A DNA stretch of 64,000 nucleotides from Nitrosopumilus sp. GTDB lineage: Archaea > Thermoproteota > Nitrososphaeria > Nitrososphaerales > Nitrosopumilaceae. Positions within the stretch are counted from its first letter, which is position 1. Every line of letters starts with the position of its first letter. Positions 1 through 64,000 of this stretch are shown piece by piece. Under the pieces are notes generated by a model. The model was given only the letters and a program-made list of their open reading frames with translations, did not search any database and had not been told where the DNA came from. Location of the stretch: contig OZ245040.1 of the NCBI GenBank assembly GCA_965224195.1, positions 544,001-608,000 on the forward strand, written 5' to 3'. The translations under genes were made by a program, and so were the position numbers.

Positions 1-19
1 GAAAACTTGAAGTGATGAG

Positions 20-514
20 GTGCGTTTAATGAAAGAAATAATGATAGAATGTAATAACTATTTTGGAGACATGTCAGAAGAAAGGTGTAGAACTATAGAA
101 AAATTTGTTGAAGAGAAAATTAAGGATCATTGTGAATTAAAAAAAGTGTCAGTGAAAGAAACACGAATTCAGGATAATCTTATTCAACCAACATTATCGA
201 TACGATATGAAACAGGAGAAGCACAACCTCTAATTGAGCTAATAGACCAATCATTAGTTGAGATTGGAATTACCGCAATCAAGACAGTTGTTTCAAAAAT
301 AGTATCAAGAGCAGTTGAAGGGGCACTAGTAGGTGGGGGTACAGGACTTGTAGCAGGAAAAGGAAGCAATCCAACAGCAGCCACATTGATTGGGGCCTTG
401 ATAGGAGGATGGATTGGCAGTACCATAGAGAAAAGAATTATTGAATATATTGCAACAAAGAATTCAGGAACTTGGCTTTTTGAGGAAATCAAGGTATCAG
501 GAGGCAAGAAATGA
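20..514 (+). CDS. hypothetical protein with glycine-zipper membrane segment
   Basis: GALVGGGTGLVAG...TLIGALIGGWIG GxxxG repeats; overlaps next ORF by ATGA. Confidence 0.6.
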   Translation: MRLMKEIMIECNNYFGDMSEERCRTIEKFVEEKIKDHCELKKVSVKETRIQDNLIQPTLSIRYETGEAQPLIELIDQSLVEIGITAIKTVVSKIVSRAVEGALVGGGTGLVAGKGSNPTAATLIGALIGGWIGSTIEKRIIEYIATKNSGTWLFEEIKVSGGKK

Positions 515-804
515 CATTTACAATAAAACAACTAGAAAATGACCCAGAATGGAAGCGCTCACTAGGCGAGAAAATAAACAAAGTCCATTTTCGTAAAGGA
601 GATCAGCATGCAGAATGTGATAGTACTACAGGCATTTGCAAAATACATGAGGACAAGACAGATCCTCACGAATCAATATCATCACTGCTAAAGCACATAG
701 CTGAAAGCGATGGAGGCAAAGTTGTGTTAGGAGTAGTTGTTGCAGGAATACTAGATCAGGTGTTTACTGGTGGGACAATACGAAAGTCACTTTTGAAAAT
801 CTAA
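511..804 (+). CDS. small hypothetical protein with C-terminal hydrophobic helix
   Basis: ATGA overlap with upstream ORF; HEDKTDP...H motif; hydrophobic VVLGVVVAGIL. Confidence 0.6.
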   Translation: MTFTIKQLENDPEWKRSLGEKINKVHFRKGDQHAECDSTTGICKIHEDKTDPHESISSLLKHIAESDGGKVVLGVVVAGILDQVFTGGTIRKSLLKI

Positions 805-893
805 GACTATTTTGATTGGAAGAAGAAAATTAGAGAAGGAAAACAAATTGTTCTAAAAAATAAAATGATGGCAGTGTTGTTTTCAAGGACATG

Positions 894-1651
894 TTAGTAA
901 CTTCCGGCTAGACTTATTCCTTTACAATTCTTAAAATTTTCTCGCTCTTCTGATGTAACATCATCAAAAATGCCAATTTTGCCTTTTACTACTTTAAATT
1001 CTCCTTTATCTTCTATCCATGTATCCAGTATTATTCCTATTAATTTTCCATGGTGTCCCAATAATACAGGCATTCTCTTTGATTCCGTGCAATCTGATTC
1101 AAGTCATTTTCAGTAAGTACAATTTTTTTACCATCTTTTTCAAATGGTTGTGTTCCAGTAATAGTTACAGTGATTTCTTCATTAGTGGGTTTGTTAACCA
1201 ACATCTCCCAAAAATCTTTTTCTGTACTGTAATAGAAGTATTCTTTGTCATTTCTTAATGTATTTTGTTTGATAATATCTTTCATAGAATCTAAAGATTT
1301 TACAATTGTTTGTTCGTCAGTACTTGTTAATTCAAATACAAGACTGGTGTTTTGATTATGAAAACTTAATGCTAAATGCGGGTAATTTTTTTTAGACATT
1401 TTTTCAGCTAATTTTTTAGAAAATGTATCAAAAACTTTAGAGAGTAAAAAATTCACAACAGAATCAATCAATGGTCCTCCTAAGAGGGTAAAAGAAGCGA
1501 ATAAAGCAGGATCACCAGATTCCGCGGCCCATCTTGCATATTGTTTTTCTTTCACATCAAATTCAGTGTTAAGAATAGATTCTATTTCTAATTGATCTTC
1601 TTTATTCCAATATTCTGTAGCTATTTCTGCTGAAAAATTTATCCCATCCAT
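894..1651 (-). pseudogene. frameshifted gene whose C-terminus resembles an HK97-type prohead (maturation) protease fold
   Basis: ORF 1040-1651 continues after a -1 shift near 1085 as ESKRMPVLLGHHGKLIG...KGISLAGSY* ending at 894; His and GxS motifs spaced as in prohead proteases. Confidence 0.45.
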
Positions 1652-1771
1652 ACCATTATTAATTTACGTCCCAATTAAAATTTAGGTGACTTTTCCAAAT
1701 TATTAGATTTTTTCCCACTCATTATTTCATAAAATAAGAACCATTTTATTTATTTGAATCATTGAAAACCT

Positions 1772-2308
1772 ATGACACAATCTGATTTTTTATTAGAACT
1801 AAAAGATCAGTTTGAAAGATACATCCATCTAAAAGAACGATTAGATAATAAAGCAAACAACATGATTGCTATGTCTGGCACTATTGCAGTAATCTTTATG
1901 GGTTTTGGAGCATTCCTTTTTTCAGATATAATATTTACTAAAAATTATTTTTTACCAATAATCACCATTTTGGTTTTTATGTCTGAAGTAATACTGACAT
2001 TTTTTACAATAAAATTTGCTCTGGATTCATACAAATTAAGAACGTATAATCACCCTATTTCATTTAAAGCATTTTATGAAAAAGATTCTTTGGAAGAATC
2101 GGTTGTGCAGCAATTTAGAGATGCAGACAGTTCAGAAATAAATGAACATTTTATAAAAGAATATTTGGAATCAATTAAAAGCTATGAAGAACAAAACGAT
2201 CATCAAACACGTGGCATAAATAAAGCACAAATTTGCTTTGTGGGTTCGATCGTGATGATCTCTGTCTTTGCTTTTTTCATCATTTTATCAAAATTCTTTT
2301 CAACATGA
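1772..2308 (+). CDS. 3-TM membrane protein, Pycsar-effector (DUF5706)-like
   Basis: RLDNKANNMI helix, two TM segments, soluble loop, then a C-terminal TM preceded by N..K/Q; pattern recognition only. Confidence 0.5.
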   Translation: MTQSDFLLELKDQFERYIHLKERLDNKANNMIAMSGTIAVIFMGFGAFLFSDIIFTKNYFLPIITILVFMSEVILTFFTIKFALDSYKLRTYNHPISFKAFYEKDSLEESVVQQFRDADSSEINEHFIKEYLESIKSYEEQNDHQTRGINKAQICFVGSIVMISVFAFFIILSKFFST

Positions 2309-2353
2309 CCTAGACTTTATTTACTTTAGAATCGTATTAAATTTGATAATTAA

Positions 2354-2473
2354 TTGACAGAAGATAGTTCAAAAAAGAAACCACTTCCTACAACTGGTGC
2401 AACGATAAAAGAATCATCATTGAGAGCAGCAGGAGATGGAAAAAAAGATGAAAAACCTAAAAAATCATCTTAA
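2354..2473 (+). CDS. possible 39-aa charged peptide
   Basis: TTG start, MTEDSSKKKPLPTTGATIKESSLRAAGDGKKDEKPKKSS*; below ORF-track cutoff. Confidence 0.35.
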   Translation: MTEDSSKKKPLPTTGATIKESSLRAAGDGKKDEKPKKSS

Positions 2474-2524
2474 TTATTTTTTATTTTTTCTAAAGTTTTT
2501 GAGATGTTAGGCTGAACGTCTTTG

Positions 2525-2692
2525 CTAATCTTCTCTTTCTAAACTCTTACAATTACATGGAATTCCATTGGATGTTTTACCATGACACTTGTGTTTTAAT
2601 TCTGAACCATTTTCAATTTCTTCAGATTTTATATGGTCATGTAATTCATGACCACATTTACAAATGTATGGAGTAGAATTATCCTCAATCAT
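2525..2692 (-). CDS. 55-aa Cys/His zinc-binding microprotein
   Basis: manual translation MIEDNSTPYICKCGHELHDH...KCHG...PCNCKSLERED; CxCGHx4H...C...CxC. Confidence 0.6.
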   Translation of the reverse strand: MIEDNSTPYICKCGHELHDHIKSEEIENGSELKHKCHGKTSNGIPCNCKSLERED

Positions 2693-2761
2693 ACCATCAA
2701 ACAAGATGTATATAGTAAATTAAGATTTTTTATTCTTTGTTAGACTCTTATTTTAATTTCT

Positions 2762-4030
2762 CTAAATCAAACAAATTAGAATAATCTTTTTTTCTAATGC
2801 ATCTACATATTCACTTAGTTGATCTTTTAATTTTCCAAATTCAGTATACATTTTTTCCATTGATATTCGTATCTTTTCTGAATCATCAAAATTATTTTTG
2901 AAATAAAGTATTGGTGTTTGTAATGTGTTCCATGCATTTCTATATTGGGTTTCAATTTCAGGCGTAAAAATTTCCAATATATCGTCATATTCTACATCCA
3001 TTTCTAAAAATTGTTTTTGAGCTTTTTCATAATAGCCTGTTTGAAACTTTTTTCGATCATCATCAGAATACATCTGATCTTTAATGTCTCTGAATTTTTG
3101 TTGAGTCAATATGCCCCCAAGTTCATAGTCAATTTGTCGTAAACCAAATAAAATCATTTTTGAGTATTTTTTACGTTTATGTTCACGCGTTTTGATTTGC
3201 TCGTTATTTATTTTCTGTTGTTGATTGGATATTTTGTGTATATTTCTAATAACTCCTGATAATCTATTTTGTTGATCATATGAAAAAATAAAAATAATAA
3301 TTGTTATGGTTACCCCAATTCCAACTTGAAACATTGTAAAAAGCAGATCAGGTAATTTCTCATAATTCATATTAAATGTACGTAAATCAAATTCCATATA
3401 CCTTGCATCTACATCAATTCCTTCAAGAATCACATCCCGTCTATTTTTTTCACTGTTTATAAAATCAGTATAAACAAAATTTTTTGCATAAACACATTCA
3501 TCATCACAATCAAATTTTTTTGAATCAAAGGACATCTTAAATTTTAAATCAGGAATTAAGACGCCCACAGTTTGATCTTTACCAAATAGATGAACGGTAA
3601 ATTCACTATTTGGTATTATCTCAGTATTAAACTTACAGGTTTTGGTCAATTCCACATAATCAACTTCACTGTATTCAGAAAATTTTACAGGTTTCCCATC
3701 ATGCCAAGTTAATCCTTGTCCTCTATTATCACTTAATTCCAAATGTAGGTCATCACTGCAATTATTATCGCTGTTTTGAAATCCTTTTGAATTCGAATCT
3801 AACCGTATACCATTACCTTCAACATAAAATTTACTGGTAAATTTCATTTTATTTTCAATAAAATTTAGATCAATTGTGGCCGAATCAATTTTTGTTACAT
3901 TTCCCATATAATATATTGAAAGCCCTAATTCTTCTTCTTGTACGCGTATATCCTCAAAGTAAAGATAAAATAAAAACAAGGATACTAGGATCACTATAGA
4001 TATTATTGATACAATTATTGTTTTGGTCAA
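2762..4030 (-). CDS. hypothetical membrane protein (N-terminal anchor, extracellular domain, TM, cytoplasmic helical domain)
   Basis: 422-aa ORF with two hydrophobic segments. Confidence 0.6.
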   Translation of the reverse strand: MTKTIIVSIISIVILVSLFLFYLYFEDIRVQEEELGLSIYYMGNVTKIDSATIDLNFIENKMKFTSKFYVEGNGIRLDSNSKGFQNSDNNCSDDLHLELSDNRGQGLTWHDGKPVKFSEYSEVDYVELTKTCKFNTEIIPNSEFTVHLFGKDQTVGVLIPDLKFKMSFDSKKFDCDDECVYAKNFVYTDFINSEKNRRDVILEGIDVDARYMEFDLRTFNMNYEKLPDLLFTMFQVGIGVTITIIIFIFSYDQQNRLSGVIRNIHKISNQQQKINNEQIKTREHKRKKYSKMILFGLRQIDYELGGILTQQKFRDIKDQMYSDDDRKKFQTGYYEKAQKQFLEMDVEYDDILEIFTPEIETQYRNAWNTLQTPILYFKNNFDDSEKIRISMEKMYTEFGKLKDQLSEYVDALEKKIILICLI

Positions 4031-4224
4031 ATCTAGTTTATCTGAAACAAATTCAAAATCAGCCTCAAGGGTATTTTCTTAATTTTCACTCATGTTGAAA
4101 TTATGAATATCGTATTTTTTACTCTTTGTAGAAACGCAGTTTTTCCAGTTAAAATCAAAGAGATTTAGTGCAAAATATGTCTCCTAAATTTTAAGAAATT
4201 GGCGGAGTTAATGCAAAATCTAAA

Positions 4225-4509
4225 TTAAAAAATGTAAACATAACTGGCTGATCCCCCTCCACCTGTATCTCCTTTCATGCCTTTATCTAGAAAATATTCT
4301 TCAATGTCTCGTCCATCTTTTTCGCTATTTGTAGACCAATCCTTCCAATGTTGGACATCTTTACCATCACTATCATGTTGATCTTTTCGAACTTTGGGGG
4401 TATCTGAAATGCCTGCAGTCCATATGGAATAATCTACTTTTTCTGAGTCGTTTACTCTACTTTCAATTTCAGAAATTATTTGAGATTTATCCATAATTAT
4501 CGTGATCAT
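4225..4509 (-). CDS. small GIY-YIG-like hypothetical protein
   Basis: WTAGISDTPKVRKDQH...RDIEEYF resembles the YVGxTxxxxxRxxxH...E core. Confidence 0.45.
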   Translation of the reverse strand: MITIIMDKSQIISEIESRVNDSEKVDYSIWTAGISDTPKVRKDQHDSDGKDVQHWKDWSTNSEKDGRDIEEYFLDKGMKGDTGGGGSASYVYIF

Positions 4510-4658
4510 GACCTTTACTTAGGAAAATCATTTTCACATATTTTTCATTCAAATTAGTGCAAAATCTATGCGGCTAACTATATCCCCCCCCATTGCAGCA
4601 TGCTCCCAGTTGAATTTGAACCAAAAGGAGTTAATTTGATAAATTTAATATAGCATTA

Positions 4659-5876
4659 TCAAAAAACAATTTTTTCAACCCTTTTTGCAACATCCTGTAA
4701 ATTTTTCTCAGATGTTTTTGAATACCAATTCTTTACAACATCAAAACTGCGCCATCCAAAGGAATCAGCAATTTCTTCATTTGTCAATCCTGAATCTTTT
4801 AGTTGTTGGACTAGAGTATGCCTAAGCATATGGTCAGGTCTCTTCATTATGTATTCTCTAGTTTGTGGGGTTACTAGATGTGAAATTTTAGAATGGTAGT
4901 GTTTTAGATTTTTTGACATTTATTTTTGAATCTTAAATGATTCATGTTTGTTTGAAGTAACTGAATTTTTGTCTGTAAACCAAAGATACAGTGAATCAGG
5001 AGAGACAATACGCCACTGAAGAAGGATCTTTCTCAGATCTTCTGGAAGATACTTTAGTTTCCATTCTCCGTCTTCTCCGAGATGAATATGACCTCGAGGA
5101 TCTTTGGTTTCGTGTTGTTCTAGTTTGAAGAGTTTTGCATCAAAATAGATCCCATCCCAAATCATTGTAGATATTGCACTGCTTCTTGCTCCTGTACACA
5201 ATGCAATTCTCCACCAGACATATAGTGCAAAGTTTCCATCAGATAAAATTAGATCACTGATCTTTCTTGTTACATCTGAAGTGAAATGAACTCCGGCATA
5301 CGGGGCATAACGGTCATGGGACGATGACAGACCATATATTTTTCCCATTCTATTTGCAAAAAAGATATTGTGTGCAGCAAGTAAATTCTTGAAAGTCACC
5401 CTATAACACTGAGTTCCTTTTGATGGAGAATGCCGTCTAAAATCAGCGGCAAAAGAAATCCAGAACTTTATTGCATTGTCCTTTGAATCTAGAACATTTG
5501 ATGGGTTCTCAAACATGAAATTAAAAATAAATTTTGCATAAGAAATGTATCTGGAAATTGTTTTGAATTTTAGGCCTCGTGCAAGGCAACCATCAATCCA
5601 TTGTTTTATCTCGGGGATCTGGACAAAACTGTCTCGAGTTATGGTGTTAAAGTGATATTTTTGGATTTGGTCTTGTGATTTGTCTAGTCTTTTCGAATCA
5701 GTCAGATGAATCATTTTCATCTTTGACATTTCTACAAGATATCGTCGTGTTTGTCTCTCTGTTCTGTTAATTGATTCTGCAATATCTTTTGTTCTAATTG
5801 TTCCATCTTGAATCATATCTTTAATTTGAAACATCAATTCTATCCTGTCATCTTTGAGTGAGAGTCTTTTTTTCAT
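4659..5876 (-). pseudogene. tyrosine recombinase/integrase with N-terminal HTH, split by one in-frame stop
   Basis: TGAR (catalytic Arg) in 4920-5876; HMLRH, FGW and WY in 4659-4919; the two ORFs are in the same frame and separated only by TAA at 4920-4922. Confidence 0.8.
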
Positions 5877-5878
5877 TA

Positions 5879-6231
5879 TGAACTCTCCAAACGTTTTAAA
5901 CAGTTCAAAAATTCAAAAGTTAACGTAAAACAAAAAAACAAGACACTCCTTTTCACGCGTGAAATAAACTGGTAATTTGTGAGTGAATTTGTTAAATGAA
6001 CTACTTTGAACTCGTTTTAAACACATATGAACTGATTTTGCACGCACAGAGAAAATTTTGAACAGATTTTCGTGCGTGCAAATGAACTGTTCAAAAAAAA
6101 GTTCAGAAATATTTTGAACAAGTGAACTGATGAACTGATAAGCTGTTTTACTCGTGCAAGACAGTTCAAACAATTATGTCCGACATTATGTCCGGTTGGA
6201 GGGGTTGATTTAGGAGTATTATGTCCGGTTG
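5879..6231. repeat. repeat-dense intergenic region between integrase and alaS
   Basis: about 13 TGAAC/GTTCA pentamers; palindrome TTTCACGCGTGAAA 5951-5964; inverted repeat TTTGCACGCAC/GTGCGTGCAAA 6037-6082; ATTATGTCCG at 6173, 6185, 6218. Confidence 0.7.
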
Positions 6232-6295
6232 TACAAGAATATTTAATGTATCATTAATCGACAATTCTTAATATTGGATTAGAGCAGGCTCATCG

Positions 6296-8965
6296 TTGGA
6301 TAAAAAAGAGATTCTAAAAGAATTTTCAGCAGATCCTGAAAAATACTATAATGTCAAATTATTCCAAGAACAAGGATTTGTTAGAAAAGCATGTACCAAA
6401 TGTGGTAGATTCTTTTGGACTCTAAATGCTGATAGAAATTTGTGTCCAGATGATGGATTGGATACCTATTCGTTCATTGGTGAGCCCCCAACTAATAAGA
6501 GATTTGATTATACTCAAGCATGGAAAGAAGTTGAAGAGTTTTTTGTAAAAAATAATCACACGTCAATTTCTAGATATCCAGTAGTTTGTAGATGGCGAGA
6601 TGACTTGTTTTTTACAGTTGCATCAATTGTTGATTTTCAAAGAGTGATGGGAAGTAAAGTAGTCTTTGAGTTTCCCGCAAATCCTCTAGTAGTTCCACAA
6701 ACTTGTTTGCGTTTCAAAGATTTAGAAAACGTTGGAGTAACTGGAAGACACTTTTCAAGTTTCTGCATGATTGGACAACACAGTGTTCCAGATTTAGGCG
6801 GATATTGGAAAGACGAGTGTGTTGATTTGGATTTTAGATTGTTAACTAATCAATTTGGAATTAAAAAAGAAGAAGTTGTATTTGTAGAAGATGTTTGGGA
6901 AGGTAGTGGCTCTTTTGGTCCATCACTAGAATATTTTGTCAGAGGATTGGAATTAGGAAATGCAGTATTTACTGAATTCCAAGGGGAATTAGGACAACAT
7001 ACTACACTTGATCAGCGAGTAATTGACATGGGTGCAGGGTTGGAGAGATTTGCATGGATTACCAATGGAACACCTACTGCATATGACTGCTGTTTTGGTC
7101 CTGTTAATGAAAAATTATTTGAAAAGATTGGAATTGATTCTGATTCTGATGTTTTAAAAAAATACTTTACAGAAATTGCAAAAGAGATTGATCATTTCGA
7201 TGATCTGAATGAAGTAAGACATCTTGCAGTGAAAAATGCCGGAATTACAGAGGATCAACTAAACAAAATGATCACACCGCTTGAAGGAATCTATCTAATT
7301 GCAGACCATTTACGAACTCTAATCTTTGCAATTACAGATGGCGCATTACCAAGTAATGTTGGTGGAGGGTATAATCTTAGAATGATGTTACGAAGAATTA
7401 ATGGAACGATTAACAGATTAAATCTAAAATTAGACATTGATGATTTGATTGATACTCATATTGACTATCTCAAAGATACCTATCCAAAACTTGATGAGAA
7501 AAGAGAAGATGTCAAAATAATTCTCAAGCTAGAATCTGCAAGATATGAAGATTCCAAAGTCCACATGAAGAAAAAGGCAGAAAAGATTCGTGAAAAAGGA
7601 GTGCCATCAGTGGATGAATTGATTACTCTATACGAATCAGATGGTATTACACCTGAATATCTCAAAGAAGTTGATGCGATTTCTGAAATCCCATCACAAT
7701 TTTACTCTAAACTATCTGATTTGCACCAGTCTGAAAAGAAAAAGGCAATCACGGAACTTCCACTAGAAGAGTTACCTGAAACTGAGACTCTATTTTACAA
7801 AGACGACCCAATGGAGTTTGAGGCCAAAGTAATCAAGGTCTTTGATGATCAAGTCGTACTAGATAAAACTTCATTTTATGCAAGAGGTGGAGGACAAGAA
7901 CCAGACTTAGGAACCATTGCAGGATTTAATGTGGTTAATGCAGATAAACATGCAAACATTATTGTTCACAATCTAGAAGGCGGGGTTCCAAAAGAAGGCG
8001 ATACTGTATCTTGTAAGGTAGATGAAATACGTCGTGCAAACATTACAAAAAACCACACCAGTACTCACATCATCAATGCATCATCAAGAGGAGTGTTAGG
8101 TTCTTGGATTTGGCAACACTCTGCGTTTAAAGACCATGATCATGCCAGACTAGACATTACACACCATTCATCATTAACTGATGAACAAGTAAAACAGATT
8201 GAAGATGCAGCTAATCAAATGGTAAAAGAGGATTATCCAGTAAACATTGATTATTACGATAGAGGAACTGCAGAACAAAAGTATGGTTTTAGAATTTATC
8301 AGGGCGGCGTAGTTCCAGTAAAGTCAGTTAGAATTGTATCAATTGAGAATAAAGATATTGAAGCATGTGGGGGTACACATGTAAAGAAGACGGGAGATAT
8401 TGAGTTAATCAAAATTACAAAGACTAAACGAATTCAAGACGGAGTAGTTCGTATAGAATTTGTCTCAGGACCAACAGCTTTTCAATATGTAAAAGACCAA
8501 GAAGAAAAATCAAAGAAACAGGTTGTAGATGATATTGCTAAAGAAAAATTAGATAAACAACGCGAAGAAAATAAAGATAAAGCAAGAAAGCAGATTCCTA
8601 TTTTGCTAGAAAAGATTCTTGGTGGCCAATCAGGAGAACTAGATGAGATTACAATTAAAAATAAAATCTGCTTTACTTCCAGTCCAAACTATGATGATTA
8701 TTTCCATCAAAACTTTGGTAAGAAATTAGTTGCCAAAGATGGTACAGCTGCATTTTGTGGAATTTTTGAAGCAGGACCAACTGTTAGAATTATGGTGTAT
8801 GCCGGAGTAAATTCAGGCGTAAATGCGGGTGAAATAGCCAAGGAAATAGCCTCAATTTTAGGCGGTTCTGGTGGCGGTGATGCTAAATTTGCTCAAGGGG
8901 GAGGAAAGGACACATCTAAAAAAGAGCAGGCAATAATCAAAGCAAAATCAATGATTTTAGGATGA
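6296..8965 (+). CDS. alaS: alanine--tRNA ligase
   Basis: archaeal N-terminal Zn ribbon, VGVTGRH, IDMGAGLER, HTSTH and ACGGTH editing motifs, GGSGGG...AQGGG C-terminus. Confidence 0.97.
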   Translation: MDKKEILKEFSADPEKYYNVKLFQEQGFVRKACTKCGRFFWTLNADRNLCPDDGLDTYSFIGEPPTNKRFDYTQAWKEVEEFFVKNNHTSISRYPVVCRWRDDLFFTVASIVDFQRVMGSKVVFEFPANPLVVPQTCLRFKDLENVGVTGRHFSSFCMIGQHSVPDLGGYWKDECVDLDFRLLTNQFGIKKEEVVFVEDVWEGSGSFGPSLEYFVRGLELGNAVFTEFQGELGQHTTLDQRVIDMGAGLERFAWITNGTPTAYDCCFGPVNEKLFEKIGIDSDSDVLKKYFTEIAKEIDHFDDLNEVRHLAVKNAGITEDQLNKMITPLEGIYLIADHLRTLIFAITDGALPSNVGGGYNLRMMLRRINGTINRLNLKLDIDDLIDTHIDYLKDTYPKLDEKREDVKIILKLESARYEDSKVHMKKKAEKIREKGVPSVDELITLYESDGITPEYLKEVDAISEIPSQFYSKLSDLHQSEKKKAITELPLEELPETETLFYKDDPMEFEAKVIKVFDDQVVLDKTSFYARGGGQEPDLGTIAGFNVVNADKHANIIVHNLEGGVPKEGDTVSCKVDEIRRANITKNHTSTHIINASSRGVLGSWIWQHSAFKDHDHARLDITHHSSLTDEQVKQIEDAANQMVKEDYPVNIDYYDRGTAEQKYGFRIYQGGVVPVKSVRIVSIENKDIEACGGTHVKKTGDIELIKITKTKRIQDGVVRIEFVSGPTAFQYVKDQEEKSKKQVVDDIAKEKLDKQREENKDKARKQIPILLEKILGGQSGELDEITIKNKICFTSSPNYDDYFHQNFGKKLVAKDGTAAFCGIFEAGPTVRIMVYAGVNSGVNAGEIAKEIASILGGSGGGDAKFAQGGGKDTSKKEQAIIKAKSMILG

Positions 8966-8969
8966 TATT

Positions 8970-11837
8970 ATGACGATTAACTGGAATGAAATAGAAACTA
9001 AATGGCGAAACAAATGGATTGAATCAAAAAACTTTGAGACAAACCCAAATGAGAAACCAAAAAAATTTATCACAGTAGCTTATCCGTATCCAAACTCTCC
9101 ACAACACATTGGACATGGCAGAACATACACGCTAGCTGATGTTCACGCAAGGTATTATCGAATGCAAGGGTATAACGTATTGTTCCCAATGGGATTTCAT
9201 TATACTGGAACTCCTGTGTTAGGTATGGCCAAAAGAATTCAAGCTGGAGAAAAAGAAATTCTTGATGGATTGAGAAATGTATATCATGTTTCAGAAGAGG
9301 ATATCAAAACATTTGTTGAACCAATAAAGATTGCAGATTATTTCCATGAAGAAATAAAATCTGGAATGATAGAGATGGGTTATTCCATTGATTGGAGACG
9401 AGAATTCACTACTATAGTTCCAGGTTATCAGAAATTTATCGAGTGGCAAATTACCACACTGAAAGAAAATGGTAAAATCATTCAGGGTAGTCATCCAGTG
9501 GGATGGTGTCCTAAAGATCAAAATCCTGTATCACAGCACGATACAATGGGGGATGTTGAACCCAAAATTGATGATAAAAATTTCCTAGTCAAATTCAAGT
9601 TTGGTGAATTTATTTTCCCAGTTACAACGTTACGACCTGAAACAGTTTTTGGTGTAACTAATTTGTGGGTCAATCCAAATGTAATATATAAAAAAGTTAC
9701 AGTTGATAATGAAACATGGATAGTTGCTGAGCAATGTGCAAAGAAAATAGAATTCTTTGAAAAAGAGGTCAAAGTAATTGGCGATATACCAAGTAGTGAG
9801 GTTATTGGAAAATATGCTACAAATCACAATGGAGTAGAGATTCCAATTTTAGAGGCAGAGTTTGTAGAGCCTGGAATGGGTACAGGATTAGTAATGTCAG
9901 TGCCAGCTCACGCTCCAAAAGATTACCAGGCATTAATGGATCTCAAGGCCAAAAATCATGAATTAGCATCCAAAATCGAGCCTATTCCAATTATTGTAAC
10001 TCCAGGATATGATGTATACCCTGCAAAACAAATTTGTGAAAAATTAGGAGTTGCAAACCAAACAGATGAGAAATTAGAAGAGGCAACAAAAGAGTTGTAT
10101 CTCAAAGAATTCACAGATGGAAAGTTAAATGAAAAATGTGATCAATTCAACAATGAAAAAGTTCAGTTTGGACGAGACAAGGTACGAGCATGGTTAGAAG
10201 AAAAGAACATCCTAGAAAAATTCCCAGTACTTGAGAATGCACCAGTGCATTGTAGATGTGGTGCAGAATGTGTTGTTAAAATATTGAACAATCAATGGTT
10301 TTTGAATTACGGAGATGAAGAATGGAAAGAACTTGCTCGCAATTGTTTTGATGAGATGAACATTCTACCAAGTAACCTCAGAACAGAATTCAAAGAAGTA
10401 ATTGATTGGTTGCACGAGCGAGCATGTGCAAGACAACAAGGATTGGGAACAAAGTTACCATGGGATAAAGATTGGATTGTAGAGTCACTTTCAGATAGTG
10501 TGATTTACATGGCATACTATACAATTTCACGATTTGTTAATGATGGAACTATAACACCTGAAAATTTAACTCGAGAATTATTTGATTATATTTTATTAGA
10601 TAAAGGAGATTTGTCTCTAGCTGTTAGTACATCCAATCTTACAGAGGATGTGATCAATACATTGAAAAAAGAATTCCAATATTTCTATCCAGTTGATTCA
10701 AGACATTCAGGTAGAGATTTGGTACAGAATCATCTATCATTTTTTGTTCTTAATCATGTTGCAATATTTGAGAAAAAATTATGGCCACAAGAAATTGTAG
10801 TTAATGGTAGTGTCATGATGGATGGTGCTAAAATGAGTAAGAGTATGGGAAATATCATTCCATTGCGTACTGCAATCAGAGACCATGGTGCAGATCCAAT
10901 TAGACTAGCAATAATTTCATCAGCTGAGTTACTTCAAGATGCTGATTTTAACATGGAATCAGTATATGGTATTCAAAACAAGCTAGAATCATTACTAGAA
11001 GAGTGCTCTAGGCTCAAAAATGAACCAATTTCAGAGTTACAAGCAGAAGATAGATGGATTTTATCAAAAACTCAGAGCGTGATTGGTACAGTTACTGAAT
11101 CCCTTGAAAAGATGAGATTAAGGGAGGGATTGCATGAGATTTTGTTTTCATTTGAATCAGATTTGAGTTGGTACAACAAACGAGTTGAAGCTAAAGGTAG
11201 AGAAGATGTTTCAGGAATATTGTATAAAATAAATTCTGCTCGAGTTGCAATGTTGTCTCCATTTGCACCACACATAGCTGAGGAAATGTGGGAGAAGCTT
11301 GGAAATGATAGCCAAGTATCAAAATCAGTATGGCCTGTACATTCTAAAGATGAGATTGATGCTACTGCAATTCAATCAGAGAATTTACTCAAATCAACTA
11401 TTGCCGATATTGCAAACATTCTCAAAGTTACAAAGATTATTCCGAAAAAAATTGTAATCTATGTAAACTCTGATGAATTCAAATCCAAAGTGTATCGAAA
11501 AATACTAGGAATTATGGTAGGGGGTCAAAACAACATGGGAGTTGTAATGAAGGAATTAATTGCAGATCCTGAGACTACAGAGGCTAAAAAAAATCCAGAC
11601 TATATCCAAAAAGTAATCAAGGATTTGCATTCAGAGTCTGAAGAAATTAAAACTATGAAATTAGAATCTGATTCGTTTGATGAAAAAAAATTCCTATCAT
11701 CAGAATTATCCAGTATTGGAAAGAAAGAGTTTGGAGTTGATATTACGGTATATTCTGAATCAGATGATAACATCTATGATCCTAAAGGAAAAGCAAGACA
11801 TGCTCGACCGTTTAAACCTGCAATACTAATTGAATAG
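8970..11837 (+). CDS. leuS: leucine--tRNA ligase
   Basis: class I HIGH and KMSKS motifs, TLRPET editing domain, A.PFKPAI C-terminus. Confidence 0.97.
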   Translation: MTINWNEIETKWRNKWIESKNFETNPNEKPKKFITVAYPYPNSPQHIGHGRTYTLADVHARYYRMQGYNVLFPMGFHYTGTPVLGMAKRIQAGEKEILDGLRNVYHVSEEDIKTFVEPIKIADYFHEEIKSGMIEMGYSIDWRREFTTIVPGYQKFIEWQITTLKENGKIIQGSHPVGWCPKDQNPVSQHDTMGDVEPKIDDKNFLVKFKFGEFIFPVTTLRPETVFGVTNLWVNPNVIYKKVTVDNETWIVAEQCAKKIEFFEKEVKVIGDIPSSEVIGKYATNHNGVEIPILEAEFVEPGMGTGLVMSVPAHAPKDYQALMDLKAKNHELASKIEPIPIIVTPGYDVYPAKQICEKLGVANQTDEKLEEATKELYLKEFTDGKLNEKCDQFNNEKVQFGRDKVRAWLEEKNILEKFPVLENAPVHCRCGAECVVKILNNQWFLNYGDEEWKELARNCFDEMNILPSNLRTEFKEVIDWLHERACARQQGLGTKLPWDKDWIVESLSDSVIYMAYYTISRFVNDGTITPENLTRELFDYILLDKGDLSLAVSTSNLTEDVINTLKKEFQYFYPVDSRHSGRDLVQNHLSFFVLNHVAIFEKKLWPQEIVVNGSVMMDGAKMSKSMGNIIPLRTAIRDHGADPIRLAIISSAELLQDADFNMESVYGIQNKLESLLEECSRLKNEPISELQAEDRWILSKTQSVIGTVTESLEKMRLREGLHEILFSFESDLSWYNKRVEAKGREDVSGILYKINSARVAMLSPFAPHIAEEMWEKLGNDSQVSKSVWPVHSKDEIDATAIQSENLLKSTIADIANILKVTKIIPKKIVIYVNSDEFKSKVYRKILGIMVGGQNNMGVVMKELIADPETTEAKKNPDYIQKVIKDLHSESEEIKTMKLESDSFDEKKFLSSELSSIGKKEFGVDITVYSESDDNIYDPKGKARHARPFKPAILIE

Positions 11838-11896
11838 AAAGTAGTTTTTATTCGGAAAATAATACATAAAAACAACAATTCAGGCTCAAATATGGA

Positions 11897-12342
11897 TTAT
11901 TTTCTTTCATTAATTTCAAATGATTTTGGAATGTTGCCCTCTACAACGACATAACGAACCTGTTTGTTTTCAATCAATTTTTTAACTTTATTTTCATTTG
12001 TGGATAATCTTGTCCCTAAAGATTTTACTTCTATAAAATCAACAGAATTATCTTTTATTCCAAGCAAATCTAATGAGGCTTGTTTTGATACACTTGAGAT
12101 AATTGCAAGCTGTTCGTATTCATTTAGAAGTTTAAAAGTCCCTAGGATTTCGTTTAATTCTCCCGTACTTCGCTTCTGCCTAATGTTTTAGTCTTTTTTT
12201 GAATTTCCCCATGTTCTTCTACAACTGATTTCATATCACCATCATGTTTTTGTCTGAGTTTGATTATCATTATTGCAAGTATTCCTAGAGTAATTGTAAC
12301 AATTATTGCCCAAACAAGGACTAGAGTAAATTCATGTTCCAT
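11897..12342 (-). pseudogene. membrane-anchored Holliday-junction-resolvase-like PD-(D/E)xK endonuclease, frameshifted
   Basis: ORF 12154-12342 continues after adding one G to the run at 12162-12164 as GELNEILG...SLDLLGIKDNSVDFIEVKS...RLSTNENKVKKLIENKQV, stop at 11897. Confidence 0.7.
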
Positions 12343-12443
12343 GAAATACTATAAAATCTGTAATACTTAGGTTTTAAATTAAATTTTTAAATTTTATTTA
12401 TGTTGACTGATAACAAATAAATCTTCAATGTACTTGAATCATA

Positions 12444-13286
12444 TTAGTTATCAAGCAAATTTTGTAAAGATTGGATGTTTTGTTTTTTTAATTCTTGTTT
12501 TGATTTAAGTGAAGATACAAGATGATCATATGATTTTATACCTCCTTTAAAATTTGAAAAGAAATTATCCATAAAAAGAGAATCAGTTTTGTGCTGTAGT
12601 AATTTTTCATATATGGGATTATGTTTTTTCAACGTAGAAATTGTTCTTTTGAGTGCAGTTTCAAAGATAAATTTGCTTTCTCCATTATCCCAACCACTTA
12701 ATTTCATCCATTTAATGTAAAGATCTTCAAAAATCCAAATTACATCTTCTTCAAGTTCTTTTATAGAATAGTTTTTATCTAATTTTGATAGAATTACAAT
12801 AGGATCTTTTTTCTCAATTTCGATAGTTTCTTGTACTAACAAATTCTGATCAAAACAAGGAACATTTTCTAAACTACAGCAATCCGAAAGGGCAATATCA
12901 CCTGTAATGATGCCCGCATCAGATTCAATTTTTGCTATTGCTAACAGTATAGAGTCTGGGAAATGTAGTCCTTTACTAGAATATTTTTTTTCTAGTAAAA
13001 CCGCATCAGATTTTGCTGTACTTGTCGTGGTATAATCATGAATTCTATCACCAAAAGCTTCTGTAAGGCGCTTTATCATGATGTTTTTTGTAAATCCTGG
13101 CCATCTACCTGTTGATGGTTTTTTTGGTTTGAAAAGTTCTGCAAATACCTCATTACATACAGCAATTTGACATTTTTTACCTTTAAGAAATTCTTGAATC
13201 TGCTTTTTCTTCTGGGGCTCATTAAGGGCCTGAATTACAGCATTTGTGTCAATTATAAAAAATAAATTTGTAGAATTAGAGGACAT
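12444..13286 (-). CDS. PIN-domain ribonuclease with C-terminal extension
   Basis: IIDTNAVI, VFAEL, FPDSILL and TGDIAL acidic PIN motifs. Confidence 0.8.
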   Translation of the reverse strand: MSSNSTNLFFIIDTNAVIQALNEPQKKKQIQEFLKGKKCQIAVCNEVFAELFKPKKPSTGRWPGFTKNIMIKRLTEAFGDRIHDYTTTSTAKSDAVLLEKKYSSKGLHFPDSILLAIAKIESDAGIITGDIALSDCCSLENVPCFDQNLLVQETIEIEKKDPIVILSKLDKNYSIKELEEDVIWIFEDLYIKWMKLSGWDNGESKFIFETALKRTISTLKKHNPIYEKLLQHKTDSLFMDNFFSNFKGGIKSYDHLVSSLKSKQELKKQNIQSLQNLLDN

Positions 13287-13452
13287 AATTAATCCGCCTC
13301 AATTTTAGCAAAAGCATAGATTTTGAAATTTCATTAGAAAATAATCTAATTTGTCTATCCATAGGATACACCTTTTTAGTAATCTAATAGGCTTTTTCAA
13401 TTTTTTATTAATTTCTTAATATGTATGATATTCCAAAATTAAATGACATCAT

Positions 13453-14133
13453 TTGAGAATTAGTGAAATTTTTGAATCAGTTCAAGGTGAAGGAACCAAT
13501 GCTGGAAAAGAATCTATTTTCATCCGTACTGCTTTATGTAATTTAAAATGCTCTTGGTGTGATACAAAGTACACTTGGGATTGGGATAATTTTGATTATA
13601 ATTCTGAAGTTCACGACATGACAATAGATGAAATCATACAAAAATTAAAAAACTTTACTGCAAAAAATATTGTAATTACTGGAGGTGAGCCTTTGATTCA
13701 ACAAGATGAATTGATATTATTGTTATCGTCATTACCAAAAAAATTCTTTATAGAGATTGAAACAAATGGAACAATTCTTCCTTTAGATAGACTAATTCCA
13801 TTAATTGATCAGTGGAATGTTTCGCCAAAAACATCAAATTCCAATAATCTTATTGAACAATGCGAAATAGGAAACTGTTATAAATTTTTTAAAAATCATA
13901 CAAAAACCTTTTTTAAATTTGTTGTAGAGTCTGAATCAGATATTTTAGAAATATCAAATATTATAGAAAAATATGAACTGGATAAATCTAAAATTCTTCT
14001 AATGCCTCAGGCTTTGACAAAAAATGATTTAATTTCAAAAGAATCCTTAATTCAAACTTTATGTAAAAAAAATAATTTTAGATATTCATCTAGACTACAC
14101 GTTATGAGATGGGGAAATGTTAGAGGACGTTAA
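13453..14133 (+). CDS. queE: 7-carboxy-7-deazaguanine synthase (radical SAM)
   Basis: SEIFESVQGEG, CNLKCSWCDT, TGGEP, IETNGT, VSPK, RLH motifs. Confidence 0.93.
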   Translation: MRISEIFESVQGEGTNAGKESIFIRTALCNLKCSWCDTKYTWDWDNFDYNSEVHDMTIDEIIQKLKNFTAKNIVITGGEPLIQQDELILLLSSLPKKFFIEIETNGTILPLDRLIPLIDQWNVSPKTSNSNNLIEQCEIGNCYKFFKNHTKTFFKFVVESESDILEISNIIEKYELDKSKILLMPQALTKNDLISKESLIQTLCKKNNFRYSSRLHVMRWGNVRGR

Positions 14134-14487
14134 TTATTTTGTAACTGAGCAATACGATGAACTTCCTTCAAAGAATTTTACGCTTGAAAGAGGTATTTTC
14201 CCCTCTAGATTCTCAAAAATCCATGCTGCAATATTTTCGGATGTGGGAAAATCAAACATTTTATCTAAATCATTATGATCTAATTGACCGATAACATTCC
14301 AACAGGTCTTTTTCATTTCAGAAAAATCAAGAAGCATATTTTCTTGATATGTATTTCCTTTTGGAACCACCCCTTCTACTTCAACAACTATTTTCGAAGT
14401 ATGTCCGTGTGGCTGCCCACATTTTGGATGTCCCTTTAAGGTATGTGCAAAATCAATTTCAAATTCTACACCTAGCTTTGTTTTCAT
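14134..14487 (-). CDS. queD: 6-carboxy-5,6,7,8-tetrahydropterin synthase
   Basis: AH...KCGQPHGH, LDH, PTSENIA and terminal Glu; T-fold PTPS-I signature. Confidence 0.92.
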   Translation of the reverse strand: MKTKLGVEFEIDFAHTLKGHPKCGQPHGHTSKIVVEVEGVVPKGNTYQENMLLDFSEMKKTCWNVIGQLDHNDLDKMFDFPTSENIAAWIFENLEGKIPLSSVKFFEGSSSYCSVTK

Positions 14488-14564
14488 AACATCACGGATT
14501 ATTCTAATCTATTTAGTAGTTTATTTACAGAAAAACTATTCAATGAAAATGATTATTTTAGATT

Positions 14565-15329
14565 ATGAAAATGAGTTCATGTAAAACATGTCCTTGTCCT
14601 TGTGGTTGTAAAGCATCATCTAGTACACTTGAAGAAATAGAGAAAGTGTTCGGGTGGAGGGGGAAGATAACTCAATCATATTGTAAAAAATGTAGGGGAA
14701 AACACAAACAAAATCAACCAAGTGAAACAATATCTCCAATTTATGAATTTATTCTTAAAGGAATTAATTTTGATTATCAAAATACTAGAGAATATTATTC
14801 AAAACTTCCCAAATATGATGAAATGGGACATCATCTTACTCATGAAATGAAAAATAAATTAACAAAAAAATATCTGCTTGATAAAAATAATGAATTTATA
14901 GAACATTTCTTAAAATTACTTGAGAAACCAGAAGCTAATATTGAAGAAAAATTATTTTTAAAATTCTTTAAAATGTATAATTTTCATACTAAAAAACCAG
15001 ATCATGAAAGTTTTTTTAATTTTATAATTTCATTAGGATCTAAAGAGATTGATCCTGAACAAGAATTAACTCCAAAAATGCAAACTTATGTAATTTTAAA
15101 AATTCATACAGTGATTACTAGTACATATATGAAAATTCTATCTGTAAAATTGAAAAATTCATCTGCATTCATTATTAGTTTTGTCAATGATATGAATCAA
15201 GATTTTATTAAAAATACTACTCAAATTCATATTTTAGATCGTGATATGATTAAATTTTTATTAAAAAACGAATTAATTTTGGAACCTCTGACTTTTTTAG
15301 AGATAAATCTACTTTTGGAAGTGTTTTAG
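14565..15329 (+). CDS. hypothetical protein with N-terminal Cys-rich zinc finger
   Basis: CKTCPCPCGC...FGWR...QSYCKKCR. Confidence 0.6.
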   Translation: MKMSSCKTCPCPCGCKASSSTLEEIEKVFGWRGKITQSYCKKCRGKHKQNQPSETISPIYEFILKGINFDYQNTREYYSKLPKYDEMGHHLTHEMKNKLTKKYLLDKNNEFIEHFLKLLEKPEANIEEKLFLKFFKMYNFHTKKPDHESFFNFIISLGSKEIDPEQELTPKMQTYVILKIHTVITSTYMKILSVKLKNSSAFIISFVNDMNQDFIKNTTQIHILDRDMIKFLLKNELILEPLTFLEINLLLEVF

Positions 15330-15491
15330 ATGATATCTGATATTTTTCTAATTAAAATACCAAACGGTGTATAGTTACATTAAATGAAATATTCATTTAT
15401 TTGATTTATTTCCAATGAAATTTTAGTCAAGAAATATATTTTATTTTTTGATACATAATGGTTAATTCCTTCAAATAACCTATTCAAATAA

Positions 15492-17783
15492 TTGTCAAAA
15501 AATAATGAAATAAGACACCTTGATATTAAAAAATTTACGAACGATTGGAATTCTGGAATGAGTTTTGTTGATTTATCTATAAAATATAATTTGGATTATA
15601 CTGGAAAAGCCAAAAGAATTGGGGAAAAATTAGGCTTGAAAAAACAAAAAAACCTAGACTTTTTTGAACGATTTCTCACAAACCCCAAAAAAACGGATAA
15701 ATTTATCTCAATGTATAATGACGACTCCATCAAAGTTAGAGAAATAACTAAACATTTTGATTTTACAGATAATGGGTATGTTTCAAAATTAGCAAAAAGA
15801 ATTGGAATTCCTGTAAGAGCAGGAGGATATGCAAGTCAAGGTAAATTTGATAAATCTGGGAATGAATTTTCCAAAATGTGGAATGAAAATATAGATAGTC
15901 AAGCAATAATGGAAAAATTGAATATAAGTAATGCCTCTTTACATACTTGGAGAGTTAAACTAGGCTTAAAACCTAGAACTCAAGGAAGAATTTTTCCTAA
16001 CGCAATTAAAAATAAAATTGAATTATTGTTACTAGAAAATTCAGGCGCATTAACATCTAAAGAACTAAAAAAATTACTAAATAAGGATATTCTCAATTTA
16101 ACAGATGCGTGCAAATCAATGAAATTTCAAAGACTGTCTTTGACTTTACATATAACTGGAAGGCGTTCTCGTCAGCCTACGGATTATTTTGGTGACAATA
16201 CTGGTCAAACTATAATATTTTTGAATAACATGTATGATAGTTTAATTCTCAAACTATCAAAAATATTGAGGGAAGGTAATATGTATAAAAATAATTTACT
16301 AAAAAAAGCAGTTTACAAATTCATGATTTCTCGTCTTGCAGAAAATGATATTAAAATTAAAAATAGAGAATCTCAACTTTTTCAAATTCTGTATAACAAA
16401 GAAAAACAAAATGAACTTGAATCTTTTATAAAAGTACAATTGAATAAATATTCAATTAAACAAAAACCCATAAAATCAATTTCAGAAATTAAATCAAATG
16501 ATCCTCTAGTTGATCAAATTATTGAAAATAAGCCAAAATCAATATTTTATGGACGTAAATTTGAATCAGAATTCATATTAAATGAACTAGATTCAGCCTA
16601 TCCAGATCAACAAAAAATACTTGTCCAAGAAATTTTTACACCTTTTAACTTTATTTGTACCTCTTTGAATGATGGATATTTTAATTTAAAAATTACTTCA
16701 AATGAATCATTTTTAATAAGATTCATGCTTCACCAACTGATCAATTCAACTACTCTTAACATATTTCACAGTAAATTAAATGGAAAAAAAGGAATAATAA
16801 TTAATTTTGAATTTATATCCGAATCAGTTCTTAAAACAATCCCTGAAAATATTCAGATTTTTAATAAAAATGATTTATTTTCATTATTAAATTCAGTTGA
16901 ATTTTTACCAATTAAACCCAATTCATTTGCAAAAATTATGTTTGGGGAAAACAAAGATGAGATTGTTTTTTGTAATGATGTTGATTTTAAAACAAATATT
17001 GCAGCAATCAGTGATTCAAATAAAAAAATAGACAATGTTTCGATAAAATTTTTGAAGCATATTAAATTACCAAAAGAAATTTCATTTTCAGATTATTTTA
17101 ATTTCATCAAAAAATTAGACAGAATATCTGTTAATGAAAATATTTCTTCCATGGATGAATGTATTGTAGATGTAACATCAATTAACACTGGATATTGGCC
17201 TATGATTGACTCTAAAGTGGATTCTAACCATACAAAAATTTTACTTCTTCATAATTCTTCTGATCAACGTATTGGTTATGATAACTATACTACTAGTACC
17301 GGATTTTTACGAAATGCTCTAATCAAATGTAATTGTTTATCATGGATTTCTCAAGAAAATCCTATTTTGTGTAAACATTCTGTTGCATTGTTATTTCACA
17401 TGTGGAAAGGAAACATTGCAAAATTTGATTGGCACATTGAAAGGAAAACAGTTGAAGACTTTTTAGATTATGTATCTTTCTTGATAAATTATTCGATTAA
17501 AATAGAGAATTTTTGGTTTCAAAAAATTGATCATGCAAAGGCAAATTGGGATTTAATTCATCATGCAATTTGTAATCTTATTGATGGTAAAATTTTCAAA
17601 ACCCCAAATTATGAGGAATCAGAAAAATCTGAATTGGAAAATTTAATGTTTGAATACAAAAATGAAAATAATAATTTGTTTAATTCTATGACTGAAATAC
17701 ATGCTGATCAAAGAAAAATGATCCGACAATCTTTGGATTATCAATTTAAAGAAAAAATGGAAGAATTAAAAAAATCATCATAA
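15492..17783 (+). CDS. multidomain protein: repeated HTHs and C-terminal SWIM zinc finger
   Basis: three HTH-like repeats ending KLGL/RIGI; CNC-x10-CKH SWIM motif. Confidence 0.6.
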   Translation: MSKNNEIRHLDIKKFTNDWNSGMSFVDLSIKYNLDYTGKAKRIGEKLGLKKQKNLDFFERFLTNPKKTDKFISMYNDDSIKVREITKHFDFTDNGYVSKLAKRIGIPVRAGGYASQGKFDKSGNEFSKMWNENIDSQAIMEKLNISNASLHTWRVKLGLKPRTQGRIFPNAIKNKIELLLLENSGALTSKELKKLLNKDILNLTDACKSMKFQRLSLTLHITGRRSRQPTDYFGDNTGQTIIFLNNMYDSLILKLSKILREGNMYKNNLLKKAVYKFMISRLAENDIKIKNRESQLFQILYNKEKQNELESFIKVQLNKYSIKQKPIKSISEIKSNDPLVDQIIENKPKSIFYGRKFESEFILNELDSAYPDQQKILVQEIFTPFNFICTSLNDGYFNLKITSNESFLIRFMLHQLINSTTLNIFHSKLNGKKGIIINFEFISESVLKTIPENIQIFNKNDLFSLLNSVEFLPIKPNSFAKIMFGENKDEIVFCNDVDFKTNIAAISDSNKKIDNVSIKFLKHIKLPKEISFSDYFNFIKKLDRISVNENISSMDECIVDVTSINTGYWPMIDSKVDSNHTKILLLHNSSDQRIGYDNYTTSTGFLRNALIKCNCLSWISQENPILCKHSVALLFHMWKGNIAKFDWHIERKTVEDFLDYVSFLINYSIKIENFWFQKIDHAKANWDLIHHAICNLIDGKIFKTPNYEESEKSELENLMFEYKNENNNLFNSMTEIHADQRKMIRQSLDYQFKEKMEELKKSS

Positions 17784-17806
17784 TCGGTAATTACACAAAA
17801 GGTTTT

Positions 17807-20323
17807 ATGCATCTAATTCATAATTTCATATCTATGCCGGTTGAAAAATACGGTTTAAAGTTAATTCCCTTTAAATCTCAAGGTTCAGAATCTGGAAAAT
17901 ATCCATTTGTTCCCTCTGAATCATTTAATAATTTAATATCTGAAATTCAAGAAATTCGTGAAGATAAAGACGCTGGCTCTATCATCTTTAGAGGCCCCCA
18001 AGGTAGTGGTAAAACTGCTACTAGGAATGGAATTTTAAATAATTTTTTACAACAAACCGATGTTGGAATAATTACCGTTAATCTTTCTTCACTTGAATTA
18101 AGAGATTTGACATGGTCAATAGCAAATAATGCCAAAAAACAGAATTTAATTGATGATAAATTTCTTAAAGAAATAGATTATGTTGAAGGGCAAAATATTG
18201 AAAGGCCCAGGTTATTAGAAATAATCATTTCAATTATAGAAAAAATTTTGTCAGTAAAGGAATTTGGTATTTTAATTATTGATGAATTTGATATTATTTC
18301 TCAACCTACTTTTCATGATACAGATAATCAAACAACTTTTCTTCAAAATATTACAAATTTTTTAAATTTGATCAGTGAATCTAAAATGGTACAAAAAAAA
18401 TCGTTTTGCACAATTCTTGCACAAACTGATAAAAGTTCTGAGGATTTTATAACATATGTCTCTAATAGACATAAACCACTTGCTTCTAGATTAAAACGTA
18501 GTGTTGATATAGAATATAATTTGGATGAAACAAAACAAATCATCTTGAACAGATTAGAATCTGAACAAATAGATGGATTTGTAAAACCTGATGGAAATGA
18601 ATTTTTTCCCTTAGATGAAAAAATAATAGAATTTCTTTTTATTGAAATTAATCAATTGACACTAAAGAAAAAAATGACTGCATTTAGAGATGTGGAACAA
18701 ATTTTACATAATTCAATTGTAAAATCTTTGGAAAAAAATTTACCAAAAGTGGATATTAATATTGTTATGGAGATCTTTAATCAGGAAAAAACAAAACTAT
18801 TTGAAATTAAACGAGAAGAACTTCGAATTAACAAAGAAACAATTATTGAGCTTGATAAATTACTCCTTGACAAGGATCACTCTGCAGCAAATAACTTGTA
18901 TCTTGATGGTATTAAAGATGGAATGACTGTTTGGGAATCACAATTATACAAAACTGTTGACTCTAATGGTGCAAGATCAAGATTAATTCCAGATAATGGG
19001 CACAGTTTATTCATTAATAGTATCAGGTTAGATCTTCAATCTAGTTCAAAACATCACAAGTCAATTTTGTGGTATGATGTTTCTAAATTTGAAAACAAAG
19101 AATTCACTGATAAGGATTTTAAAGAAATTAATTTATTTTTAGATGAAAACAAAGATGAAAGAAATGGATGCCAATTTTCAATTTTAACTATATTTTCAGA
19201 TACCCTATTAACAGATGAAATAAAATTAAAAAATGATCAAATTACTTCTATGGATGAAATCTTTATCTGTAACAATATTGTAAAAAAAGCAATCATTGGA
19301 ATAGCAATTTCTAACTCAGCAACTAAGGATGTATCGAATCCTTCAGATGATCGTGAGCAATTTAAGCCTAATTGGAATACACATCTACATAGTGTATGTA
19401 CTGATAAATTAGGAGAAACTCTTCACGATCTTGATAAAGAATTTTCAGATAAAAATAAAGTTCTTGTTCAAATTCTCTTTACAAAATCTGCTATTGGGGA
19501 AACATTCCAAAAAAAGGTTGATCTAAAAAACTTGGCAAGAGGAATTTCTAATTTGAATATTCAAGAAAACAATGTTAATGAAATCATACTATTAGGATTT
19601 TGTAATGAAGAACTACAACCTACCATTCCACGAAATCTGGTTTCACTTAAAAATTTAATCGAATTAGGAAAAACAAGTGATGAAATTTTAACATTTTTCT
19701 CTAAACCTTTTACATTTGGAGCTGCAAAATTATTAAATATTATTGATGATAATGGGAAATTAGTTAATTTTGAGAATCTAAAAAAGGAAATCGAGGATGA
19801 TTTAATTCAAAAAATGAAAGATGTTTTACCCGAGGATACTACAACTTTATCAGTTAATCAAACAATAATTAAATTACTTGTAGACGCATTTGAAAAAATC
19901 GATGAAATAACTAATTATTTAAAAAAAATAATTGTGTTGAGCTATATTCGTGAACAATCTGAAAAATCTTTGGAAGATTTATCTGTAGATTCAACATTCT
20001 CTGAATCTGGTGCTTCCACCACTGAATCTGGTGCTTCCACCACTGAATCTGGTGCTTCCACCACTGAATCTGGTGCTTCCACCACTGAATCTGGTGCTGC
20101 TGATGTTCGCGATACCGCTGTAAATAATGAAAAATCTGAAGAAATAACTCTCGACATGCTTCTAGATGTATGTAATGATGTTCTAAAGGATGGTAAATTA
20201 ACACTCAATGAATTACGCAAAAGAATTAGTATGAAACCACGTTTTGAAGACGAGACTAAATGGGTTACAAAAATTTATGCTTTAATTCGTAGTAGTAAAA
20301 TATCTCTCAGTAAAGGAAATTAA
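17807..20323 (+). CDS. P-loop AAA+ ATPase (DpdH/Cdc6-like) with repeat linker and short C-terminal domain
   Basis: Walker A GPQGSGKT, Walker B IIDEFD, Arg finger PLASRL; real start possibly 17834. Confidence 0.8.
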   Translation: MHLIHNFISMPVEKYGLKLIPFKSQGSESGKYPFVPSESFNNLISEIQEIREDKDAGSIIFRGPQGSGKTATRNGILNNFLQQTDVGIITVNLSSLELRDLTWSIANNAKKQNLIDDKFLKEIDYVEGQNIERPRLLEIIISIIEKILSVKEFGILIIDEFDIISQPTFHDTDNQTTFLQNITNFLNLISESKMVQKKSFCTILAQTDKSSEDFITYVSNRHKPLASRLKRSVDIEYNLDETKQIILNRLESEQIDGFVKPDGNEFFPLDEKIIEFLFIEINQLTLKKKMTAFRDVEQILHNSIVKSLEKNLPKVDINIVMEIFNQEKTKLFEIKREELRINKETIIELDKLLLDKDHSAANNLYLDGIKDGMTVWESQLYKTVDSNGARSRLIPDNGHSLFINSIRLDLQSSSKHHKSILWYDVSKFENKEFTDKDFKEINLFLDENKDERNGCQFSILTIFSDTLLTDEIKLKNDQITSMDEIFICNNIVKKAIIGIAISNSATKDVSNPSDDREQFKPNWNTHLHSVCTDKLGETLHDLDKEFSDKNKVLVQILFTKSAIGETFQKKVDLKNLARGISNLNIQENNVNEIILLGFCNEELQPTIPRNLVSLKNLIELGKTSDEILTFFSKPFTFGAAKLLNIIDDNGKLVNFENLKKEIEDDLIQKMKDVLPEDTTTLSVNQTIIKLLVDAFEKIDEITNYLKKIIVLSYIREQSEKSLEDLSVDSTFSESGASTTESGASTTESGASTTESGASTTESGAADVRDTAVNNEKSEEITLDMLLDVCNDVLKDGKLTLNELRKRISMKPRFEDETKWVTKIYALIRSSKISLSKGN
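20001..20098 (+). repeat. 21-bp coding tandem repeat, 4 full copies plus 14 bp (ESGASTT)
   Basis: CTGAATCTGGTGCTTCCACCA identical at 20001, 20022, 20043, 20064; partial at 20085. Confidence 0.97.
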
Positions 20324-20324
20324 A

Positions 20325-21323
20325 ATGCAACTTAATAAAAAAATTATCAAAGCTCCAGCTGTAGATAATCTTAATATTCTTAAAAAAATTATTAAAAGTC
20401 TAGAGTATACCCCTATCCCATTTAGTTATATTGATGAAAGGAATCTTGAATCGCTAGAAAATAAGAAAAAAATTTCTCACCAAGTCCATGAAAGTATTAA
20501 TGAATGGAAAGATAGTCAAGAGATTTCTCATGCAAAAGGATTTTTACAATCTATTGTTTCATTATTAAGATCATTGAATATTATTTCAAATGTAAAAATT
20601 AAAAAAGAATTTTTAGATACACCACTTGGTTTTTCTGGACCAATGCTTAATACATTTTTAACAAAAAGTATTGATGCAGTTATGTTGACAAAAATTGGAT
20701 ATAGTCTTTTAGATTTATTGGAAAAAAATGATATTCAATCTAGAAATACATATGATAATATATTATTCTGGAGATTTTTACATAGTAACATAACACATAA
20801 CTTTCAACGACTTTTTGAAAATTCTGATACTTATACAAAAGGAATTGAAAAAACACTAGAGAAATTTGAAACAGATACTCGTACAAGAGGTATTTTCTTA
20901 AGTTGGATAAATTATTTTGATTTAAAAGGAATTGATGAGACTCATAGTAATTCAATTATTTTGAGCAAAAAAAAAGTTATTAAAAAAATTATTTCATCCA
21001 CTATACTTGAATTAAACACTTTAAAAATTGACATATATTCAATTGAAATACTTTCAAACCATCTTTCTCAACAACTTGATTTGTCTAATACTATCTGTGA
21101 CTTCTTATCTATTTTTGAGATTATTTTAAAACACACAAACTTATCAGATGAACAAAAGAAATCTATATCTGGAACAACATCCTCAAGAATCAGTTCACAC
21201 TTGCCAAATTTTCCTAAAATAAACATGTTAAAAATTCATAGTAGTATACCTATGGATCAAATTTTAGAAAATACTACAGACTCTGAATTTAATTCAGTAT
21301 TGAATTTTGGTGATAATGAGTGA
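20325..21323 (+). CDS. putative tandem winged-helix DNA-binding protein
   Basis: operonic (1-bp gap upstream, GTGA overlap downstream); LRSLNII...MLTKIG...RTRGIFLSW pattern. Confidence 0.5.
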   Translation: MQLNKKIIKAPAVDNLNILKKIIKSLEYTPIPFSYIDERNLESLENKKKISHQVHESINEWKDSQEISHAKGFLQSIVSLLRSLNIISNVKIKKEFLDTPLGFSGPMLNTFLTKSIDAVMLTKIGYSLLDLLEKNDIQSRNTYDNILFWRFLHSNITHNFQRLFENSDTYTKGIEKTLEKFETDTRTRGIFLSWINYFDLKGIDETHSNSIILSKKKVIKKIISSTILELNTLKIDIYSIEILSNHLSQQLDLSNTICDFLSIFEIILKHTNLSDEQKKSISGTTSSRISSHLPNFPKINMLKIHSSIPMDQILENTTDSEFNSVLNFGDNE

Positions 21324-24010
21324 ATCCCAAGGATATTGTAAAAGATGAAATTTATCGTATAGAAAATTCATTAATTCAACAAAAAATATTTCTTGATAAC
21401 AACAATCAACCAATGTTTATCACGAATGTGCAGATTGCGAAAGGAACTGGATTATCTGAAACAGAAGTCATAGATGTCATAACAGAATTAGCCCAAAATG
21501 AGAAAAATGAATTTATTATTTTTGATAATACTCTCGGTATTTCGGCAGATGAAAATATTCAGTTTTTTGTTAGAACAAGAATATATCATATAATATGGAC
21601 ATTGTATAGATCTGCCAGTAGAACCAGGAGTAATCCGCCTAAATTTAATATTGGTGATTATCAATATTTACGACATGTTAAACGTCGTCCAAAACAATCT
21701 GAAAATTTAGAAGATGTATTTAATGATGAGGAAATCAAAAAGAATTTTGACTATCCAAAAAATGACTTGTTCAATAAGGTTATTGCCCATATTAAAATAA
21801 ATACTAATTTCAAAAAAATTAGTAACTTTCAAAAAAAATCAACTGTTAAAATATTAAAAAATCTTGAATTAAGAAAAAAGCCAAGAGGTATTGTCTTGGT
21901 TGCTGGCACAGGTGCTGGTAAATCATTTGCATACCAATTTCCACTCTTACTTTGGATACTAAATAAAAAATTTAAAAAATTTGATGAATTCCGTAAAGGA
22001 TACATTAAGGAATCTGATTTACATGTTAATTGTACTGGATTACTGATTTTTCCAAGAAACGCTTTAGCACAAGATCAATTTGAATCCATATCCTATCTAA
22101 TTGATATTATTAATGAAGAAATTTGCAAATTCCCTGATGCAGTAGGAAGAAAATTCCTTACAATTAAAAAACCACTTCCTGACTTTCATAGTAATATTAG
22201 TGGTGATTTGAAAAACAAATATGGAAATAACTCTGAAAAAGGTTATCCTGATTTAATTATCACTCATCCCAAATCATTAGAACGTAGACTTATCAATCCA
22301 GATTGTAGTTTTGTGTATAAACAAGGAATAGATTGTGTATTATATGATGAAGTACACTTATGGGATGGAATAGAAGGGGCAGAAATTGCTTCATTAAATG
22401 CACGATTACAAAATTTATTCCAAGAAAAGTCAAATCCGCCGTTATTTGTTGGTATGTCTGCAACAATTGATCAACCTGAATGGCATTGCCAAAAATTATT
22501 TTCTTTGTTGACTGAAAAGAAACCTGAATCCATAATACAAGGAGACGATGATGATACAGTGCCTTTTTCAATTGAACATCATTTAATTCTTAAACCTAGA
22601 AGTGGTCGACCCCCAATAGGTGTTGCAATAGATACAACATCATGCTTGATACATAATCGTAGAAATGGATTATCATTATCACATGATGATGATAATTTCC
22701 CCTCACACATAGATCGAGAAAATAAAGACAAAAGTCTCACTTTTATAGATTCTTTAAATCAAACTGCAAAATTTGCTAACAAATTAAATAATTTTGAATA
22801 TTTTTGGGATGGTCATGCTCAAATAGCACGAACTTCAGGTTCCCAAAGACCATACAGATCATATCTTTATCACTATAGACCCGAGCAACGTCCACCTAAA
22901 GGAGTTCCAAACAATAAATGGACCGCCAATCATGATTGTAATGACTGTGTAAATCGAACTAGTCCAGAAATTTTTACATGTCCAAGTTATGCTCGCGGTG
23001 AATGTTGGTATTATTCTTCAGATGATGCAAATCAATTTGCAAATACCCCTTATGGAAATTGGAAACAATTAGTTCGAGGAGACAGACTAACAGTTCCAAG
23101 AGACAATATTCGTTCAATACGAGTTTCAAGTTTAGAAAACAAAAAAATTAAAAATAAATATGATTATTTTTTGTTTAAAGATAACATATGGATACCTGAT
23201 GGTAAAGTTCCTGCTTCTGTAGATATGGTTTCTGATATTGATAATATCGTGTCAACTTCCACTCTAGAAGTAGGGGTTGACTTCAAAAAGATCAAAGAAA
23301 TTATACAAGTTGGAGACATTCGATCTCCTTCATCATATAAACAAAAAGCTGGTAGAGGAGCTCGTGAAGGAAATAGTGAGGATGGGTTATTTGTAATGAC
23401 TGTTATTAATGACTCTTCCTTAGCATATTATCATTTTAAACACTTTAGTAGATTAGTGAAATCTAGTCTAGATCCACTAAAACTTGAAACAACAAATCCC
23501 AATATCATAAGATCTAATTGCTTCTTTTCAATTTTTGATTTTATGGCATTAAATAAAATTAATTTATTTAAAATTGTACGTTTAGAGGCTACAGAAATAG
23601 ATTTGGAATATGAAAAAGCAATAAAATTACTTGATGATTCTAAATTGGAAAAATATGTTGCAAGATTTCTTGCTAAATTTAACAAATCAGAAAGTAGTAT
23701 TATCCAAAAAACCATTAAAGATGTACGAGATTTTCTAGAAATACTATCAACAAAAAGAGAAGTAATTATTAATGATGTGAAAATACAACATACTCTACAC
23801 GAATGGTTGATACAATCTGTTAATAGTCTAAATACTCTACAAGAAGTTAAAAAACAATTAGGTATTGATACACTTCAAAAACAAGAAGATGCAATAGGCG
23901 ATATCACAAAGTATATGGATGAGTTAGAAACATCCTATCAAAAACAATTTCCTGATGATGATTTAATTACAAAAAAATTACATGAATTGAGGAGAGAGAT
24001 ATTTGAGTAA
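21320..24010 (+). CDS. SF2 DEAD/DEAH-box helicase (DpdJ/DrmA-like)
   Basis: AGTGAGKS, FPRNALAQDQ, DEVH, SAT, STSTLEVGVD, QKAGRGAR; Cys-rich insertion. Confidence 0.9.
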   Translation: MNPKDIVKDEIYRIENSLIQQKIFLDNNNQPMFITNVQIAKGTGLSETEVIDVITELAQNEKNEFIIFDNTLGISADENIQFFVRTRIYHIIWTLYRSASRTRSNPPKFNIGDYQYLRHVKRRPKQSENLEDVFNDEEIKKNFDYPKNDLFNKVIAHIKINTNFKKISNFQKKSTVKILKNLELRKKPRGIVLVAGTGAGKSFAYQFPLLLWILNKKFKKFDEFRKGYIKESDLHVNCTGLLIFPRNALAQDQFESISYLIDIINEEICKFPDAVGRKFLTIKKPLPDFHSNISGDLKNKYGNNSEKGYPDLIITHPKSLERRLINPDCSFVYKQGIDCVLYDEVHLWDGIEGAEIASLNARLQNLFQEKSNPPLFVGMSATIDQPEWHCQKLFSLLTEKKPESIIQGDDDDTVPFSIEHHLILKPRSGRPPIGVAIDTTSCLIHNRRNGLSLSHDDDNFPSHIDRENKDKSLTFIDSLNQTAKFANKLNNFEYFWDGHAQIARTSGSQRPYRSYLYHYRPEQRPPKGVPNNKWTANHDCNDCVNRTSPEIFTCPSYARGECWYYSSDDANQFANTPYGNWKQLVRGDRLTVPRDNIRSIRVSSLENKKIKNKYDYFLFKDNIWIPDGKVPASVDMVSDIDNIVSTSTLEVGVDFKKIKEIIQVGDIRSPSSYKQKAGRGAREGNSEDGLFVMTVINDSSLAYYHFKHFSRLVKSSLDPLKLETTNPNIIRSNCFFSIFDFMALNKINLFKIVRLEATEIDLEYEKAIKLLDDSKLEKYVARFLAKFNKSESSIIQKTIKDVRDFLEILSTKREVIINDVKIQHTLHEWLIQSVNSLNTLQEVKKQLGIDTLQKQEDAIGDITKYMDELETSYQKQFPDDDLITKKLHELRREIFE

Positions 24011-26237
24011 AATAGATGAAATAGAAAAAATTCTAGAAAATAGGTTAAAAGAAGTAGAATTTAAAAAAAGCAACTTGATTGTTAATCCATTCACTAATCT
24101 TAAAAACTCCTTAAAAGAATTTGAAGAAAGTAAAAAAATTTCTAATAAAAGTGGGATTGATATTTTCAGATTGGAATTATATTTATCTGAATTATATGAA
24201 GACTTGAACAATAGAAAGGGAAATCAAAAATCCGATGAAACATCGTTTAATGTCTTCACAAAATTACCACTAAAACCTTATGCCAAATCATCCATCGGTT
24301 CTACGGTTACGTTATCTAGAGGGACAAATTATTCTGAGGAGGTATTGCCATCAAAAACTATTTTTACACAACTTTTACCGGGTCAAGTAACACATAGGTG
24401 GGATTTCCATTCACAATGGAGAGTTCCATGTGGAAAATATTCTGAAGATTTTATTAGTCATCTTAAAGGAATTCATAAAATATCTTCAACTCCATTTATC
24501 CAACATGAAGGTAAAAATGTCCACACATTAGAAAAAATAAATGTTATGACGTTACAAGGGGTTACCAATAACTCATATGTAGATGAGAATGGTGAAGAAC
24601 AGAAAAGACAAGGAGGAATTCCTGTTTGTCCAGAATGTTTGTCAATAAATATTTCTGGGGGCAGAGTGGCAGAACAGTGTATTCATGTAAGAGATGGTAA
24701 CAGTAATCCTATAGGACGTTCCTCATTATATGCATCTCCAATTTTAGAAAATATTGAAATTAGTGGTGAGAGAGAAATATCAAAACCAAATCATTTCTCT
24801 TTCCCGTTAAATGAAATATTTGAAAAAATAGAGTTTTTAGAAAATTGTCAAATCATTACTGTTGCTACAGGTTTTAGTAGAGAAATAGGAGGTGTCTCGA
24901 TACAAGTTCAATATGATCCATATATCGGATATAAGACAGATACAAACGGATTATTATTTGTAGTAAAAGAGATTCCAGGTGATTTTGTTAAACAAGTATT
25001 AAATGATGATTTTCTTGTGAGGGATGTCATAATAGATATTCTACAAGATAAAATTCTTCATATTTTAAATAATTCGAATAAGAGTTCTTTTGAATTAGAA
25101 GTATGGCTTTCTGGACTAATCAAAGCGTTAAGACTTGATTCAATTTCGACCACCTTTGATTATTTGAACACACTTAATCAATTACATTCTGCTTCATTTG
25201 ATGATGATTTTTTAAGTTGTGTTCAAACTGAATTAAGTTATTATGAATACGAACAATTTGGCATAGATCCAACAAGAATTGCAGTAATGTCTAACGAAAT
25301 AAAAAATATCAGTATTTCAGAAGATGATTTAAAATTAAAAATTAAAAGATTGCTTAAAAATTCATTAACTTACTTAATACATCAAACAGGATTGGTTACA
25401 TCAGGTTCAACTGATCAAGATATTGGATTTATATATCCAAAAGAAAATACAAACGAAATTTTACTTTTTGATGATATGTCTGGTGGAAATGGTGCTTCAA
25501 AATTAATTAATGATTATTTGGTTGGTGTAAGCTCTTCATATTCTCCAAAGCATGGAGCACGACCCAAATATTTTCAAGAAACATTTTTTGAATTATTACA
25601 GCCATGTCCACAAGGTACTGCTGATAGAAGTTTTTTCCAAGATTTGGTTAAAATCTTTACAAATTTTTCTAACAATAATTTAATTAGTAAAAAATTTGAA
25701 GAAATTCAAGAACAACAAAATGCTTCACAAAATGAATTTGCGCAAATAAAAACTTCTGGTATTCAAAATATGTTTCCTCATTCAATTGGTAAAAGAGGAT
25801 TAATACAAAATGGAATAACAAACACAACAGAAAGTAAGAAAATTCAAGAAATTGCAAACATCTGTATCCACGGTTGTTTTGAATGTGGTCTTTTAAAGGG
25901 GAATTATTCTGGAATAAAAGGTCCTAAACTTGAGAAATTTTATGTTAGTAAATATTTACTTGATAAATACTTCAAATTTGTTACACAAAAAATTCGAATT
26001 GATATTGATACCAATACATCTGAAATAGAAAAAATTTTCAAAGAACACAAAATGATAATTATTTCACAAAAAATTGGAAATGCTAACAACATCTATCAAG
26101 TGATGTCAAAAATGAATTCATTAATTGGTGAAGAATTCGATAAAAAATTGGTGAAATTTTCAGGACTGTGGTTTGATTGTCCAATTTCAAATTCTCCAGA
26201 GGTTGAATTATCTATTTTATTGAGCGTGATTAAATGA
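24003..26237 (+). CDS. DUF1998/MrfA-like Zn-binding helicase partner (DrmB- or DpdJ C-terminus-like)
   Basis: LFDDMSGGNGAS followed by PCP...ICIHGCFEC; overlaps helicase stop. Confidence 0.75.
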   Translation: MSKIDEIEKILENRLKEVEFKKSNLIVNPFTNLKNSLKEFEESKKISNKSGIDIFRLELYLSELYEDLNNRKGNQKSDETSFNVFTKLPLKPYAKSSIGSTVTLSRGTNYSEEVLPSKTIFTQLLPGQVTHRWDFHSQWRVPCGKYSEDFISHLKGIHKISSTPFIQHEGKNVHTLEKINVMTLQGVTNNSYVDENGEEQKRQGGIPVCPECLSINISGGRVAEQCIHVRDGNSNPIGRSSLYASPILENIEISGEREISKPNHFSFPLNEIFEKIEFLENCQIITVATGFSREIGGVSIQVQYDPYIGYKTDTNGLLFVVKEIPGDFVKQVLNDDFLVRDVIIDILQDKILHILNNSNKSSFELEVWLSGLIKALRLDSISTTFDYLNTLNQLHSASFDDDFLSCVQTELSYYEYEQFGIDPTRIAVMSNEIKNISISEDDLKLKIKRLLKNSLTYLIHQTGLVTSGSTDQDIGFIYPKENTNEILLFDDMSGGNGASKLINDYLVGVSSSYSPKHGARPKYFQETFFELLQPCPQGTADRSFFQDLVKIFTNFSNNNLISKKFEEIQEQQNASQNEFAQIKTSGIQNMFPHSIGKRGLIQNGITNTTESKKIQEIANICIHGCFECGLLKGNYSGIKGPKLEKFYVSKYLLDKYFKFVTQKIRIDIDTNTSEIEKIFKEHKMIIISQKIGNANNIYQVMSKMNSLIGEEFDKKLVKFSGLWFDCPISNSPEVELSILLSVIK

Positions 26238-26788
26238 CACATGTTGATGAACTAAATTATGCAATGGTGGATTTTGATATATTAGCTTCAGAATTAATAA
26301 AATCTATTTTTAATAAAAATGATGATAATGAAGTTATAATAATTTCACCGTGGATGGTAGATTATGCATTACCAATGACCTGGCCCTCTTTTAGTAGTAA
26401 TTTTATTAATATTACAGATATGCAAACAACAAGTGATATTCTAAGATTACTATTGCAGAATGGTGTTTTAGTAACGATCATGTCACATTCAACTGCACAA
26501 TTAGAAAAAGATGGATGGGGTAATGTTGCTATTAGAAATGCAGTAGATTTTTCTAATAAAATAAAAGATGATGGTGGAAAAATAATTCATAATCAAATAA
26601 ATCACGGTAAGCTAACATATACTAGTGAACATGCATTAGCTGGTTCTGGTAATTATACAAATAAGGGTAGGAATCCAATATTGCAAAATAACATAGGTGA
26701 ATTAATTGTTAAAAGTAAAGATGAAAAAAGTCATGGATTAAAACATAGATGGGCTTTAGATAGACTCAAAGAAGGAAAATCCATATAA
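26234..26788 (+). CDS. phospholipase D-family nuclease (DpdK/DrmC-like)
   Basis: IISPW, HGK (HKD Asp replaced) and GSGNYT; ATGA overlap. Confidence 0.8.
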   Translation: MTHVDELNYAMVDFDILASELIKSIFNKNDDNEVIIISPWMVDYALPMTWPSFSSNFINITDMQTTSDILRLLLQNGVLVTIMSHSTAQLEKDGWGNVAIRNAVDFSNKIKDDGGKIIHNQINHGKLTYTSEHALAGSGNYTNKGRNPILQNNIGELIVKSKDEKSHGLKHRWALDRLKEGKSI

Positions 26789-28051
26789 TTATTTCCCAAA
26801 ATAATACAAACCTAATTTTCTATCAATAGAGTTACACCATGTAGCCAATCCCAATAATAACAAAACATCTTCTTTGTCTTTCATTGAATATTTTTTTGAT
26901 TTTTTCAAATGAATTACAATATCCTCAAAGTTTTGAGGAGTATTTGACAATAGTTTTAACATGTACTTGTATTCTGGAATTTTTTCTTTTAATTTTTTAT
27001 TCAACTTTGTTTTAGCTGATCTTTTCTCCAATGATTTTAAGAACTCTTTACCTTCATTACTAAGATAGATAACACCATCACGTTTAGTTGTAAATTTTAA
27101 CAATTCTCCTAATTTTGTATAACTGCCATTTTCTGTTTCATATCTGGAGTGTAGTAGATTTTTTATGGCCATTCCATCTTTAACTGATTCTAGGAATTTG
27201 GGGAATTTTGTAACTGATATTTGAGGAGGTGTGAAATTACCTGTTACAGGACTTGCTTTTTTGTATTCACTGTTTTTTTTAGCGCCTTCTTCTGCTGCAC
27301 TAAATCCCTTATTTGAAATAATGAATGTAAAAGTACCTCGTCCTCTGTATGATAAATCCACTCTCAGAGGTAAATCATCACTTAAACCTAGTTTGACTTC
27401 TCCGCACTGAGTAACCATTTCAGTGACTGTTTTCAAATAATCCAATATGGTCCAAGTTTTCACATCTTTTTTTGGTATTTTATTTTTAAAAGACTCAAAC
27501 ACTTGACCTGAAAGATCTATTGTTTTGTGATAAGAAAATCCACCTTCTTCAGAACCTACAACAAATTTCCCATCCTCGATTCCAAAGAATATCTCTCTAG
27601 ACACTGATGATGCTTCATTAATTATCTCCAAGAATTCTTTGGATGGAATTGTGATTTCAGCATCATAATCTAAATTATTTGGTTCGGGTAGGTTGAATTC
27701 TTCATCCTCCAACCATTCTAATTCATAACGTGTTTTTTCATTATTTATAAAATTTAATGCAATGTTTTTTTTCCGAATATCAAGATTCAGTTTTTTTTCT
27801 TTTTTAATTTTTGTAATTACTTGTTTGAGCTTACCAATTTCAGCCTCTCTTGAAAATTTTTCAGAATCCCAGTTAAATCCATTAAAAAAGGTAGGTGATA
27901 ATTTAATATCCACATAACAAAAATCGTGAGGATCTATACTTCTAATCCTTACTCCGTTTTTACTAATATCAAATCTGGCTACATCTGTAAATCTTGTAAT
28001 GCCACGAAAAATGGCTTTGAATAATGCTAAATCCTCTATTCTTAATTCCAT
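26789..28051 (-). CDS. PCNA (sliding clamp) paralogue fused to a ~165-aa winged-helix-like domain
   Basis: first ~250 aa follow PCNA (FKAIF...VRIRSIDPHDFCYVDIKL...F, LPEPNNLDYDAEITI, VKLGLSDDLPLRVD...TFII); extra C-terminal domain PQ...YLSNEGKEFL...LATW. Confidence 0.82.
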   Translation of the reverse strand: MELRIEDLALFKAIFRGITRFTDVARFDISKNGVRIRSIDPHDFCYVDIKLSPTFFNGFNWDSEKFSREAEIGKLKQVITKIKKEKKLNLDIRKKNIALNFINNEKTRYELEWLEDEEFNLPEPNNLDYDAEITIPSKEFLEIINEASSVSREIFFGIEDGKFVVGSEEGGFSYHKTIDLSGQVFESFKNKIPKKDVKTWTILDYLKTVTEMVTQCGEVKLGLSDDLPLRVDLSYRGRGTFTFIISNKGFSAAEEGAKKNSEYKKASPVTGNFTPPQISVTKFPKFLESVKDGMAIKNLLHSRYETENGSYTKLGELLKFTTKRDGVIYLSNEGKEFLKSLEKRSAKTKLNKKLKEKIPEYKYMLKLLSNTPQNFEDIVIHLKKSKKYSMKDKEDVLLLLGLATWCNSIDRKLGLYYFGK

Positions 28052-29101
28052 TTATTTTCTACCAAATAATATGTTTGAAATACTATTGTATTTTTTCTTT
28101 AATTTAGCGTATTTCCATAAATAATCTAGAGAAGATGTTTTGTAAATTTCATTTAGATATTCCTCATATGCTTCTTGTCCTTTTTTGATTAGTTTTTTTG
28201 CTATTTTTATTTCATTTTTCATTACATGATCATTATGAATTGCTCTTGCTTTCCAGTCATCCCACAATGCATCTTGATTCATCCTACAAATTGGACAATC
28301 ACATTCTTGGAGTAATTTCATATCTTTTCTTTTTAATGAAACACCACCTCCAAATTTGGCGGTGTTATTCCCAACATATCTCTCAGCCGTACCTGGCAAT
28401 ACAATTTGACCAAATGCTGCTTTTCTTCTATATCCTGATGAATCTGTACTTTCTATTCCTAAATAATATCCTAAATGCAATGAAATTGGCGATGAACCTA
28501 AACCCATAATGTGAACATTGTAATCAGTATTTTTTTTTACACTTTCTACAGTATATGATAACATATCAATCAAATTTTTATTTGGTTGTCTATCTCCAAA
28601 AAATCCCGTATAGTTTGTAAATTCAGGATTAACAATACTTCCGACTGCCAAATAATCTGAATCTCCATATTTTTGAATCCATTTCAAATTTTTCATTAAT
28701 GATTTTTTATTCCAAGCATGAATTGAAGGGACTAGTTTTCCATCCAAATTTGTAGATGATTGCCAATATCGAATATTTTTTGCAGTGTCCTTCCATCTTT
28801 TTTGCATTGTTACCGCAGACATTCCATTTTTGAATGGATAGTCAAATGGAATTGTTTTATCAGGTTCTAATGTCTCTTGAATATCGATAATTTTTTCTAA
28901 ATCTAATTCCATATCTTGCATGTTTGCAGTATATGCGCCATTATCCAAAAATAATTCGCCCACCCTGTATGGTAGTTTTGGTTCATCTTTTCTGTAATAA
29001 TTAATAGCAGAATCCATGACGAAGTCTTTTCTGCGATCTGTTTTTACTGGGGCCTGTGGTTGCTCACCCATCCATAATAAGATCTCCTCCGTTCTGGACA
29101 T
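28052..29101 (-). CDS. tRNA-guanine transglycosylase-family protein lacking PUA domain (DpdA-like)
   Basis: LFLDNGAY, PFDYP, PSIH, YLAVGS, HIMGLG, GIESTDSS, Zn site CDCPIC...HN; only 349 aa. Confidence 0.85.
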   Translation of the reverse strand: MSRTEEILLWMGEQPQAPVKTDRRKDFVMDSAINYYRKDEPKLPYRVGELFLDNGAYTANMQDMELDLEKIIDIQETLEPDKTIPFDYPFKNGMSAVTMQKRWKDTAKNIRYWQSSTNLDGKLVPSIHAWNKKSLMKNLKWIQKYGDSDYLAVGSIVNPEFTNYTGFFGDRQPNKNLIDMLSYTVESVKKNTDYNVHIMGLGSSPISLHLGYYLGIESTDSSGYRRKAAFGQIVLPGTAERYVGNNTAKFGGGVSLKRKDMKLLQECDCPICRMNQDALWDDWKARAIHNDHVMKNEIKIAKKLIKKGQEAYEEYLNEIYKTSSLDYLWKYAKLKKKYNSISNILFGRK

Positions 29102-29129
29102 ACCAAAAAGGTATGAGTATCAGTATTTT

Positions 29130-30126
29130 TACTTTGTCGAACAAATAACAATCTGATCAACTTTATTTCATAACAATAGCTTTGGATCTCACATTCTGAC
29201 CATTCTCATGGTTAACTGGAATCAATACAATGAGAAACTAGTCAGAAGAGGCGAGATCATAATGTCATTTGATGCTATTGATAACTGGCATAAAGAATTA
29301 GAGGTCATGAATCACAACAAAAGAGGTAGAAAGTTTGACTATCCTGATTCATTCATGAAATTATTGGGTTATGCCAGAGTATATTTTGGATTACCATTCA
29401 GACAAACAGAAGGAATGATACGTGCATATTGTAATAGAATTCCAGCAGTTCCTGATTTCACATCAATCCACAAGAGAATAAACAAGCTTGACATCAAAAT
29501 TGATGATTCCATTGGAGATAATAATGAAATCATTTTAGCAATTGACAGCACAGGAATCAAGGTTGCAAACAGGGGCGAATGGATGAGACAGAAATGGCAC
29601 ATGAGGAGAGGGTTTCTAAAAATCCATGTTGGTGCCGATGCCAGAACCAAGAAAATAGTTTCACTCAAAATAACAGATGATTCATCCCATGATGCTGCAC
29701 ATCTGCCAGAACTGGTACAGCAGGCATCACAGAAAGGAAAGGAAATGTAATCAAGGTTCTAGCTGATGGCGCATATGATTCAGAAAATAATTTCTCATAT
29801 CTATATCACAATACAAATGCACTGCCTGCAATCAAAGTTAGAAAGACATCATCCATCAAAACAAAATGTTATCCGAGAAAGAAATCAGTCTTGGCTCAAA
29901 TGTATAATTTGGATTTGTGGAAGCGCAGCGTCAGCTATGGGGACAGGTGGATTGCAGAGTGTGTGTTTTCAACATTCAAAAGGATGCTTGGTGAGTATGT
30001 CATGGCTCACAAAAGAAAATACATGATAAAGGAATTGGAATTAAAAGTCGAGCTGTACAATCTGCTTGCAGGTGCTTGAGGGAATGAAATTAGAAACTAG
30101 TTAGAAATGATTTGTTCGACAGAGTA
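29130..30126 (+). mobile_element. IS5-family insertion sequence (997 bp)
   Basis: 17-bp TIRs TACTTTGTCGAACAAAT / ATTTGTTCGACAGAGTA (1 mismatch); 8-bp TSD AGTATTTT at 29122-29129 and 30127-30134. Confidence 0.92.
29208..30079 (+). pseudogene. IS5-family DDE transposase, frameshifted
   Basis: YNEKLVRRG, IDSTG, then LADGAYD and RWIAECVFS in a second frame; apparent 5-bp GGAAA duplication near 29736-29745. Confidence 0.88.
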
Positions 30127-30964
30127 AGTATTTTAACTTGAGGAAAATTCTCCATCATGTAATCATGTAAAATTTATTTTAAATTTTGATAAAATGTCAT
30201 TATCAAACAATGTACTTAGGCCTCTTTTTGAGATTTTTGATTATCATATAGTTTATAGCTATAATCTAGAATGAATTTTCTGGGCTCTCTAAATGGGCCT
30301 CTAAATTTTACATCAATCACCTCTTTTTCTTCTTTTGTACTAGCACTCATTTCTAACACTCCATTTGCAAACCAAAGAAAATACTCTTCATCGTTTTTTT
30401 CCATGGTTCCTCTTCTCAAAAGATATAATGATTGAATTTTTCTTCTTTGTTCAAACCCCATATTATGGCGTAAGTATTGTGTTGCAATTTGAAAATCAGT
30501 AAATGCTAAAAAGTCAGATATTGCATCGTATGTTACTCGGATGCCATTACAACCTTTCTTTTCCAATTCACTCAATGCATTTTCATATTTTTTGTTAATT
30601 TCATGTGGATCGTATGAATTAGCATAGTGTAAATTGGATTCTTTCAATTTTTTGTTCCATGATTCTTTTTCAGAATCTAGAGAATAACAATCCACAAAAA
30701 TGATGTTATCAAAATTTATATTATTTTCTAAAATCTTTGTATTATTAGGATCCTCATTCTTCATTCGCTTCAGCTCTTCTTCCAACATGTCTTTGATTTC
30801 CCCAGCTGGTCGAGTAAATGTAAAATAAATTGCTCCTGATCCGTAGGATAATCCAGATAAAATAAATCTTAAAAGAATTTTCCAAGGCCGTGTTGTTTCA
30901 TCTGCTAAAATGATTATTGGAAAATAAATTTCCTTATCTTTCTTTGATAATTCTTGATTGATTA

Positions 30965-32033
30965 GACCTCTTGCATAATTAGAAACAAAATACTATCTTT
31001 CATTCTTGACAGATTCTAATTTTATGGAATTGCCATGAATTCTTCTCCCCATTTTATCTTGAAATTAATAATTCCACAAACAATGTCACTTGTTCCATCA
31101 TATCTGCACAATCTATTCCTAAATGTTTCTGAATTGATTCTAAATTTCTTTATCCTGCTAATTGCATGTTCTACTTTTATTCTGATTTTACTTTGTAACT
31201 TGTTCCAATCCTTTTGAGATGCGGCCAACTCTTTTCCTTTTTTTCTCTTGTATGGTAAGATGCTAGTTTGTTTTGGGAAATCTTTCTCAACACCCAAATA
31301 TCCAAGATCATAAAAGACCATTAAATCTTCAGATAGAGCAGGATATTTTATTTTCAGTATTGCGTAATCGTTTCTTCGTCCAGGGGAGTGTGGAGGTTTG
31401 TGAATAATCTCACCATTCAGGTTAATCGTAATTTGATTTTTGATTGTATGTCTTTTCTTTTTGCCTGAATAGTGAGTTTTTCTCTTCTTCTTATTTTTTG
31501 GTCTTGGGATGGGCTGTTCTGTTCCATCAGTAATTGCAATCAGTTCAGGAAAGAATTCCTGCAGTTGCTGTATGTCGTTAATCTTTTTTGAATCAGCATA
31601 CAGTTTGACAGGAATTGGAATTACACATTTCACTGCAGACTCTATTTTTGCAATGTCTCTACACACTGTTGATGAATCAACTCTAAACAGATATTCCAGT
31701 AAATCATAGCTTGTATAGCAACGATAGTAAATTAGCAGCATCAGAATCCTATCCCTTGCTGAAAGTTTGAATGGTCTTCCAGCTCCAATGTTTCTTTTTC
31801 TGTCTCTTTTTGAGAGTCTTTTTCTCTCTGTAATCTTGTATTGTTTCTGTATCTCTTTTGTCAAAAAATCAAACTGTGTTGCAGTTATTCCTGTAAATCT
31901 CAAGAATTGTTTTGGTTTTCTTGCTAGTTTTGTATAATTTAGCATGAAATGAAATGGTTTGTACTTAGCTTTGGATCTTGCTGTGAATGAATTTGGATTG
32001 TTCTATCAGATTTGGCTAATTATGCAAGAGGTC
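30965..32033 (-). mobile_element. IS5-family (ISL2-like) insertion sequence
   Basis: perfect 18-bp TIR GACCTCTTGCATAATTAG flanked by duplicated TA (30963-30964, 32034-32035). Confidence 0.92.
31022..31945 (-). CDS. DDE transposase (HTH plus DDE_Tnp_4 type), intact
   Basis: FLRFTG, GAGRPFKL, TDGTEQPIPRP, YSGKKKRHT, DLGY, RIKVEHAI. Confidence 0.92.
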   Translation of the reverse strand: MLNYTKLARKPKQFLRFTGITATQFDFLTKEIQKQYKITERKRLSKRDRKRNIGAGRPFKLSARDRILMLLIYYRCYTSYDLLEYLFRVDSSTVCRDIAKIESAVKCVIPIPVKLYADSKKINDIQQLQEFFPELIAITDGTEQPIPRPKNKKKRKTHYSGKKKRHTIKNQITINLNGEIIHKPPHSPGRRNDYAILKIKYPALSEDLMVFYDLGYLGVEKDFPKQTSILPYKRKKGKELAASQKDWNKLQSKIRIKVEHAISRIKKFRINSETFRNRLCRYDGTSDIVCGIINFKIKWGEEFMAIP

Positions 32034-32584
32034 TATTGACTCAATTCCCCATTTTTCGGGATTGTTGTGTTTAAACATTGAATCTGATTTTTTAAATTGT
32101 ATATTGTCTATTGTGAGTGTAGAGTATGTTGTTTTTAACAAATGAACAACCCCGAATGTCCAAAATACGATTGCAGTTTTTGTGAAAATATTTGGAACGC
32201 TAGGGTAACTAGCAAGAGAATATGGTTCGCCTCTTACAATTTCAATCAATATTAGAAATACTGATATCCATAAACATACCAGCGACACAAAAATATTTTC
32301 TCGCTTATTTCGTAATGATTCTCTCTTTATAGCAATTGGAATTATTAATGAAAATAATGAATTGGCTATCACAAAAATTGTTAAAATTCTAGCAATTCCT
32401 GCTTGATCTAAGGACGTGTTTGATAAATTTGGAATACTCCAATAAATCAACATTCCTGTTATTGTGAAGAGAATAAATGGAATAAACCAAGATTTGTATA
32501 TTTTATAATGTATTATCTTTTTTGTAAATAATACTATTTCTTTTTTCATAAGTTAACAATCTCATCTTTATTAATCATAATAAT

Positions 32585-32986
32585 TTATCTACAAATTTTG
32601 TTTAGTCTTTCTAACAATTCATTTTTTGACTTCACATGGAAATCTGAAAAATATAATGGCCAAGGAGTAGGAAGGGGATTTGGTGAAAAAAGTATTATTT
32701 TTTTACCTGCTTTTTTAGCTACAAACGCCTCTATAGCAGTTCCAAAACTAGGAGTATCAACTAAAATTATAAGAATATCTGCTTTTTCTATAAATTCTAA
32801 ATCATGCTCCACAATCTTTTTTGATAACTCTAATTCATTTCTAAAATCTTTGATATGTGAATAATCCATGTTTTGTGATTCTATATGGTTGATTGTGTCA
32901 TACCCTTGATTTTTCAACCAATCATAAAATTCCTTTATTACATTAATCCCGCCAAATCCTATAGAACCACATACCATTATTTCCAT
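32585..32986 (-). CDS. nucleoside 2-deoxyribosyltransferase / Rcl-like N-glycosidase
   Basis: VCGSIG, DLEFIEKAD, SFGTAIEAFVA...GKKI with family catalytic Glu. Confidence 0.8.
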   Translation of the reverse strand: MEIMVCGSIGFGGINVIKEFYDWLKNQGYDTINHIESQNMDYSHIKDFRNELELSKKIVEHDLEFIEKADILIILVDTPSFGTAIEAFVAKKAGKKIILFSPNPLPTPWPLYFSDFHVKSKNELLERLNKICR

Positions 32987-33053
32987 TTTAATTCTATTTG
33001 TTCATCCATAAAATATAGTTTAATGTGTTAACCAAATTCTATTTTCAAGAATT

Positions 33054-33980
33054 TCATAATTCATTCCTTGGATCTAAATTTAATTCAATTAATCGTTGAA
33101 TGCATTCATTACAAAACTTTTCAGCCTCTTTTTTTTCAAACATGATACTTTTTTCAGGATCATCACCATACGCCCAGTTATTCACTAATGATAAATGACA
33201 AAAAAAGCCCATGAAAAATGATGGTAATTGCTGCCAAAATTCTGGAATTTTTGTTATGTCCATAAATAATTCCATATTGATTAAATCATAAAAAACATAG
33301 GTAGAGTTTATCAAATTTGTTTCAATTTTTATTTTTGGAGGGGTGATATCATAAAATCCGGATAACAAAAGTGATGCATCGTGGTATTTTTTATTTTTTA
33401 TCAATTCGTAAACATTTACTAAAATTTTATCAGAAGGTTTTTGATAACCTGCATATTCTATTGTTCTACTTCTAAAATTCTCCAAAATTGGATTTTTTAC
33501 TTCTTTCCCTTCAAGGATATCTTCAACTCGTTCACTGTCATTTAGTCCTTGAATTGATTCTTCCACCATATCATCAATGTATATTGAAATCATGTCTGCA
33601 TAATTTTTCCAATTAATATTTCCTTCCGGTAGTAATAGTCTATCATACGCAATTATCAGATAATCCTTGGAAGGCGTCACCATATTGTTAATTTTGCTCT
33701 GAGTACCCTCTTCTCCTTTATTTGGAATTTCTCCCTCACTCATGTATTCTTGCATGTCATCTTTTACATACTCTACAATATCATTTACTTCTTTTTTTGA
33801 AAATTTTGTTCCATCTTGCTTCCAAATAATGATATATTTTGAATTAGGTAAAGAAAATTTGAACTCTATTGATTCCCACGTTCTACCACTTTGTAAATCA
33901 TCAGAAATATGGAAATCATATGGTTCTCCATCCTTATCTGCAAAACCAAAAATATATGATGAAGAATACTTTTTCAACAT
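33054..33980 (-). CDS. hypothetical protein
   Basis: 308-aa ORF, no motif recognised. Confidence 0.6.
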   Translation of the reverse strand: MLKKYSSSYIFGFADKDGEPYDFHISDDLQSGRTWESIEFKFSLPNSKYIIIWKQDGTKFSKKEVNDIVEYVKDDMQEYMSEGEIPNKGEEGTQSKINNMVTPSKDYLIIAYDRLLLPEGNINWKNYADMISIYIDDMVEESIQGLNDSERVEDILEGKEVKNPILENFRSRTIEYAGYQKPSDKILVNVYELIKNKKYHDASLLLSGFYDITPPKIKIETNLINSTYVFYDLINMELFMDITKIPEFWQQLPSFFMGFFCHLSLVNNWAYGDDPEKSIMFEKKEAEKFCNECIQRLIELNLDPRNEL

Positions 33981-34022
33981 AATTATGAATTTGTTTCCAA
34001 TAATAAAAATTCCATTTTTAAT

Positions 34023-34292
34023 CTAATTTGAATCTGCAAATTCTTTGATTCGTTTTGCATAGTCAGTCAAATCGTTAAAAACACACTTGACTCCAAATAA
34101 TTCACATTGCTTCTTTAGCTTATCGTCATTTGTTAACACCACTAAATTTTCTTTATCTGCATACTTGGCCACTGTTGGATCATCGGATTTTAAGGGAGGA
34201 CAATTATCGTCACCTATTTTTCTATACTTGATATCCAAGGTGTCTAGATATCTTGCAAGTCCTAAGACATTTTCATCTATTAGGAATTCCAT
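34023..34292 (-). CDS. DUF5615/Mut7-C-like PIN domain protein
   Basis: MEFLIDENVLGLARYL...DD...A.KENLVVLTNDDKL; start moved to internal Met. Confidence 0.75.
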   Translation of the reverse strand: MEFLIDENVLGLARYLDTLDIKYRKIGDDNCPPLKSDDPTVAKYADKENLVVLTNDDKLKKQCELFGVKCVFNDLTDYAKRIKEFADSN

Positions 34293-34375
34293 ATCTGACA
34301 AACAGTATTTCCTTATTGAATCATGGATTAAAGTTTTCCAAATCAGCGCAATGTACTCAATCATCTATTAAAATT

Positions 34376-35239
34376 TCATTCTAAAAGAATCGAATCATCT
34401 AATTCTCCAGATTCAAATTTATCTAACAGTCCTTCTGGCCATTCTGACTTGTCACCGTGTTTTTGGATTAATTTTTCCTCAATCTCATCCATTTTTTCAA
34501 CATCAGCCTCAATTTTTGCGCGCTTTTGTATGATTTGAAATAGTTCATTCGTTGTTACATAACCTCGCAGACCTGCAAATTTTTCTAAATTGTATGTTTG
34601 AGAAAGATCACCAGATAATGAACTGAGATAGTTCATTGTCATTTTAGTTTGTTTGCACAAAACCAATCCATCCCCAATCATTTTTGCTAAAAGATTTTCA
34701 GCATGATTTACATCACATTTTGTTTCCCGTATAAAATGAAACTTCAAATCATTTTCAGAATACAGTTCTTCAAGTCCCCCTGAAAAAATCAAACCTCTAA
34801 CCAATTCTTTAATTTCATTTTCATCAATATCATCAACTTTTACTGTTGGCTCTAGTGTTTTCATTCCACTTTGAATCATCTTAGAATAGTATTGCATCAA
34901 TTTATGGTCAATATCTGAGATGAACTTTTCAATTTTGAATTTTTCATCCAAGCTTGCATCATCTAAAAATTCCAAGAGCCTGTCTCGCTGCATTTCCATT
35001 CTCTGAATCTGTTTTGTCATCTTTGCAGGAATATTTTGAGCATTAAATTCATGTGCAAGCTGAGAATGCCAATATGCAATGTCACCATTTATGGTATTAC
35101 GATTTACATCAAGTAATTCTGAAATTTTGACCGCAGATCTGTTTTCTTCAAAATGTAAATGATAAACTTGAATTCTTCTTTCCTCTTGCTCTTTTACTGT
35201 ATACCTTCCACCTTTCTTAATCGGCTTAACTAATGCCAT
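34376..35239 (-). CDS. HTH-domain hypothetical protein
   Basis: SAVKISELLDVNRNTINGDI HTH near N-terminus. Confidence 0.7.
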   Translation of the reverse strand: MALVKPIKKGGRYTVKEQEERRIQVYHLHFEENRSAVKISELLDVNRNTINGDIAYWHSQLAHEFNAQNIPAKMTKQIQRMEMQRDRLLEFLDDASLDEKFKIEKFISDIDHKLMQYYSKMIQSGMKTLEPTVKVDDIDENEIKELVRGLIFSGGLEELYSENDLKFHFIRETKCDVNHAENLLAKMIGDGLVLCKQTKMTMNYLSSLSGDLSQTYNLEKFAGLRGYVTTNELFQIIQKRAKIEADVEKMDEIEEKLIQKHGDKSEWPEGLLDKFESGELDDSILLE

Positions 35240-35468
35240 AATTCTATTACGTAATTATCTTTCTTCAAATGGATCATGAGTAAACAGCTGACCTCAGGTC
35301 AATACTGAATCAATCCATTTTCAAAAAGTTGCATAGTTCTGCATAGTTACAATCACAACTGCAAAAAATTACAATACACATTACATTTAGAATTTAAAAA
35401 AAATGAAAAAAAGAATATTTGAAAATAATCAAGTTTAAAATTAATCAAACGAAACTAGTCTAAATCTT

Positions 35469-35600
35469 CTACTTTTGTTGTTTTTTCTGGTAACATTCTT
35501 TACAAAATACGTCTCTGTCTGCTGCTGGCTCAAAAGGAACTTCAGTTTCTTTTTTGCATTCAGAACAGGTACATTTGTACATTTTTCTGTCTTCTGACAT
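35469..35600 (-). CDS. CxxC-x17-CxxC zinc-ribbon protein
   Basis: manual translation MSEDRKMYKCTCSECKKETEVPFEPAADRDVFCKECYQKK. Confidence 0.8.
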   Translation of the reverse strand: MSEDRKMYKCTCSECKKETEVPFEPAADRDVFCKECYQKKQQK

Positions 35601-35692
35601 GACTCACAAGAAGCTTGGTCCTATAATAACAAGCGTATTTACGATTTAGAGTTTAGATTTTTTCCAACAATTGCAAATTCCAATTATCAAGG

Positions 35693-36019
35693 CTATTTTT
35701 TAAATTGTTTTTCTAAAAAATGAAAAAATGATTTACCCTCAAACTCTACATAATCATCTATGGTCTGTGTTTTAAAATTAGTTAGAAAACTATCATACAC
35801 AATTGCTTGTTCATGCTTTAATGGAGTAGGACAAAAACACATCTCAGACCACTCTATTGTTTTTGGTGCAGTTATTTTTGCACGTTTCATAGAACTAACT
35901 ATCTCCGGACCATCTGGTTTCTGATTACTAATTGTACCATCAGTTAATTTTTGATAAAATTCACCTAATTTTTCTTCAATAAACTGCGCCTTTACGGAAT
36001 AAAACACCATTATTACCAA
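35693..36019 (-). CDS. conserved hypothetical protein
   Basis: 108-aa ORF with QKPDGPEI...CFCPTPLKHE motif. Confidence 0.65.
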   Translation of the reverse strand: MVIMVFYSVKAQFIEEKLGEFYQKLTDGTISNQKPDGPEIVSSMKRAKITAPKTIEWSEMCFCPTPLKHEQAIVYDSFLTNFKTQTIDDYVEFEGKSFFHFLEKQFKK

Positions 36020-36131
36020 ATTATCCCATCATTAGATAAATTCTTGGCTATTTGCAAATCTCCAAATTTCAATAAAACAAATACGTACAATTACTACGAA
36101 AGATCTTTAAAGTAAAAACCAAACTTTCATC

Positions 36132-36236
36132 ATGCTTGATTTTAGAAAATATCTAAACTGCCCTGATTGTAAAAATTCCCCGCCCTACTGCACTACACAT
36201 AGAAAGGAAGTAAAGGCAATACTTGCAGAAGAATAA
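36132..36236 (+). CDS. 34-aa Cys/His microprotein
   Basis: MLDFRKYLNCPDCKNSPPYCTTHRKEVKAILAEE; AT-rich TATA-like box about 25 bp upstream. Confidence 0.55.
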   Translation: MLDFRKYLNCPDCKNSPPYCTTHRKEVKAILAEE

Positions 36237-36285
36237 TTTCTAAGAATTGTGAAAGTTTTAATCAACGACTATAATCATATGATAT

Positions 36286-36435
36286 ATGGCAGATCTCAAA
36301 ACATATGAAAAAATAAATGAAGAGATTAAATTCACCGAAGAGGAAACAGTAGAACTGTTAAAGCTAAGTGAAAAGGAAATCCTAGTTTTGATTCTATCTG
36401 AATTAAAAAAGATAACAGCAAATACTGAAAAATAA
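36286..36435 (+). CDS. 49-aa hypothetical protein
   Basis: MADLKTYEKINEEIKF...LSEKEILVLILSELKKI. Confidence 0.5.
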   Translation: MADLKTYEKINEEIKFTEEETVELLKLSEKEILVLILSELKKITANTEK

Positions 36436-36556
36436 CACAAAAGTTTAGAATTTCTTTATTTTTAAATGTGGACTGAATAGGTCTTCGACTCCTATCTAGC
36501 CCACAAAAAACAGCATTTCTAAAGGGATAAAAATCATTTGAAGAATTTAAAATCCA

Positions 36557-36745
36557 TTAATTATCATAACCAACAGTTCTCATACCCACACAAGGCTTGT
36601 TTCCTTTGCTCCAACATTTACAAGAACAAGAAACAGCTTTTCCACTTTTCAAATCTTTAACGACTTTATGAAAAACTCCCTCTCTAATTTTTGATTCAAT
36701 AGATATTGTTTCATATCTATCAGGTTCTTTATCGGGCCCACTCAT
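36557..36745 (-). CDS. small SWIM-like zinc-finger protein
   Basis: SCSCKCW...PC; overlaps upstream gene. Confidence 0.55.
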   Translation of the reverse strand: MSGPDKEPDRYETISIESKIREGVFHKVVKDLKSGKAVSCSCKCWSKGNKPCVGMRTVGYDN

Positions 36746-38286
36746 TTTCTAATCCTCATTATTGCAAGTACTGGAATTCCAACATACATCATTGCATTAA
36801 GTACAATCAAACTAATCCCATATCCCAACACTGAACTTTCAGAATCCATATTAACATAATTCAAAATCGACAGACTAGAAATCATTGGAGTAATTGCAAT
36901 CTTTACCATCTCACGGAATACTGGATTTTCTCTTTCATAGTCTGCAATTACAGGAGAAAAAGAATAGTAGAAATCATTGAATGCCCCCATGAAACTAGTA
37001 CCTGATTCAGTTTGAAGTAAGGAATTATCTCGAATTTCTCTAAGTAATTGTACTTGTGGTGCCAACTCTGAACCATATGTTGCAGTTGCGATTAAACAAC
37101 CTCCACCTTCAGAATCGACAGGGTCAACTGTATTTGCAGGTAATATTCTGAAAATGGCACTCTCACTTAGTGACACCACATAAAGAAATCCATCCGGACC
37201 TCTTTCTATATCAGTGACACATCCAAATCCAGTTCCTATTACAATCTCATCCATTGTTTCATTTTTGTTTACCATATTATCTTGAAGAAAATCACTAGAA
37301 AATTCAAATCCATCTCTATCTTCATTTAATTCAAATTTGTAAAGATTTCCAGTATTACAATCCCCTACAAAAAGAGAATTATCATATTCATCAATTTCAT
37401 GGAATTGAGCAAAATCCAACCCTGTTGGTGCCACAACTTTTTCCCAAGTAAATTCTGGATCATCATACACATAATCCTGATACCCAGGAAGTTCTTCCAG
37501 TTCTGTCTCTGTTGCAGGACCCATGATTACAATCCATCCACTATTAAATTTCTCAAAAACTAAATTGATTTCATCAAAATCATCATCCCCATTTTCAGTT
37601 GCCCATAAATTCCCAGTTACAGGATCAATTGCTAGTCCAAAACTATTTCGAATACCCATAGCAAAATACGGTTTTTCAGTTTCTAGTTCTAGAATTACAC
37701 CATTATCTTTGAAATCAATCTCAGAATCATCCAACCACTCTATGGGCTTGTTTTGTAAAAGTGCATATCGTAAAGTATCACCAATCACTGCATACACTTG
37801 ATCATCCAATCCTGCAACCATCGCCCCTCCATTATGAGAAATATTTGAAGGAAGTTCTTCAAGAAGTATTGGATTGATTAATTTTTCTCCATTCCAAGTA
37901 TACTTGTAAATTCTATTGCCTAATGTATCGCCTCCATCTTTTTCAGATTCTGTAAAGTAAAGATAAACAAAAGACCCAACACTAGTAATTCCAAGCATCC
38001 CTTTCTCACCCTTAGAATTTACATTTACATCAAGTACAGGCTTTGTTTGTAGTGTTCCATTTTGAATTAAACGAACTTGTCCATCACTTTTTTGTAAAAA
38101 TAAAATATCATCTCCAACAAAAGTCATTGTAGTTATCATACAACACAAATCTGATACATACTCTTCAACAACCAAATCTTTTACATTCAATGTTGGTTCA
38201 TCAAAAACTCCTGCAAAAGCATATGGAATAATATTTACAAAAATAAATCCAATTAAGAATATAGGAATTATCACTAAGAATTTCAT
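36742..38286 (-). CDS. PQQ-dependent glucose/sorbosone dehydrogenase family protein with CFI-box-CTERM domain
   Basis: signal peptide, GEKGMLG, HNGG, GIRNSFG, ENG...DEIN; GGCLIATATYGSELAPQVQ. Confidence 0.88.
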   Translation of the reverse strand: MKFLVIIPIFLIGFIFVNIIPYAFAGVFDEPTLNVKDLVVEEYVSDLCCMITTMTFVGDDILFLQKSDGQVRLIQNGTLQTKPVLDVNVNSKGEKGMLGITSVGSFVYLYFTESEKDGGDTLGNRIYKYTWNGEKLINPILLEELPSNISHNGGAMVAGLDDQVYAVIGDTLRYALLQNKPIEWLDDSEIDFKDNGVILELETEKPYFAMGIRNSFGLAIDPVTGNLWATENGDDDFDEINLVFEKFNSGWIVIMGPATETELEELPGYQDYVYDDPEFTWEKVVAPTGLDFAQFHEIDEYDNSLFVGDCNTGNLYKFELNEDRDGFEFSSDFLQDNMVNKNETMDEIVIGTGFGCVTDIERGPDGFLYVVSLSESAIFRILPANTVDPVDSEGGGCLIATATYGSELAPQVQLLREIRDNSLLQTESGTSFMGAFNDFYYSFSPVIADYERENPVFREMVKIAITPMISSLSILNYVNMDSESSVLGYGISLIVLNAMMYVGIPVLAIMRIRK

Positions 38287-38532
38287 TTAACTCAAATCCT
38301 TGTTTTTTTCATTGTATTTTGACACTTCATCCAGTGGAATAGTAATTGTTCTATCAGATCCTTTGCAATAATTTTTTCCTTTGAAATGCTTGTGGATTTT
38401 AACTTTAGCCATCACGACACTATCTATTCCATAGGCTCCCTGATGATCTGAAGTTTCTTGACTAACAATATGACAATTTTGAGAAACAGTACACCATTTA
38501 CAGATAATTTTCATTTTTTTATCATTAGTCAT
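38287..38532 (-). CDS. hypothetical protein
   Basis: 81-aa ORF with CKWC...H...C. Confidence 0.6.
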   Translation of the reverse strand: MTNDKKMKIICKWCTVSQNCHIVSQETSDHQGAYGIDSVVMAKVKIHKHFKGKNYCKGSDRTITIPLDEVSKYNEKNKDLS

Positions 38533-38597
38533 AGAAGTTTCTACAAGAATTAGAAACTTGAACGTATTATCTATTGTTAAAAGAATTTAGAATAAAA

Positions 38598-38813
38598 TTA
38601 TTTTTTATCTTTATTCAAAATATCAATAACTTCTGTATTACTTTTAATCCAAGTTTTAAGATATGCATAGAATAGATTTTCTAAATCATCTACTAGTCCT
38701 TCAAGACGTGGATCAGAGCGAATATCAGCTAGTTGCTCATCAAGATTATCTAAAAATACTTTTAATCCTTGGTTAGATACTTCTAGCTTCTTGATTGCCT
38801 CTTCTGCACCCAT
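38598..38813 (-). CDS. hypothetical protein
   Basis: 71-aa helical ORF. Confidence 0.6.
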   Translation of the reverse strand: MGAEEAIKKLEVSNQGLKVFLDNLDEQLADIRSDPRLEGLVDDLENLFYAYLKTWIKSNTEVIDILNKDKK

Positions 38814-38869
38814 AGAATATCTAAATTGGATCTAGATAATAAACTCACATCATTACAAAATGTTACACT

Positions 38870-39472
38870 TTAGAAATGGTTCTCAAAAAATACATCATCT
38901 AAGGCTAATTGCCTACCACGTTGTGCTGCATCCTCTGCTCTTTTACCAACTACTACCATCATGACAATCATGTGGTCTTTTGGTAATTGGATAATTTTCG
39001 CTAATTCATCATACTCAAAACCTACCATCGGACAAGAATCAAGACCCATCTGACGTGCTGCAAGCATTATAGTTTGAGCTGCAAATCCGCAAGAGCGCAT
39101 TGCCTCATCGCGTCTGTTCTCAGGACTGTTCTCATATTTTCGAGCAAGAGCATTTTTCACCAGTTCTTGTTTTTCTAGAGTATTATTTCTCCAGTAACGT
39201 AATGGTTCTTCTTTCCATGCATTTAGATTTCCACAAAGAACAATTACCAAGGAACCATCTTTTGGTTGGGCCTGATCACGGGCAGCCTTTGAAATTTTAT
39301 CTTTTACCATCTGATCAGTGACATAGACGAATCTCCAGTTTTGTTGGTTGTAGCTTGTAGGTGATAGTATCGTCAACTCTTGATGTGCTTTAACATCTTC
39401 AGGTGACATTTTGTATGTGCTGTCAAATTTTTTTATTGCACGTCTAGTCTTTATGGCATCAAAGGTATCCAT
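38870..39472 (-). CDS. nitroreductase family protein
   Basis: AIKTRRAIKKF, SPTSYNQQNWRF, GLDSCPMVGF; start reassigned to MDTFDA. Confidence 0.9.
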   Translation of the reverse strand: MDTFDAIKTRRAIKKFDSTYKMSPEDVKAHQELTILSPTSYNQQNWRFVYVTDQMVKDKISKAARDQAQPKDGSLVIVLCGNLNAWKEEPLRYWRNNTLEKQELVKNALARKYENSPENRRDEAMRSCGFAAQTIMLAARQMGLDSCPMVGFEYDELAKIIQLPKDHMIVMMVVVGKRAEDAAQRGRQLALDDVFFENHF

Positions 39473-39509
39473 AGAATAACGGGAAAAAATTCCCAAATTT
39501 AATTGAATG

Positions 39510-39651
39510 AAAAGGTAACTGAGCTTAAGATCAGTACCTAAACAGCACTGATGACAGCTCACCACTTTAGATCAGTAACTAGAGTTATCTGATGAAAGCG
39601 ACTTGTCTTAAGATCTGAAACCATTGTACTCAGACGAGAGACTCACCTTTT
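39510..39651 (-). ncRNA. candidate structured RNA: three related hairpins closed by a terminal stem
   Basis: three ~41-nt units with compensatory change; G-U wobbles favour the minus strand; closing stem AAAAGGUGA/UUACCUUUU; upstream TTAAATAA. Confidence 0.6.
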
Positions 39652-39768
39652 CTGAATATACTATGTGATTTTGTTATTTAACCCGCACTATCTTTTCCTA
39701 CTATTGAGAATTTATACGAACAAATTCAGATAGTCTATTTATTACACCTCAAATTCATTGAAATCATC

Positions 39769-40782
39769 TTGAAGATAGCAGTAATGGGAATGGGAGTAGC
39801 AGGCTCTTATCTTATGGCCAGATTAAAGGACACAGAACATGAAGTTGTCGGATATGAAAGAATGGTTGAAGAAAGACATGATTCCATTTGTGCATGGGGG
39901 ACAATAAAATCAGAATTAGCAGGATTTTGTAAAAAAACTGGAAGAGATTTTAATGATTTTCTAATTCATGATGGTAAAAAAATGCATGTCAGAATGAGCA
40001 ATGATGTCAAATTCGACATCGGACTCAAAGGATTATGTACATATAACAAATTAGGATTAATCAAAGATTTCATCAAAGATTGTAATGTAATTTACGGTAA
40101 AGCACCAAAGTTAGAAGAATTAGAAAAAGAGTATGACATGATAGTTGATTGTACAGGATTTCACAGAGTATACTTGCCAAAATTAAAAGAAGATTTCTTT
40201 TTGCCAACATATGAGTACAAAGTAGAATATCCAGACAAGGTTCCATATGATGACTTTTACATTGAACCATTTCCTGGAATGTCAGGTTACTTTTGGTATT
40301 TCCCACTAGGTGAAAAATGGGCACATATTGGAGCTGGAGATTACAATAAACAACACATGAAAGCAACAAATGACTTTTTAAAAAAACATGGAGGTAAAGT
40401 TCTTCAAACAAAGGGACGCCCAATTAGATTGGCAACACCTGACAGATGCAAGCCGTATTATTCAGGGAAAGTAGTCGGAGTTGGAGAATCAATTGGAACT
40501 GTTTATGCATTGTTAGGTGAAGGAATTATTCCATCAATGGAATGTGTTGAGATATTTTTAGAAAACATGCAGGATTTCAAAGCGTATGAGAAAGCAGTAG
40601 AAAAACATTACAAAGTATATGCCAAAGTGTTTAATTTCGTACATGCAAAGATTCAGAAAAATTTTAGTTTCCTCAAAGCATTACCAGATTTTATTGCAAT
40701 ATTCCTTTACATGAAAAAGCATGAAGACAGATTTGGAATGAATATCAAAATTGCAGATTTGATGAAAGTTGCAAAAGCTTAA
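39769..40782 (+). CDS. FAD-dependent oxidoreductase (geranylgeranyl reductase-like)
   Basis: GMGVAG Rossmann motif, GYFWYFP, VGESIG...GEGI. Confidence 0.85.
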   Translation: MKIAVMGMGVAGSYLMARLKDTEHEVVGYERMVEERHDSICAWGTIKSELAGFCKKTGRDFNDFLIHDGKKMHVRMSNDVKFDIGLKGLCTYNKLGLIKDFIKDCNVIYGKAPKLEELEKEYDMIVDCTGFHRVYLPKLKEDFFLPTYEYKVEYPDKVPYDDFYIEPFPGMSGYFWYFPLGEKWAHIGAGDYNKQHMKATNDFLKKHGGKVLQTKGRPIRLATPDRCKPYYSGKVVGVGESIGTVYALLGEGIIPSMECVEIFLENMQDFKAYEKAVEKHYKVYAKVFNFVHAKIQKNFSFLKALPDFIAIFLYMKKHEDRFGMNIKIADLMKVAKA

Positions 40783-41483
40783 CTAAAACTTACAGAACCA
40801 AACCCTTCGCGATTAGTTCTATTTGATGCCATGTTATAGTCATAGATTGTAGTAGAGTATGCTTTGAGTTCATCTTTCATTTGATCTAAATTGTCTGCCA
40901 AGTAAAAGCCAGGGCAATCACCGGTGAATTGGTATGTTGCATGAACTCGTGCTTTTCCTTTTTCATTTTCTAACCAACTTGCAAATGGGTATAGATAGCA
41001 AACTCCAGGTCTATCAGGATGCATGCTACATCCACCCTTGTCATCTAAGAATCTACATGAAATGTGAGTTCCATCTTCGTCCATAGTCTCATCTGTCTTT
41101 CTTTTCAGATTGATTGTAGTCATGGTAGTCATTTGGCCTGAGGGTCCGGGTTCCCGATATGTTACGGTAAGAGTTTCTTTTTTGATAAATTCTGAAGTAC
41201 TTTTGTATTTCAAACCTTTTCCAATAATAATTAAATCATCAGAAGTTAGGGGGAGTCTTCCTTGTCTATCACAGCAATTGTGACAGTCAGGCCAAAAACA
41301 TTTCCACAAGATGTATTTTTTTTCAGAATTCAAATATGGAACATGAAAAACCACATCCTTGACTTTAATAGCATAGTCAGAAACATCCGTAATTTTACCT
41401 AACACAAATTTTCGAATTATTGGATCAATATCCCAATCTTTTTCCAATAAATTTAATGATTCTTCAATTTCTTTTTGAGACAA
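40779..41483 (-). CDS. YkgJ-family cysteine-cluster protein
   Basis: CFWPDCHNCC...CRFL...CSMHPDRPGVCYLYPF...CPG. Confidence 0.85.
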   Translation of the reverse strand: MSQKEIEESLNLLEKDWDIDPIIRKFVLGKITDVSDYAIKVKDVVFHVPYLNSEKKYILWKCFWPDCHNCCDRQGRLPLTSDDLIIIGKGLKYKSTSEFIKKETLTVTYREPGPSGQMTTMTTINLKRKTDETMDEDGTHISCRFLDDKGGCSMHPDRPGVCYLYPFASWLENEKGKARVHATYQFTGDCPGFYLADNLDQMKDELKAYSTTIYDYNMASNRTNREGFGSVSFS

Positions 41484-41503
41484 CTATTAAGTTATAACAT
41501 CTT

Positions 41504-41839
41504 TTGCAGATGTTATTAATGTTGAGTGAAAAAGGGAAATATGCCTCAGCTACAGAAAATCGAAGATGGGTATGGAGTGAAATAATTTGGCCCTTAATTT
41601 TACAAATCAATGATGTAGCGTTTTCATTAAAACAATTTCAAGAAAAACGTGAAAAAGTGTGCAATGAAAAAAATATTTCAATCAACATTCCATCAAGAGG
41701 ACTAGTATCACTAATGCAGAAAGGTATTATCAGAAAAGAAGGAAATGTATACTCTATTCATTATAGATTAATTCCATACATGCGACTAAAAGCAACATGT
41801 AATTATGCAACTGCAATTCATGAAGTCAGACTAAAATAA
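41504..41839 (+). CDS. hypothetical winged-helix-like protein
   Basis: SRGLVSLMQKGIIRKEGNVYSI; start uncertain. Confidence 0.65.
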   Translation: MQMLLMLSEKGKYASATENRRWVWSEIIWPLILQINDVAFSLKQFQEKREKVCNEKNISINIPSRGLVSLMQKGIIRKEGNVYSIHYRLIPYMRLKATCNYATAIHEVRLK

Positions 41840-41884
41840 TTACAACAAATGAATATATTCTAAAACATCAAAATTTCTTCTAGT

Positions 41885-41972
41885 AGCCCGATAGTCTAGT
41901 GGTCAAGGATTCTGCCCTCTGGATCTCAAGAGTGGATAGGCGGGGACGGCAGTTCGAATCTGCCTCGGGCTA
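41885..41972 (+). tRNA. tRNA-Gln(CUG) with 15-nt canonical intron (41923-41937)
   Basis: acceptor AGCCCGA/TCGGGCT, D-loop TAGTGG, anticodon loop CT-CTG-G^A, T-loop GTTCGAATC. Confidence 0.92.
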
Positions 41973-41998
41973 CCTAAAAAATTTCTAAAATAAAACTA

Positions 41999-42598
41999 CT
42001 ATCTTGATGCTTGAGCAATACGTTCCAACTCATGTCTTTTCTTGACAGATGAAGAACTAGAGTCATTATTTGCTGCAAGGATTAATTGTTCAGCTAAATG
42101 TTCTTCAATTGGTTTAGGATTAGAAAATGTTGCCTCTTTAACTGAATCAGCGATAAATTTCAAAGCCATATCAACTCTTCTGATTGGAGCAACATCAACT
42201 GATACGTGATATGTGGTACCACCATAAACAATTCTAGTAGTATCTTCAGTTGGAGCAGAAAATTCTATTGCTTTAACCAAAACTTGAACAGGGTGTTGCC
42301 CTGTTTTTAATTCAATAATTTCAAAAGCAGTTTTTACAGTTTTAATTAATTTAGTTTTTTTACCAGTCATTCTACCAGTGTTCTTTGCATATTTTTTTCC
42401 AAAGTGCATTGATTTATTGATTAATCTTTCAACAATGTTGACATCTGCTTTATTGAATCGTTTTAATGCCGAACGGCCAAAAGTATAAGGTAAGATTTGT
42501 TTTCTCAAAGAAATAGCAGTTTTTAATCCAGGATCCACAACTTCAATGTTAGATAAATCCCATTTTCTAAATAATAACAAGTTTTTAGTTTCTGCCAT
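41999..42598 (-). CDS. rps7: 30S ribosomal protein S7
   Basis: IVERLIN, EDTTRI, VDVAPIRRVD, ELERIAQASR. Confidence 0.97.
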   Translation of the reverse strand: MAETKNLLLFRKWDLSNIEVVDPGLKTAISLRKQILPYTFGRSALKRFNKADVNIVERLINKSMHFGKKYAKNTGRMTGKKTKLIKTVKTAFEIIELKTGQHPVQVLVKAIEFSAPTEDTTRIVYGGTTYHVSVDVAPIRRVDMALKFIADSVKEATFSNPKPIEEHLAEQLILAANNDSSSSSVKKRHELERIAQASR

Positions 42599-42600
42599 CT

Positions 42601-43038
42601 CTATCTCCTTGGTTTCTCTTTCTTTCCAATTACTAGTTCATGAAGTGATGTACCATTAACTTTAGAAACTTTGAATCTAACACCAGGAATATCTCCCATT
42701 GCACCACCCTGTGTTGCACCCATTCCTTCAATTGTAACCTCATCGTGTTCATCAATGAAATTCATTGCACCATCTCTTGGCAAAAAAGCTGTTACAGATT
42801 TACCATTTCTAATTAATTGAACTCTAACACATTTTCTAATAGCAGAGTTTGGTTGTTTTGCTGCAATACCAACTTTTTCTAAAACAATGCCACGTCCTTG
42901 TGGTGCACCACCCAGAGGATCTGATTTTTTATCAATACCCAGTTTTCTTCTTTTGTAAGTGGAGATTGCCCATCTTTGTTTCTTCTTTTTAATTGTAAGA
43001 ACTCTGCCAGCAAATAATCCAAGTGGTGATTTTCTCAT
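42601..43038 (-). CDS. rps12: 30S ribosomal protein S12
   Basis: [25 protein letters not shown]. Confidence 0.98.
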
Positions 43039-43041
43039 CTT

Positions 43042-43506
43042 CTACAGCTCCATAGTTGCCCGTTCAGGGCTATTAATCAATACACTACTAATATCAAAAT
43101 ATCGTTTTGCAAGAAGTCTTGCTTTCTCAGCATTTCTACCTTCTCTTCCAACTACAATTCCTTTCTTTCTTGGGTCTACCATCACTATTGCCTGTTTTGT
43201 CCCGTCAGCTCGTTTATTTATTTTTACTTCAGAAATTAGTTTAGAATTAAGTAAATTGGTCAAGAATTTGGCTGGATCTTCATCAAATTCTACCAGTTCA
43301 ACATTTCTCTTAACAATATTTTGTAATGATTTGATATGGATACCACCCTTACCAATTGCAAGCCCCATTTTACCAGTATTAACTACAAAAATTACTCTAT
43401 CTTGCTTTTCATCTTCTATACAATCACGTGCTGTTGCACCAGTAACATTTTGGAAAAGAGACATCATTCGCATTTGATCAGTTGAGAGTTTAATTGATTG
43501 TGCCAT
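43042..43506 (-). CDS. nusA: archaeal NusA
   Basis: two KH motifs (GLAIGKGG, VVGREGRN); conserved position. Confidence 0.95.
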   Translation of the reverse strand: MAQSIKLSTDQMRMMSLFQNVTGATARDCIEDEKQDRVIFVVNTGKMGLAIGKGGIHIKSLQNIVKRNVELVEFDEDPAKFLTNLLNSKLISEVKINKRADGTKQAIVMVDPRKKGIVVGREGRNAEKARLLAKRYFDISSVLINSPERATMEL

Positions 43507-43570
43507 AATAATTCCTTTTTATTTACGACCTAAAAATGTCTCATTTAAACTAACATCATAGAAACTACAG

Positions 43571-43894
43571 TTATTCATTTTTTTCCTCATCTTCTGTATC
43601 TTTTAAAATTGATTTGATGCTTGCATCATCTATAGAAGTAAATGAAATTGTCGAAATTCTAAATTGTAAGCCACATAGTCTACCTAATGCGACTGATGTT
43701 CCTTGAAAGTTAACTAAGGGTATTTTTTCTTTTTTTGCATCTGATTCAATTTGCTCAATCATTTCTTTTTTAATTGATTGTGATAATACAATTAGCTTGG
43801 AATTTTTTATAGAGCTTAAAACTTGTTTAGCACCAAAGGTTAGTTTATCTTCTTTGCGGGCATCTCTTAATGATTTTTCAAGTATCTTATTCAT
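43571..43894 (-). CDS. rpl30e: 50S ribosomal protein L30e (L7Ae family)
   Basis: GAKQV...GTSVALGRLCG; position upstream of nusA. Confidence 0.9.
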   Translation of the reverse strand: MNKILEKSLRDARKEDKLTFGAKQVLSSIKNSKLIVLSQSIKKEMIEQIESDAKKEKIPLVNFQGTSVALGRLCGLQFRISTISFTSIDDASIKSILKDTEDEEKNE

Positions 43895-43969
43895 GCGTTT
43901 TCCTTATGTCGATCGTCTTGCCAGGGCTTTATAGGTTTATTGAAAAGTTATGTGTAGTTTTTTAAGAAA

Positions 43970-45574
43970 TTAGTTTAGAAAACCAAATAGAGAACCCAAA
44001 GTTGAAAATGCAATTCCTACTTCGTCAAAAAAATTTCCCGGGTTTTGTTTTTCTAAATCTAAAATAAGGATATTTTCAGAAAATGATGGTTTCGGATCAA
44101 ATATATTTTCAACATTAGATAAAGAGTCAATTCTGTCAATATCAAAATTTGAAGATAATAAAATCTCAAGATTTTCTCTAGCAGTTAGATAATTTGGATT
44201 TTCTTCCAATACTTCATCATATAGTAAAATTGCACCTTTGAAATTTCCTAGATTTGCAAGTGCATTGGCTTTGTTATTTTTTGCAGGGAGGAAATCAGAA
44301 TCAACCCTAATGGCATGATCATAGTATACTATAGCTTCAGAGAAATAGCCAAGTTTCCCTAAAGTAGAACCCTTGTTTACAAGAATTTCTACATCATTAG
44401 GGTTTTTGATTAATGATTCATTAAAAAAATTCAATGAGTTATCAAATTTGCATAAACGATACAAGGCAGGGCCCATTCCATCATAATATGAAATAGTATC
44501 AGTGTACATACTAGAGTCACATTCTAGTTTTATCTAATTAAGTAATTTTCCCAATTCTATATCTTCCACTGTTAGATTATTTTCTTTTTTTATTTTACTT
44601 GATAAAATTTCTTCTTTAATTATTTTAGTTTCCTTAATTTCTAAATCATTTGTTTTTTTGATTGAAGTTTTCTCTGAAATATTCTTTGTACTCACAATAC
44701 TATTTTTTGGAATTAGTTTAGACTCATTTGATGTAGATTCAATTACAGAATTAGAATTATCTTGTGAATTAGATGTTTGATCTTTTAAATCGTTTATGTC
44801 TTCATTGACTGTATCTGCATCATGAGTTGATTTATCAATTGATTCATTTTCATCTATTTGATTTTCTGAAGAATCTTCAATAACTATTGGAACTTTATAG
44901 TAATCAAAAAATAAAATTGCTTCAGATTCAGCATAATGTGCTTTTACAGAATATATTCCATCAACTCGAAAATTTACACCATCTTTAACAAGAAAACTTG
45001 TGCTAAATTCAAAGTTAGAATCAATTGAACCAAAATAAAATCCCGCAGGCATTCCAAATGGATCATAGATTCCTATCAATGCCGTTGGAGAATCTATTGC
45101 TGAAACTAATCCAGTGATTTTGACTACATCTTTGTCAGCATATTGTTTTTCATCTGTGTATAGTAGTATAATTTCAGGTTCCACAATTTCTTCAATTAAA
45201 ATTTCAGGCTCAAAGAAATTCCCCTCTACCATAAAATAGTGATTTTAAGAAATTATACCATAATCAAGTTTAACTAAATATTCACCAGTTTTTTCATAAA
45301 ACGAAGAATTAAGAAGGATAGTTTTATCAAATGTTTTTTCAGATGAAATTTCTAAATTATTTGCAGATATAATTTTGCCATCAGGATCATAAACACTCAT
45401 GGCAATTACAGGCATTCCAATCTCTGGAATTTCACCTGAAATAGTTAACGAATCACCAAAGTCATAAAATTGCTTATCAAAATTTATAATTAATGAATCT
45501 GCAAAAACTTCTGTAAAAATTACAGAAGAAAATACGGCTAACACTATGGTAGCTCCAATTACAATTCCTAACAC
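43970..45574 (-). pseudogene. secreted TPR-containing protein broken by two in-frame stops
   Basis: ORFs 45245-45574, 44534-45232 and 43970-44509 share one frame, separated by TAA (45245-45247) and TAG (44534-44536); TPR motifs in last part. Confidence 0.8.
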
Positions 45575-45625
45575 AAGGGTAAAAACATAAATTTCTATTT
45601 AATGATCACGTAGAAATTATTCTTT

Positions 45626-46804
45626 TCAAGGAATAGTAATCATAGTAGACATAAATGGAGATAGAGGGGTCGGATCATTAATTGAATTCCAAACAAACGT
45701 TTCAATTTCATAAATTCCGGATTTTTTCGGAATCCATGATTGAGAAACGTCCAAACTTTGTTTAGAAGAAATTTCGCCCTGAATCCACGATAAAGATTCA
45801 ATAACATTTTTGTCATTTTTTACTTGAAACACATAAACAAATTTTTGTTTAAAATCATGTTCATTTGAAATAGTTCCAACTATTTGCATTTGTGAATTTT
45901 GTAAAAAGGATTGTAAAGAATTTCCAAATCCATCAGAGAAAGTCACTGATGAATTTTTAATTCGTTGAATTGGAGGGATTGATAGATCAACTCCTGCAGT
46001 AGTTTCAATTGCCAAATTATCTGATTTTGAGTAAGGTTCAGGTAAAGTATAATCATCATATTTGGCAAATATTTCATCTCCAGGAAGAGAATAGAGCCTA
46101 TTTCCACTAGAATGAGAATTTTGAGATAATGAAATTGTCGCAATAAAAGATCCTGAACTTTCAGATGTTTCCACAGCATTGACCTCAATTCCCGCTACAT
46201 CAGAATCAGAAAAAATTTGTACGAGTAAATTATCTAGCGCTTCAGGATTCAAATTCATATCAACATCAACTACACGAACTACTGCAGATTTTTCCAAATA
46301 GAAAATATCTTCAATGAAATTAATTGTTCCAACATTCCAACTAATTGGAACTGATTCAACTAATACAACTCCATCTGCAAATTCAAAAGAAATAGTTATT
46401 GCAGAATCCCTATCAACTTCTAAAAATCCACTAGTGGGACCATTTCCACTAGTTCTAGGAGTAGTGTCAAAATCCCCATCACCATCAGCATCATGAGTAA
46501 AACCTGTAAGAATAACTTCTGCAGTAAAAACACCAGAGTTTACATCAGTTTCAGTAAATCGATACGGTTCTAGAGAATGCTCTGATGTAGCAATTTTGAT
46601 TGCATGTTCATTAGTTTCCCCAATTGAATCAATTAGATGTCTATCAGAATTCCAACTAGGTGATATTATAGTAATTTTCATTTTGTCAGTCCAAGAATAA
46701 ACGGGTTTGTCTGTAAAAATTGGTGAGTATGGATCATCATAATCAGGTGCAGATTGTCCAAATGCTGGAAGTAATAACAAAGAGAATAATAAAAATGAGA
46801 ACAT
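45626..46804 (-). CDS. secreted/surface hypothetical protein (S-layer-like domains)
   Basis: signal peptide; ETDVNSGVF and VVDVDMNLNPE...ETSESSGSF repeats. Confidence 0.75.
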   Translation of the reverse strand: MFSFLLFSLLLLPAFGQSAPDYDDPYSPIFTDKPVYSWTDKMKITIISPSWNSDRHLIDSIGETNEHAIKIATSEHSLEPYRFTETDVNSGVFTAEVILTGFTHDADGDGDFDTTPRTSGNGPTSGFLEVDRDSAITISFEFADGVVLVESVPISWNVGTINFIEDIFYLEKSAVVRVVDVDMNLNPEALDNLLVQIFSDSDVAGIEVNAVETSESSGSFIATISLSQNSHSSGNRLYSLPGDEIFAKYDDYTLPEPYSKSDNLAIETTAGVDLSIPPIQRIKNSSVTFSDGFGNSLQSFLQNSQMQIVGTISNEHDFKQKFVYVFQVKNDKNVIESLSWIQGEISSKQSLDVSQSWIPKKSGIYEIETFVWNSINDPTPLSPFMSTMITIP

Positions 46805-46849
46805 GATAATAATTATGATTTATTAGATTTATTGTTTGATGAATAATTT

Positions 46850-47080
46850 CTAGGATTCTTCTTCAGACAATGAAAGTGTTAAGAGGTTATCACCACGAAG
46901 TAAGATTTTTCCTAATTGCTCATGCTTTTCTTCTGTAATATCTTCAGCATTGTCTAATGTAAGATTCATGTGAATATCAAAATCTTGGAGAACACCTTGA
47001 ATAGTTTTAGTATTTCTTAATCGAAGCAAAACAACTTTGCCTTTATTTTTACTCATTAATGTTGAAATTTCATCGGCCAT
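46850..47080 (-). CDS. Sm/Lsm RNA-binding protein
   Basis: GVLQDFDIHMNLTL and ILLRGDN Sm1/Sm2 motifs. Confidence 0.93.
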   Translation of the reverse strand: MADEISTLMSKNKGKVVLLRLRNTKTIQGVLQDFDIHMNLTLDNAEDITEEKHEQLGKILLRGDNLLTLSLSEEES

Positions 47081-47085
47081 AATTC

Positions 47086-50000
47086 TTACTCAGTTTTTTT
47101 GTTTTTCTTGCTTACTTGCATGTATAAGTCAACAGTACCACTGCCGATTGGAATGTTACTTCCAACAATTACGTTTTCTGTAATACCTTTGAGTTGTTCA
47201 ATTTCACCACCAAGTGCAGCACGGGCAATTGTTGGAACTGTAATTTCAAATGCAGCTCTTGCAAGAACACTATCTTTAGTACCTGCAATTCCATGTCTAC
47301 CAATTTGTTGCATGTAACCTCTAGAGCACATCAAATCAGATACCAACATAATGTATCTATTATCAACTTCCAATCCCTGATCACCCAAAGTATGATTAAG
47401 TTCATTAATCAATGAATTTCTTGCAGCCTCTATTCCCAAAGTTCCTGCAATTTCAAAGACATTATTTGTTCTAACATTCTTTTTGTCAATGCCTTTTACT
47501 TCAAGTACTTTGGCAATGTTAGAACCAGTTGTTTGAATGACCCACTCTTCATCTTTTTGAACTAGTGTAACTCGTTCAACATCTGGAACTCCTTTAACAG
47601 TGGTATTGAGAACTTTATTTCTAATTGCGATTGCAGTTGCTGTATCAGCTTCATCTACCAAATTCAAAGTGATTAATTCGCCTATAATTTCCATTTTGAA
47701 TTTTTTATTAGATGAAAGTGCTGCTTCTACTTCTGCGATAGAACAACCTCTTTCATTTAGTCTGTTAGTACTCATAATTAATTTGATATTTGTAGAATAG
47801 TCTGTTTCAGTATCAGCAACCAATGCACTTACCTTAGTTTGTAATACATTTCGTGCAACTTCAATTGCTTTTTCTCGGGATTTCTTTGATTCCTCATCAA
47901 GATAAATATCCATAGTTGGAGTTACAGGTTTCTTTCTAGCATCAACTAATTCAATTAATCTTGGAAGACCCAAGGTAACGTTTCTTTCTTTAATTCCTGC
48001 AAAGTGGAAGGTTCTCAAAGTCATCTGAGTACCAGGTTCACCAATAGATTGTGCCGTGACAATTCCTACTGCTTGACCAGGTTCGACCTGTGCTTTGTTA
48101 TATAATGAAAGTCCTTTCTTACATACTGCTTCAACACCACCTTTACTCAAGTTGGATTTCTGTAAAGCGTCAGTTACAAGTTGAGTTAATCTTGGATTGA
48201 ATGTTTTTGTATATTTTTTGGCTAACGTATCAATCTCGTCTTTGGTTGCTTTCTTTCCAGAATCAATAATGGTTTGAGATTCTGCCAATCTACTTGCATT
48301 GAATGCTTCACCATGATCACTTTTTTGCACATCGATTCCATCTTCACCATAAAGGAATTGAACAATGTGTCCGTGTGGATCTCTCACAGTTCCATCATAT
48401 TCTAATCTAATGTGTTCTAAAGCGTTAATCAATCTACGCTGCATGTAACCACTTTGTTGAGTTCTAACTGCAGTGTCTACAAGTCCTTCACGTCCACCCA
48501 TTGCGTGGAAGAAGAATTCTAAAGCTGTAAGACCTGTTCTGTAATTTGATTTTACAAATCCATGAGCATCAGGATTACTATCATGTTCTTTGTAGTGTGT
48601 TAATGCACGATTACTATAACCATAACTCATTCTATTTCCTCTTCTTGATTGTTGGCCTAATGCTCCTGCCATCTGACCTACATTAAGTGCTGAACCTCTG
48701 GCACCAGTTGTAGCCATGATTTTTCCAGCATTACCATCATCTAGAGAATCATTGGCAGTAGCACCTGCTTTCTCTCTTGCTTTACCTAATTCATTGACAA
48801 TGTATGCTTCTAAGGCTTCTTCTGCTTTCATACCTCTTGTTAGTTTTAGAGTTCCTTTTTCATATTGATTAGTTAAATCAGATACGGTATCATATGTTAC
48901 CTGAATATCATCTAGAATTTGTTGTACGTTCTTTTCTGGTACTTCAAGATCACCATAACCATAACTGAATCCATAATGAGTGATGAATTGTTTTACCATA
49001 ATTAGAACAGAGTTTAAGAAAGTCTTACCAGCTGCATTTCCATAGTCTTTTGTAATTCTGTGTAAAATACTTTCAGGTTCCTCAGCACCAATTGATGTTT
49101 TGTCAATGACACCACTGATTAATTCACCGTTTTTAATTACAACATCTTTTTCTGGACCTTTTGTTCCCTTTGACCATTTTGAAGTAAGTACATAGTTGAA
49201 GTCGTTTGGAAGAAATAATGAAAATAGTTGTTTACCAGTATATACAGGACCATCTTTTGTTTTTGTTCCAGGTTTTGGAAGTGCATCAGTATAACCACCT
49301 AACATTGCATAGTTTGAAAATTCTTGAACAGATAGAGTAGTGTCATCTTTAGTTAGAAGATATGCACCAGTTACAAAGTCTCTTAGGGCTCCAATAATTG
49401 GACCACCATATCTCGGAGAAATTAATTGATCTTGAACTCTCATCAAAAGAATTGCTTCTGCTCTGGCTTCCTCACTTTGAGGAACGTGAAGGTTCATCTC
49501 ATCACCATCAAAGTCTGCGTTGTATGGTGGACAAACAGATGGATGTAATCTGAAAGTTTTACCTGGAAGTACTCTAACATAGTGAGCCATGATAGACATT
49601 TGGTGCAGTGATGGCTGTCTGTTGAACATGACAATGTCACCATCTGCAAGATGTCTTTCAATCAAATATCCAACCTCAAGAGTTTCAGCAATAGTAGAGC
49701 GGTCTTCTACGAAATCTAATCTAATCTTTACGCCGTCTGGTCTTACGATATAGTTTACACCAGGATGTTTTTCAGGTCCATTAATTACTAATTTTCTCAT
49801 TCTATCAATATTCCATTCAGTAACAATTTCGGGAATAGTTAGTTTCATTGCAACTTGTTCAGGAGCTCCAACTTCAGACAAATCCAAGTTAGGATCAGGT
49901 GAAATTACAGTTCTACTAGAAAAGTCAACTCTCTTTCCAGATAATGAGCCTCTAAATCTTCCTTCTTTCCCTTTTAATCTTTGAGTTAAAGTTTTGAGTG

Positions 50001-50889
50001 GACGTCCAGAACGATGATGAGCTTGTGGAATTCCAGAAACCTCGTTGTCAAAGTATGTTGTAGAATGATATTGTAGCAAGTCAACTAAATCTTGAACAAT
50101 TAACGGAGGAGTTCCTGCCTCTTTACTTTCCTTTAGTCTTTGATTAACTCTAATGATATCTACCATTTTGTGGGTTAAATCATCTTCAGATCTAATTCCA
50201 GTTTCAAGAATAATTGAAGGTCGAACAGTTACTGGTGGGACAGGTAATGCTTGTAGAATAAACCATTCTGGTCTTGCAGTAATTGGATCATAAGATAATA
50301 ATTCTAAATCTTCATCAAGAATTTGTGTAAATCTTTCTCTAATTGTAATTGGTAATAATCTATGTTCACCGATTTCAGTTTTCTCTACAAAGATTGTTGG
50401 TTTTGTAAAGACTAGCTCGTATTGTGTTTTTCCACAGTGAGGACATTCTTTTGCTTTTTTTGCTTTTTCTATAATTTGTTCAGGAATTCGTTTTTGTGAA
50501 ACTACAGTGTAAGCTGCATGTTTGTCTTTAATTTTTTGGAATTCATTTAGATCATCTTGAGGGACTTTGAGTCTTGCACAAGAACGACATGTTGATTGTA
50601 ATAATTTGTAGATGTTATCGATAAAGGCAATGTGTAAAATTGGTTCTGCAAGTTCAATATGTCCAAAGTGCCCAGGACATCTTGCAGCTGTATTTCCACA
50701 TGTAAGACATTTTTGTCCAGGCTCAAGTGTTCCCAATCGTCCATCCATAAGACCTCCTTGAACAGGCATTCCATCTTCATCGTATGTTTCAGGTGCAGTG
50801 ATTTCAGCTACAGAATATTTTCTAATTTCAGTTGGAGACCATACTGAAAATCTAATTCCATCAATTGCTTTAATTGCTTGAACAGACAT
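47086..50889 (-). CDS. rpo1: DNA-directed RNA polymerase subunit Rpo1 (fused A' and A'')
   Basis: NADFDGD active site; A'' motifs (GEPGTQMTL) in the same 1267-aa ORF. Confidence 0.98.
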   Translation of the reverse strand: MSVQAIKAIDGIRFSVWSPTEIRKYSVAEITAPETYDEDGMPVQGGLMDGRLGTLEPGQKCLTCGNTAARCPGHFGHIELAEPILHIAFIDNIYKLLQSTCRSCARLKVPQDDLNEFQKIKDKHAAYTVVSQKRIPEQIIEKAKKAKECPHCGKTQYELVFTKPTIFVEKTEIGEHRLLPITIRERFTQILDEDLELLSYDPITARPEWFILQALPVPPVTVRPSIILETGIRSEDDLTHKMVDIIRVNQRLKESKEAGTPPLIVQDLVDLLQYHSTTYFDNEVSGIPQAHHRSGRPLKTLTQRLKGKEGRFRGSLSGKRVDFSSRTVISPDPNLDLSEVGAPEQVAMKLTIPEIVTEWNIDRMRKLVINGPEKHPGVNYIVRPDGVKIRLDFVEDRSTIAETLEVGYLIERHLADGDIVMFNRQPSLHQMSIMAHYVRVLPGKTFRLHPSVCPPYNADFDGDEMNLHVPQSEEARAEAILLMRVQDQLISPRYGGPIIGALRDFVTGAYLLTKDDTTLSVQEFSNYAMLGGYTDALPKPGTKTKDGPVYTGKQLFSLFLPNDFNYVLTSKWSKGTKGPEKDVVIKNGELISGVIDKTSIGAEEPESILHRITKDYGNAAGKTFLNSVLIMVKQFITHYGFSYGYGDLEVPEKNVQQILDDIQVTYDTVSDLTNQYEKGTLKLTRGMKAEEALEAYIVNELGKAREKAGATANDSLDDGNAGKIMATTGARGSALNVGQMAGALGQQSRRGNRMSYGYSNRALTHYKEHDSNPDAHGFVKSNYRTGLTALEFFFHAMGGREGLVDTAVRTQQSGYMQRRLINALEHIRLEYDGTVRDPHGHIVQFLYGEDGIDVQKSDHGEAFNASRLAESQTIIDSGKKATKDEIDTLAKKYTKTFNPRLTQLVTDALQKSNLSKGGVEAVCKKGLSLYNKAQVEPGQAVGIVTAQSIGEPGTQMTLRTFHFAGIKERNVTLGLPRLIELVDARKKPVTPTMDIYLDEESKKSREKAIEVARNVLQTKVSALVADTETDYSTNIKLIMSTNRLNERGCSIAEVEAALSSNKKFKMEIIGELITLNLVDEADTATAIAIRNKVLNTTVKGVPDVERVTLVQKDEEWVIQTTGSNIAKVLEVKGIDKKNVRTNNVFEIAGTLGIEAARNSLINELNHTLGDQGLEVDNRYIMLVSDLMCSRGYMQQIGRHGIAGTKDSVLARAAFEITVPTIARAALGGEIEQLKGITENVIVGSNIPIGSGTVDLYMQVSKKNKKTE

Positions 50890-50890
50890 T

Positions 50891-53800
50891 CTAGATTTTC
50901 TCCTTGATTAACAATCGTGGTGCAACGTTAAGACTTTGCATTTCTTGTAATAACAGCTTGAATGCATAAGCTACAGATACAGAAGATACTTTGGCTTTAT
51001 CGCCACAAACTCTACAAACATATTTTCTTTGTTTAACATCATGATATGCAACTAGTCCACATCTCTCACATACAAAAATATCAGCTTTATCAGACTCGTC
51101 TAATAATCTATCTTTAAGAATCATTGAAGCACCGTAAGCAATTAAACAATCTCTTTCCATTTCACCAAATCTTAATCCACCACCTCTTGCTCTTCCTTCA
51201 GTTGGCTGTTTAGTTAACATCTGAACTTGCCCACGAGCTCTTGCATGGATTTTATCTGCAACCATGTGGTGTAGCTTTTGATAGTATACAACTCCAATGA
51301 AAACATCTACTGGAAATGGTTTTCCAGTTCTTCCATCATACATTATTTCTTTACCAGAATATTCAAAACCATGTGCATCCATTACTTCTTTGACTTCAGA
51401 CATTTTCTCTCCAACAAATGCAGAACCATCAAATTTTTTTCCACGTAATGCTGCTGCTTTACCACAAATAGATTCCATCATCATTCCAACTGTCATTCTT
51501 GAAGGGAATGCATGTGGATTAATCAAAACATCAGGAGACATTCCACTTGCAGTATATGGTAAATCTTCTGCTTTAGCTAAAATTCCAAGTACACCTTTTT
51601 GTCCATGTCTTGATGCAAATTTATCACCAATTTCAGGAATTCTCATATCTCTTGCTCTAATTTTATACATTTTTCCTCCTTCATTTGATTGAGTCATAAC
51701 TACAGTGTCAATTACTCCAGTTTCAGAAGGTCTTACGCCAATTGAAGTATCTCGTCTGTATGGACCGGATGATTCGAATTCTCTATACTCTTCCATAAAT
51801 CTCGGAGGACTAGTTTTTCCAATTAAAATGTCTCCACCTTTAACTGGAGATTCTGATGCAACTACACCATCGTCTTCAAGTAATCTGTATGCACGTTCTC
51901 CTTTGTAACCTCTAATGTTATCTTCAGCATTTGGAATTTCAAAGCTATCACGCATTCCACCAGGATATTGTTTTGCTTCAGCATCATAAATTCTAAAGAA
52001 GAATGTTCTACCTAGACCTCGATCAACAGATGATTGACTCAATACAATAGCATCTTCAATGTTGTAACCATCAAATGGTAATACTGCAACAACACAATTC
52101 TGACCAGCAGGTCTATCTTCCAATCCTAAAAGTTTCATTGCTTTTGTATTAACAATTGGAACTTGAGGATATAACATAAAGTGTTGTCTAACATAAGTAC
52201 TAGTATTCATCATAGGAGTAGAAAATCCTAAACTTTGTTTTGCCATTGCAGATTCGTATGTGTTTCTTGGAGATTGGTTATGTTCAGGATATGGAATAAT
52301 TGAAGCTCCTGCACCTAGAATGGATGGTGGGAAAACTTCTAAGTGAGTGTGTTTCTTGGCATCTTTTTCATCTAGTGTAACATAACAATTTTCTTCTTCG
52401 TTTGCATCAATCATTTCCAAGATACCCATTCGCAAAAGATCAGTCCAAGAAAGTAATTTCTTTGAAATTTTATCTAATAATTCTGAAGTTAGCAATGGTT
52501 TGTTATCTTTGATAATAATTAATGGACGTAATACTCTACCAGCATTACAATTGACATATAGTCTTCTTGTTGATCCTTCAATGTCAGATTTATGAAAAGA
52601 TACTCCAACATGTGGATGAATCTTTGAATTTCTTCTTAAGTCTCTAAGGGATTGAGCTAGTTCTCCACCATCTTTGTAATAACCAATTAATCGACCATCT
52701 ACAAATATACGAGTTCCATCTTTTTTCAAATCTTCTTTTGCATCAAAGAAGTGAACAGTTCCAAGATCATAGAGTTTTTCTATAATTTCTTCATTTGGTA
52801 CATTTACCGAGATGATTCCAGATAAGGCTAAATTTTTCACCAAACCACAGTTTGAACCTTCAGGAGTTTCACTGGGACAAATTCTTCCAAAGTGAGTTGC
52901 ATGCAAATCTCTTGCTTCAAAGTTTGGTTGAGTTCTACTTAGTGGAGATTGAATTCTTCTAAGATGACTGATCGTTGAAAGATAATTGGTTCTATCAAGT
53001 AATTGTGTAACACCAACACGTCCTCGTCCCCAGTTTCCTGTTGCAATTGCATTGTTTAATTTATCAGTAATAATTCCCGGACGTATTGCTGCAGCGACTG
53101 CATTAATTCCACGTTTTTGACCAGAACGTTCAAGTTGATATTTCATGTCTCTAACTAAATTTCTAAATGCAGTTCTAAACAGATCTGCTAACATTTGTCC
53201 CGCAAATTTGATTACTTTATTTCCATAATGATCTTTATCATCAGGAGTAATCCAATCGAGTTTTAATTCTAATAATTTACAAGATGCTTCACCTAAGAAC
53301 TGGGCTTTTTCTTTTCTGTTTTCTGGATGTTTACCCAAGTGAGGTAAGAGTCCCCAATCAAGTAATGTTTCAGCACGTTTAATCTGGAATTCCTCTAACA
53401 TTCCAGGTGCAATTCTTTTACTTATGTAAACAATAGCGTCTTTGGATGTTGGAACATCCCCTGCTTTTTCAAAAGAGCCTTCTAATTCATCTTGAATATC
53501 ATCAACTAGTGAAACTACAGATGCAATTTCTCTATCAGATTCTAATCCAAGTGCTCTCATTAATGTGACAACTGGAATATCAACTGGTGAACCAGGAATT
53601 CGGGCTACAATCAAACCATCGTTTTTCATGACAAGTTCTAATTTTGCACGATAACCAACAATTGAAGAATATACTTTGGCTTTGAAAACAATATTTCCAC
53701 CTACAGTTTCTTTATCAACAATTATTTTGTTATAAGAAAGATCTTCTAATCCAACAATCACACGTTCTGAACCGTTGATAATAAAATAACCGCCAGGATC

Positions 53801-54238
53801 CTGTGGATCTTCACCATGTTCAATTAATTTTTGAGAAGAGAAATTATGTAAGATACATGCATTGGATTTTGCCATCACGGGTACGTCTCCAATATGTACA
53901 AATCTAGATTCTAAAATTTTTCCATCTTCTACAACACTGGCCTCCATCATAACCGGTGCAGAATAAGAAACATTTCTCAATCTTGCTTCAGCTGGAGTAA
54001 TGTGTGTGATAGAACCATCAAGTTCCATCATTCTTGGTTGTTGAAGTTTAACTTTACCTAGTTGAATTTTGTAAGGGTATTCTGCATTTTCGATATCAAT
54101 TTGTCCAACTTCATTTATGATACTTTGAAGTCCTCTTTCAAGAAATTCATCAAATGAGTTTAGATGTTGACGTGCAATACCTTCTCGTTTTAAAATGTCT
54201 TGAATTACTGGCCATCTTTTAGTTGAAGGATCTGCCAT
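50891..54238 (-). CDS. rpo2: DNA-directed RNA polymerase subunit Rpo2 (B)
   Basis: GDKFASRHGQKG, GGLRFGEMERD, C-terminal Zn finger. Confidence 0.98.
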   Translation of the reverse strand: MADPSTKRWPVIQDILKREGIARQHLNSFDEFLERGLQSIINEVGQIDIENAEYPYKIQLGKVKLQQPRMMELDGSITHITPAEARLRNVSYSAPVMMEASVVEDGKILESRFVHIGDVPVMAKSNACILHNFSSQKLIEHGEDPQDPGGYFIINGSERVIVGLEDLSYNKIIVDKETVGGNIVFKAKVYSSIVGYRAKLELVMKNDGLIVARIPGSPVDIPVVTLMRALGLESDREIASVVSLVDDIQDELEGSFEKAGDVPTSKDAIVYISKRIAPGMLEEFQIKRAETLLDWGLLPHLGKHPENRKEKAQFLGEASCKLLELKLDWITPDDKDHYGNKVIKFAGQMLADLFRTAFRNLVRDMKYQLERSGQKRGINAVAAAIRPGIITDKLNNAIATGNWGRGRVGVTQLLDRTNYLSTISHLRRIQSPLSRTQPNFEARDLHATHFGRICPSETPEGSNCGLVKNLALSGIISVNVPNEEIIEKLYDLGTVHFFDAKEDLKKDGTRIFVDGRLIGYYKDGGELAQSLRDLRRNSKIHPHVGVSFHKSDIEGSTRRLYVNCNAGRVLRPLIIIKDNKPLLTSELLDKISKKLLSWTDLLRMGILEMIDANEEENCYVTLDEKDAKKHTHLEVFPPSILGAGASIIPYPEHNQSPRNTYESAMAKQSLGFSTPMMNTSTYVRQHFMLYPQVPIVNTKAMKLLGLEDRPAGQNCVVAVLPFDGYNIEDAIVLSQSSVDRGLGRTFFFRIYDAEAKQYPGGMRDSFEIPNAEDNIRGYKGERAYRLLEDDGVVASESPVKGGDILIGKTSPPRFMEEYREFESSGPYRRDTSIGVRPSETGVIDTVVMTQSNEGGKMYKIRARDMRIPEIGDKFASRHGQKGVLGILAKAEDLPYTASGMSPDVLINPHAFPSRMTVGMMMESICGKAAALRGKKFDGSAFVGEKMSEVKEVMDAHGFEYSGKEIMYDGRTGKPFPVDVFIGVVYYQKLHHMVADKIHARARGQVQMLTKQPTEGRARGGGLRFGEMERDCLIAYGASMILKDRLLDESDKADIFVCERCGLVAYHDVKQRKYVCRVCGDKAKVSSVSVAYAFKLLLQEMQSLNVAPRLLIKEKI

Positions 54239-54490
54239 TTAGATTTCCACCACATATCGATAATAGAGACTTTCACCAGCAGTTGGACTTTTTCTAGTGA
54301 TTTTTATCATATCACCTGGTTTTACACCAAGTCCCAAAATTGCAGGATCGTTTACAAAGATTAGTGGTAATTCAGTTGGTTTACAATTGTATTTTTTTAA
54401 AACTTCTTCGGCTTCTTGTTTTGTAATAATTTCATGTTTTGGGACATAGATATGATCAGGTACTAGTACTTGATTTTTCTTAGTTGCCAT
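54239..54490 (-). CDS. rpo5: DNA-directed RNA polymerase subunit Rpo5 (H)
   Basis: HIYVPKH, LPLI..DP, RKSPTAG..YYR. Confidence 0.97.
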   Translation of the reverse strand: MATKKNQVLVPDHIYVPKHEIITKQEAEEVLKKYNCKPTELPLIFVNDPAILGLGVKPGDMIKITRKSPTAGESLYYRYVVEI

Positions 54491-54664
54491 TTAGAATACC
54501 CCACATCGAACATAACATGTAACACTAATGAAAACACACAAACTGTCAAAAATTCACGCTCGGGTTAATATATATGTAATTTGAAATTGTGTGGAAAACA
54601 GTCTTTTTCTATTTAGTCAACAAATTTTTTCACAACCTTAAATAGTCCAGATCTGAGCGTAAAA

Positions 54665-55501
54665 ATGATGAAAGATCATCTATCGGTGTTTGCCTTAACT
54701 GCAATTTTGATTGTAAGTATTGGTATGGCACCAGCATTTGGACAAATACAAAGCTCAATTGTTGTTACTACAGACAAATCTTCCTATTCAGAAGGTGAGA
54801 CAATTCTAGTAACAGGTGAAGTAAGAGATCTGTATTCAGGAACTCCAGTTAGTATAATCATCAAGGCTCCTAATGGAAATATTGTAAGAATTGCACAAGA
54901 AACAGTAGGTGCAGACAAGAAATTCAGTATGGAACATACAGCCGGTGGAGGATTAATGAAAACAGAAGGAATCTATTCGGTTACAGTAACTTACGGAACT
55001 GTAAATCGAACAGCAGAAGCATCATTTGAATTTGGAGGTTCTACAGTTATTCCAACTGAAGATCCATCCACAGTAACTGATACTACATTTTCAGTTCAAG
55101 GTTCTAGTGATTTAGTAGGATATGAAATTACAGGTGGAAAACTATTAGGTGTTTCACCTGATGTGGAATCAAATTCACTCATCATATCTATTGATGCTAC
55201 AAGCGATGGTTCACTCACACTCACAATCCCTAGATCAGTATTAGATGCAACAATCAATGGTGGAGATGACGACTTTTTCGTCTTAATTGATGGAGAAGAA
55301 GGAGACTTTGATGAAACAACGTCATCAACGGACAGAACACTCACCATAGCATTCCCAGCAGGGGCTGAAGAGATTGAAATAGTTGGTACCTTTGTAGTCC
55401 CAGAATTTGGTACAATCGCAGTTATGATTCTATCAATTGCAATTATCTCAATAATTGCAGTTTCTGCAAAATCAAAACTTAGTATTATACCAAGATACTA
55501 A
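54665..55501 (+). CDS. PEFG-CTERM sorting domain surface protein
   Basis: signal peptide; VVPEFGTIA plus TM plus basic tail. Confidence 0.9.
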   Translation: MMKDHLSVFALTAILIVSIGMAPAFGQIQSSIVVTTDKSSYSEGETILVTGEVRDLYSGTPVSIIIKAPNGNIVRIAQETVGADKKFSMEHTAGGGLMKTEGIYSVTVTYGTVNRTAEASFEFGGSTVIPTEDPSTVTDTTFSVQGSSDLVGYEITGGKLLGVSPDVESNSLIISIDATSDGSLTLTIPRSVLDATINGGDDDFFVLIDGEEGDFDETTSSTDRTLTIAFPAGAEEIEIVGTFVVPEFGTIAVMILSIAIISIIAVSAKSKLSIIPRY

Positions 55502-55545
55502 ATTTTATCTTTTTTCTCATTTTTAAATATACATAAATAGCAATA

Positions 55546-56424
55546 ATGCTGGGTGAAATTAGGATGAATTTTAAACGTTCTACAACATCAATGGCAATAG
55601 TCATCATGACATTGTCATTAGTTTTAGTGACTTCAATTCAACAAGATGCTTTTGCACAACAAAGTCAAGGAATGTCGATCATGGCAACAGCCGATAAAGG
55701 CTCAACCACAATCACCGTAACAGGTGAAACAGTTTCAGATCTTACAGATGTCACATTTAGGATAACATCTCCGAGTATGACTGTAGTAGAGATTGGTCAA
55801 CTTTCACCAGACGTTGATGGTAAGTTTGTAAAAGAATTCAAAGTCGGACCAACATGGACTGAGGATGGGCTTTACAAAATTACAGTAATGCAAGGTATAG
55901 GAAATAATTCATTATACACACTAAATGTTCTTGTTGAAGTAGTAAATGGTATGACTGAAAGAACTTCCGTAACAGAATCTAATATGGAAGGAGTTTTCAC
56001 AATACCTCAAAACAATGCTGCAACAGATGCAGGACTCATGCTCGATGCAATTGTTATCGAAAATGGTTCTACAATGTTTGAAGTCACAGGATTGACTGAT
56101 AGAGTAAGTCAAGATATCACAGTAACCGTAACAGCACCAAATGGAAATGTGGTAACAATTGATCAAATATCACCAATGCTTAGTGGAGAATTCGCTGCCG
56201 AAATTGCAGTAGGTGGATCATTATGGAAACAAGATGGTTTTTACACTGTAACTGTACAACAATTTGACGATCCAAAATACACTGATTCAACTGAAGTAGA
56301 CATATTGGACGGAGTTGTAGTACCAGAATTTGGTACAATCGCAGCTATGATTCTAGCAGTAGCAATTATCTCAATAATTGTAGTTTCTGCAAAATCAAAA
56401 CTCAGCATTATACCAAGATACTAA
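55546..56424 (+). CDS. PEFG-CTERM sorting domain surface protein
   Basis: VVPEFGTIA plus TM; two internal Ig-like repeats; start possibly 55564. Confidence 0.9.
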   Translation: MLGEIRMNFKRSTTSMAIVIMTLSLVLVTSIQQDAFAQQSQGMSIMATADKGSTTITVTGETVSDLTDVTFRITSPSMTVVEIGQLSPDVDGKFVKEFKVGPTWTEDGLYKITVMQGIGNNSLYTLNVLVEVVNGMTERTSVTESNMEGVFTIPQNNAATDAGLMLDAIVIENGSTMFEVTGLTDRVSQDITVTVTAPNGNVVTIDQISPMLSGEFAAEIAVGGSLWKQDGFYTVTVQQFDDPKYTDSTEVDILDGVVVPEFGTIAAMILAVAIISIIVVSAKSKLSIIPRY

Positions 56425-57397
56425 AAGTCACACAACTTTTTTCTCATTTTTAAATATACATAAATAGAGACGGATGCAAATCGCAACAAGATGAACAACC
56501 GTACGACGTTCGCGTTACTAGCCTTAATGACTGCAGTCGGTACTTTAACTATGTCATCAGCATATGCAGCAGATATTCCTGAAGCATGTGTAGGATGTTC
56601 CATGGAGGACGCAAGAGAAACCGCAAAACAAAGTTTACTTGATGCAATCCCAGTATCTGTTTGGACAGACAAAACAGATTATGGTCATAATGACATAATT
56701 ATGGTAACAGGCCAAGTAGCAAACACATCTGGATTTCCAGTTACAATTACTGTGATTAGTCCTCTAAATTCCATTGTTACAATTGATCAACTCGTTGTAG
56801 CAGCAGATGGAACTTTTGAGACAACACTAAACACAGCAGGTGCAATGTGGAAATACGACGGTACCTACACCATTAAAGCAAACTATGGTAGTGTTGAAAA
56901 AAGCAACAATGCCAAAGTTGAACTAACTGGTGGAGTTGCATATACACCAATTTACACAACACCAACACATGACAAACAATGTAGTTCTGATGAACTATCT
57001 GCAAGTGGTCAATGCGTACCATTTAGCATTTCAGGTGGAATGGTAACTAGTGCAACCCTCAATACTAATGATAATTCAATTGTCATTAGCATCAATGCCG
57101 AAGATGACGGAACATTAACAATATCACCATCAGCAACAGTCCAAGAAGGTATCTTCATGGTACTAGTTGACGGAGAAGAATGTAATGAACCTGAATGTGA
57201 AATTACTGGAAACAAAGTAACAGTAATGTTCTCAGCTGGCACTGAAACAATTGAAATAATCGGTACCCATGTGATTCCAGAATTTGGTACAATCGCAGCT
57301 ATGATTCTAGCAGTAGCAATTATCTCAATAATTGTAGTTTCTGCAAAATCAAAACTCAGCATTATACCAAGATACTAAAAGTCACACAACTTTTTTC
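56323..57397 (+). repeat. 121-bp identical direct repeat (56323-56443 and 57277-57397)
   Basis: covers PEFG tail, stop codon and T-rich terminator; diverged third copy at about 55400-55501. Confidence 0.9.
56491..57378 (+). CDS. PEFG-CTERM sorting domain surface protein
   Basis: signal peptide; VIPEFGTIA plus TM. Confidence 0.9.
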   Translation: MNNRTTFALLALMTAVGTLTMSSAYAADIPEACVGCSMEDARETAKQSLLDAIPVSVWTDKTDYGHNDIIMVTGQVANTSGFPVTITVISPLNSIVTIDQLVVAADGTFETTLNTAGAMWKYDGTYTIKANYGSVEKSNNAKVELTGGVAYTPIYTTPTHDKQCSSDELSASGQCVPFSISGGMVTSATLNTNDNSIVISINAEDDGTLTISPSATVQEGIFMVLVDGEECNEPECEITGNKVTVMFSAGTETIEIIGTHVIPEFGTIAAMILAVAIISIIVVSAKSKLSIIPRY

Positions 57398-57443
57398 ATT
57401 TTTTAATAGTAAAGGAAATATACAAACAAGTATTGAAAAGTTT

Positions 57444-58256
57444 GTGGGTTTGAGAATATTTTATGGCCTCATATTATTACTGATGATTTCCACTGGAACA
57501 GTTTTTGCTCAAGAATCCCCAGTTTCTGTTCAAACAGATGACAATCATTATGATGAAGGAGATACCATCGTAATTTCAGGAAAAGTAAATACGCCAATAG
57601 ATGGTGTAAATGTTGTATTACAATTATTTTCAGAAGGTAACATGGTAGAAATTGCACAGATTACGGTTGCAAAAGATGGAAGTTATTCACATACAGTACT
57701 TGCTGAAGGTCCTCTATGGAAAAAAACAGGTACATATCTAGTAAAAGCCTCATATGAAGTTGGAGGAGGAACTTCGGTGGAATCAGAATTTTCCTATTCT
57801 CCAAAATCAGAAGTAATTACAACAACAACGAATTTTGAAGTAGATGCAGGAAATCATGGAACGTTTGATGTAGAATACACTATCAAGGGGGGCACACTCA
57901 AAAATATGATAATAGACGCGGAAATATTTGCATTAATAGTTCAAATAGATGCTACTGACGAAGGAGTGATCACATTAGATATACCAAGGGAATTCATAGG
58001 AGCTGAAAAACAAGATGGAAAAGATGACACATTCATAATACTAATAGATGGAATTGAAGTAAGTCCAGAAGAGACGTCAATAGTAGGCGGAGATTCCAGA
58101 GTAATATCAATTGGGTTTGAACAAGGAGATTCAGATATAGAGATAATTGGAACTTATGTAGTTCCAGAATTTGGAAGTATTGTTATGGCAATATTGATAA
58201 TAGGAATAATGACCACTATACTAATTTCAAGAAACAAATTAGGAATTAAAATTTAA
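57444..58256 (+). CDS. PEFG-CTERM sorting domain surface protein
   Basis: signal peptide; VVPEFGSIV plus TM. Confidence 0.9.
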   Translation: MGLRIFYGLILLLMISTGTVFAQESPVSVQTDDNHYDEGDTIVISGKVNTPIDGVNVVLQLFSEGNMVEIAQITVAKDGSYSHTVLAEGPLWKKTGTYLVKASYEVGGGTSVESEFSYSPKSEVITTTTNFEVDAGNHGTFDVEYTIKGGTLKNMIIDAEIFALIVQIDATDEGVITLDIPREFIGAEKQDGKDDTFIILIDGIEVSPEETSIVGGDSRVISIGFEQGDSDIEIIGTYVVPEFGSIVMAILIIGIMTTILISRNKLGIKI

Positions 58257-59422
58257 TTTTTTGGTGTAAAAGAATATTTTTCTTTAAATGGTGATACTGA
58301 TCTTAATTCTTCAATAATTTTTTTTAATGAATCCACTATTTGATCAATTTCTTTTTCATTATTAAAAATCCCGAGAGTTAATCTTAAAGAACCAGTAATC
58401 TGTTCATGAGAAAACCCCATTGCATGTAAAACATGTGAAGCCCTTTGAGTATTTACAGAACATGCTGAACCCGTAGAGGCAGCAATTCCATATTCATCAA
58501 GTTTGATAATTAGATCCTCACCATTAACACCTAGAAATGTAAAATGAGCATTGTTGGGTAATCTTGATTTAGGATCTCCATTTAAAGTAACTTCAGGAAT
58601 TTCATCAAAGACTTTTTTAATTAAAAGATCACGAAGTTTTGTGACATATGATATATTTTCACTTAAATTATTTTCAGCAATTTCACATGCTTTACCAAAC
58701 CCTACAATATTTGCAACATTTTCAGTACCAGAACGTAATCCATGTTCCTGACCACCTCCAAAAATTATAGGGTCAATTTGGATACCATTTTTGATGTATA
58801 ATGCACCTATACCCTTAGGACCATGAAGTTTATGAGAAGAAATAGATAGTAAATCTATGCCTAATTCTTTCACATCAATAGGAATCCTGCCAATGGCCTG
58901 AACAGCATCAGTATGAAAAGGGATTTCTTTTTCATGACAGATTTGAGCTATTTCAGAAATTTTTTGAATAGTACCAACTTCATTGTTTCCAAACATTATT
59001 GAAACAAGACAAGTATTGTCAGAGATACAGTTTTTGATCTCAAATGGGTCAATCATTCCAAATTTATCAACAGGTAAATACATAATTTCTAATCCATTTT
59101 GAGACAATTTTTTACATGGTTCTAAAATTGCATCATGTTCGATTGAAGAAGTAATGATATTACTTGTAATATTTTTCATACAGATTCCTCTCAATACAGT
59201 ATTGTTTGATTCTGTACCACCAGAAGTGATCAAAATTTCAGATGGATCAGCATTAATCAATGATGCAATTTGTTTTCTAGATTTTTCAATTGCCTTACGA
59301 GACATCCTACCATATCGATGGATTGATGATGCGTTGCCATATTGTTCTTTAAGATAAGGTAGCATTGAAGCTAAAACATCCTCATGGATTTGAGTAGATG
59401 CCGCATTATCTAGATATATCAA
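58253..59422 (-). CDS. iscS: cysteine desulfurase
   Basis: YLDNAAST, TSGGTE, SSHKLHGPKG, STGSAC. Confidence 0.93.
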   Translation of the reverse strand: MIYLDNAASTQIHEDVLASMLPYLKEQYGNASSIHRYGRMSRKAIEKSRKQIASLINADPSEILITSGGTESNNTVLRGICMKNITSNIITSSIEHDAILEPCKKLSQNGLEIMYLPVDKFGMIDPFEIKNCISDNTCLVSIMFGNNEVGTIQKISEIAQICHEKEIPFHTDAVQAIGRIPIDVKELGIDLLSISSHKLHGPKGIGALYIKNGIQIDPIIFGGGQEHGLRSGTENVANIVGFGKACEIAENNLSENISYVTKLRDLLIKKVFDEIPEVTLNGDPKSRLPNNAHFTFLGVNGEDLIIKLDEYGIAASTGSACSVNTQRASHVLHAMGFSHEQITGSLRLTLGIFNNEKEIDQIVDSLKKIIEELRSVSPFKEKYSFTPKN

Positions 59423-60216
59423 TCTGCAATCACATTAATTTTACCAGGTTTATAGCCTTCCGGATCAACTTCAACAGAAGTAAAACCAATTATCTGTAAT
59501 TTTTCAGTGATTTGTTTCAAAATAATTTCAGTAAATTTAGATAACATTTGTTTTTCAACTTCAATTTTTGCAGATCCATCAATATCTCGAACTCTAACTT
59601 GTTTTACTTGTGTAAGTTGTTTAACTATAATTTCACCATATTCAATTCGAATTAATTTTTCAGCAGTTACTCTTTGACCCCATGGAATTCGTGAAGCTAA
59701 ACATGAATTTGATGGTTTGTCAAATACAGATAATCCAACTGTCTTAGCAAATTTTCGAATTTGGGATTTTGAAAAATTAGTTTCTACAAGAGGGCTCCTA
59801 ATTCCATTTAGTTTTAATGCCTCAATTCCAGGTCGGTAATCACCTAAATCATCAAGATTGGTTCCATCTACAATAATATCCACATTTTGATCTTTTGCCA
59901 ATTTAATCAGATGATCTCCTAATTCCATCCTACAGTGAAAACACCTATCAGAGTCATTTTTTGTAAAGTTTTCATTCTCAAGTTCACTATAATCCAAAAG
60001 AAGTTGTTTGATGCCTATTTCAGTGCACACTTGTTTAGCGGTATCCAGTTCTTCAGCAGACAAAGTCTTGTAATCAGCAGTTACTGCAATAGCTGAAGAT
60101 CCAAGTTTTTGAAATGCAGCATATGCAACAAGTGCACTGTCAACTCCACCTGAAAGGGCAATCATAACTTTGTTTTTGTCTTCAAACCAATTTACAAGAT
60201 CATCAAGTTTTGTCAT
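59419..60216 (-). CDS. larE: ATP-dependent sulfur transferase LarE
   Basis: PP-loop SGGVDS, RCFHC, DGTN.DD..DYRPG, SCLASR. Confidence 0.92.
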   Translation of the reverse strand: MTKLDDLVNWFEDKNKVMIALSGGVDSALVAYAAFQKLGSSAIAVTADYKTLSAEELDTAKQVCTEIGIKQLLLDYSELENENFTKNDSDRCFHCRMELGDHLIKLAKDQNVDIIVDGTNLDDLGDYRPGIEALKLNGIRSPLVETNFSKSQIRKFAKTVGLSVFDKPSNSCLASRIPWGQRVTAEKLIRIEYGEIIVKQLTQVKQVRVRDIDGSAKIEVEKQMLSKFTEIILKQITEKLQIIGFTSVEVDPEGYKPGKINVIAD

Positions 60217-61439
60217 TAATTAATCTCCAATTTTTCAATTTCTTTTCTCAATAAAACTTCTGTTTCTTTAATTGATTTATCAATAATATTGGAAATTTTT
60301 TTCAGGTCATCAAATTCTATTTTAAAATCAATTTTACCTTTAAATGATGATTTTTTGTAATGCACTTTAAATGATTGATTATTCATAATAATTGAAACAT
60401 CATGCTTTGTTCTAGGAACAAGAAATCTATTAGAATCTGAAATTCTAATTCCCAAAGTTCCAGTTTCTAATACCAAAGTGTCTATAATTTCATCAACAGT
60501 TTCATTAGTACAAATTACAGAAACCAAATTTGTTGGTCTGCCTTTCTTTGTAATTCCATGGTAAATTGAGACATCTCGTGCCCCTTTATCCATAATTTTT
60601 TCAATCAAATTTCCTAAAATCTCACCTGAAATATCATCAACATTTGTTTCAAGGATTTTTACAGAATCTATTTCAAAATTATTACCGGTGCCTCTTACAA
60701 TTTTTAAAACATTAGAAAAAGTTTCAAAATCTTTCTGCCCTGCACCATATCCAATAGATTCCAACTTTAGTTGAGGATAATATTTTGCAGATTCATCTAC
60801 TAAATTTACCAAAATACAGGCTCCAGTAGGAGTTGTAAGTTCTTCATTTGCATCATTTCCTTTAATTTCAAGATTTGAGTTTTTGAAAATTTCAAGAATA
60901 GCACTTGCAGGATTTGACATGGTACCATGAGAAAAGGTTACAGAACCACCTCCAACTGCAACAGGTAAACAAATGATTTTTTCATCAAACAATCCCAAAT
61001 CTTCCAATGCAATTGTAATTCCAATAATATCCACTAGAGTGTCAATACTAGATGTTTCGTGAAAATGAACAGATTCTGTAGGAATTCCATGAATTTTAGA
61101 TTCTGAAAAAATCAAAGTATCAATGCACGATTCTGCAAAAGATGCTGCTTTTGGGGACAAGTTGATTTTTTGAGCAGATTCAATAATAGCACTTTTAATT
61201 TCAGAGCCTTTTCTTTCATGAATATCTTCATCAATTTCTAAAACCAAATGAAGGGATTCAACTCCATGTTTTTGGATTTTTTCAAAATCAATTTTTTTTA
61301 TTGTAGAATTAGAAAGGAATTTTTCTGATTGTTTGATTCCTAAAATAATCTTATTTTTGTCAGCGCCAAGATCCACTAATGAGCAAAGAAGCATATCTCC
61401 AGATATACCTGCAATCTGAGGATCAATTACAAGAACCAT
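60216..61439 (-). CDS. larC: nickel-pincer cofactor nickel insertase LarC
   Basis: AGISGDM, VHFHE, ELTTPTG, LETNVDD, KKGRP, ETGTLGIR. Confidence 0.92.
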   Translation of the reverse strand: MVLVIDPQIAGISGDMLLCSLVDLGADKNKIILGIKQSEKFLSNSTIKKIDFEKIQKHGVESLHLVLEIDEDIHERKGSEIKSAIIESAQKINLSPKAASFAESCIDTLIFSESKIHGIPTESVHFHETSSIDTLVDIIGITIALEDLGLFDEKIICLPVAVGGGSVTFSHGTMSNPASAILEIFKNSNLEIKGNDANEELTTPTGACILVNLVDESAKYYPQLKLESIGYGAGQKDFETFSNVLKIVRGTGNNFEIDSVKILETNVDDISGEILGNLIEKIMDKGARDVSIYHGITKKGRPTNLVSVICTNETVDEIIDTLVLETGTLGIRISDSNRFLVPRTKHDVSIIMNNQSFKVHYKKSSFKGKIDFKIEFDDLKKISNIIDKSIKETEVLLRKEIEKLEIN

Positions 61440-61528
61440 GATTCAAAATTATCAAAAATGCTTATAAATTCGACTAATATTTCATGAATTTCATTAGATT
61501 TAATTATTCAAAATCAACACAGATTTTC

Positions 61529-62443
61529 ATGATTACCATAATTGGTTCAGGTAAAGTAGGTGGAGATGCAGCATTATTTTCAGCTTTAAAGCGATTGGAT
61601 GATCAAATATTATTGCTTGATGTTGCAGAAGGACTTCCTCAAGGAGAAGCAATGGATATCAATCACATGTTATCTGAACAAGGAATCGATGTTGAAGTGA
61701 AAGGTTCAAACAATTTTGCAGATATGAAGGGTTCAAAAGCTGTAGTTGTCGTAGCAGGTTCTGGAAGAAAACCAGGAATGACAAGAATGGATCTTTTGAA
61801 AATTAATGCATCAATTGTAAAAAGTGTGGTTGAAAATGTAAAAAAATATGCAGATGACTCTATGATAATTCCAGTTACCAATCCATTGGATCCTATGGCA
61901 TACATTACTTACAAGGTATCAGGATTTGATAGAAGCAGGGTATTCGGCATGGGTGGAATGTTAGATTTATCAAGATTTAGACAGTTTATTCATGAAGCAA
62001 CTGGACATTCACGTGATTCAATCAGAGCATTAGTAATTGGTGAACACGGAGAAAACATGTTACCATTGCCAAGATTTTCATCTGTATCAGGAATTCCGTT
62101 ATCATCTTTTCTTCCAAAAGAAAAATTAGATGAATTAGTTCTAAATACAAAACAAGTAGCAGCAAAAGTAATTGAATTAAAAGGTGCCACAGTTCATGCC
62201 CCAGGTAATGCAATTTCTGCAATTCTAGAATCAGTTGTAAGAGATAGAAAACAAGTCATTCCAGTTGCAACATATCTTGATGGAGAATATGGTCATTCAG
62301 ATGTAACAATAGGAGTTCCAGCAATTATTGGAAAGAAAGGAGTAGAGAAAATTATTGAATTAGACCTGAATGATGAAGAAAAACAAGTCTTCAATAAAGC
62401 AGTAGAAAGTGTAAAGAGCGCCATATCAGGCATTGAAATCTAA
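61529..62443 (+). CDS. mdh: malate dehydrogenase (LDH-like)
   Basis: [27 protein letters not shown]; start reassigned to MITII. Confidence 0.93.
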
Positions 62444-62476
62444 GCATTTTTTTAGACTAAGAAATGAAATTCATCA

Positions 62477-63259
62477 ATGGAAATTTATGAAATTTTAGAG
62501 TTATTAAAAAAAGGAAAAATTTCTGTAAATAATGCAAAAAAGCTTTTGTCATTATATTCAATTGAAGAAGTAGAGGGTTTTGCTAAAATTGATATAAATC
62601 GAAGAAAACGAAGAGGAATTCCAGAAGTAATTTTTGCAGAAACTAAACAATTAGATGAGATTAAAAAAATTACAAAAAAAGTTTTAGAAAAGACCAATTC
62701 AGTAATAATATCAAGAATCAAGAAAGAAGATTATTCAAAAATTTTATCTTTTTCTAAAAAATTAAAAGTAAAAATCAAAACTGGAAAAAATTCATCATCA
62801 TTGTTATTATTTAAAAAACCAATAAAATTTCAAGGTGGAAAAATAGGGATTATGACTGCAGGTACATCAGATATTGGAGTTGCAGAAGAATCAAGATTAA
62901 TGTGCGAAGCAATGAATTGTAAATGTATTACAAGTTATGACGTAGGAGTTGCAGGGATTCAGAGAGTTTTTCCAATTTTAAAAAAAATGATAAATGAAGA
63001 TGTGGATTGTATCATAGTTGCTGCAGGAATGGAAGGAGCATTAGCTACGCTAGTATCCACACTAGTAGATATTCCAATCATAGGAATTCCTACATCTGTA
63101 GGTTATGGATATGGAGAGAAGGGGATAGCAGCTCTTGCATCAATGCTTCAAAGCTGTTCATTAGGATTATCAGTAGTAAATATTGATAATGGGATTGCAG
63201 CTGGAGGGATTGCGGCAAATATTGCAAACAGAGCAATCAGGAAAAATTATTCAGATTAG
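62477..63259 (+). CDS. larB: nickel-pincer cofactor biosynthesis carboxylase/hydrolase LarB
   Basis: GIPEVIF, AGTSD, DVGVAG, AGMEGAL, PTSVGYG, VVNIDNG. Confidence 0.93.
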   Translation: MEIYEILELLKKGKISVNNAKKLLSLYSIEEVEGFAKIDINRRKRRGIPEVIFAETKQLDEIKKITKKVLEKTNSVIISRIKKEDYSKILSFSKKLKVKIKTGKNSSSLLLFKKPIKFQGGKIGIMTAGTSDIGVAEESRLMCEAMNCKCITSYDVGVAGIQRVFPILKKMINEDVDCIIVAAGMEGALATLVSTLVDIPIIGIPTSVGYGYGEKGIAALASMLQSCSLGLSVVNIDNGIAAGGIAANIANRAIRKNYSD

Positions 63260-63317
63260 AATTTCAGACTGATCAATCTCGTAAATGATATATAACAACT
63301 AAGAAGAAGGTGGATAA

Positions 63318-64000
63318 TTGGCTGGCAAACGTGTTGTACTTACTGCTGATCGTAGTTTAATGACAAATTATAGAGGGAATTTTCTTTATGGATTTATTGC
63401 GTGTGGGCCATATGAGGTTCTACCTGAATGGGTTTTTGATAAAGTATTTTGTCCTTCAGTTGAAACAGACCCAATTACAGGAGAGGTAAAAGTGGCCCAA
63501 GTGGGATTAAGAAGAATTGAAAGTTCATTGATTCAAGGGGGATACAAAAGAGAAGATGTGTTCATGGCACATCCTGAAATGTTAAACAAATCAATTGGTC
63601 CAGATACCAAAGTTGTCGGAATTAACGTAATGGATCCATTAGGAATGGCACCAGTTACTACAACCATGTCTCCAGAAAAATTATCCTATGTTGCAATGAA
63701 ATTCAAAAAAATGTGTGCCAGTATAATTCAGTTAAAAAAGAAATATGATTTCAAAGTTGTAGTCGGAGGTAATGGAGCATGGGAGTTAGCAAAGTCAGAT
63801 AGAATGAAAATACATGGAATTGATACGGTTGTTGTTGGAGAAGCAGATGAATTAGCAGTAGATTTATTCCAAGACTTGGAAAAAAATGATGCGCCAGAAC
63901 TGATGCATTGTTTTGTAAGAAATCTTGAAAATATTCCAGTCATTGAAGGACCAACAATTAATTCATTGATTGAAGCAATGAGAGGTTGCGGAAGAGGATG
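63318..64000 (+). CDS. B12-binding radical SAM protein (truncated by window end)
   Basis: TTG start, open frame to end; VVVGGNGAW, VVGEAD, EAMRGCGRGC start of CxxxCxxC. Confidence 0.85.
   Translation, partial: MAGKRVVLTADRSLMTNYRGNFLYGFIACGPYEVLPEWVFDKVFCPSVETDPITGEVKVAQVGLRRIESSLIQGGYKREDVFMAHPEMLNKSIGPDTKVVGINVMDPLGMAPVTTTMSPEKLSYVAMKFKKMCASIIQLKKKYDFKVVVGGNGAWELAKSDRMKIHGIDTVVVGEADELAVDLFQDLEKNDAPELMHCFVRNLENIPVIEGPTINSLIEAMRGCGRG

What the first reader, a model, noticed from the sequence alone, without database searches (positions are those of the whole stretch)
13453..29101. Candidate archaeal 7-deazaguanine DNA modification/restriction system: TGT-like writer, dedicated PCNA and a DISARM/Dpd-like restriction operon
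Seen: queE and queD; a tightly coupled operon (AAA ATPase, winged-helix protein, SF2 helicase, DUF1998-like protein, PLD nuclease); and a convergent TGT-like plus PCNA-fusion pair, all in an IS-containing island next to leuS. Known: bacterial Dpd islands put 7-deazaguanines into DNA using the TGT paralogue DpdA with DpdB/DpdC, and carry DpdH (ATPase), DpdJ (helicase) and DpdK (PLD). DISARM has separate helicase, DUF1998 and PLD genes but uses methyltransferases. Here the helicase and DUF1998 are split as in DISARM, while no methyltransferase, dpdB or dpdC is visible. Inference: a self/non-self defence system marked by a deazaguanine base, with an architecture I do not recognise as described.
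Basis: partly seen in the sequence, partly recalled or inferred. Interest (0 to 1): 0.92.

Follow-up and report, generated by a model that had tools for sequence, protein, structure and literature searches.

The report
Archaeal clamp-linked deazaguanine DNA defence island
An ammonia-oxidising-type archaeon carries a horizontally acquired gene block that most likely swaps guanine in its own DNA for a 7-deazaguanine base, using an enzyme paired with a private sliding-clamp protein, and destroys unmarked foreign DNA with a helicase-nuclease set; no such design was found in the papers searched.

Summary
All eleven genes are at the stated coordinates. They lie in a low-GC 26.7-kb island (about 11850-38600) that is missing beside leuS in 3 of 3 same-genus genomes.

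The TGT-like protein is a second, sporadic copy. The genome's own arcTGT passes the TgtA model; this one does not. It is closer to the DpdA of Sulfolobus virus STSV2, whose DNA carries dCDG, than to the host arcTGT.

In 77 non-redundant related loci:
- a PCNA gene directly follows the TGT in 50 of 56 loci with room for one;
- of 32 loci with at least 8 kb downstream, 18 carry the window's helicase + o744 (PLD usually follows), 11 carry a HerA module and 3 carry neither;
- 22 have QueC, QueT or an ArcS2-like DUF5591 gene nearby.

queE and queD here are extra island copies. They are kept with the block in a second genome.

The best reading is a Dpd-like 7-deazaguanine modification-restriction system with a dedicated PCNA-double-winged-helix clamp. 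The chemistry is untested.

This scan already noted the same TGT-PCNA family on other DNA (e1-5514193, e1-5514201). No paper describing it was found.

The parts
11850..38600 (.). Genomic island of about 26.7 kb, inserted between leuS and a nitroreductase gene. It is composite: the system described here, two IS elements and unrelated cargo.
   Evidence: In 3 of 3 same-genus genomes (G013, G162, G159), window ~11840 joins ~38600 with 0 tblastx hits inside. GC is lower inside. No tRNA gene between 11 and 40 kb.
13453..14133 (+). QueE-like radical-SAM enzyme (7-carboxy-7-deazaguanine synthase type); an island-borne second copy.
   Evidence: The housekeeping-type QueE (35% identical) lies at C1:117289 beside QueC. 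In 12 of 12 same-genus relatives only the housekeeping type was found. A copy 79% identical is kept with the block in G171.
14134..14487 (-). QueD-like 6-carboxytetrahydropterin synthase.
   Evidence: PF01242 78.5 bits; TIGR03367 76 bits vs cut-off 89. A second PTPS gene lies elsewhere in the genome. 85% identical copy in the G171 block.
14565..15329 (+). o254: Cys-rich N-terminus, no family. A lineage-specific accessory gene.
   Evidence: No hit in Pfam, PADLOC or NCBIfam. 63% identical copy in the G171 block. Absent from the other 89 loci.
15492..17783 (+). o763: weak SWIM zinc-finger match, otherwise unknown. It ends 23 nt upstream of the AAA ATPase gene.
   Evidence: SWIM E 0.0057, below cut-off. 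Only 11 homologues, all at least 52% identical, none named. 57% identical copy in G171.
17807..20323 (+). AAA_22 (ORC/Cdc6-like) ATPase of 838 aa. Candidate sensor or clamp loader (inferred).
   Evidence: Atlas leads to Orc1-like, AAA_22 and BrxC_BrxD clusters. Found in 26 loci. Its N-terminal ATPase is homologous to the ~1195-aa protein of the HerA-type loci (hhalign prob 96%, E 4.8e-9).
20325..21323 (+). o332: conserved partner of the ATPase, fold unknown.
   Evidence: Found in 24 loci. No Pfam or PDB sequence match. Only weak Atlas leads: FokI recognition domain 0.88, recognition score 1961.
21320..24010 (+). SF2 DEAD/DEAH helicase of 896 aa, DpdJ/DrmA-like.
   Evidence: Pfam DEAD and Helicase_C. 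PADLOC DpdJ 1.8e-31, DrmA 1.1e-9. NCBIfam DpdJ 102 bits vs cut-off 800. Found in 23 loci.
24003..26237 (+). o744: DrmB/MrfA-type (DUF1998/MZB-like) Zn-binding protein.
   Evidence: C209, C212, C226, C535, C621, C625 and C628 are invariant. Foldseek top two are DrmB and MrfA. Among 22 homologues scanned: 13 DEAD, 4 PLDc_2, 4 MZB.
26234..26788 (+). Single-HKD PLD-family nuclease, DpdK/DrmC-like.
   Evidence: H124, K126, S138 and N140 invariant. PADLOC DpdK 1.6e-4.
26789..28051 (-). Second PCNA fused, through a disordered basic linker, to two tandem winged-helix-like units.
   Evidence: Pfam PCNA_N and PCNA_C. AF2 model pLDDT 80.4: PCNA 1-245, disordered 248-276, then two H-H-H-E-E units at 280-330 and 359-418, joined by helices 332-357. 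Foldseek 2ix2_B E 2e-19, TMt 0.87. The canonical 257-aa PCNA is elsewhere in the genome.
28052..29101 (-). TGT-fold guanine transglycosylase of 349 aa, DpdA-like. No tRNA-binding domains; conserved C-terminal ...YxxISxxLF tail.
   Evidence: D53, D220, C267, C269, C272 and H289 invariant. Aligned to arcTGT D95, D249 and the Zn site. Also.
29130..30127 (+). IS5-family element inserted 21-28 nt upstream of the TGT start codon. Its transposase is broken by an in-frame TAA.
   Evidence: Inverted repeats 29129-29146 and 30110-30127; direct repeat AGTATTTT on both sides; ORFs 29208-29750 and 29766-30026 are in the same frame.
30249..32438 (-). A gene of about 394 aa with no known family, split into two ORFs by a second IS (DDE_Tnp_4 transposase 31022-31945).
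   Evidence: The intact 394-aa homologue at L037:3531-4715 aligns residues 4-142 to 32438-32031 and residues 141-392 to 30962-30249. Transposase Pfam match.
32585..32986 (-). Nucleoside 2-deoxyribosyltransferase-like protein; a possible accessory of the modification side.
   Evidence: PF05014 30.6 bits. Homologues next to TGT-PCNA at L037:4712-5131 and L008:12438-12860.

Best explanation
Genes 13453-29101 form one horizontally acquired, Dpd-like restriction-modification system that uses a 7-deazaguanine base as the self mark.

Proposed mechanism.
(a) The island's QueD- and QueE-like enzymes raise the supply of 7-carboxy-7-deazaguanine. The host QueC can convert this to preQ0.
(b) The 349-aa TGT-fold enzyme, a relative of the DpdA of archaeal virus STSV2, exchanges guanine in double-stranded DNA for that base.
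(c) It works together with the PCNA ring encoded by the next, abutting gene. The ring's tandem winged-helix tail binds DNA or a partner. This clamp takes the place of the ParB-like ATPase DpdB that bacterial DpdA needs.
(d) The AAA_22 ATPase and o332 act as sensor or clamp loader.
(e) The DrmA/DpdJ-like helicase, the DUF1998-like o744 and the PLD nuclease degrade DNA that lacks the mark.

Shown here: gene content, folds, conserved catalytic residues, paralogy, island status and conserved gene neighbourhoods. Inferred: the substrate (DNA), the identity of the base, the clamp dependence, the role of the ATPase and the restriction activity.
For: Second, sporadic copy. The genome has two TGT-fold genes and two PCNA genes. 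The other TGT is a bona fide TgtA (487 bits vs cut-off 350). The island TGT family was found in 2 of 151 genomes sampled in the taxonomic family (G000 plus one at 31% identity) and in 4 of 401 sampled in the phylum, G000 included. It was found in none of 23 same-genus genomes.

Catalytic equipment. Both Asp residues and the CxCxxC...H zinc site are invariant in 20 sequences and align to those of arcTGT.

Link to DNA deazaguanine.
- The only matches among 50,697 phage and virus records are the STSV1, STSV2 and STSV4 TGT-like genes. hhalign against STSV2_15 gives prob 99.55, E 1.9e-23.
- PMC10516641 (passages read) calls that protein DpdA and reports dCDG in STSV2 DNA.
- Among 77 non-redundant related loci, 17 have a DUF5591 (ArcS2-type) gene with the PCxxxKPY motif, 6 have QueC and 3 have QueT; 22 have at least one of these.

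queE and queD. They are extra copies, they lie inside the island, and they are kept with the block in a second genome where the block is inverted relative to leuS.

Clamp link.
- A PCNA ORF follows the TGT in 50 of 56 non-redundant loci with at least 800 nt downstream.
- The C-terminal ISxxLF-type tail is present in 49 of 52 TGTs paired with PCNA-wH, duplicates not removed. It is present in 0 of 16 paired with a short PCNA. It is present in 1 of 8 with no clustered PCNA, and that one, L041, does have a PCNA-wH (counted by eye).
- Complex prediction gave weak support: score 0.54, best of 3 controls 0.00. In the tool's calibration the mark was reached by 58 of 80 solved complexes and 2 of 110 mismatched pairs. 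A score of 0.60 or under was seen in only 7 of those 80 and in both passing mismatches. The runs agree in at least 63% of contacts; partner pLDDT is at least 79.

Defence context. Of 32 loci with at least 8 kb downstream, 18 carry helicase + o744, 11 carry a HerA module (with NurA and a large ATPase) and 3 carry neither. The AAA ATPase is shared between the two module types. Homologues of o744 occur fused to helicase and PLD domains.
Against: - No measurement of any modified base, of DNA transglycosylation or of restriction exists for this family.
- The TGT matches no DpdA model in NCBIfam or PADLOC. Its only PDB sequence match is arcTGT, at E 2.4e-4. STSV2 DpdA also fails the DpdA model.
- queE, queD, o254 and o763 were found beside the system only here and in one related genome. 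None of the other 89 loci has them within its flanks.
- 55 of 77 non-redundant loci show no deazaguanine gene nearby, although many of those contigs are short.
- Six loci with room lack an adjacent PCNA, and three long loci lack either effector set.
- QueE and QueD score below NCBIfam's equivalog cut-offs.
- An IS5 element sits 21-28 nt upstream of the TGT start, and a neighbouring conserved gene is split by a second IS. The modification side may be impaired or silent here.
- PCNA, HerA and NurA are also DNA-repair proteins, so a repair reading is not excluded.
- The complex prediction is only a weak pass, and no interface was given.
Confidence: 0.6

Rival explanations
1. The TGT-PCNA pair is itself the effector, not a self-marker. 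It rides a clamp on replicating foreign DNA and damages it, either by exchanging or removing guanines or by excising an invader's modified bases. The nuclease sets then finish the job.
For: Clamp coupling would target replicating DNA. Defence enzymes that attack deazaguanine-modified phage DNA exist, though with other folds (Dag1 and Dag2 in bioRxiv 10.1101/2025.10.29.685425, passages read). 55 of 77 loci show no precursor gene nearby.
Against: Recurrent neighbours that make, import or elaborate the base (QueC, QueT, DUF5591, and here queD and queE) fit an enzyme that inserts a deazaguanine. The nearest characterised relative is a virus's own DNA-modifying DpdA. The architecture of modification pair plus interchangeable nuclease sets is that of R-M-like systems.
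Confidence: 0.13
2. A replication- or repair-coupled DNA base-exchange module unrelated to defence. PCNA recruits the TGT-fold enzyme to forks or lesions, and the helicase/PLD or HerA/NurA genes are repair partners.
For: PCNA, HerA and NurA are classic archaeal replication and repair proteins (Pfam matches). The pair is tightly coupled.
Against: Distribution is sporadic: 4 of 401 genomes in the phylum sample and 0 of 23 in the genus. It sits in a low-GC island with IS elements. PADLOC matches are to defence helicases and DpdK. The modules are interchangeable. Housekeeping PCNA and arcTGT are present elsewhere.
Confidence: 0.1
3. The TGT-like gene is a second tRNA or RNA transglycosylase, and its neighbourhood with the helicase operon is an accident of island assembly.
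For: PF01702 membership and conserved catalytic residues. According to PMC6790972 (passage read), thaumarchaeal arcTGTs also lack the PUA domain, so a missing PUA is not diagnostic.
Against: The neighbourhood is conserved across Nitrososphaeria, Bathyarchaeia, Asgard and other lineages, in different arrangements. A PCNA partner makes no sense for a tRNA enzyme. TIGR00432 scores 33 bits vs cut-off 350, while the host copy passes.
Confidence: 0.04

Closest known systems
Bacterial Dpd system (dpdA-K of Salmonella Montevideo; PMC10164549 and PMC5699537, passages read)
   Same: A TGT-fold paralogue in a genomic island with preQ0-pathway genes, helicase(s) and a PLD nuclease. The logic of marking self DNA with a 7-deazaguanine is the same. 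The helicase and PLD give partial PADLOC matches to DpdJ and DpdK.
   Different: The TGT matches no DpdA model. There is no DpdB (the ATPase that bacterial DpdA requires) and no DpdC. Instead there is a dedicated PCNA-wH clamp, an ORC-like AAA ATPase and o332. The helicase scores 102 bits vs cut-off 800 for DpdJ. The hosts are archaeal.
DpdA + ArcS2 of Sulfolobus viruses STSV1 and STSV2 (PMC10516641, passages read)
   Same: Nearest detectable relative of the TGT (29% identity over 204 aa; hhalign prob 99.55), including the shared RKAAxGxxxLPGxGERYVG segment. The DUF5591 partner of the virus recurs beside the cellular TGT in 17 of 77 loci. STSV2 DNA contains dCDG, and the window's island encodes only the steps up to CDG.
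   Different: Those are viral anti-restriction genes without PCNA or nuclease modules. The STSV2 protein lacks the CxCxxC zinc motif in the alignment. The window has no DUF5591 gene.
DISARM (DrmA helicase, DrmB DUF1998, DrmC PLD, plus methyltransferase)
   Same: Separate helicase, DUF1998-like and PLD genes in that order. DrmB is the best structural match of o744. PADLOC DrmA match at 1.1e-9.
   Different: No methyltransferase, DrmD or DrmE. o744 and the PLD match no Drm model. The proposed mark is a base exchange, not methylation.
BREX-related capture (BRC) system with TGT (PMC12839542, section 36 read)
   Same: A non-Dpd defence system predicted to use a TGT for self-marking, with an ORC/Cdc6-like ATPase, wHTH proteins and HerA. 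It also lacks DpdB and DpdC.
   Different: BRC is built on PglZ, DUF6079, a STAND NTPase, DUF4007 and GNAT. None of these matched here, and no PCNA is mentioned there.

Membership tests
TGT superfamily (PF01702) | Pfam gathering score, the two catalytic Asp residues and the CxCxxC...H zinc site | tested here: met
   55.3 bits vs 26.3. D53, D220, C267, C269, C272 and H289 invariant in 20 sequences and aligned to arcTGT.
Archaeosine tRNA-guanine transglycosylase TgtA (TIGR00432) | Equivalog cut-off of 350 bits; C-terminal tRNA-binding domains | tested here: not met
   33.3 bits. The protein has 349 aa and ends just after the catalytic domain. The genome's other copy scores 487 bits.
Bacterial DpdA (NF041059; PADLOC DpdA) | Match to the DpdA models | tested here: not met
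   No hit at E <= 0.01 in NCBIfam or <= 0.1 in PADLOC. STSV2 DpdA also fails NF041059, so the model does not cover archaeal-type DpdA.
Archaeal-virus DpdA (STSV2_15 type) | Homology to the STSV2 protein that PMC10516641 calls DpdA | tested here: met
   tblastn 3e-14. hhalign prob 99.55, E 1.9e-23, 237 columns. This is stronger than against the host arcTGT.
Dpd system | DpdB (ParB-like ATPase) and DpdC (DUF328) next to DpdA | tested here: not met
   No such match in any ORF from 12444 to 30788 in Pfam, PADLOC or NCBIfam.
Dpd system | DpdJ helicase and DpdK PLD | tested here: inconclusive
   DpdJ: PADLOC 1.8e-31, but only parts of a 1487-position model; NCBIfam 102 bits vs cut-off 800. DpdK: 1.6e-4.
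Dpd system | 7-deazaguanine nucleosides in genomic DNA | not testable with these tools
   Needs LC-MS/MS.
DISARM | DrmA + DrmB (DUF1998) + DrmC (PLD) core | tested here: inconclusive
   DrmA 1.1e-9, partial. o744 has no DrmB or PF09369 hit itself, but DrmB and MrfA are its top Foldseek matches, and 4 of 22 homologues carry PF09369. The PLD has the HKD motif.
DISARM | DNA methyltransferase DrmMI or DrmMII | tested here: not met
   No methyltransferase family in any ORF scanned.
PCNA sliding clamp | PCNA_N + PCNA_C domains and the clamp fold | tested here: met
   28.4 vs 20.3 bits and 25.2 vs 23 bits. Foldseek 2ix2_B E 2e-19, TMt 0.87. NCBIfam clamp models are below cut-off (99 vs 284), so it is a divergent paralogue.
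QueE / QueD (preQ0 pathway) | NCBIfam equivalog cut-offs | tested here: inconclusive
   The four best hits of the radical-SAM protein are QueE models, at 82-118 bits vs cut-offs of 200-300. QueD scores 76 vs 89, while Pfam PTPS passes.

The most novel reading that the evidence does not exclude
A private PCNA ring with its own DNA-binding tail is an obligate processivity or targeting subunit of a DNA guanine transglycosylase. On this reading the ORC-like ATPase is its loader. The system would be the first clamp-dependent base-exchange epigenetic mark and the first 7-deazaguanine mark in cellular archaeal DNA. In this lineage the mark could be the carboxy form (dCDG), since the island supplies only QueD and QueE. 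The same writer pair would serve several interchangeable restriction modules across Thermoproteota and Asgard archaea.
Probability: 0.35. Interest if true: 0.9.

Novelty: new variant of a known kind. Interest (0 to 1): 0.78.

Why it matters
In the papers read here, 7-deazaguanines in DNA are reported for bacteria (the Dpd system) and for viruses. A cellular archaeal system would extend this epigenetic chemistry to the third domain, including abundant marine ammonia oxidisers and Asgard archaea.

It would also show a new way to drive the reaction: a dedicated sliding clamp in place of the DpdB ATPase. It would give PCNA a role in self/non-self discrimination.

The reading is directly testable. 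The organism's relatives are cultivable, the writer pair is only two genes, and a mass-spectrometric assay for these nucleosides already exists.

Tried and rejected
Searches that led nowhere.
- Sequence-profile searches of PDB for o744 and o332 gave nothing significant.
- hhalign of the PCNA tail against o332 gave prob 5%, so the first-stage note of a shared wH signature is not supported. The tail against the 298-aa protein of HerA-type loci gave 79%, and o332 against that protein 28%.
- hhalign of the helicase and o744 families against the ~1300-aa and ~1195-aa proteins of HerA-type loci showed no relation (prob 0.2-7%).
- The viral-contig scan gave 11 loci. Only one is a close relative (50% identity over 100 aa at a contig end); the rest are 23-29% identical. 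The family is therefore mainly cellular.
- Using the 514-aa ORF 36742-38286 as a synteny anchor failed, because its C-terminal ~125 aa is a multi-copy domain.
- Atlas searches for AAA838 and o332 gave leads only.
- No RNA holder was listed for the stretch, so nothing can be said about expression.

Literature. Eight searches and targeted passage reads found no description of a TGT-PCNA system. The passages read were in PMC6884629, PMC5699537, PMC10516641, PMC10164549, PMC12839542, PMC10853773, PMC11529989, PMC6790972 and three bioRxiv preprints. PMC10853773 has 0 mentions of PCNA, TGT or NurA. PMC4801273 (Thiaville 2016) is not held. Supplementary tables of these papers were not seen. They may list archaeal TGT or DpdA homologues.

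Limits of the counts.
- The 22 o744 homologues scanned were picked from the 150 listed of 245 hits, mostly long ones, so the shares are not a random sample.
- Loci L007/L084 and eleven other pairs are near-duplicates. They were collapsed for the counts but not for those.

Full report
WHAT IS THERE. Its genes are:
- queE-like, 13453-14133 (+)
- queD-like, 14134-14487 (-)
- two unassigned ORFs: o254, 14565-15329, and o763, 15492-17783
- a tightly packed five-gene operon: AAA_22 ATPase 17807-20323, o332 20325-21323, SF2 helicase 21320-24010, o744 24003-26237 and PLD 26234-26788, with spacings of +1, -4, -8 and -4 nt
- convergent to that operon, a TGT-like gene 28052-29101 (-) whose stop abuts the start of a PCNA-fusion gene 26789-28051 (-).

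Pfam, PADLOC and NCBIfam support the family labels for queE, queD, the ATPase, the helicase, PCNA and TGT. The PLD label rests on an invariant H-x-K...S-x-N motif in 12 sequences and a weak DpdK match.

o744 itself matches no model. Its AlphaFold model (pLDDT 76.9) has DrmB of the DISARM DrmAB complex and the DUF1998 helicase MrfA as its two best PDB matches. Those matches have E 4.2e-5 and 3.7e-3, with low TM-scores of 0.18-0.29.

A profile search of 1.84 billion representatives found 245 homologues. Many of the listed matches lie in the C-terminal halves of proteins of about 1,550-2,150 aa. Of 22 homologues that I chose and scanned, 13 carry DEAD, 10 Helicase_C, 4 PLDc_2 and 4 PF09369 (MZB, the former DUF1998). 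'DUF1998-like' is therefore reasonable.

'Winged-helix' for o332 remains unverified.

THE ISLAND. In three of three same-genus genomes, the end of leuS (window ~11840) joins directly to sequence matching window ~38600. Nothing in those genomes matches window 12000-38500. GC is 0.26-0.31 between 12 and 28 kb, against 0.33-0.36 between 6 and 12 kb. No tRNA gene flanks the insertion.

The island is composite. Beyond the system it holds:
- a PIN-like ORF;
- an IS5 element (inverted repeats 29129-29146 and 30110-30127, direct repeat AGTATTTT, transposase broken by an in-frame TAA) sitting 21-28 nt upstream of the TGT start;
- a second IS that splits a ~394-aa gene;
- a nucleoside-deoxyribosyltransferase-like gene, a PIN/Mut7-C + Aca2-like pair, and a sugar dehydrogenase.

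IS THE TGT A tRNA ENZYME? No.
- The genome has a 509-aa arcTGT that passes the TgtA equivalog model (487 bits vs cut-off 350). The island copy scores 33 bits.
- The island copy keeps both catalytic aspartates and the zinc site. It ends just after the catalytic domain.
- Its family is sporadic. It was found in 2 of 151 genomes sampled in the taxonomic family, one of them only 31% identical. It was found in 4 of 401 sampled in the phylum, G000 included, and in 0 of 23 in the genus.
- Source names and record titles of homologues span Nitrosopumilaceae, Nitrosocaldaceae, Conexivisphaerales, Bathyarchaeia, Methanomethylicia/Verstraetearchaeota, Desulfurococcales, Freyarchaeota and Promethearchaeota. 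One homologue is labelled as a WOR-3 bacterium.
- Among 50,697 phage and virus records the only matches are the TGT-like genes of Sulfolobus viruses STSV1, STSV2 and STSV4.
- The family profile matches STSV2_15 with hhalign probability 99.55 (E 1.9e-23), including a shared RKAAxGxxxLPGxGERYVG segment. Against the host arcTGT the figures are 97.2 and E 3.9e-11.
- PMC10516641 (passages read) names that viral protein DpdA and its neighbour STSV2_16 ArcS2 (a DUF5591-only protein). It measured dCDG in STSV2 DNA at 149 per million nucleotides.

CONSERVED NEIGHBOURHOODS. I collected 9 loci from species genomes and 80 from metagenomes (111 relatives were found; the best 80 were kept). I called ORFs, searched them with the window's proteins by jackhmmer, and clustered the neighbours de novo. 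After collapsing near-duplicates, 77 loci remain.
- A PCNA-like ORF follows the TGT, usually within a few bases, in 50 of 56 loci with at least 800 nt downstream. The misses are L009, L011, L012, L013, L085 and L102.
- Of 32 loci with at least 8 kb downstream, 18 have the window's helicase + o744 (PLD usually follows), 11 have a HerA-containing set and 3 have neither (L009, L090, L102).

Gene orders define three types:
- Type A: TGT-PCNAwH-AAA-o332-helicase-o744-PLD. It is collinear in most loci and convergent in the window, L005, L030, L037 and L068.
- Type B1: TGT-PCNAwH-298-aa protein-~1195-aa ATPase-NurA-HerA.
- Type B2: (QueC)-TGT-short PCNA-DUF5591-HerA-~1300-aa protein-NurA.

The type A ATPase and the type B1 large protein share a homologous N-terminal AAA domain (hhalign prob 96%, E 4.8e-9).

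Genes tied to 7-deazaguanine metabolism recur next to the pair. DUF5591 appears in 17 loci; its PCxxxKPY motif is aligned to STSV2 ArcS2. QueC appears in 6 and the QueT transporter in 3. At least one of these is present in 22 of 77 loci.

queE AND queD. They are extra copies. A housekeeping-type QueE (35% identical) sits beside QueC elsewhere in the genome, and it is the only type found in 12 of 12 same-genus relatives. A second PTPS gene exists elsewhere.

No other locus has queE, queD, o254 or o763 in its flanks. However, the genome behind L005 (a Nitrosopumilus MAG) has the same eleven-gene block. Identities there are queE 79%, queD 85%, o254 63% and o763 57%, followed by AAA through TGT at 45-87%. 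That block is also near leuS, but inverted relative to it. In this lineage, therefore, the precursor genes travel with the system.

THE CLAMP. The model of the 420-aa protein (pLDDT 80.4) shows three parts:
- a PCNA fold at residues 1-245 (Foldseek 2ix2_B, E 2e-19, TMt 0.87);
- a disordered basic linker at 248-276;
- a C-terminal part at 280-420 with two H-H-H-E-E units (280-330 and 359-418) joined by two helices, that is, tandem winged-helix-like domains.

The canonical 257-aa PCNA is elsewhere in the genome.

TGTs paired with the PCNA-wH type end in a conserved ...[KR]KYxRISxxLF tail in 49 of 52 cases, with duplicates not removed. TGTs paired with short PCNAs have a different tail (0 of 16 carry the motif). 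TGTs with no clustered PCNA lack it, apart from L041, which does have a PCNA-wH (counted by eye). Related sequences share both traits, so this is suggestive and not independent evidence.

A complex prediction of PCNA-wH with TGT gave weak support: score 0.54 against a best control of 0.00. In the tool's calibration the mark was reached by 58 of 80 solved complexes and by 2 of 110 mismatched pairs. A score of 0.60 or under was seen in only 7 of those 80 and in both passing mismatches. The runs agree in at least 63% of contacts, and partner pLDDT is at least 79. No interface was reported.

MECHANISM PROPOSED. A writer pair (a DpdA-like transglycosylase on a private clamp) marks host DNA with a 7-deazaguanine. 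The island's QueD and QueE, and in other lineages QueC, QueT and ArcS2, feed or elaborate the base. An ORC-like ATPase with a small partner senses DNA or loads the clamp. Interchangeable motor-nuclease sets destroy unmarked DNA.

Bacterial DpdA needs the DpdB ATPase (PMC10164549, passages read). No DpdB or DpdC is present here, and the clamp is the obvious substitute.

Everything after 'fold and neighbourhood' is inference. I put the overall reading at 0.6.

WEAKNESSES.
- There are no biochemical data for this family.
- The TGT fails the bacterial DpdA models, as does STSV2 DpdA.
- Most loci lack a visible precursor gene, although many are short contigs.
- PCNA, HerA and NurA also have repair roles.
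- In this genome an IS sits in the writer's promoter region and a neighbouring conserved gene is broken. The system may be impaired.

COMPARISON WITH KNOWN SYSTEMS. The system works like Dpd but fails Dpd membership: no DpdA-model match, no DpdB or DpdC, and DpdJ below cut-off. Its effector resembles the DISARM core but has no methyltransferase. The BRC system of PMC12839542 also couples a TGT to ORC-like ATPases and HerA, but it is built on PglZ and BREX homologues and has no PCNA. Eight literature searches and the passages read found no TGT-PCNA system. Supplementary tables were not available.

Earlier notes of this scan describe the same family on Asgard DNA, the type B1 form (e1-5514193, e1-5514201). 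My three module types were derived independently from the loci fetched here and agree with those notes. The 'NDT' in the title of e1-5514193 led me to check the deoxyribosyltransferase-like gene. That gene recurs beside the pair in the window, L037 and L008.

VERDICT. This is a new variant of a known kind: a deazaguanine-type R-M system that is archaeal, clamp-linked and DISARM-like in its effector arm. Interest 0.78.

Noticed in passing
window 29122-30135: An IS5 element sits 21-28 nt upstream of the TGT start, flanked by the direct repeat AGTATTTT. The duplicated target keeps an A/T-rich TATA-like stretch, but everything upstream of it is displaced by about 1 kb. The transposase has an in-frame TAA at 29748-29750.
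   Followed up: partly
window 30249-32438: A conserved ~394-aa gene of unknown family, intact at L037:3531-4715, is split by a ~1.07-kb IS carrying a DDE_Tnp_4 transposase (31022-31945).
   Followed up: yes
window 32585-32986; L037:4712-5131; L008:12438-12860: A nucleoside 2-deoxyribosyltransferase-like gene recurs next to TGT-PCNA modules in three distant loci. It may salvage or release the free base for the transglycosylase.
   Followed up: partly
P0145, P0157, P0171-P0176 and others: The o744 family occurs as the C-terminal half of giant proteins of about 1,550-2,150 aa that also carry DEAD helicase and sometimes PLD domains. These look like fused versions of the window's helicase-o744-PLD trio.
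   Followed up: partly
G171:C1:126850-155157 (L128, L005, L129): The same eleven-gene block lies near leuS in a second, distinct genome (leuS 66% identical), but inverted relative to leuS. The leuS neighbourhood may be an integration hot spot.
   Followed up: partly
window 36742-38286: A glucose/sorbosone dehydrogenase ORF ends in a ~125-aa domain that matches dozens of places per genome in same-genus relatives (7-18 per genome).
   Followed up: no
L011 and L012 (Promethearchaeota): Loki-type loci have DUF5591-TGT next to HerA but no adjacent PCNA, and their TGTs lack the ISxxLF tail. This is a clamp-less variant of the family.
   Followed up: no
G041:C1:1524514-1525344 (L024): A genome of the same taxonomic family has a 347-aa TGT-like ORF only 31% identical to the window's, possibly another DNA-type TGT clade.
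   Followed up: no
window 34023-35239: A PIN/Mut7-C-like 113-aa ORF sits next to a 287-aa ORF with a weak Aca2/YdiL-like match. This is a possible toxin-antitoxin or regulator pair inside the island. The 287-aa ORF has a homologue at L005:154-972.
   Followed up: no

What the first reader, a model, noticed from the sequence alone, without database searches (positions are those of the whole stretch)
26789..29101. Extra PCNA fused to a winged-helix domain and translationally coupled to the TGT-like enzyme
Seen: the TGT-like stop (28052) abuts the ATG (28051) of a 420-aa protein made of a full PCNA fold, a Lys/Ala/Pro linker and a ~165-aa wH-like domain. Known: replicative PCNAs are about 250 aa, have no such extension and encircle dsDNA. 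Inference: a private sliding clamp carrying its own DNA-recognition module loads or tethers the base-exchange enzyme on DNA, replacing DpdB/DpdC. This pairing is the strongest argument that the TGT substrate is DNA. The TGT ends KYNSISNILF, only weakly PIP-box-like.
Basis: partly seen in the sequence, partly recalled or inferred. Interest (0 to 1): 0.88.

Follow-up and report, generated by a model that had tools for sequence, protein, structure and literature searches.

The report
Private PCNA clamp paired with DNA-type TGT
An ammonia-oxidising archaeon carries a second, non-replicative PCNA-like protein fused to a DNA-binding domain, always encoded directly after a short guanine-swapping enzyme, and the pair looks like the DNA-marking half of a modular defence system not found in the papers searched.

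Summary
A 349-aa TGT-superfamily gene (28052-29101, -) ends TAA directly before the ATG of a 420-aa gene (26789-28051, -). That protein has a full PCNA fold, a disordered basic linker and a basic winged-helix-like domain. The genome also has a normal 248-aa PCNA and a 512-aa arcTGT, so both genes are extras.

The pairing is conserved: TGT-like sits directly upstream of PCNA-wH in 34 of 35 external loci, and the 35th cannot be tested. Their pairwise distances co-vary (Mantel r 0.96). The pair is joined to at least two unrelated effector sets:
- AAA/DpdJ-like helicase/DpdK-like PLD;
- NurA/HerA.

One clean swap has its breakpoint at the end of the PCNA-wH gene. Links to 7-deazaguanine metabolism are extra QueD/QueE here and QueC/QueT or ArcS-core (DUF5591) genes elsewhere. 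The only relatives in the phage and archaeal-virus records are the TGT-like genes of Sulfolobus viruses STSV1, STSV2 and STSV4; STSV2 DNA carries dCDG.

Best reading: a clamp-assisted DNA base-exchange module of a Dpd-like defence system. Not shown: ring formation, DNA as substrate, physical binding (complex model gave weak support only).

This scan noted the same system earlier in an Asgard genome. I found no paper describing it.

The parts
28052..29101 (-). TGT-superfamily enzyme, 349 aa, catalytic TIM-barrel core only (no PUA/C1/C2 tRNA-binding domains)
   Evidence: Pfam TGT 55.3 bits, residues 63-321. NCBIfam TgtA 33 bits against a cut-off of 350. D53, D220 and C267/C269/C272/H289 are invariant in 27 homologues and align with the Asp pair and the Cys3-His of arcTGT 1iq8. 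Host arcTGT is a separate 512-aa ORF.
28055..28090 (-). Conserved C-terminal tail of the TGT (residues 338-349, Y-x-[RS]-I-S-x-[VIA]-L-F-G), candidate clamp-docking peptide
   Evidence: Y338, R340, L345 are >=90% conserved and I341, S342 invariant in 27 sequences; tails listed for 34 loci. The tail is missing from the one PCNA-less relative examined (G394).
28049..28054 (-). TAA-ATG junction (stop of the TGT abuts the start of PCNA-wH)
   Evidence: A 0-nt gap also occurs in 13 of 34 external loci and a -4/-1 overlap in 3.
27308..28051 (-). PCNA-fold domain (residues 1-248) of the fusion
   Evidence: Basic residues are conserved on the four inner helices: K12 81%, R20 94%, K74 92%, K207 92% of 36 sequences.
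27221..27307 (-). Disordered linker (residues 249-277), basic in most of the family
   Evidence: pLDDT <50 for 249-277. The 246-280 stretch is 22-37 residues in 36 homologues; linker (249-277) net charge median +5 (reference +1).
26792..27220 (-). C-terminal winged-helix-like domain (residues 278-420), strongly basic
   Evidence: Model pLDDT 82.5. Weak fold matches to Sso10a, MarR/PadR, CggR and BpuJI wH domains. Weak Pfam AAA_assoc_C, 19.7 bits, below cut-off. Atlas leads DUF7226/AAA_assoc_C/double wH at 0.90-0.92. Net charge median +8. Stand-alone homologues occur in other Thermoproteota families.
15492..26788 (+). Convergent effector operon: 763-aa SWIM-like, 838-aa AAA, 332-aa, DpdJ-like helicase (896 aa), 744-aa, DpdK-like PLD (184 aa)
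   Evidence: PADLOC DpdJ 1.8e-31, DpdK 1.6e-4; Pfam DEAD/Helicase_C and AAA_22. The same genes accompany the pair in 17 of 35 external loci.
13453..14487 (.). Extra QueE (13453-14133, +) and QueD (14134-14487, -) copies at the edge of the island
   Evidence: QueE NCBIfam models 118/99.7 bits, below their cut-offs; PTPS 78.5 bits. Second copies and QueC lie elsewhere in the genome.
29208..29750 (+). IS-type DDE transposase ORF just upstream of the TGT start codon (may affect the operon's promoter)
   Evidence: Pfam DDE_Tnp_1_5 70.5 bits. Sequence upstream of the ATG read. The element's limits were proposed in note e1-6366068 and I did not map them.

Best explanation
The two genes are one functional cassette: the 'marking' half of a modular, Dpd-like archaeal defence system. 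The short TGT-superfamily enzyme most likely exchanges guanine in double-stranded DNA for a 7-deazaguanine base (preQ0 or CDG). The PCNA-wH protein is its dedicated DNA-engaging partner and takes the accessory place that the ParB-like ATPase DpdB holds in bacteria. Proposed mechanism (inferred): the PCNA domain, probably as a trimeric ring, holds DNA against conserved basic inner helices. The basic linker and winged-helix domain, which leave the same face of the PCNA fold that binds client proteins, add DNA affinity or site choice. The TGT docks through its conserved C-terminal tail and so scans and marks the host chromosome. Interchangeable helicase/nuclease modules (here AAA, DpdJ-like helicase and DpdK-like PLD) would then attack unmarked DNA. 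Shown: the fold, the extra-copy status, the strict conserved coupling, co-inheritance, module swapping, and the links to Que genes. Inferred: DNA as substrate, binding through the tail, ring formation, and the defence role.
For: Fold and extra copy: PCNA fold; a separate housekeeping PCNA and arcTGT in the same 99.85%-complete genome.

Coupling: TGT-like lies directly upstream on the same strand in 34 of 35 external loci, and the 35th (L013) starts 20 nt before the PCNA gene. The stop-to-start gap is 0 nt in 13 loci, -4/-1 in 3, 2-13 in 13, 27-28 in 2, and not called in 3. Some loci are near-duplicates (L010/11/12, L020/21).

Co-inheritance: pairwise distances of the two proteins correlate, Mantel r 0.96, 0 of 2000 permutations as high, 20 loci.

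Cassette behaviour: 17 of 35 loci carry the AAA/DpdJ/DpdK-type set and 6 of 35 carry a C7/C10/NurA/HerA set. On the PCNA-wH tree the two types mix inside one 100/100 clade. L026 and L031 share 83% DNA identity over 2375 bp covering just TGT plus PCNA-wH, ending about 40 nt before the PCNA-wH stop, and have unrelated genes after it.

A reduced variant keeps the link: in G206 a TGT-like gene overlaps by 4 nt a stand-alone 255-aa PCNA-like gene (family HMM E 7.7e-12).

7-deazaguanine link: extra QueD/QueE here; QueC (224 bits) and QueT in L029, with same-cluster ORFs in L006, next to the pair; DUF5591, the ArcS catalytic core, next to TGT-like in G206 and G394.

DNA link: the only matches in 50,697 phage and archaeal-virus records are five records of Sulfolobus viruses STSV1, STSV2 and STSV4 (29% identity, E 3e-14). 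The STSV2 gene, STSV2_15, sits next to the DUF5591 gene STSV2_16. That virus's DNA contains dCDG (PMC10516641, section 20).

Catalytic Asp pair and zinc site are invariant.

Clamp features: basic residues conserved on the inner helices; the C-domain is basic in this protein and across the family (medians: linker +5, C-domain +8; here +1 and +13). I39, F44 and Y46 are >=90% conserved or invariant and L121-P124 nearly so. They align one residue off yeast PCNA 40/45/47, which by recall line the PIP pocket.

Tail: conserved in all 27 aligned TGTs and absent from the PCNA-less G394 relative.

Complex model: 'weak support', score 0.56 (runs 0.57, 0.56, 0.52), best of 3 controls 0.00. The mark was reached by 58 of 80 solved complexes and 2 of 110 mismatched pairs, but at 0.60 or under by only 7 of those 80 and by both mismatches that passed. 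Runs agree in at least 52% of contacts; partner pLDDT at least 79; own alignments were used; no interface was reported.
Against: - No assay or modification data exist for this organism, and no RNA run holds the locus.
- The TGT-like protein does not match DpdA models: 0 PADLOC hits for the window protein, 2 of 27 family members at E 0.0034. A family profile finds only arcTGT in the PDB (E 1.3e-4) and no DpdA entry.
- No clamp loader is evident. The 838-aa AAA protein shows no RFC similarity (best PDB hit TnsC, E 0.73), and the NurA/HerA-type loci lack it.
- Trimer formation was not modelled.
- The tail fits the PIP consensus poorly. It has Tyr for Gln and aliphatic V/I-L at positions 7-8, whereas the host PolB ends QTGLDEFF.. 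and FEN1 ..NLDQWF.
- No TGT-PCNA fusion protein was found (weak evidence).
- An IS element sits just upstream of the TGT start in this genome, so this copy may be mis-expressed.
- QueD/QueE were not found next to the pair in the other loci by tblastn, so their adjacency here could be incidental.
- The G394 comparison for the tail is a single case.
Confidence: 0.6

Rival explanations
1. Same cassette and same DNA-marking role, but PCNA-wH is not a loaded ring. It would act as a monomeric or dimeric DNA-binding processivity adaptor, in the manner of herpesvirus UL42/UL44 (recalled). It would hold DNA through the basic linker and wH domain and present the TGT without encircling DNA.
For: The protein brings its own basic DNA-binding parts (C-domain net charge +13 here, family median +8; linker +1 here, median +5), while the PCNA domain itself is slightly acidic (median -2). 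No RFC-like loader is in either effector set. The best structural matches are Sulfolobus heterotrimer subunits, which by recall are monomers on their own. The stand-alone PCNA-like protein of G206 has lost the family's conserved centre-loop and connector motifs.
Against: Basic residues at K12, R20, K74 and K207 on the four inner helices are kept in 81-94% of 36 sequences, as expected for a channel that faces DNA. The host RFC (small-subunit match) could load it. No oligomer model was run either way.
Confidence: 0.22
2. PCNA-wH belongs mainly to the restriction side. It would be a clamp or sensor that marks or tracks foreign or unmodified DNA and recruits the helicase/nuclease module. Its adjacency to the TGT would reflect operon order only, or a hub role that serves both halves.
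For: In the colinear loci it lies between the TGT and the effector genes (TGT > PCNA-wH > AAA > 332 > helicase > 744 > PLD in L010, L011, L015, L016, L018, L027, L031, and as far as the contig reaches in L014 and L023). By recall, PCNA is a general docking platform for nucleases and helicases in archaea.
Against: It stays with the TGT when the effectors are exchanged, with the breakpoint at its 3' end. In the window, L005, L007 and L019 the pair is on the strand opposite to the effectors. Stop and start abut or overlap with the TGT in 16 of 34 external loci. The complex model with the TGT gave weak support, 0.56 against controls of 0.00, with the caveats given under the best explanation.
Confidence: 0.12
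3. The TGT paralogue modifies RNA (tRNA or another RNA), or salvages 7-deazaguanine bases, and the clamp-like partner has a scaffolding role unrelated to DNA marking.
For: Public sources label family members as tRNA-ribosyltransferases. In sequence the closest solved relative is arcTGT, and DpdA models do not match. A nucleoside 2-deoxyribosyltransferase-like gene recurs near the system, which could point to nucleoside-level chemistry.
Against: The protein lacks the C-terminal tRNA-binding domains (349 aa against the host's 512-aa arcTGT). It scores 33 bits against a TgtA cut-off of 350. It is always paired with a PCNA-fold protein and with DNA helicase/nuclease sets. Its only relatives in the phage and archaeal-virus records are in the STSV viruses, one of which (STSV2) has dCDG in its DNA.
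Confidence: 0.06

Closest known systems
Bacterial Dpd restriction-modification system (dpdA-K; Salmonella Montevideo DpdA/DpdB/DpdC), PMC10164549 (abstract seen) and PMC5699537 (passages seen)
   Same: A TGT-superfamily enzyme without tRNA-binding domains sits in a genomic island with preQ0-pathway genes and helicase/PLD restriction genes. DpdJ-like (E 1.8e-31) and DpdK-like (E 1.6e-4) proteins are present. The transglycosylase needs an accessory protein.
   Different: The TGT-like protein is not recognised by DpdA models. No DpdB (ParB-like ATPase), DpdC or other Dpd protein was detected. The accessory is a PCNA-fold/winged-helix fusion with no ATPase motif detected. The marking pair is also combined with a NurA/HerA set that is not part of Dpd.
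DpdA + ArcS(DUF5591) pair of Sulfolobus viruses STSV1/STSV2 (PMC10516641, section 20 read)
   Same: It is the only relative found in the phage and archaeal-virus records (29% identity over residues 49-252, E 3e-14). The STSV2 gene is followed by a DUF5591 gene, as in the cellular variants G206 and G394. STSV2 DNA carries dCDG.
   Different: It is viral rather than cellular. No PCNA-like gene is annotated in the 6.5 kb shown around it. It has no helicase/nuclease module. Similarity covers only 58% of the protein.
Replicative archaeal PCNA (for example Sulfolobus PCNA1-3, PDB 2ix2; the host's own 248-aa PCNA)
   Same: Same two-domain fold (TM 0.89), a connector loop, a centre-loop motif similar to the host's (IDPHDFCYVD against MDPSHVALID) and basic inner helices.
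   Different: Only 22-24% identical to the host PCNA. It is below every NCBIfam clamp cut-off. It carries a linker and a 143-aa basic domain. It is a rare accessory gene, found in 1 of 401 sampled genomes of the phylum, and is encoded with a base-exchange enzyme rather than replication genes.
Clamp-tethered DNA modification in eukaryotes: DNMT1 bound to PCNA through a PIP box (recalled, no call)
   Same: The logic is the same: a DNA-marking enzyme rides on a sliding clamp so that the mark is copied along the chromosome.
   Different: DNMT1 uses the replicative clamp and a canonical PIP box. Here the clamp is a private paralogue, the tail is non-canonical, and the chemistry is base exchange rather than methylation.

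Membership tests
PCNA / sliding clamp (Pfam PCNA_N + PCNA_C) | Two tandem clamp domains with the PCNA topology | tested here: met
   PCNA_N 28.4 bits and PCNA_C 25.2 bits, both above their cut-offs; Foldseek 2ix2_B E 1.2e-19, TM 0.89.
PCNA / sliding clamp (Pfam PCNA_N + PCNA_C) | Closed (homo- or hetero-)trimeric ring around dsDNA, loaded by RFC | not tested
Only indirect support: conserved basic inner-helix residues.
PCNA / sliding clamp (Pfam PCNA_N + PCNA_C) | Client-binding (PIP) pocket formed by the centre loop, connector loop and C-terminal region | tested here: inconclusive
   I39, F44 and Y46 are >=90% conserved or invariant, L121-P124 nearly invariant and P228 invariant. They align one residue off yeast PCNA 40/45/47. 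The pocket assignment is recalled, not computed.
Replicative PCNA orthologue (NCBIfam equivalogs) | Score above the equivalog cut-off; about 250 aa; the genome's housekeeping copy | tested here: not met
   58-99 bits against cut-offs of 99-293; 420 aa; a separate 248-aa PCNA scores 69.9 bits on PCNA_N.
DpdA (DNA 7-deazaguanine transglycosylase) | TGT catalytic core with the Asp pair and the Cys3-His zinc site, without tRNA-binding domains | tested here: met
   Pfam TGT 55.3 bits. D53, D220, C267, C269, C272 and H289 are invariant and align with the Asp pair and the Cys3-His of arcTGT 1iq8; their catalytic and zinc-binding roles are recalled. 349 aa.
DpdA (DNA 7-deazaguanine transglycosylase) | Recognised by DpdA family models or related to a solved DpdA | tested here: not met
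   PADLOC: no hit for the window protein; DpdA model hit by 2 of 27 family members at E 0.0034. PDB profile search returns arcTGT only. A distant link exists to the STSV2 gene that PMC10516641 calls DpdA.
DpdA (DNA 7-deazaguanine transglycosylase) | Inserts preQ0 (or a relative) into DNA | not testable with these tools
   Needs nucleoside LC-MS or an in vitro assay.
Dpd system (dpdA-K) | DpdB (ParB-like ATPase) and DpdC beside DpdA | tested here: not met
   No DpdB or DpdC hit among the 16 island proteins scanned against PADLOC.
Dpd system (dpdA-K) | DpdJ-type helicase and DpdK-type PLD restriction genes | tested here: met
   DpdJ E 1.8e-31 and DpdK E 1.6e-4. The DpdK match is weak.
arcTGT (tRNA-guanine15 transglycosylase) | C1, C2 and PUA domains; TgtA equivalog score | tested here: not met
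   33.3 bits against a cut-off of 350. 349 aa; the host enzyme is a 512-aa ORF scoring 260 bits.

The most novel reading that the evidence does not exclude
A dedicated, non-replicative PCNA ring with tethered winged-helix arms is the processivity and targeting subunit of a DNA base-exchange enzyme. It may also be the hub on which the interchangeable restriction modules read the mark. That would make it the first clamp-dependent restriction-modification design and a prokaryotic parallel to PCNA-coupled epigenetic maintenance.
Probability: 0.3. Interest if true: 0.9.

Novelty: new variant of a known kind. Interest (0 to 1): 0.78.

Why it matters
Sliding clamps are known as replication and repair platforms. 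A private clamp paralogue devoted to a DNA-modifying enzyme would be a new use of the fold.

It would also give a different answer to an open question. Bacterial DpdA needs the ATPase DpdB to insert preQ0 into duplex DNA (PMC10164549, abstract); how does a TGT-type enzyme get access to guanines in duplex DNA?

The work extends 7-deazaguanine DNA modification from bacteria and viruses to cellular archaea: Nitrososphaeria and Bathyarchaeia from record titles, and others by source names only.

It also defines a compact two-gene marking cassette that evolution has plugged into at least two different nuclease/helicase sets. Both the cassette and its partnerships are directly testable.

Tried and rejected
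Tools or searches that gave nothing:
I used the search for related loci, the genome search and the fetch from genomes instead.
- Expression: no RNA holder was listed for the locus, so no reads were laid.
- Viral origin: no relative of either protein in viral contigs. No match of PCNA-wH in the phage or plasmid records.
- Rosetta-stone fusion: no longer protein related to PCNA-wH (weak evidence).
- Clamp loader: the 838-aa AAA protein has no RFC similarity. PHROGs gave nothing for PCNA-wH or the four effector proteins; the TGT matched phrog_887 (queuine tRNA-ribosyltransferase, E 4e-10).
- The C-domain profile has no PDB sequence relative.

Ideas tested and not supported:
- A shared wH domain between PCNA-wH and the 332-aa effector protein (note e1-6366067): hhalign probability 1%.
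- The 254-aa ORF (14565-15329) as a DUF5591/ArcS-core protein: no similarity to the G206 DUF5591 protein and no Pfam hit.
- DpdA membership by HMM: not met.

Literature (no paper links PCNA to a TGT/DpdA):
- 'DpdA'+'PCNA': 1 irrelevant paper.
- 'sliding clamp'+'transglycosylase'+'deazaguanine': 5 papers, judged unrelated from their titles and abstract openings; none was opened.
- 'PCNA'+'defense system'+'DISARM'+'archaea': 3 papers; I checked passages of one (PMC11529989; the second is its preprint), where PCNA is viral and unrelated, and did not open the third.
- (min_terms 1) and one search were too loose to be useful, apart from pointing to PMC10516641.
- Supplementary tables of PMC6884629 and PMC10516641, which list DpdA homologues, were not consulted. 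They might name archaeal cellular members.

Slip: I meant to search with the whole-protein alignment A1 but gave A3 (C-domain only). The result was still usable: the full domain occurs within a 420-aa frame only in G000, and stand-alone homologues turned up elsewhere.


Full report
What is there. On the minus strand a 349-aa ORF (28052-29101) is followed at once by a 420-aa ORF (26789-28051). The junction reads TAA ATG with no spacer. The window is AT-rich (26-37% GC). The two genes lie at the right end of a low-GC stretch (12-28 kb, 26-31% GC), which sits between aminoacyl-tRNA synthetase genes and transposase genes.

The upstream protein is a TGT-superfamily catalytic core: Pfam TGT 55.3 bits over residues 63-321. 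It is far from any named subfamily. It scores 33 bits on the arcTGT equivalog against a cut-off of 350. It has no PADLOC DpdA hit and no PDB relative by phmmer. A profile of 27 family members reaches only arcTGT 1iq8, at E 1.3e-4. In that alignment the invariant D53 and D220 and the invariant C267/C269/C272/H289 fall on the Asp pair and the Cys3-His of arcTGT. By recall, those are its catalytic and zinc-binding residues.

The downstream protein. Residues 1-247 are a PCNA subunit by Pfam, with both halves above their cut-offs, and by phmmer to PDB PCNAs. The AlphaFold model has pLDDT 80.7, and Foldseek finds 2ix2_B at E 1.2e-19 with TM 0.89. Residues 249-277 are disordered. Residues 278-420 fold on their own (pLDDT 82.5) into three helices and a hairpin followed by five helices.

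Fold matches of this C-domain are only weak. They go to winged-helix DNA binders such as Sso10a, MarR/PadR, CggR and the BpuJI recognition domain (best E 0.067). Pfam gives a sub-threshold AAA_assoc_C hit. The protein-language search points to DUF7226, AAA_assoc_C and double winged-helix clusters at 0.90-0.92. Across 36 homologues the PCNA domain is slightly acidic (median -2), the linker basic (+5) and the C-domain strongly basic (+8; +13 in this protein). Lys/Arg is kept at positions 12, 20, 74 and 207 on the four inner helices in 81-94% of sequences.

It is an extra copy. The same genome (2.07 Mb, 99.85% complete) has a normal 248-aa PCNA at C1:232114 (69.9 bits). That protein is 22-24% identical to the fusion's PCNA domain. 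The genome also has a 512-aa arcTGT at C1:458244. QueC, a second QueE-like gene and a second PTPS gene lie elsewhere, so the island's QueE and QueD are additional copies.

The pairing is conserved.
- A word-based search found 51 full-length homologues of the fusion (405-450 aa, down to 30% identity), all covering 97% or more of the query.
- An exhaustive profile search of 1.84 billion cluster representatives found 33 at E<=1e-30. These are full-length fusions and fragments. Ordinary PCNAs of about 245 aa follow. The family is therefore small.
- I fetched 35 external loci: a Nitrosopumilus MAG, a Bathyarchaeia MAG and 33 metagenome contigs. In 34 the TGT-like gene lies immediately upstream on the same strand. 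The 35th contig begins 20 nt before the PCNA gene.
- The stop-to-start distance is 0 nt in 13 loci, an overlap in 3, 2-13 nt in 13, 27-28 nt in 2, and not called in 3. Some loci are near-copies of each other.
- The TGT is the more conserved partner: 51-87% identity to the window protein, against 28-79% for PCNA-wH.
- Over 20 loci with both proteins complete, the two distance matrices correlate with Mantel r 0.96, with 0 of 2000 permutations as high.

The pair behaves as a cassette. Clustering of all neighbouring ORFs shows two effector sets.
- Type 1, 17 of 35 loci plus the window: an AAA protein of about 830 aa, a protein of about 315 aa, a DpdJ-like helicase (PADLOC E 1.8e-31), a protein of about 745 aa and a DpdK-like PLD (E 1.6e-4). 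These genes are usually colinear after PCNA-wH. In the window, L005, L007 and L019 they converge on the pair.
- Type 2, 6 of 35 loci: a 299-aa protein, a 1195-aa protein, a NurA-like nuclease (36.4 bits) and a HerA-like ATPase (112.9 bits; PADLOC HerA E 1.8e-49).
- The other 12 loci are too short to classify.

On the PCNA-wH tree the two types are mixed inside one 100/100 clade. L026 (type 2) and L031 (type 1) share 83% DNA identity over 2375 bp. That stretch begins about 80 nt before the TGT start and ends about 40 nt before the PCNA-wH stop. The TGTs are 87% identical and the PCNA-wH proteins 79%. Everything downstream is unrelated. The swap therefore happened at the boundary of the two-gene unit.

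Variants seen from the TGT side. In 401 sampled genomes of the phylum, 4 have a member of the TGT-like family at E<=1e-30.
- G000 is the window's own genome.
- G206 has TGT-like (344 aa) overlapping by 4 nt a stand-alone 255-aa PCNA-like gene. That gene matches the family HMM at E 7.7e-12 and has no wH domain. It is followed by a DUF5591 protein, a HerA-like ATPase and a 1463-aa protein.
- G344 has only a 209-aa fragment with a stop codon.
- G394 has a more distant TGT-like gene (31% identity) preceded by a DUF5591 gene and a 1407-aa STAND-type NTPase, with no PCNA.

The G394 protein ends seven residues after the conserved helix and lacks the Y-x-R-I-S-x-V-L-F-G tail. All 27 PCNA-linked TGTs have that tail. 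This is a single comparison.

In the same 401 genomes, the C-domain in full occurs within a 420-aa frame only in G000. No other member of G000's own family has it (0 of 56). Stand-alone proteins of roughly 225-310 aa with the same domain are common in three other families: 16/23, 11/12 and 4/24 genomes.

Links to 7-deazaguanine and to DNA.
- The window has extra QueE and QueD.
- L029 has QueC (224 bits) and a QueT transporter gene divergent from the TGT, and L006 has ORFs of the same two clusters in the same place.
- DUF5591 is described in PMC10516641 (section 20, read) as the catalytic core of archaeosine synthase ArcS.
- tblastn of the TGT-like protein against 50,697 phage and archaeal-virus records gives five matches, all in Sulfolobus viruses STSV1, STSV2 and STSV4 (29% identity, E 3e-14).
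- The STSV2 gene is STSV2_15, directly before the DUF5591 gene STSV2_16. The paper calls these DpdA and ArcS and reports dCDG at 149 per million nucleotides in STSV2 DNA.

These facts, the missing tRNA-binding domains and the constant company of DNA helicase/nuclease genes are why I read the substrate as DNA. That is an inference.

Does the TGT bind PCNA-wH? The one complex job (full-length proteins, own alignments) returned 'weak support'. The score was 0.56 (runs 0.57, 0.56, 0.52) and the best of three controls 0.00. The mark was reached by 58 of 80 solved complexes and 2 of 110 mismatched pairs. At 0.60 or under it was reached by only 7 of those 80, and by both mismatches that passed. The runs agree in at least 52% of contacts and partner pLDDT is at least 79. 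No interface was given.

The tail has hydrophobic residues at PIP-like spacing (I341, V/I344, L345). It lacks the Gln and the aromatic pair. It also differs from the host clients' ends: PolB ..QTGLDEFFWS and FEN1 ..QNLDQWF. If it is a docking peptide, it is probably specific for the private clamp.

The most conserved stretch of the PCNA domain is R35-D48, together with L121-P124. These correspond to the centre loop and connector loop, which by recall form the client-binding face.

What is not settled.
- Ring formation, loading and DNA binding were not tested.
- No RFC-like loader is in either effector set.
- This copy has an IS transposase gene just upstream of the TGT start.
- No RNA data were available.

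Comparison and novelty. The closest described system is bacterial Dpd. In Dpd, DpdA inserts preQ0 into DNA only with the ATPase DpdB, DpdC converts it to ADG, and dpdD-K restrict (PMC10164549, abstract; PMC5699537, passages). The system here shares the logic and two restriction-type components. Its transglycosylase lies outside the DpdA models. It has no DpdB or DpdC. It uses a PCNA-fold partner and can carry NurA/HerA instead of the Dpd-like effectors.

None of the searches named under Tried and rejected found a paper that links PCNA with a TGT or DpdA. This scan's own notes describe the same kind of cassette in an Asgard genome (e1-5514193, e1-5514201). Those are unchecked AI notes, not independent evidence, though my loci reproduce their main points. 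I rate it a new variant of a known kind, with a component (a private clamp paralogue for a DNA-modifying enzyme) that would surprise specialists if confirmed.

Noticed in passing
window 32585-32986 (-); L018:17754-18212; also L011, L015, L007: A nucleoside 2-deoxyribosyltransferase-like gene recurs with the system. It scores 30.6 bits upstream of the pair in the window. In L018 it scores 76.6 bits directly after the DpdK-like gene. Same-cluster ORFs are in L011 and L015, and a separate cluster links the window copy to L007. Its role (base salvage or supply?) is unknown.
   Followed up: partly
window 30216-30788 and 32016-32549 (-), with 31022-31945 between them: Two ORFs of 190 and 177 aa cluster with one 394-aa ORF of L007. 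They are separated by a DDE_Tnp_4 transposase gene (85.4 bits), so a gene near the cassette appears to be split by an IS element in this genome.
   Followed up: partly
window 29208-29750 (+) and the sequence up to 29101: An IS5-type transposase ORF (DDE_Tnp_1_5, 70.5 bits) lies about 100 nt upstream of the TGT start codon. The cassette's native promoter may be displaced.
   Followed up: partly
L041-L051 (e.g. L043:1471-2145, L041:1471-2268): Stand-alone proteins of about 225-310 aa share the whole C-terminal domain of PCNA-wH. They are present in most sampled genomes of two other Thermoproteota families (16/23 and 11/12). They are an unnamed, apparently housekeeping double-wH family, with only a sub-threshold AAA_assoc_C hit.
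   Followed up: partly
L056 (G206:C24) 2072-10852: A variant system runs TGT-like > stand-alone PCNA-like (255 aa, no Pfam hit) > DUF5591 > HerA-like > 1463-aa coiled-coil-like protein, all on one strand.
   Followed up: partly
L058 (G394:C19) 3652-9667: A 1407-aa STAND-type NTPase, a DUF5591 protein and a distant TGT-like protein (Pfam TGT 103.8 bits) form a three-gene row without any PCNA.
   Followed up: partly
L005:7461-8876 and L007:5227-6630: A metallo-beta-lactamase/RMMBL-type protein of about 470 aa sits directly upstream of the TGT, on the same strand, in the two loci closest to the window. It is absent from the window.
   Followed up: no
window 12444-13286 (-): A 280-aa protein with a weak PIN-domain hit (19.5 bits, below cut-off) lies at the left edge of the low-GC island.
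   Followed up: no
window 41885-41974 (+): tRNA-Gln(CTG) is called at 90 nt, longer than a standard tRNA, which may indicate an intron.
   Followed up: no
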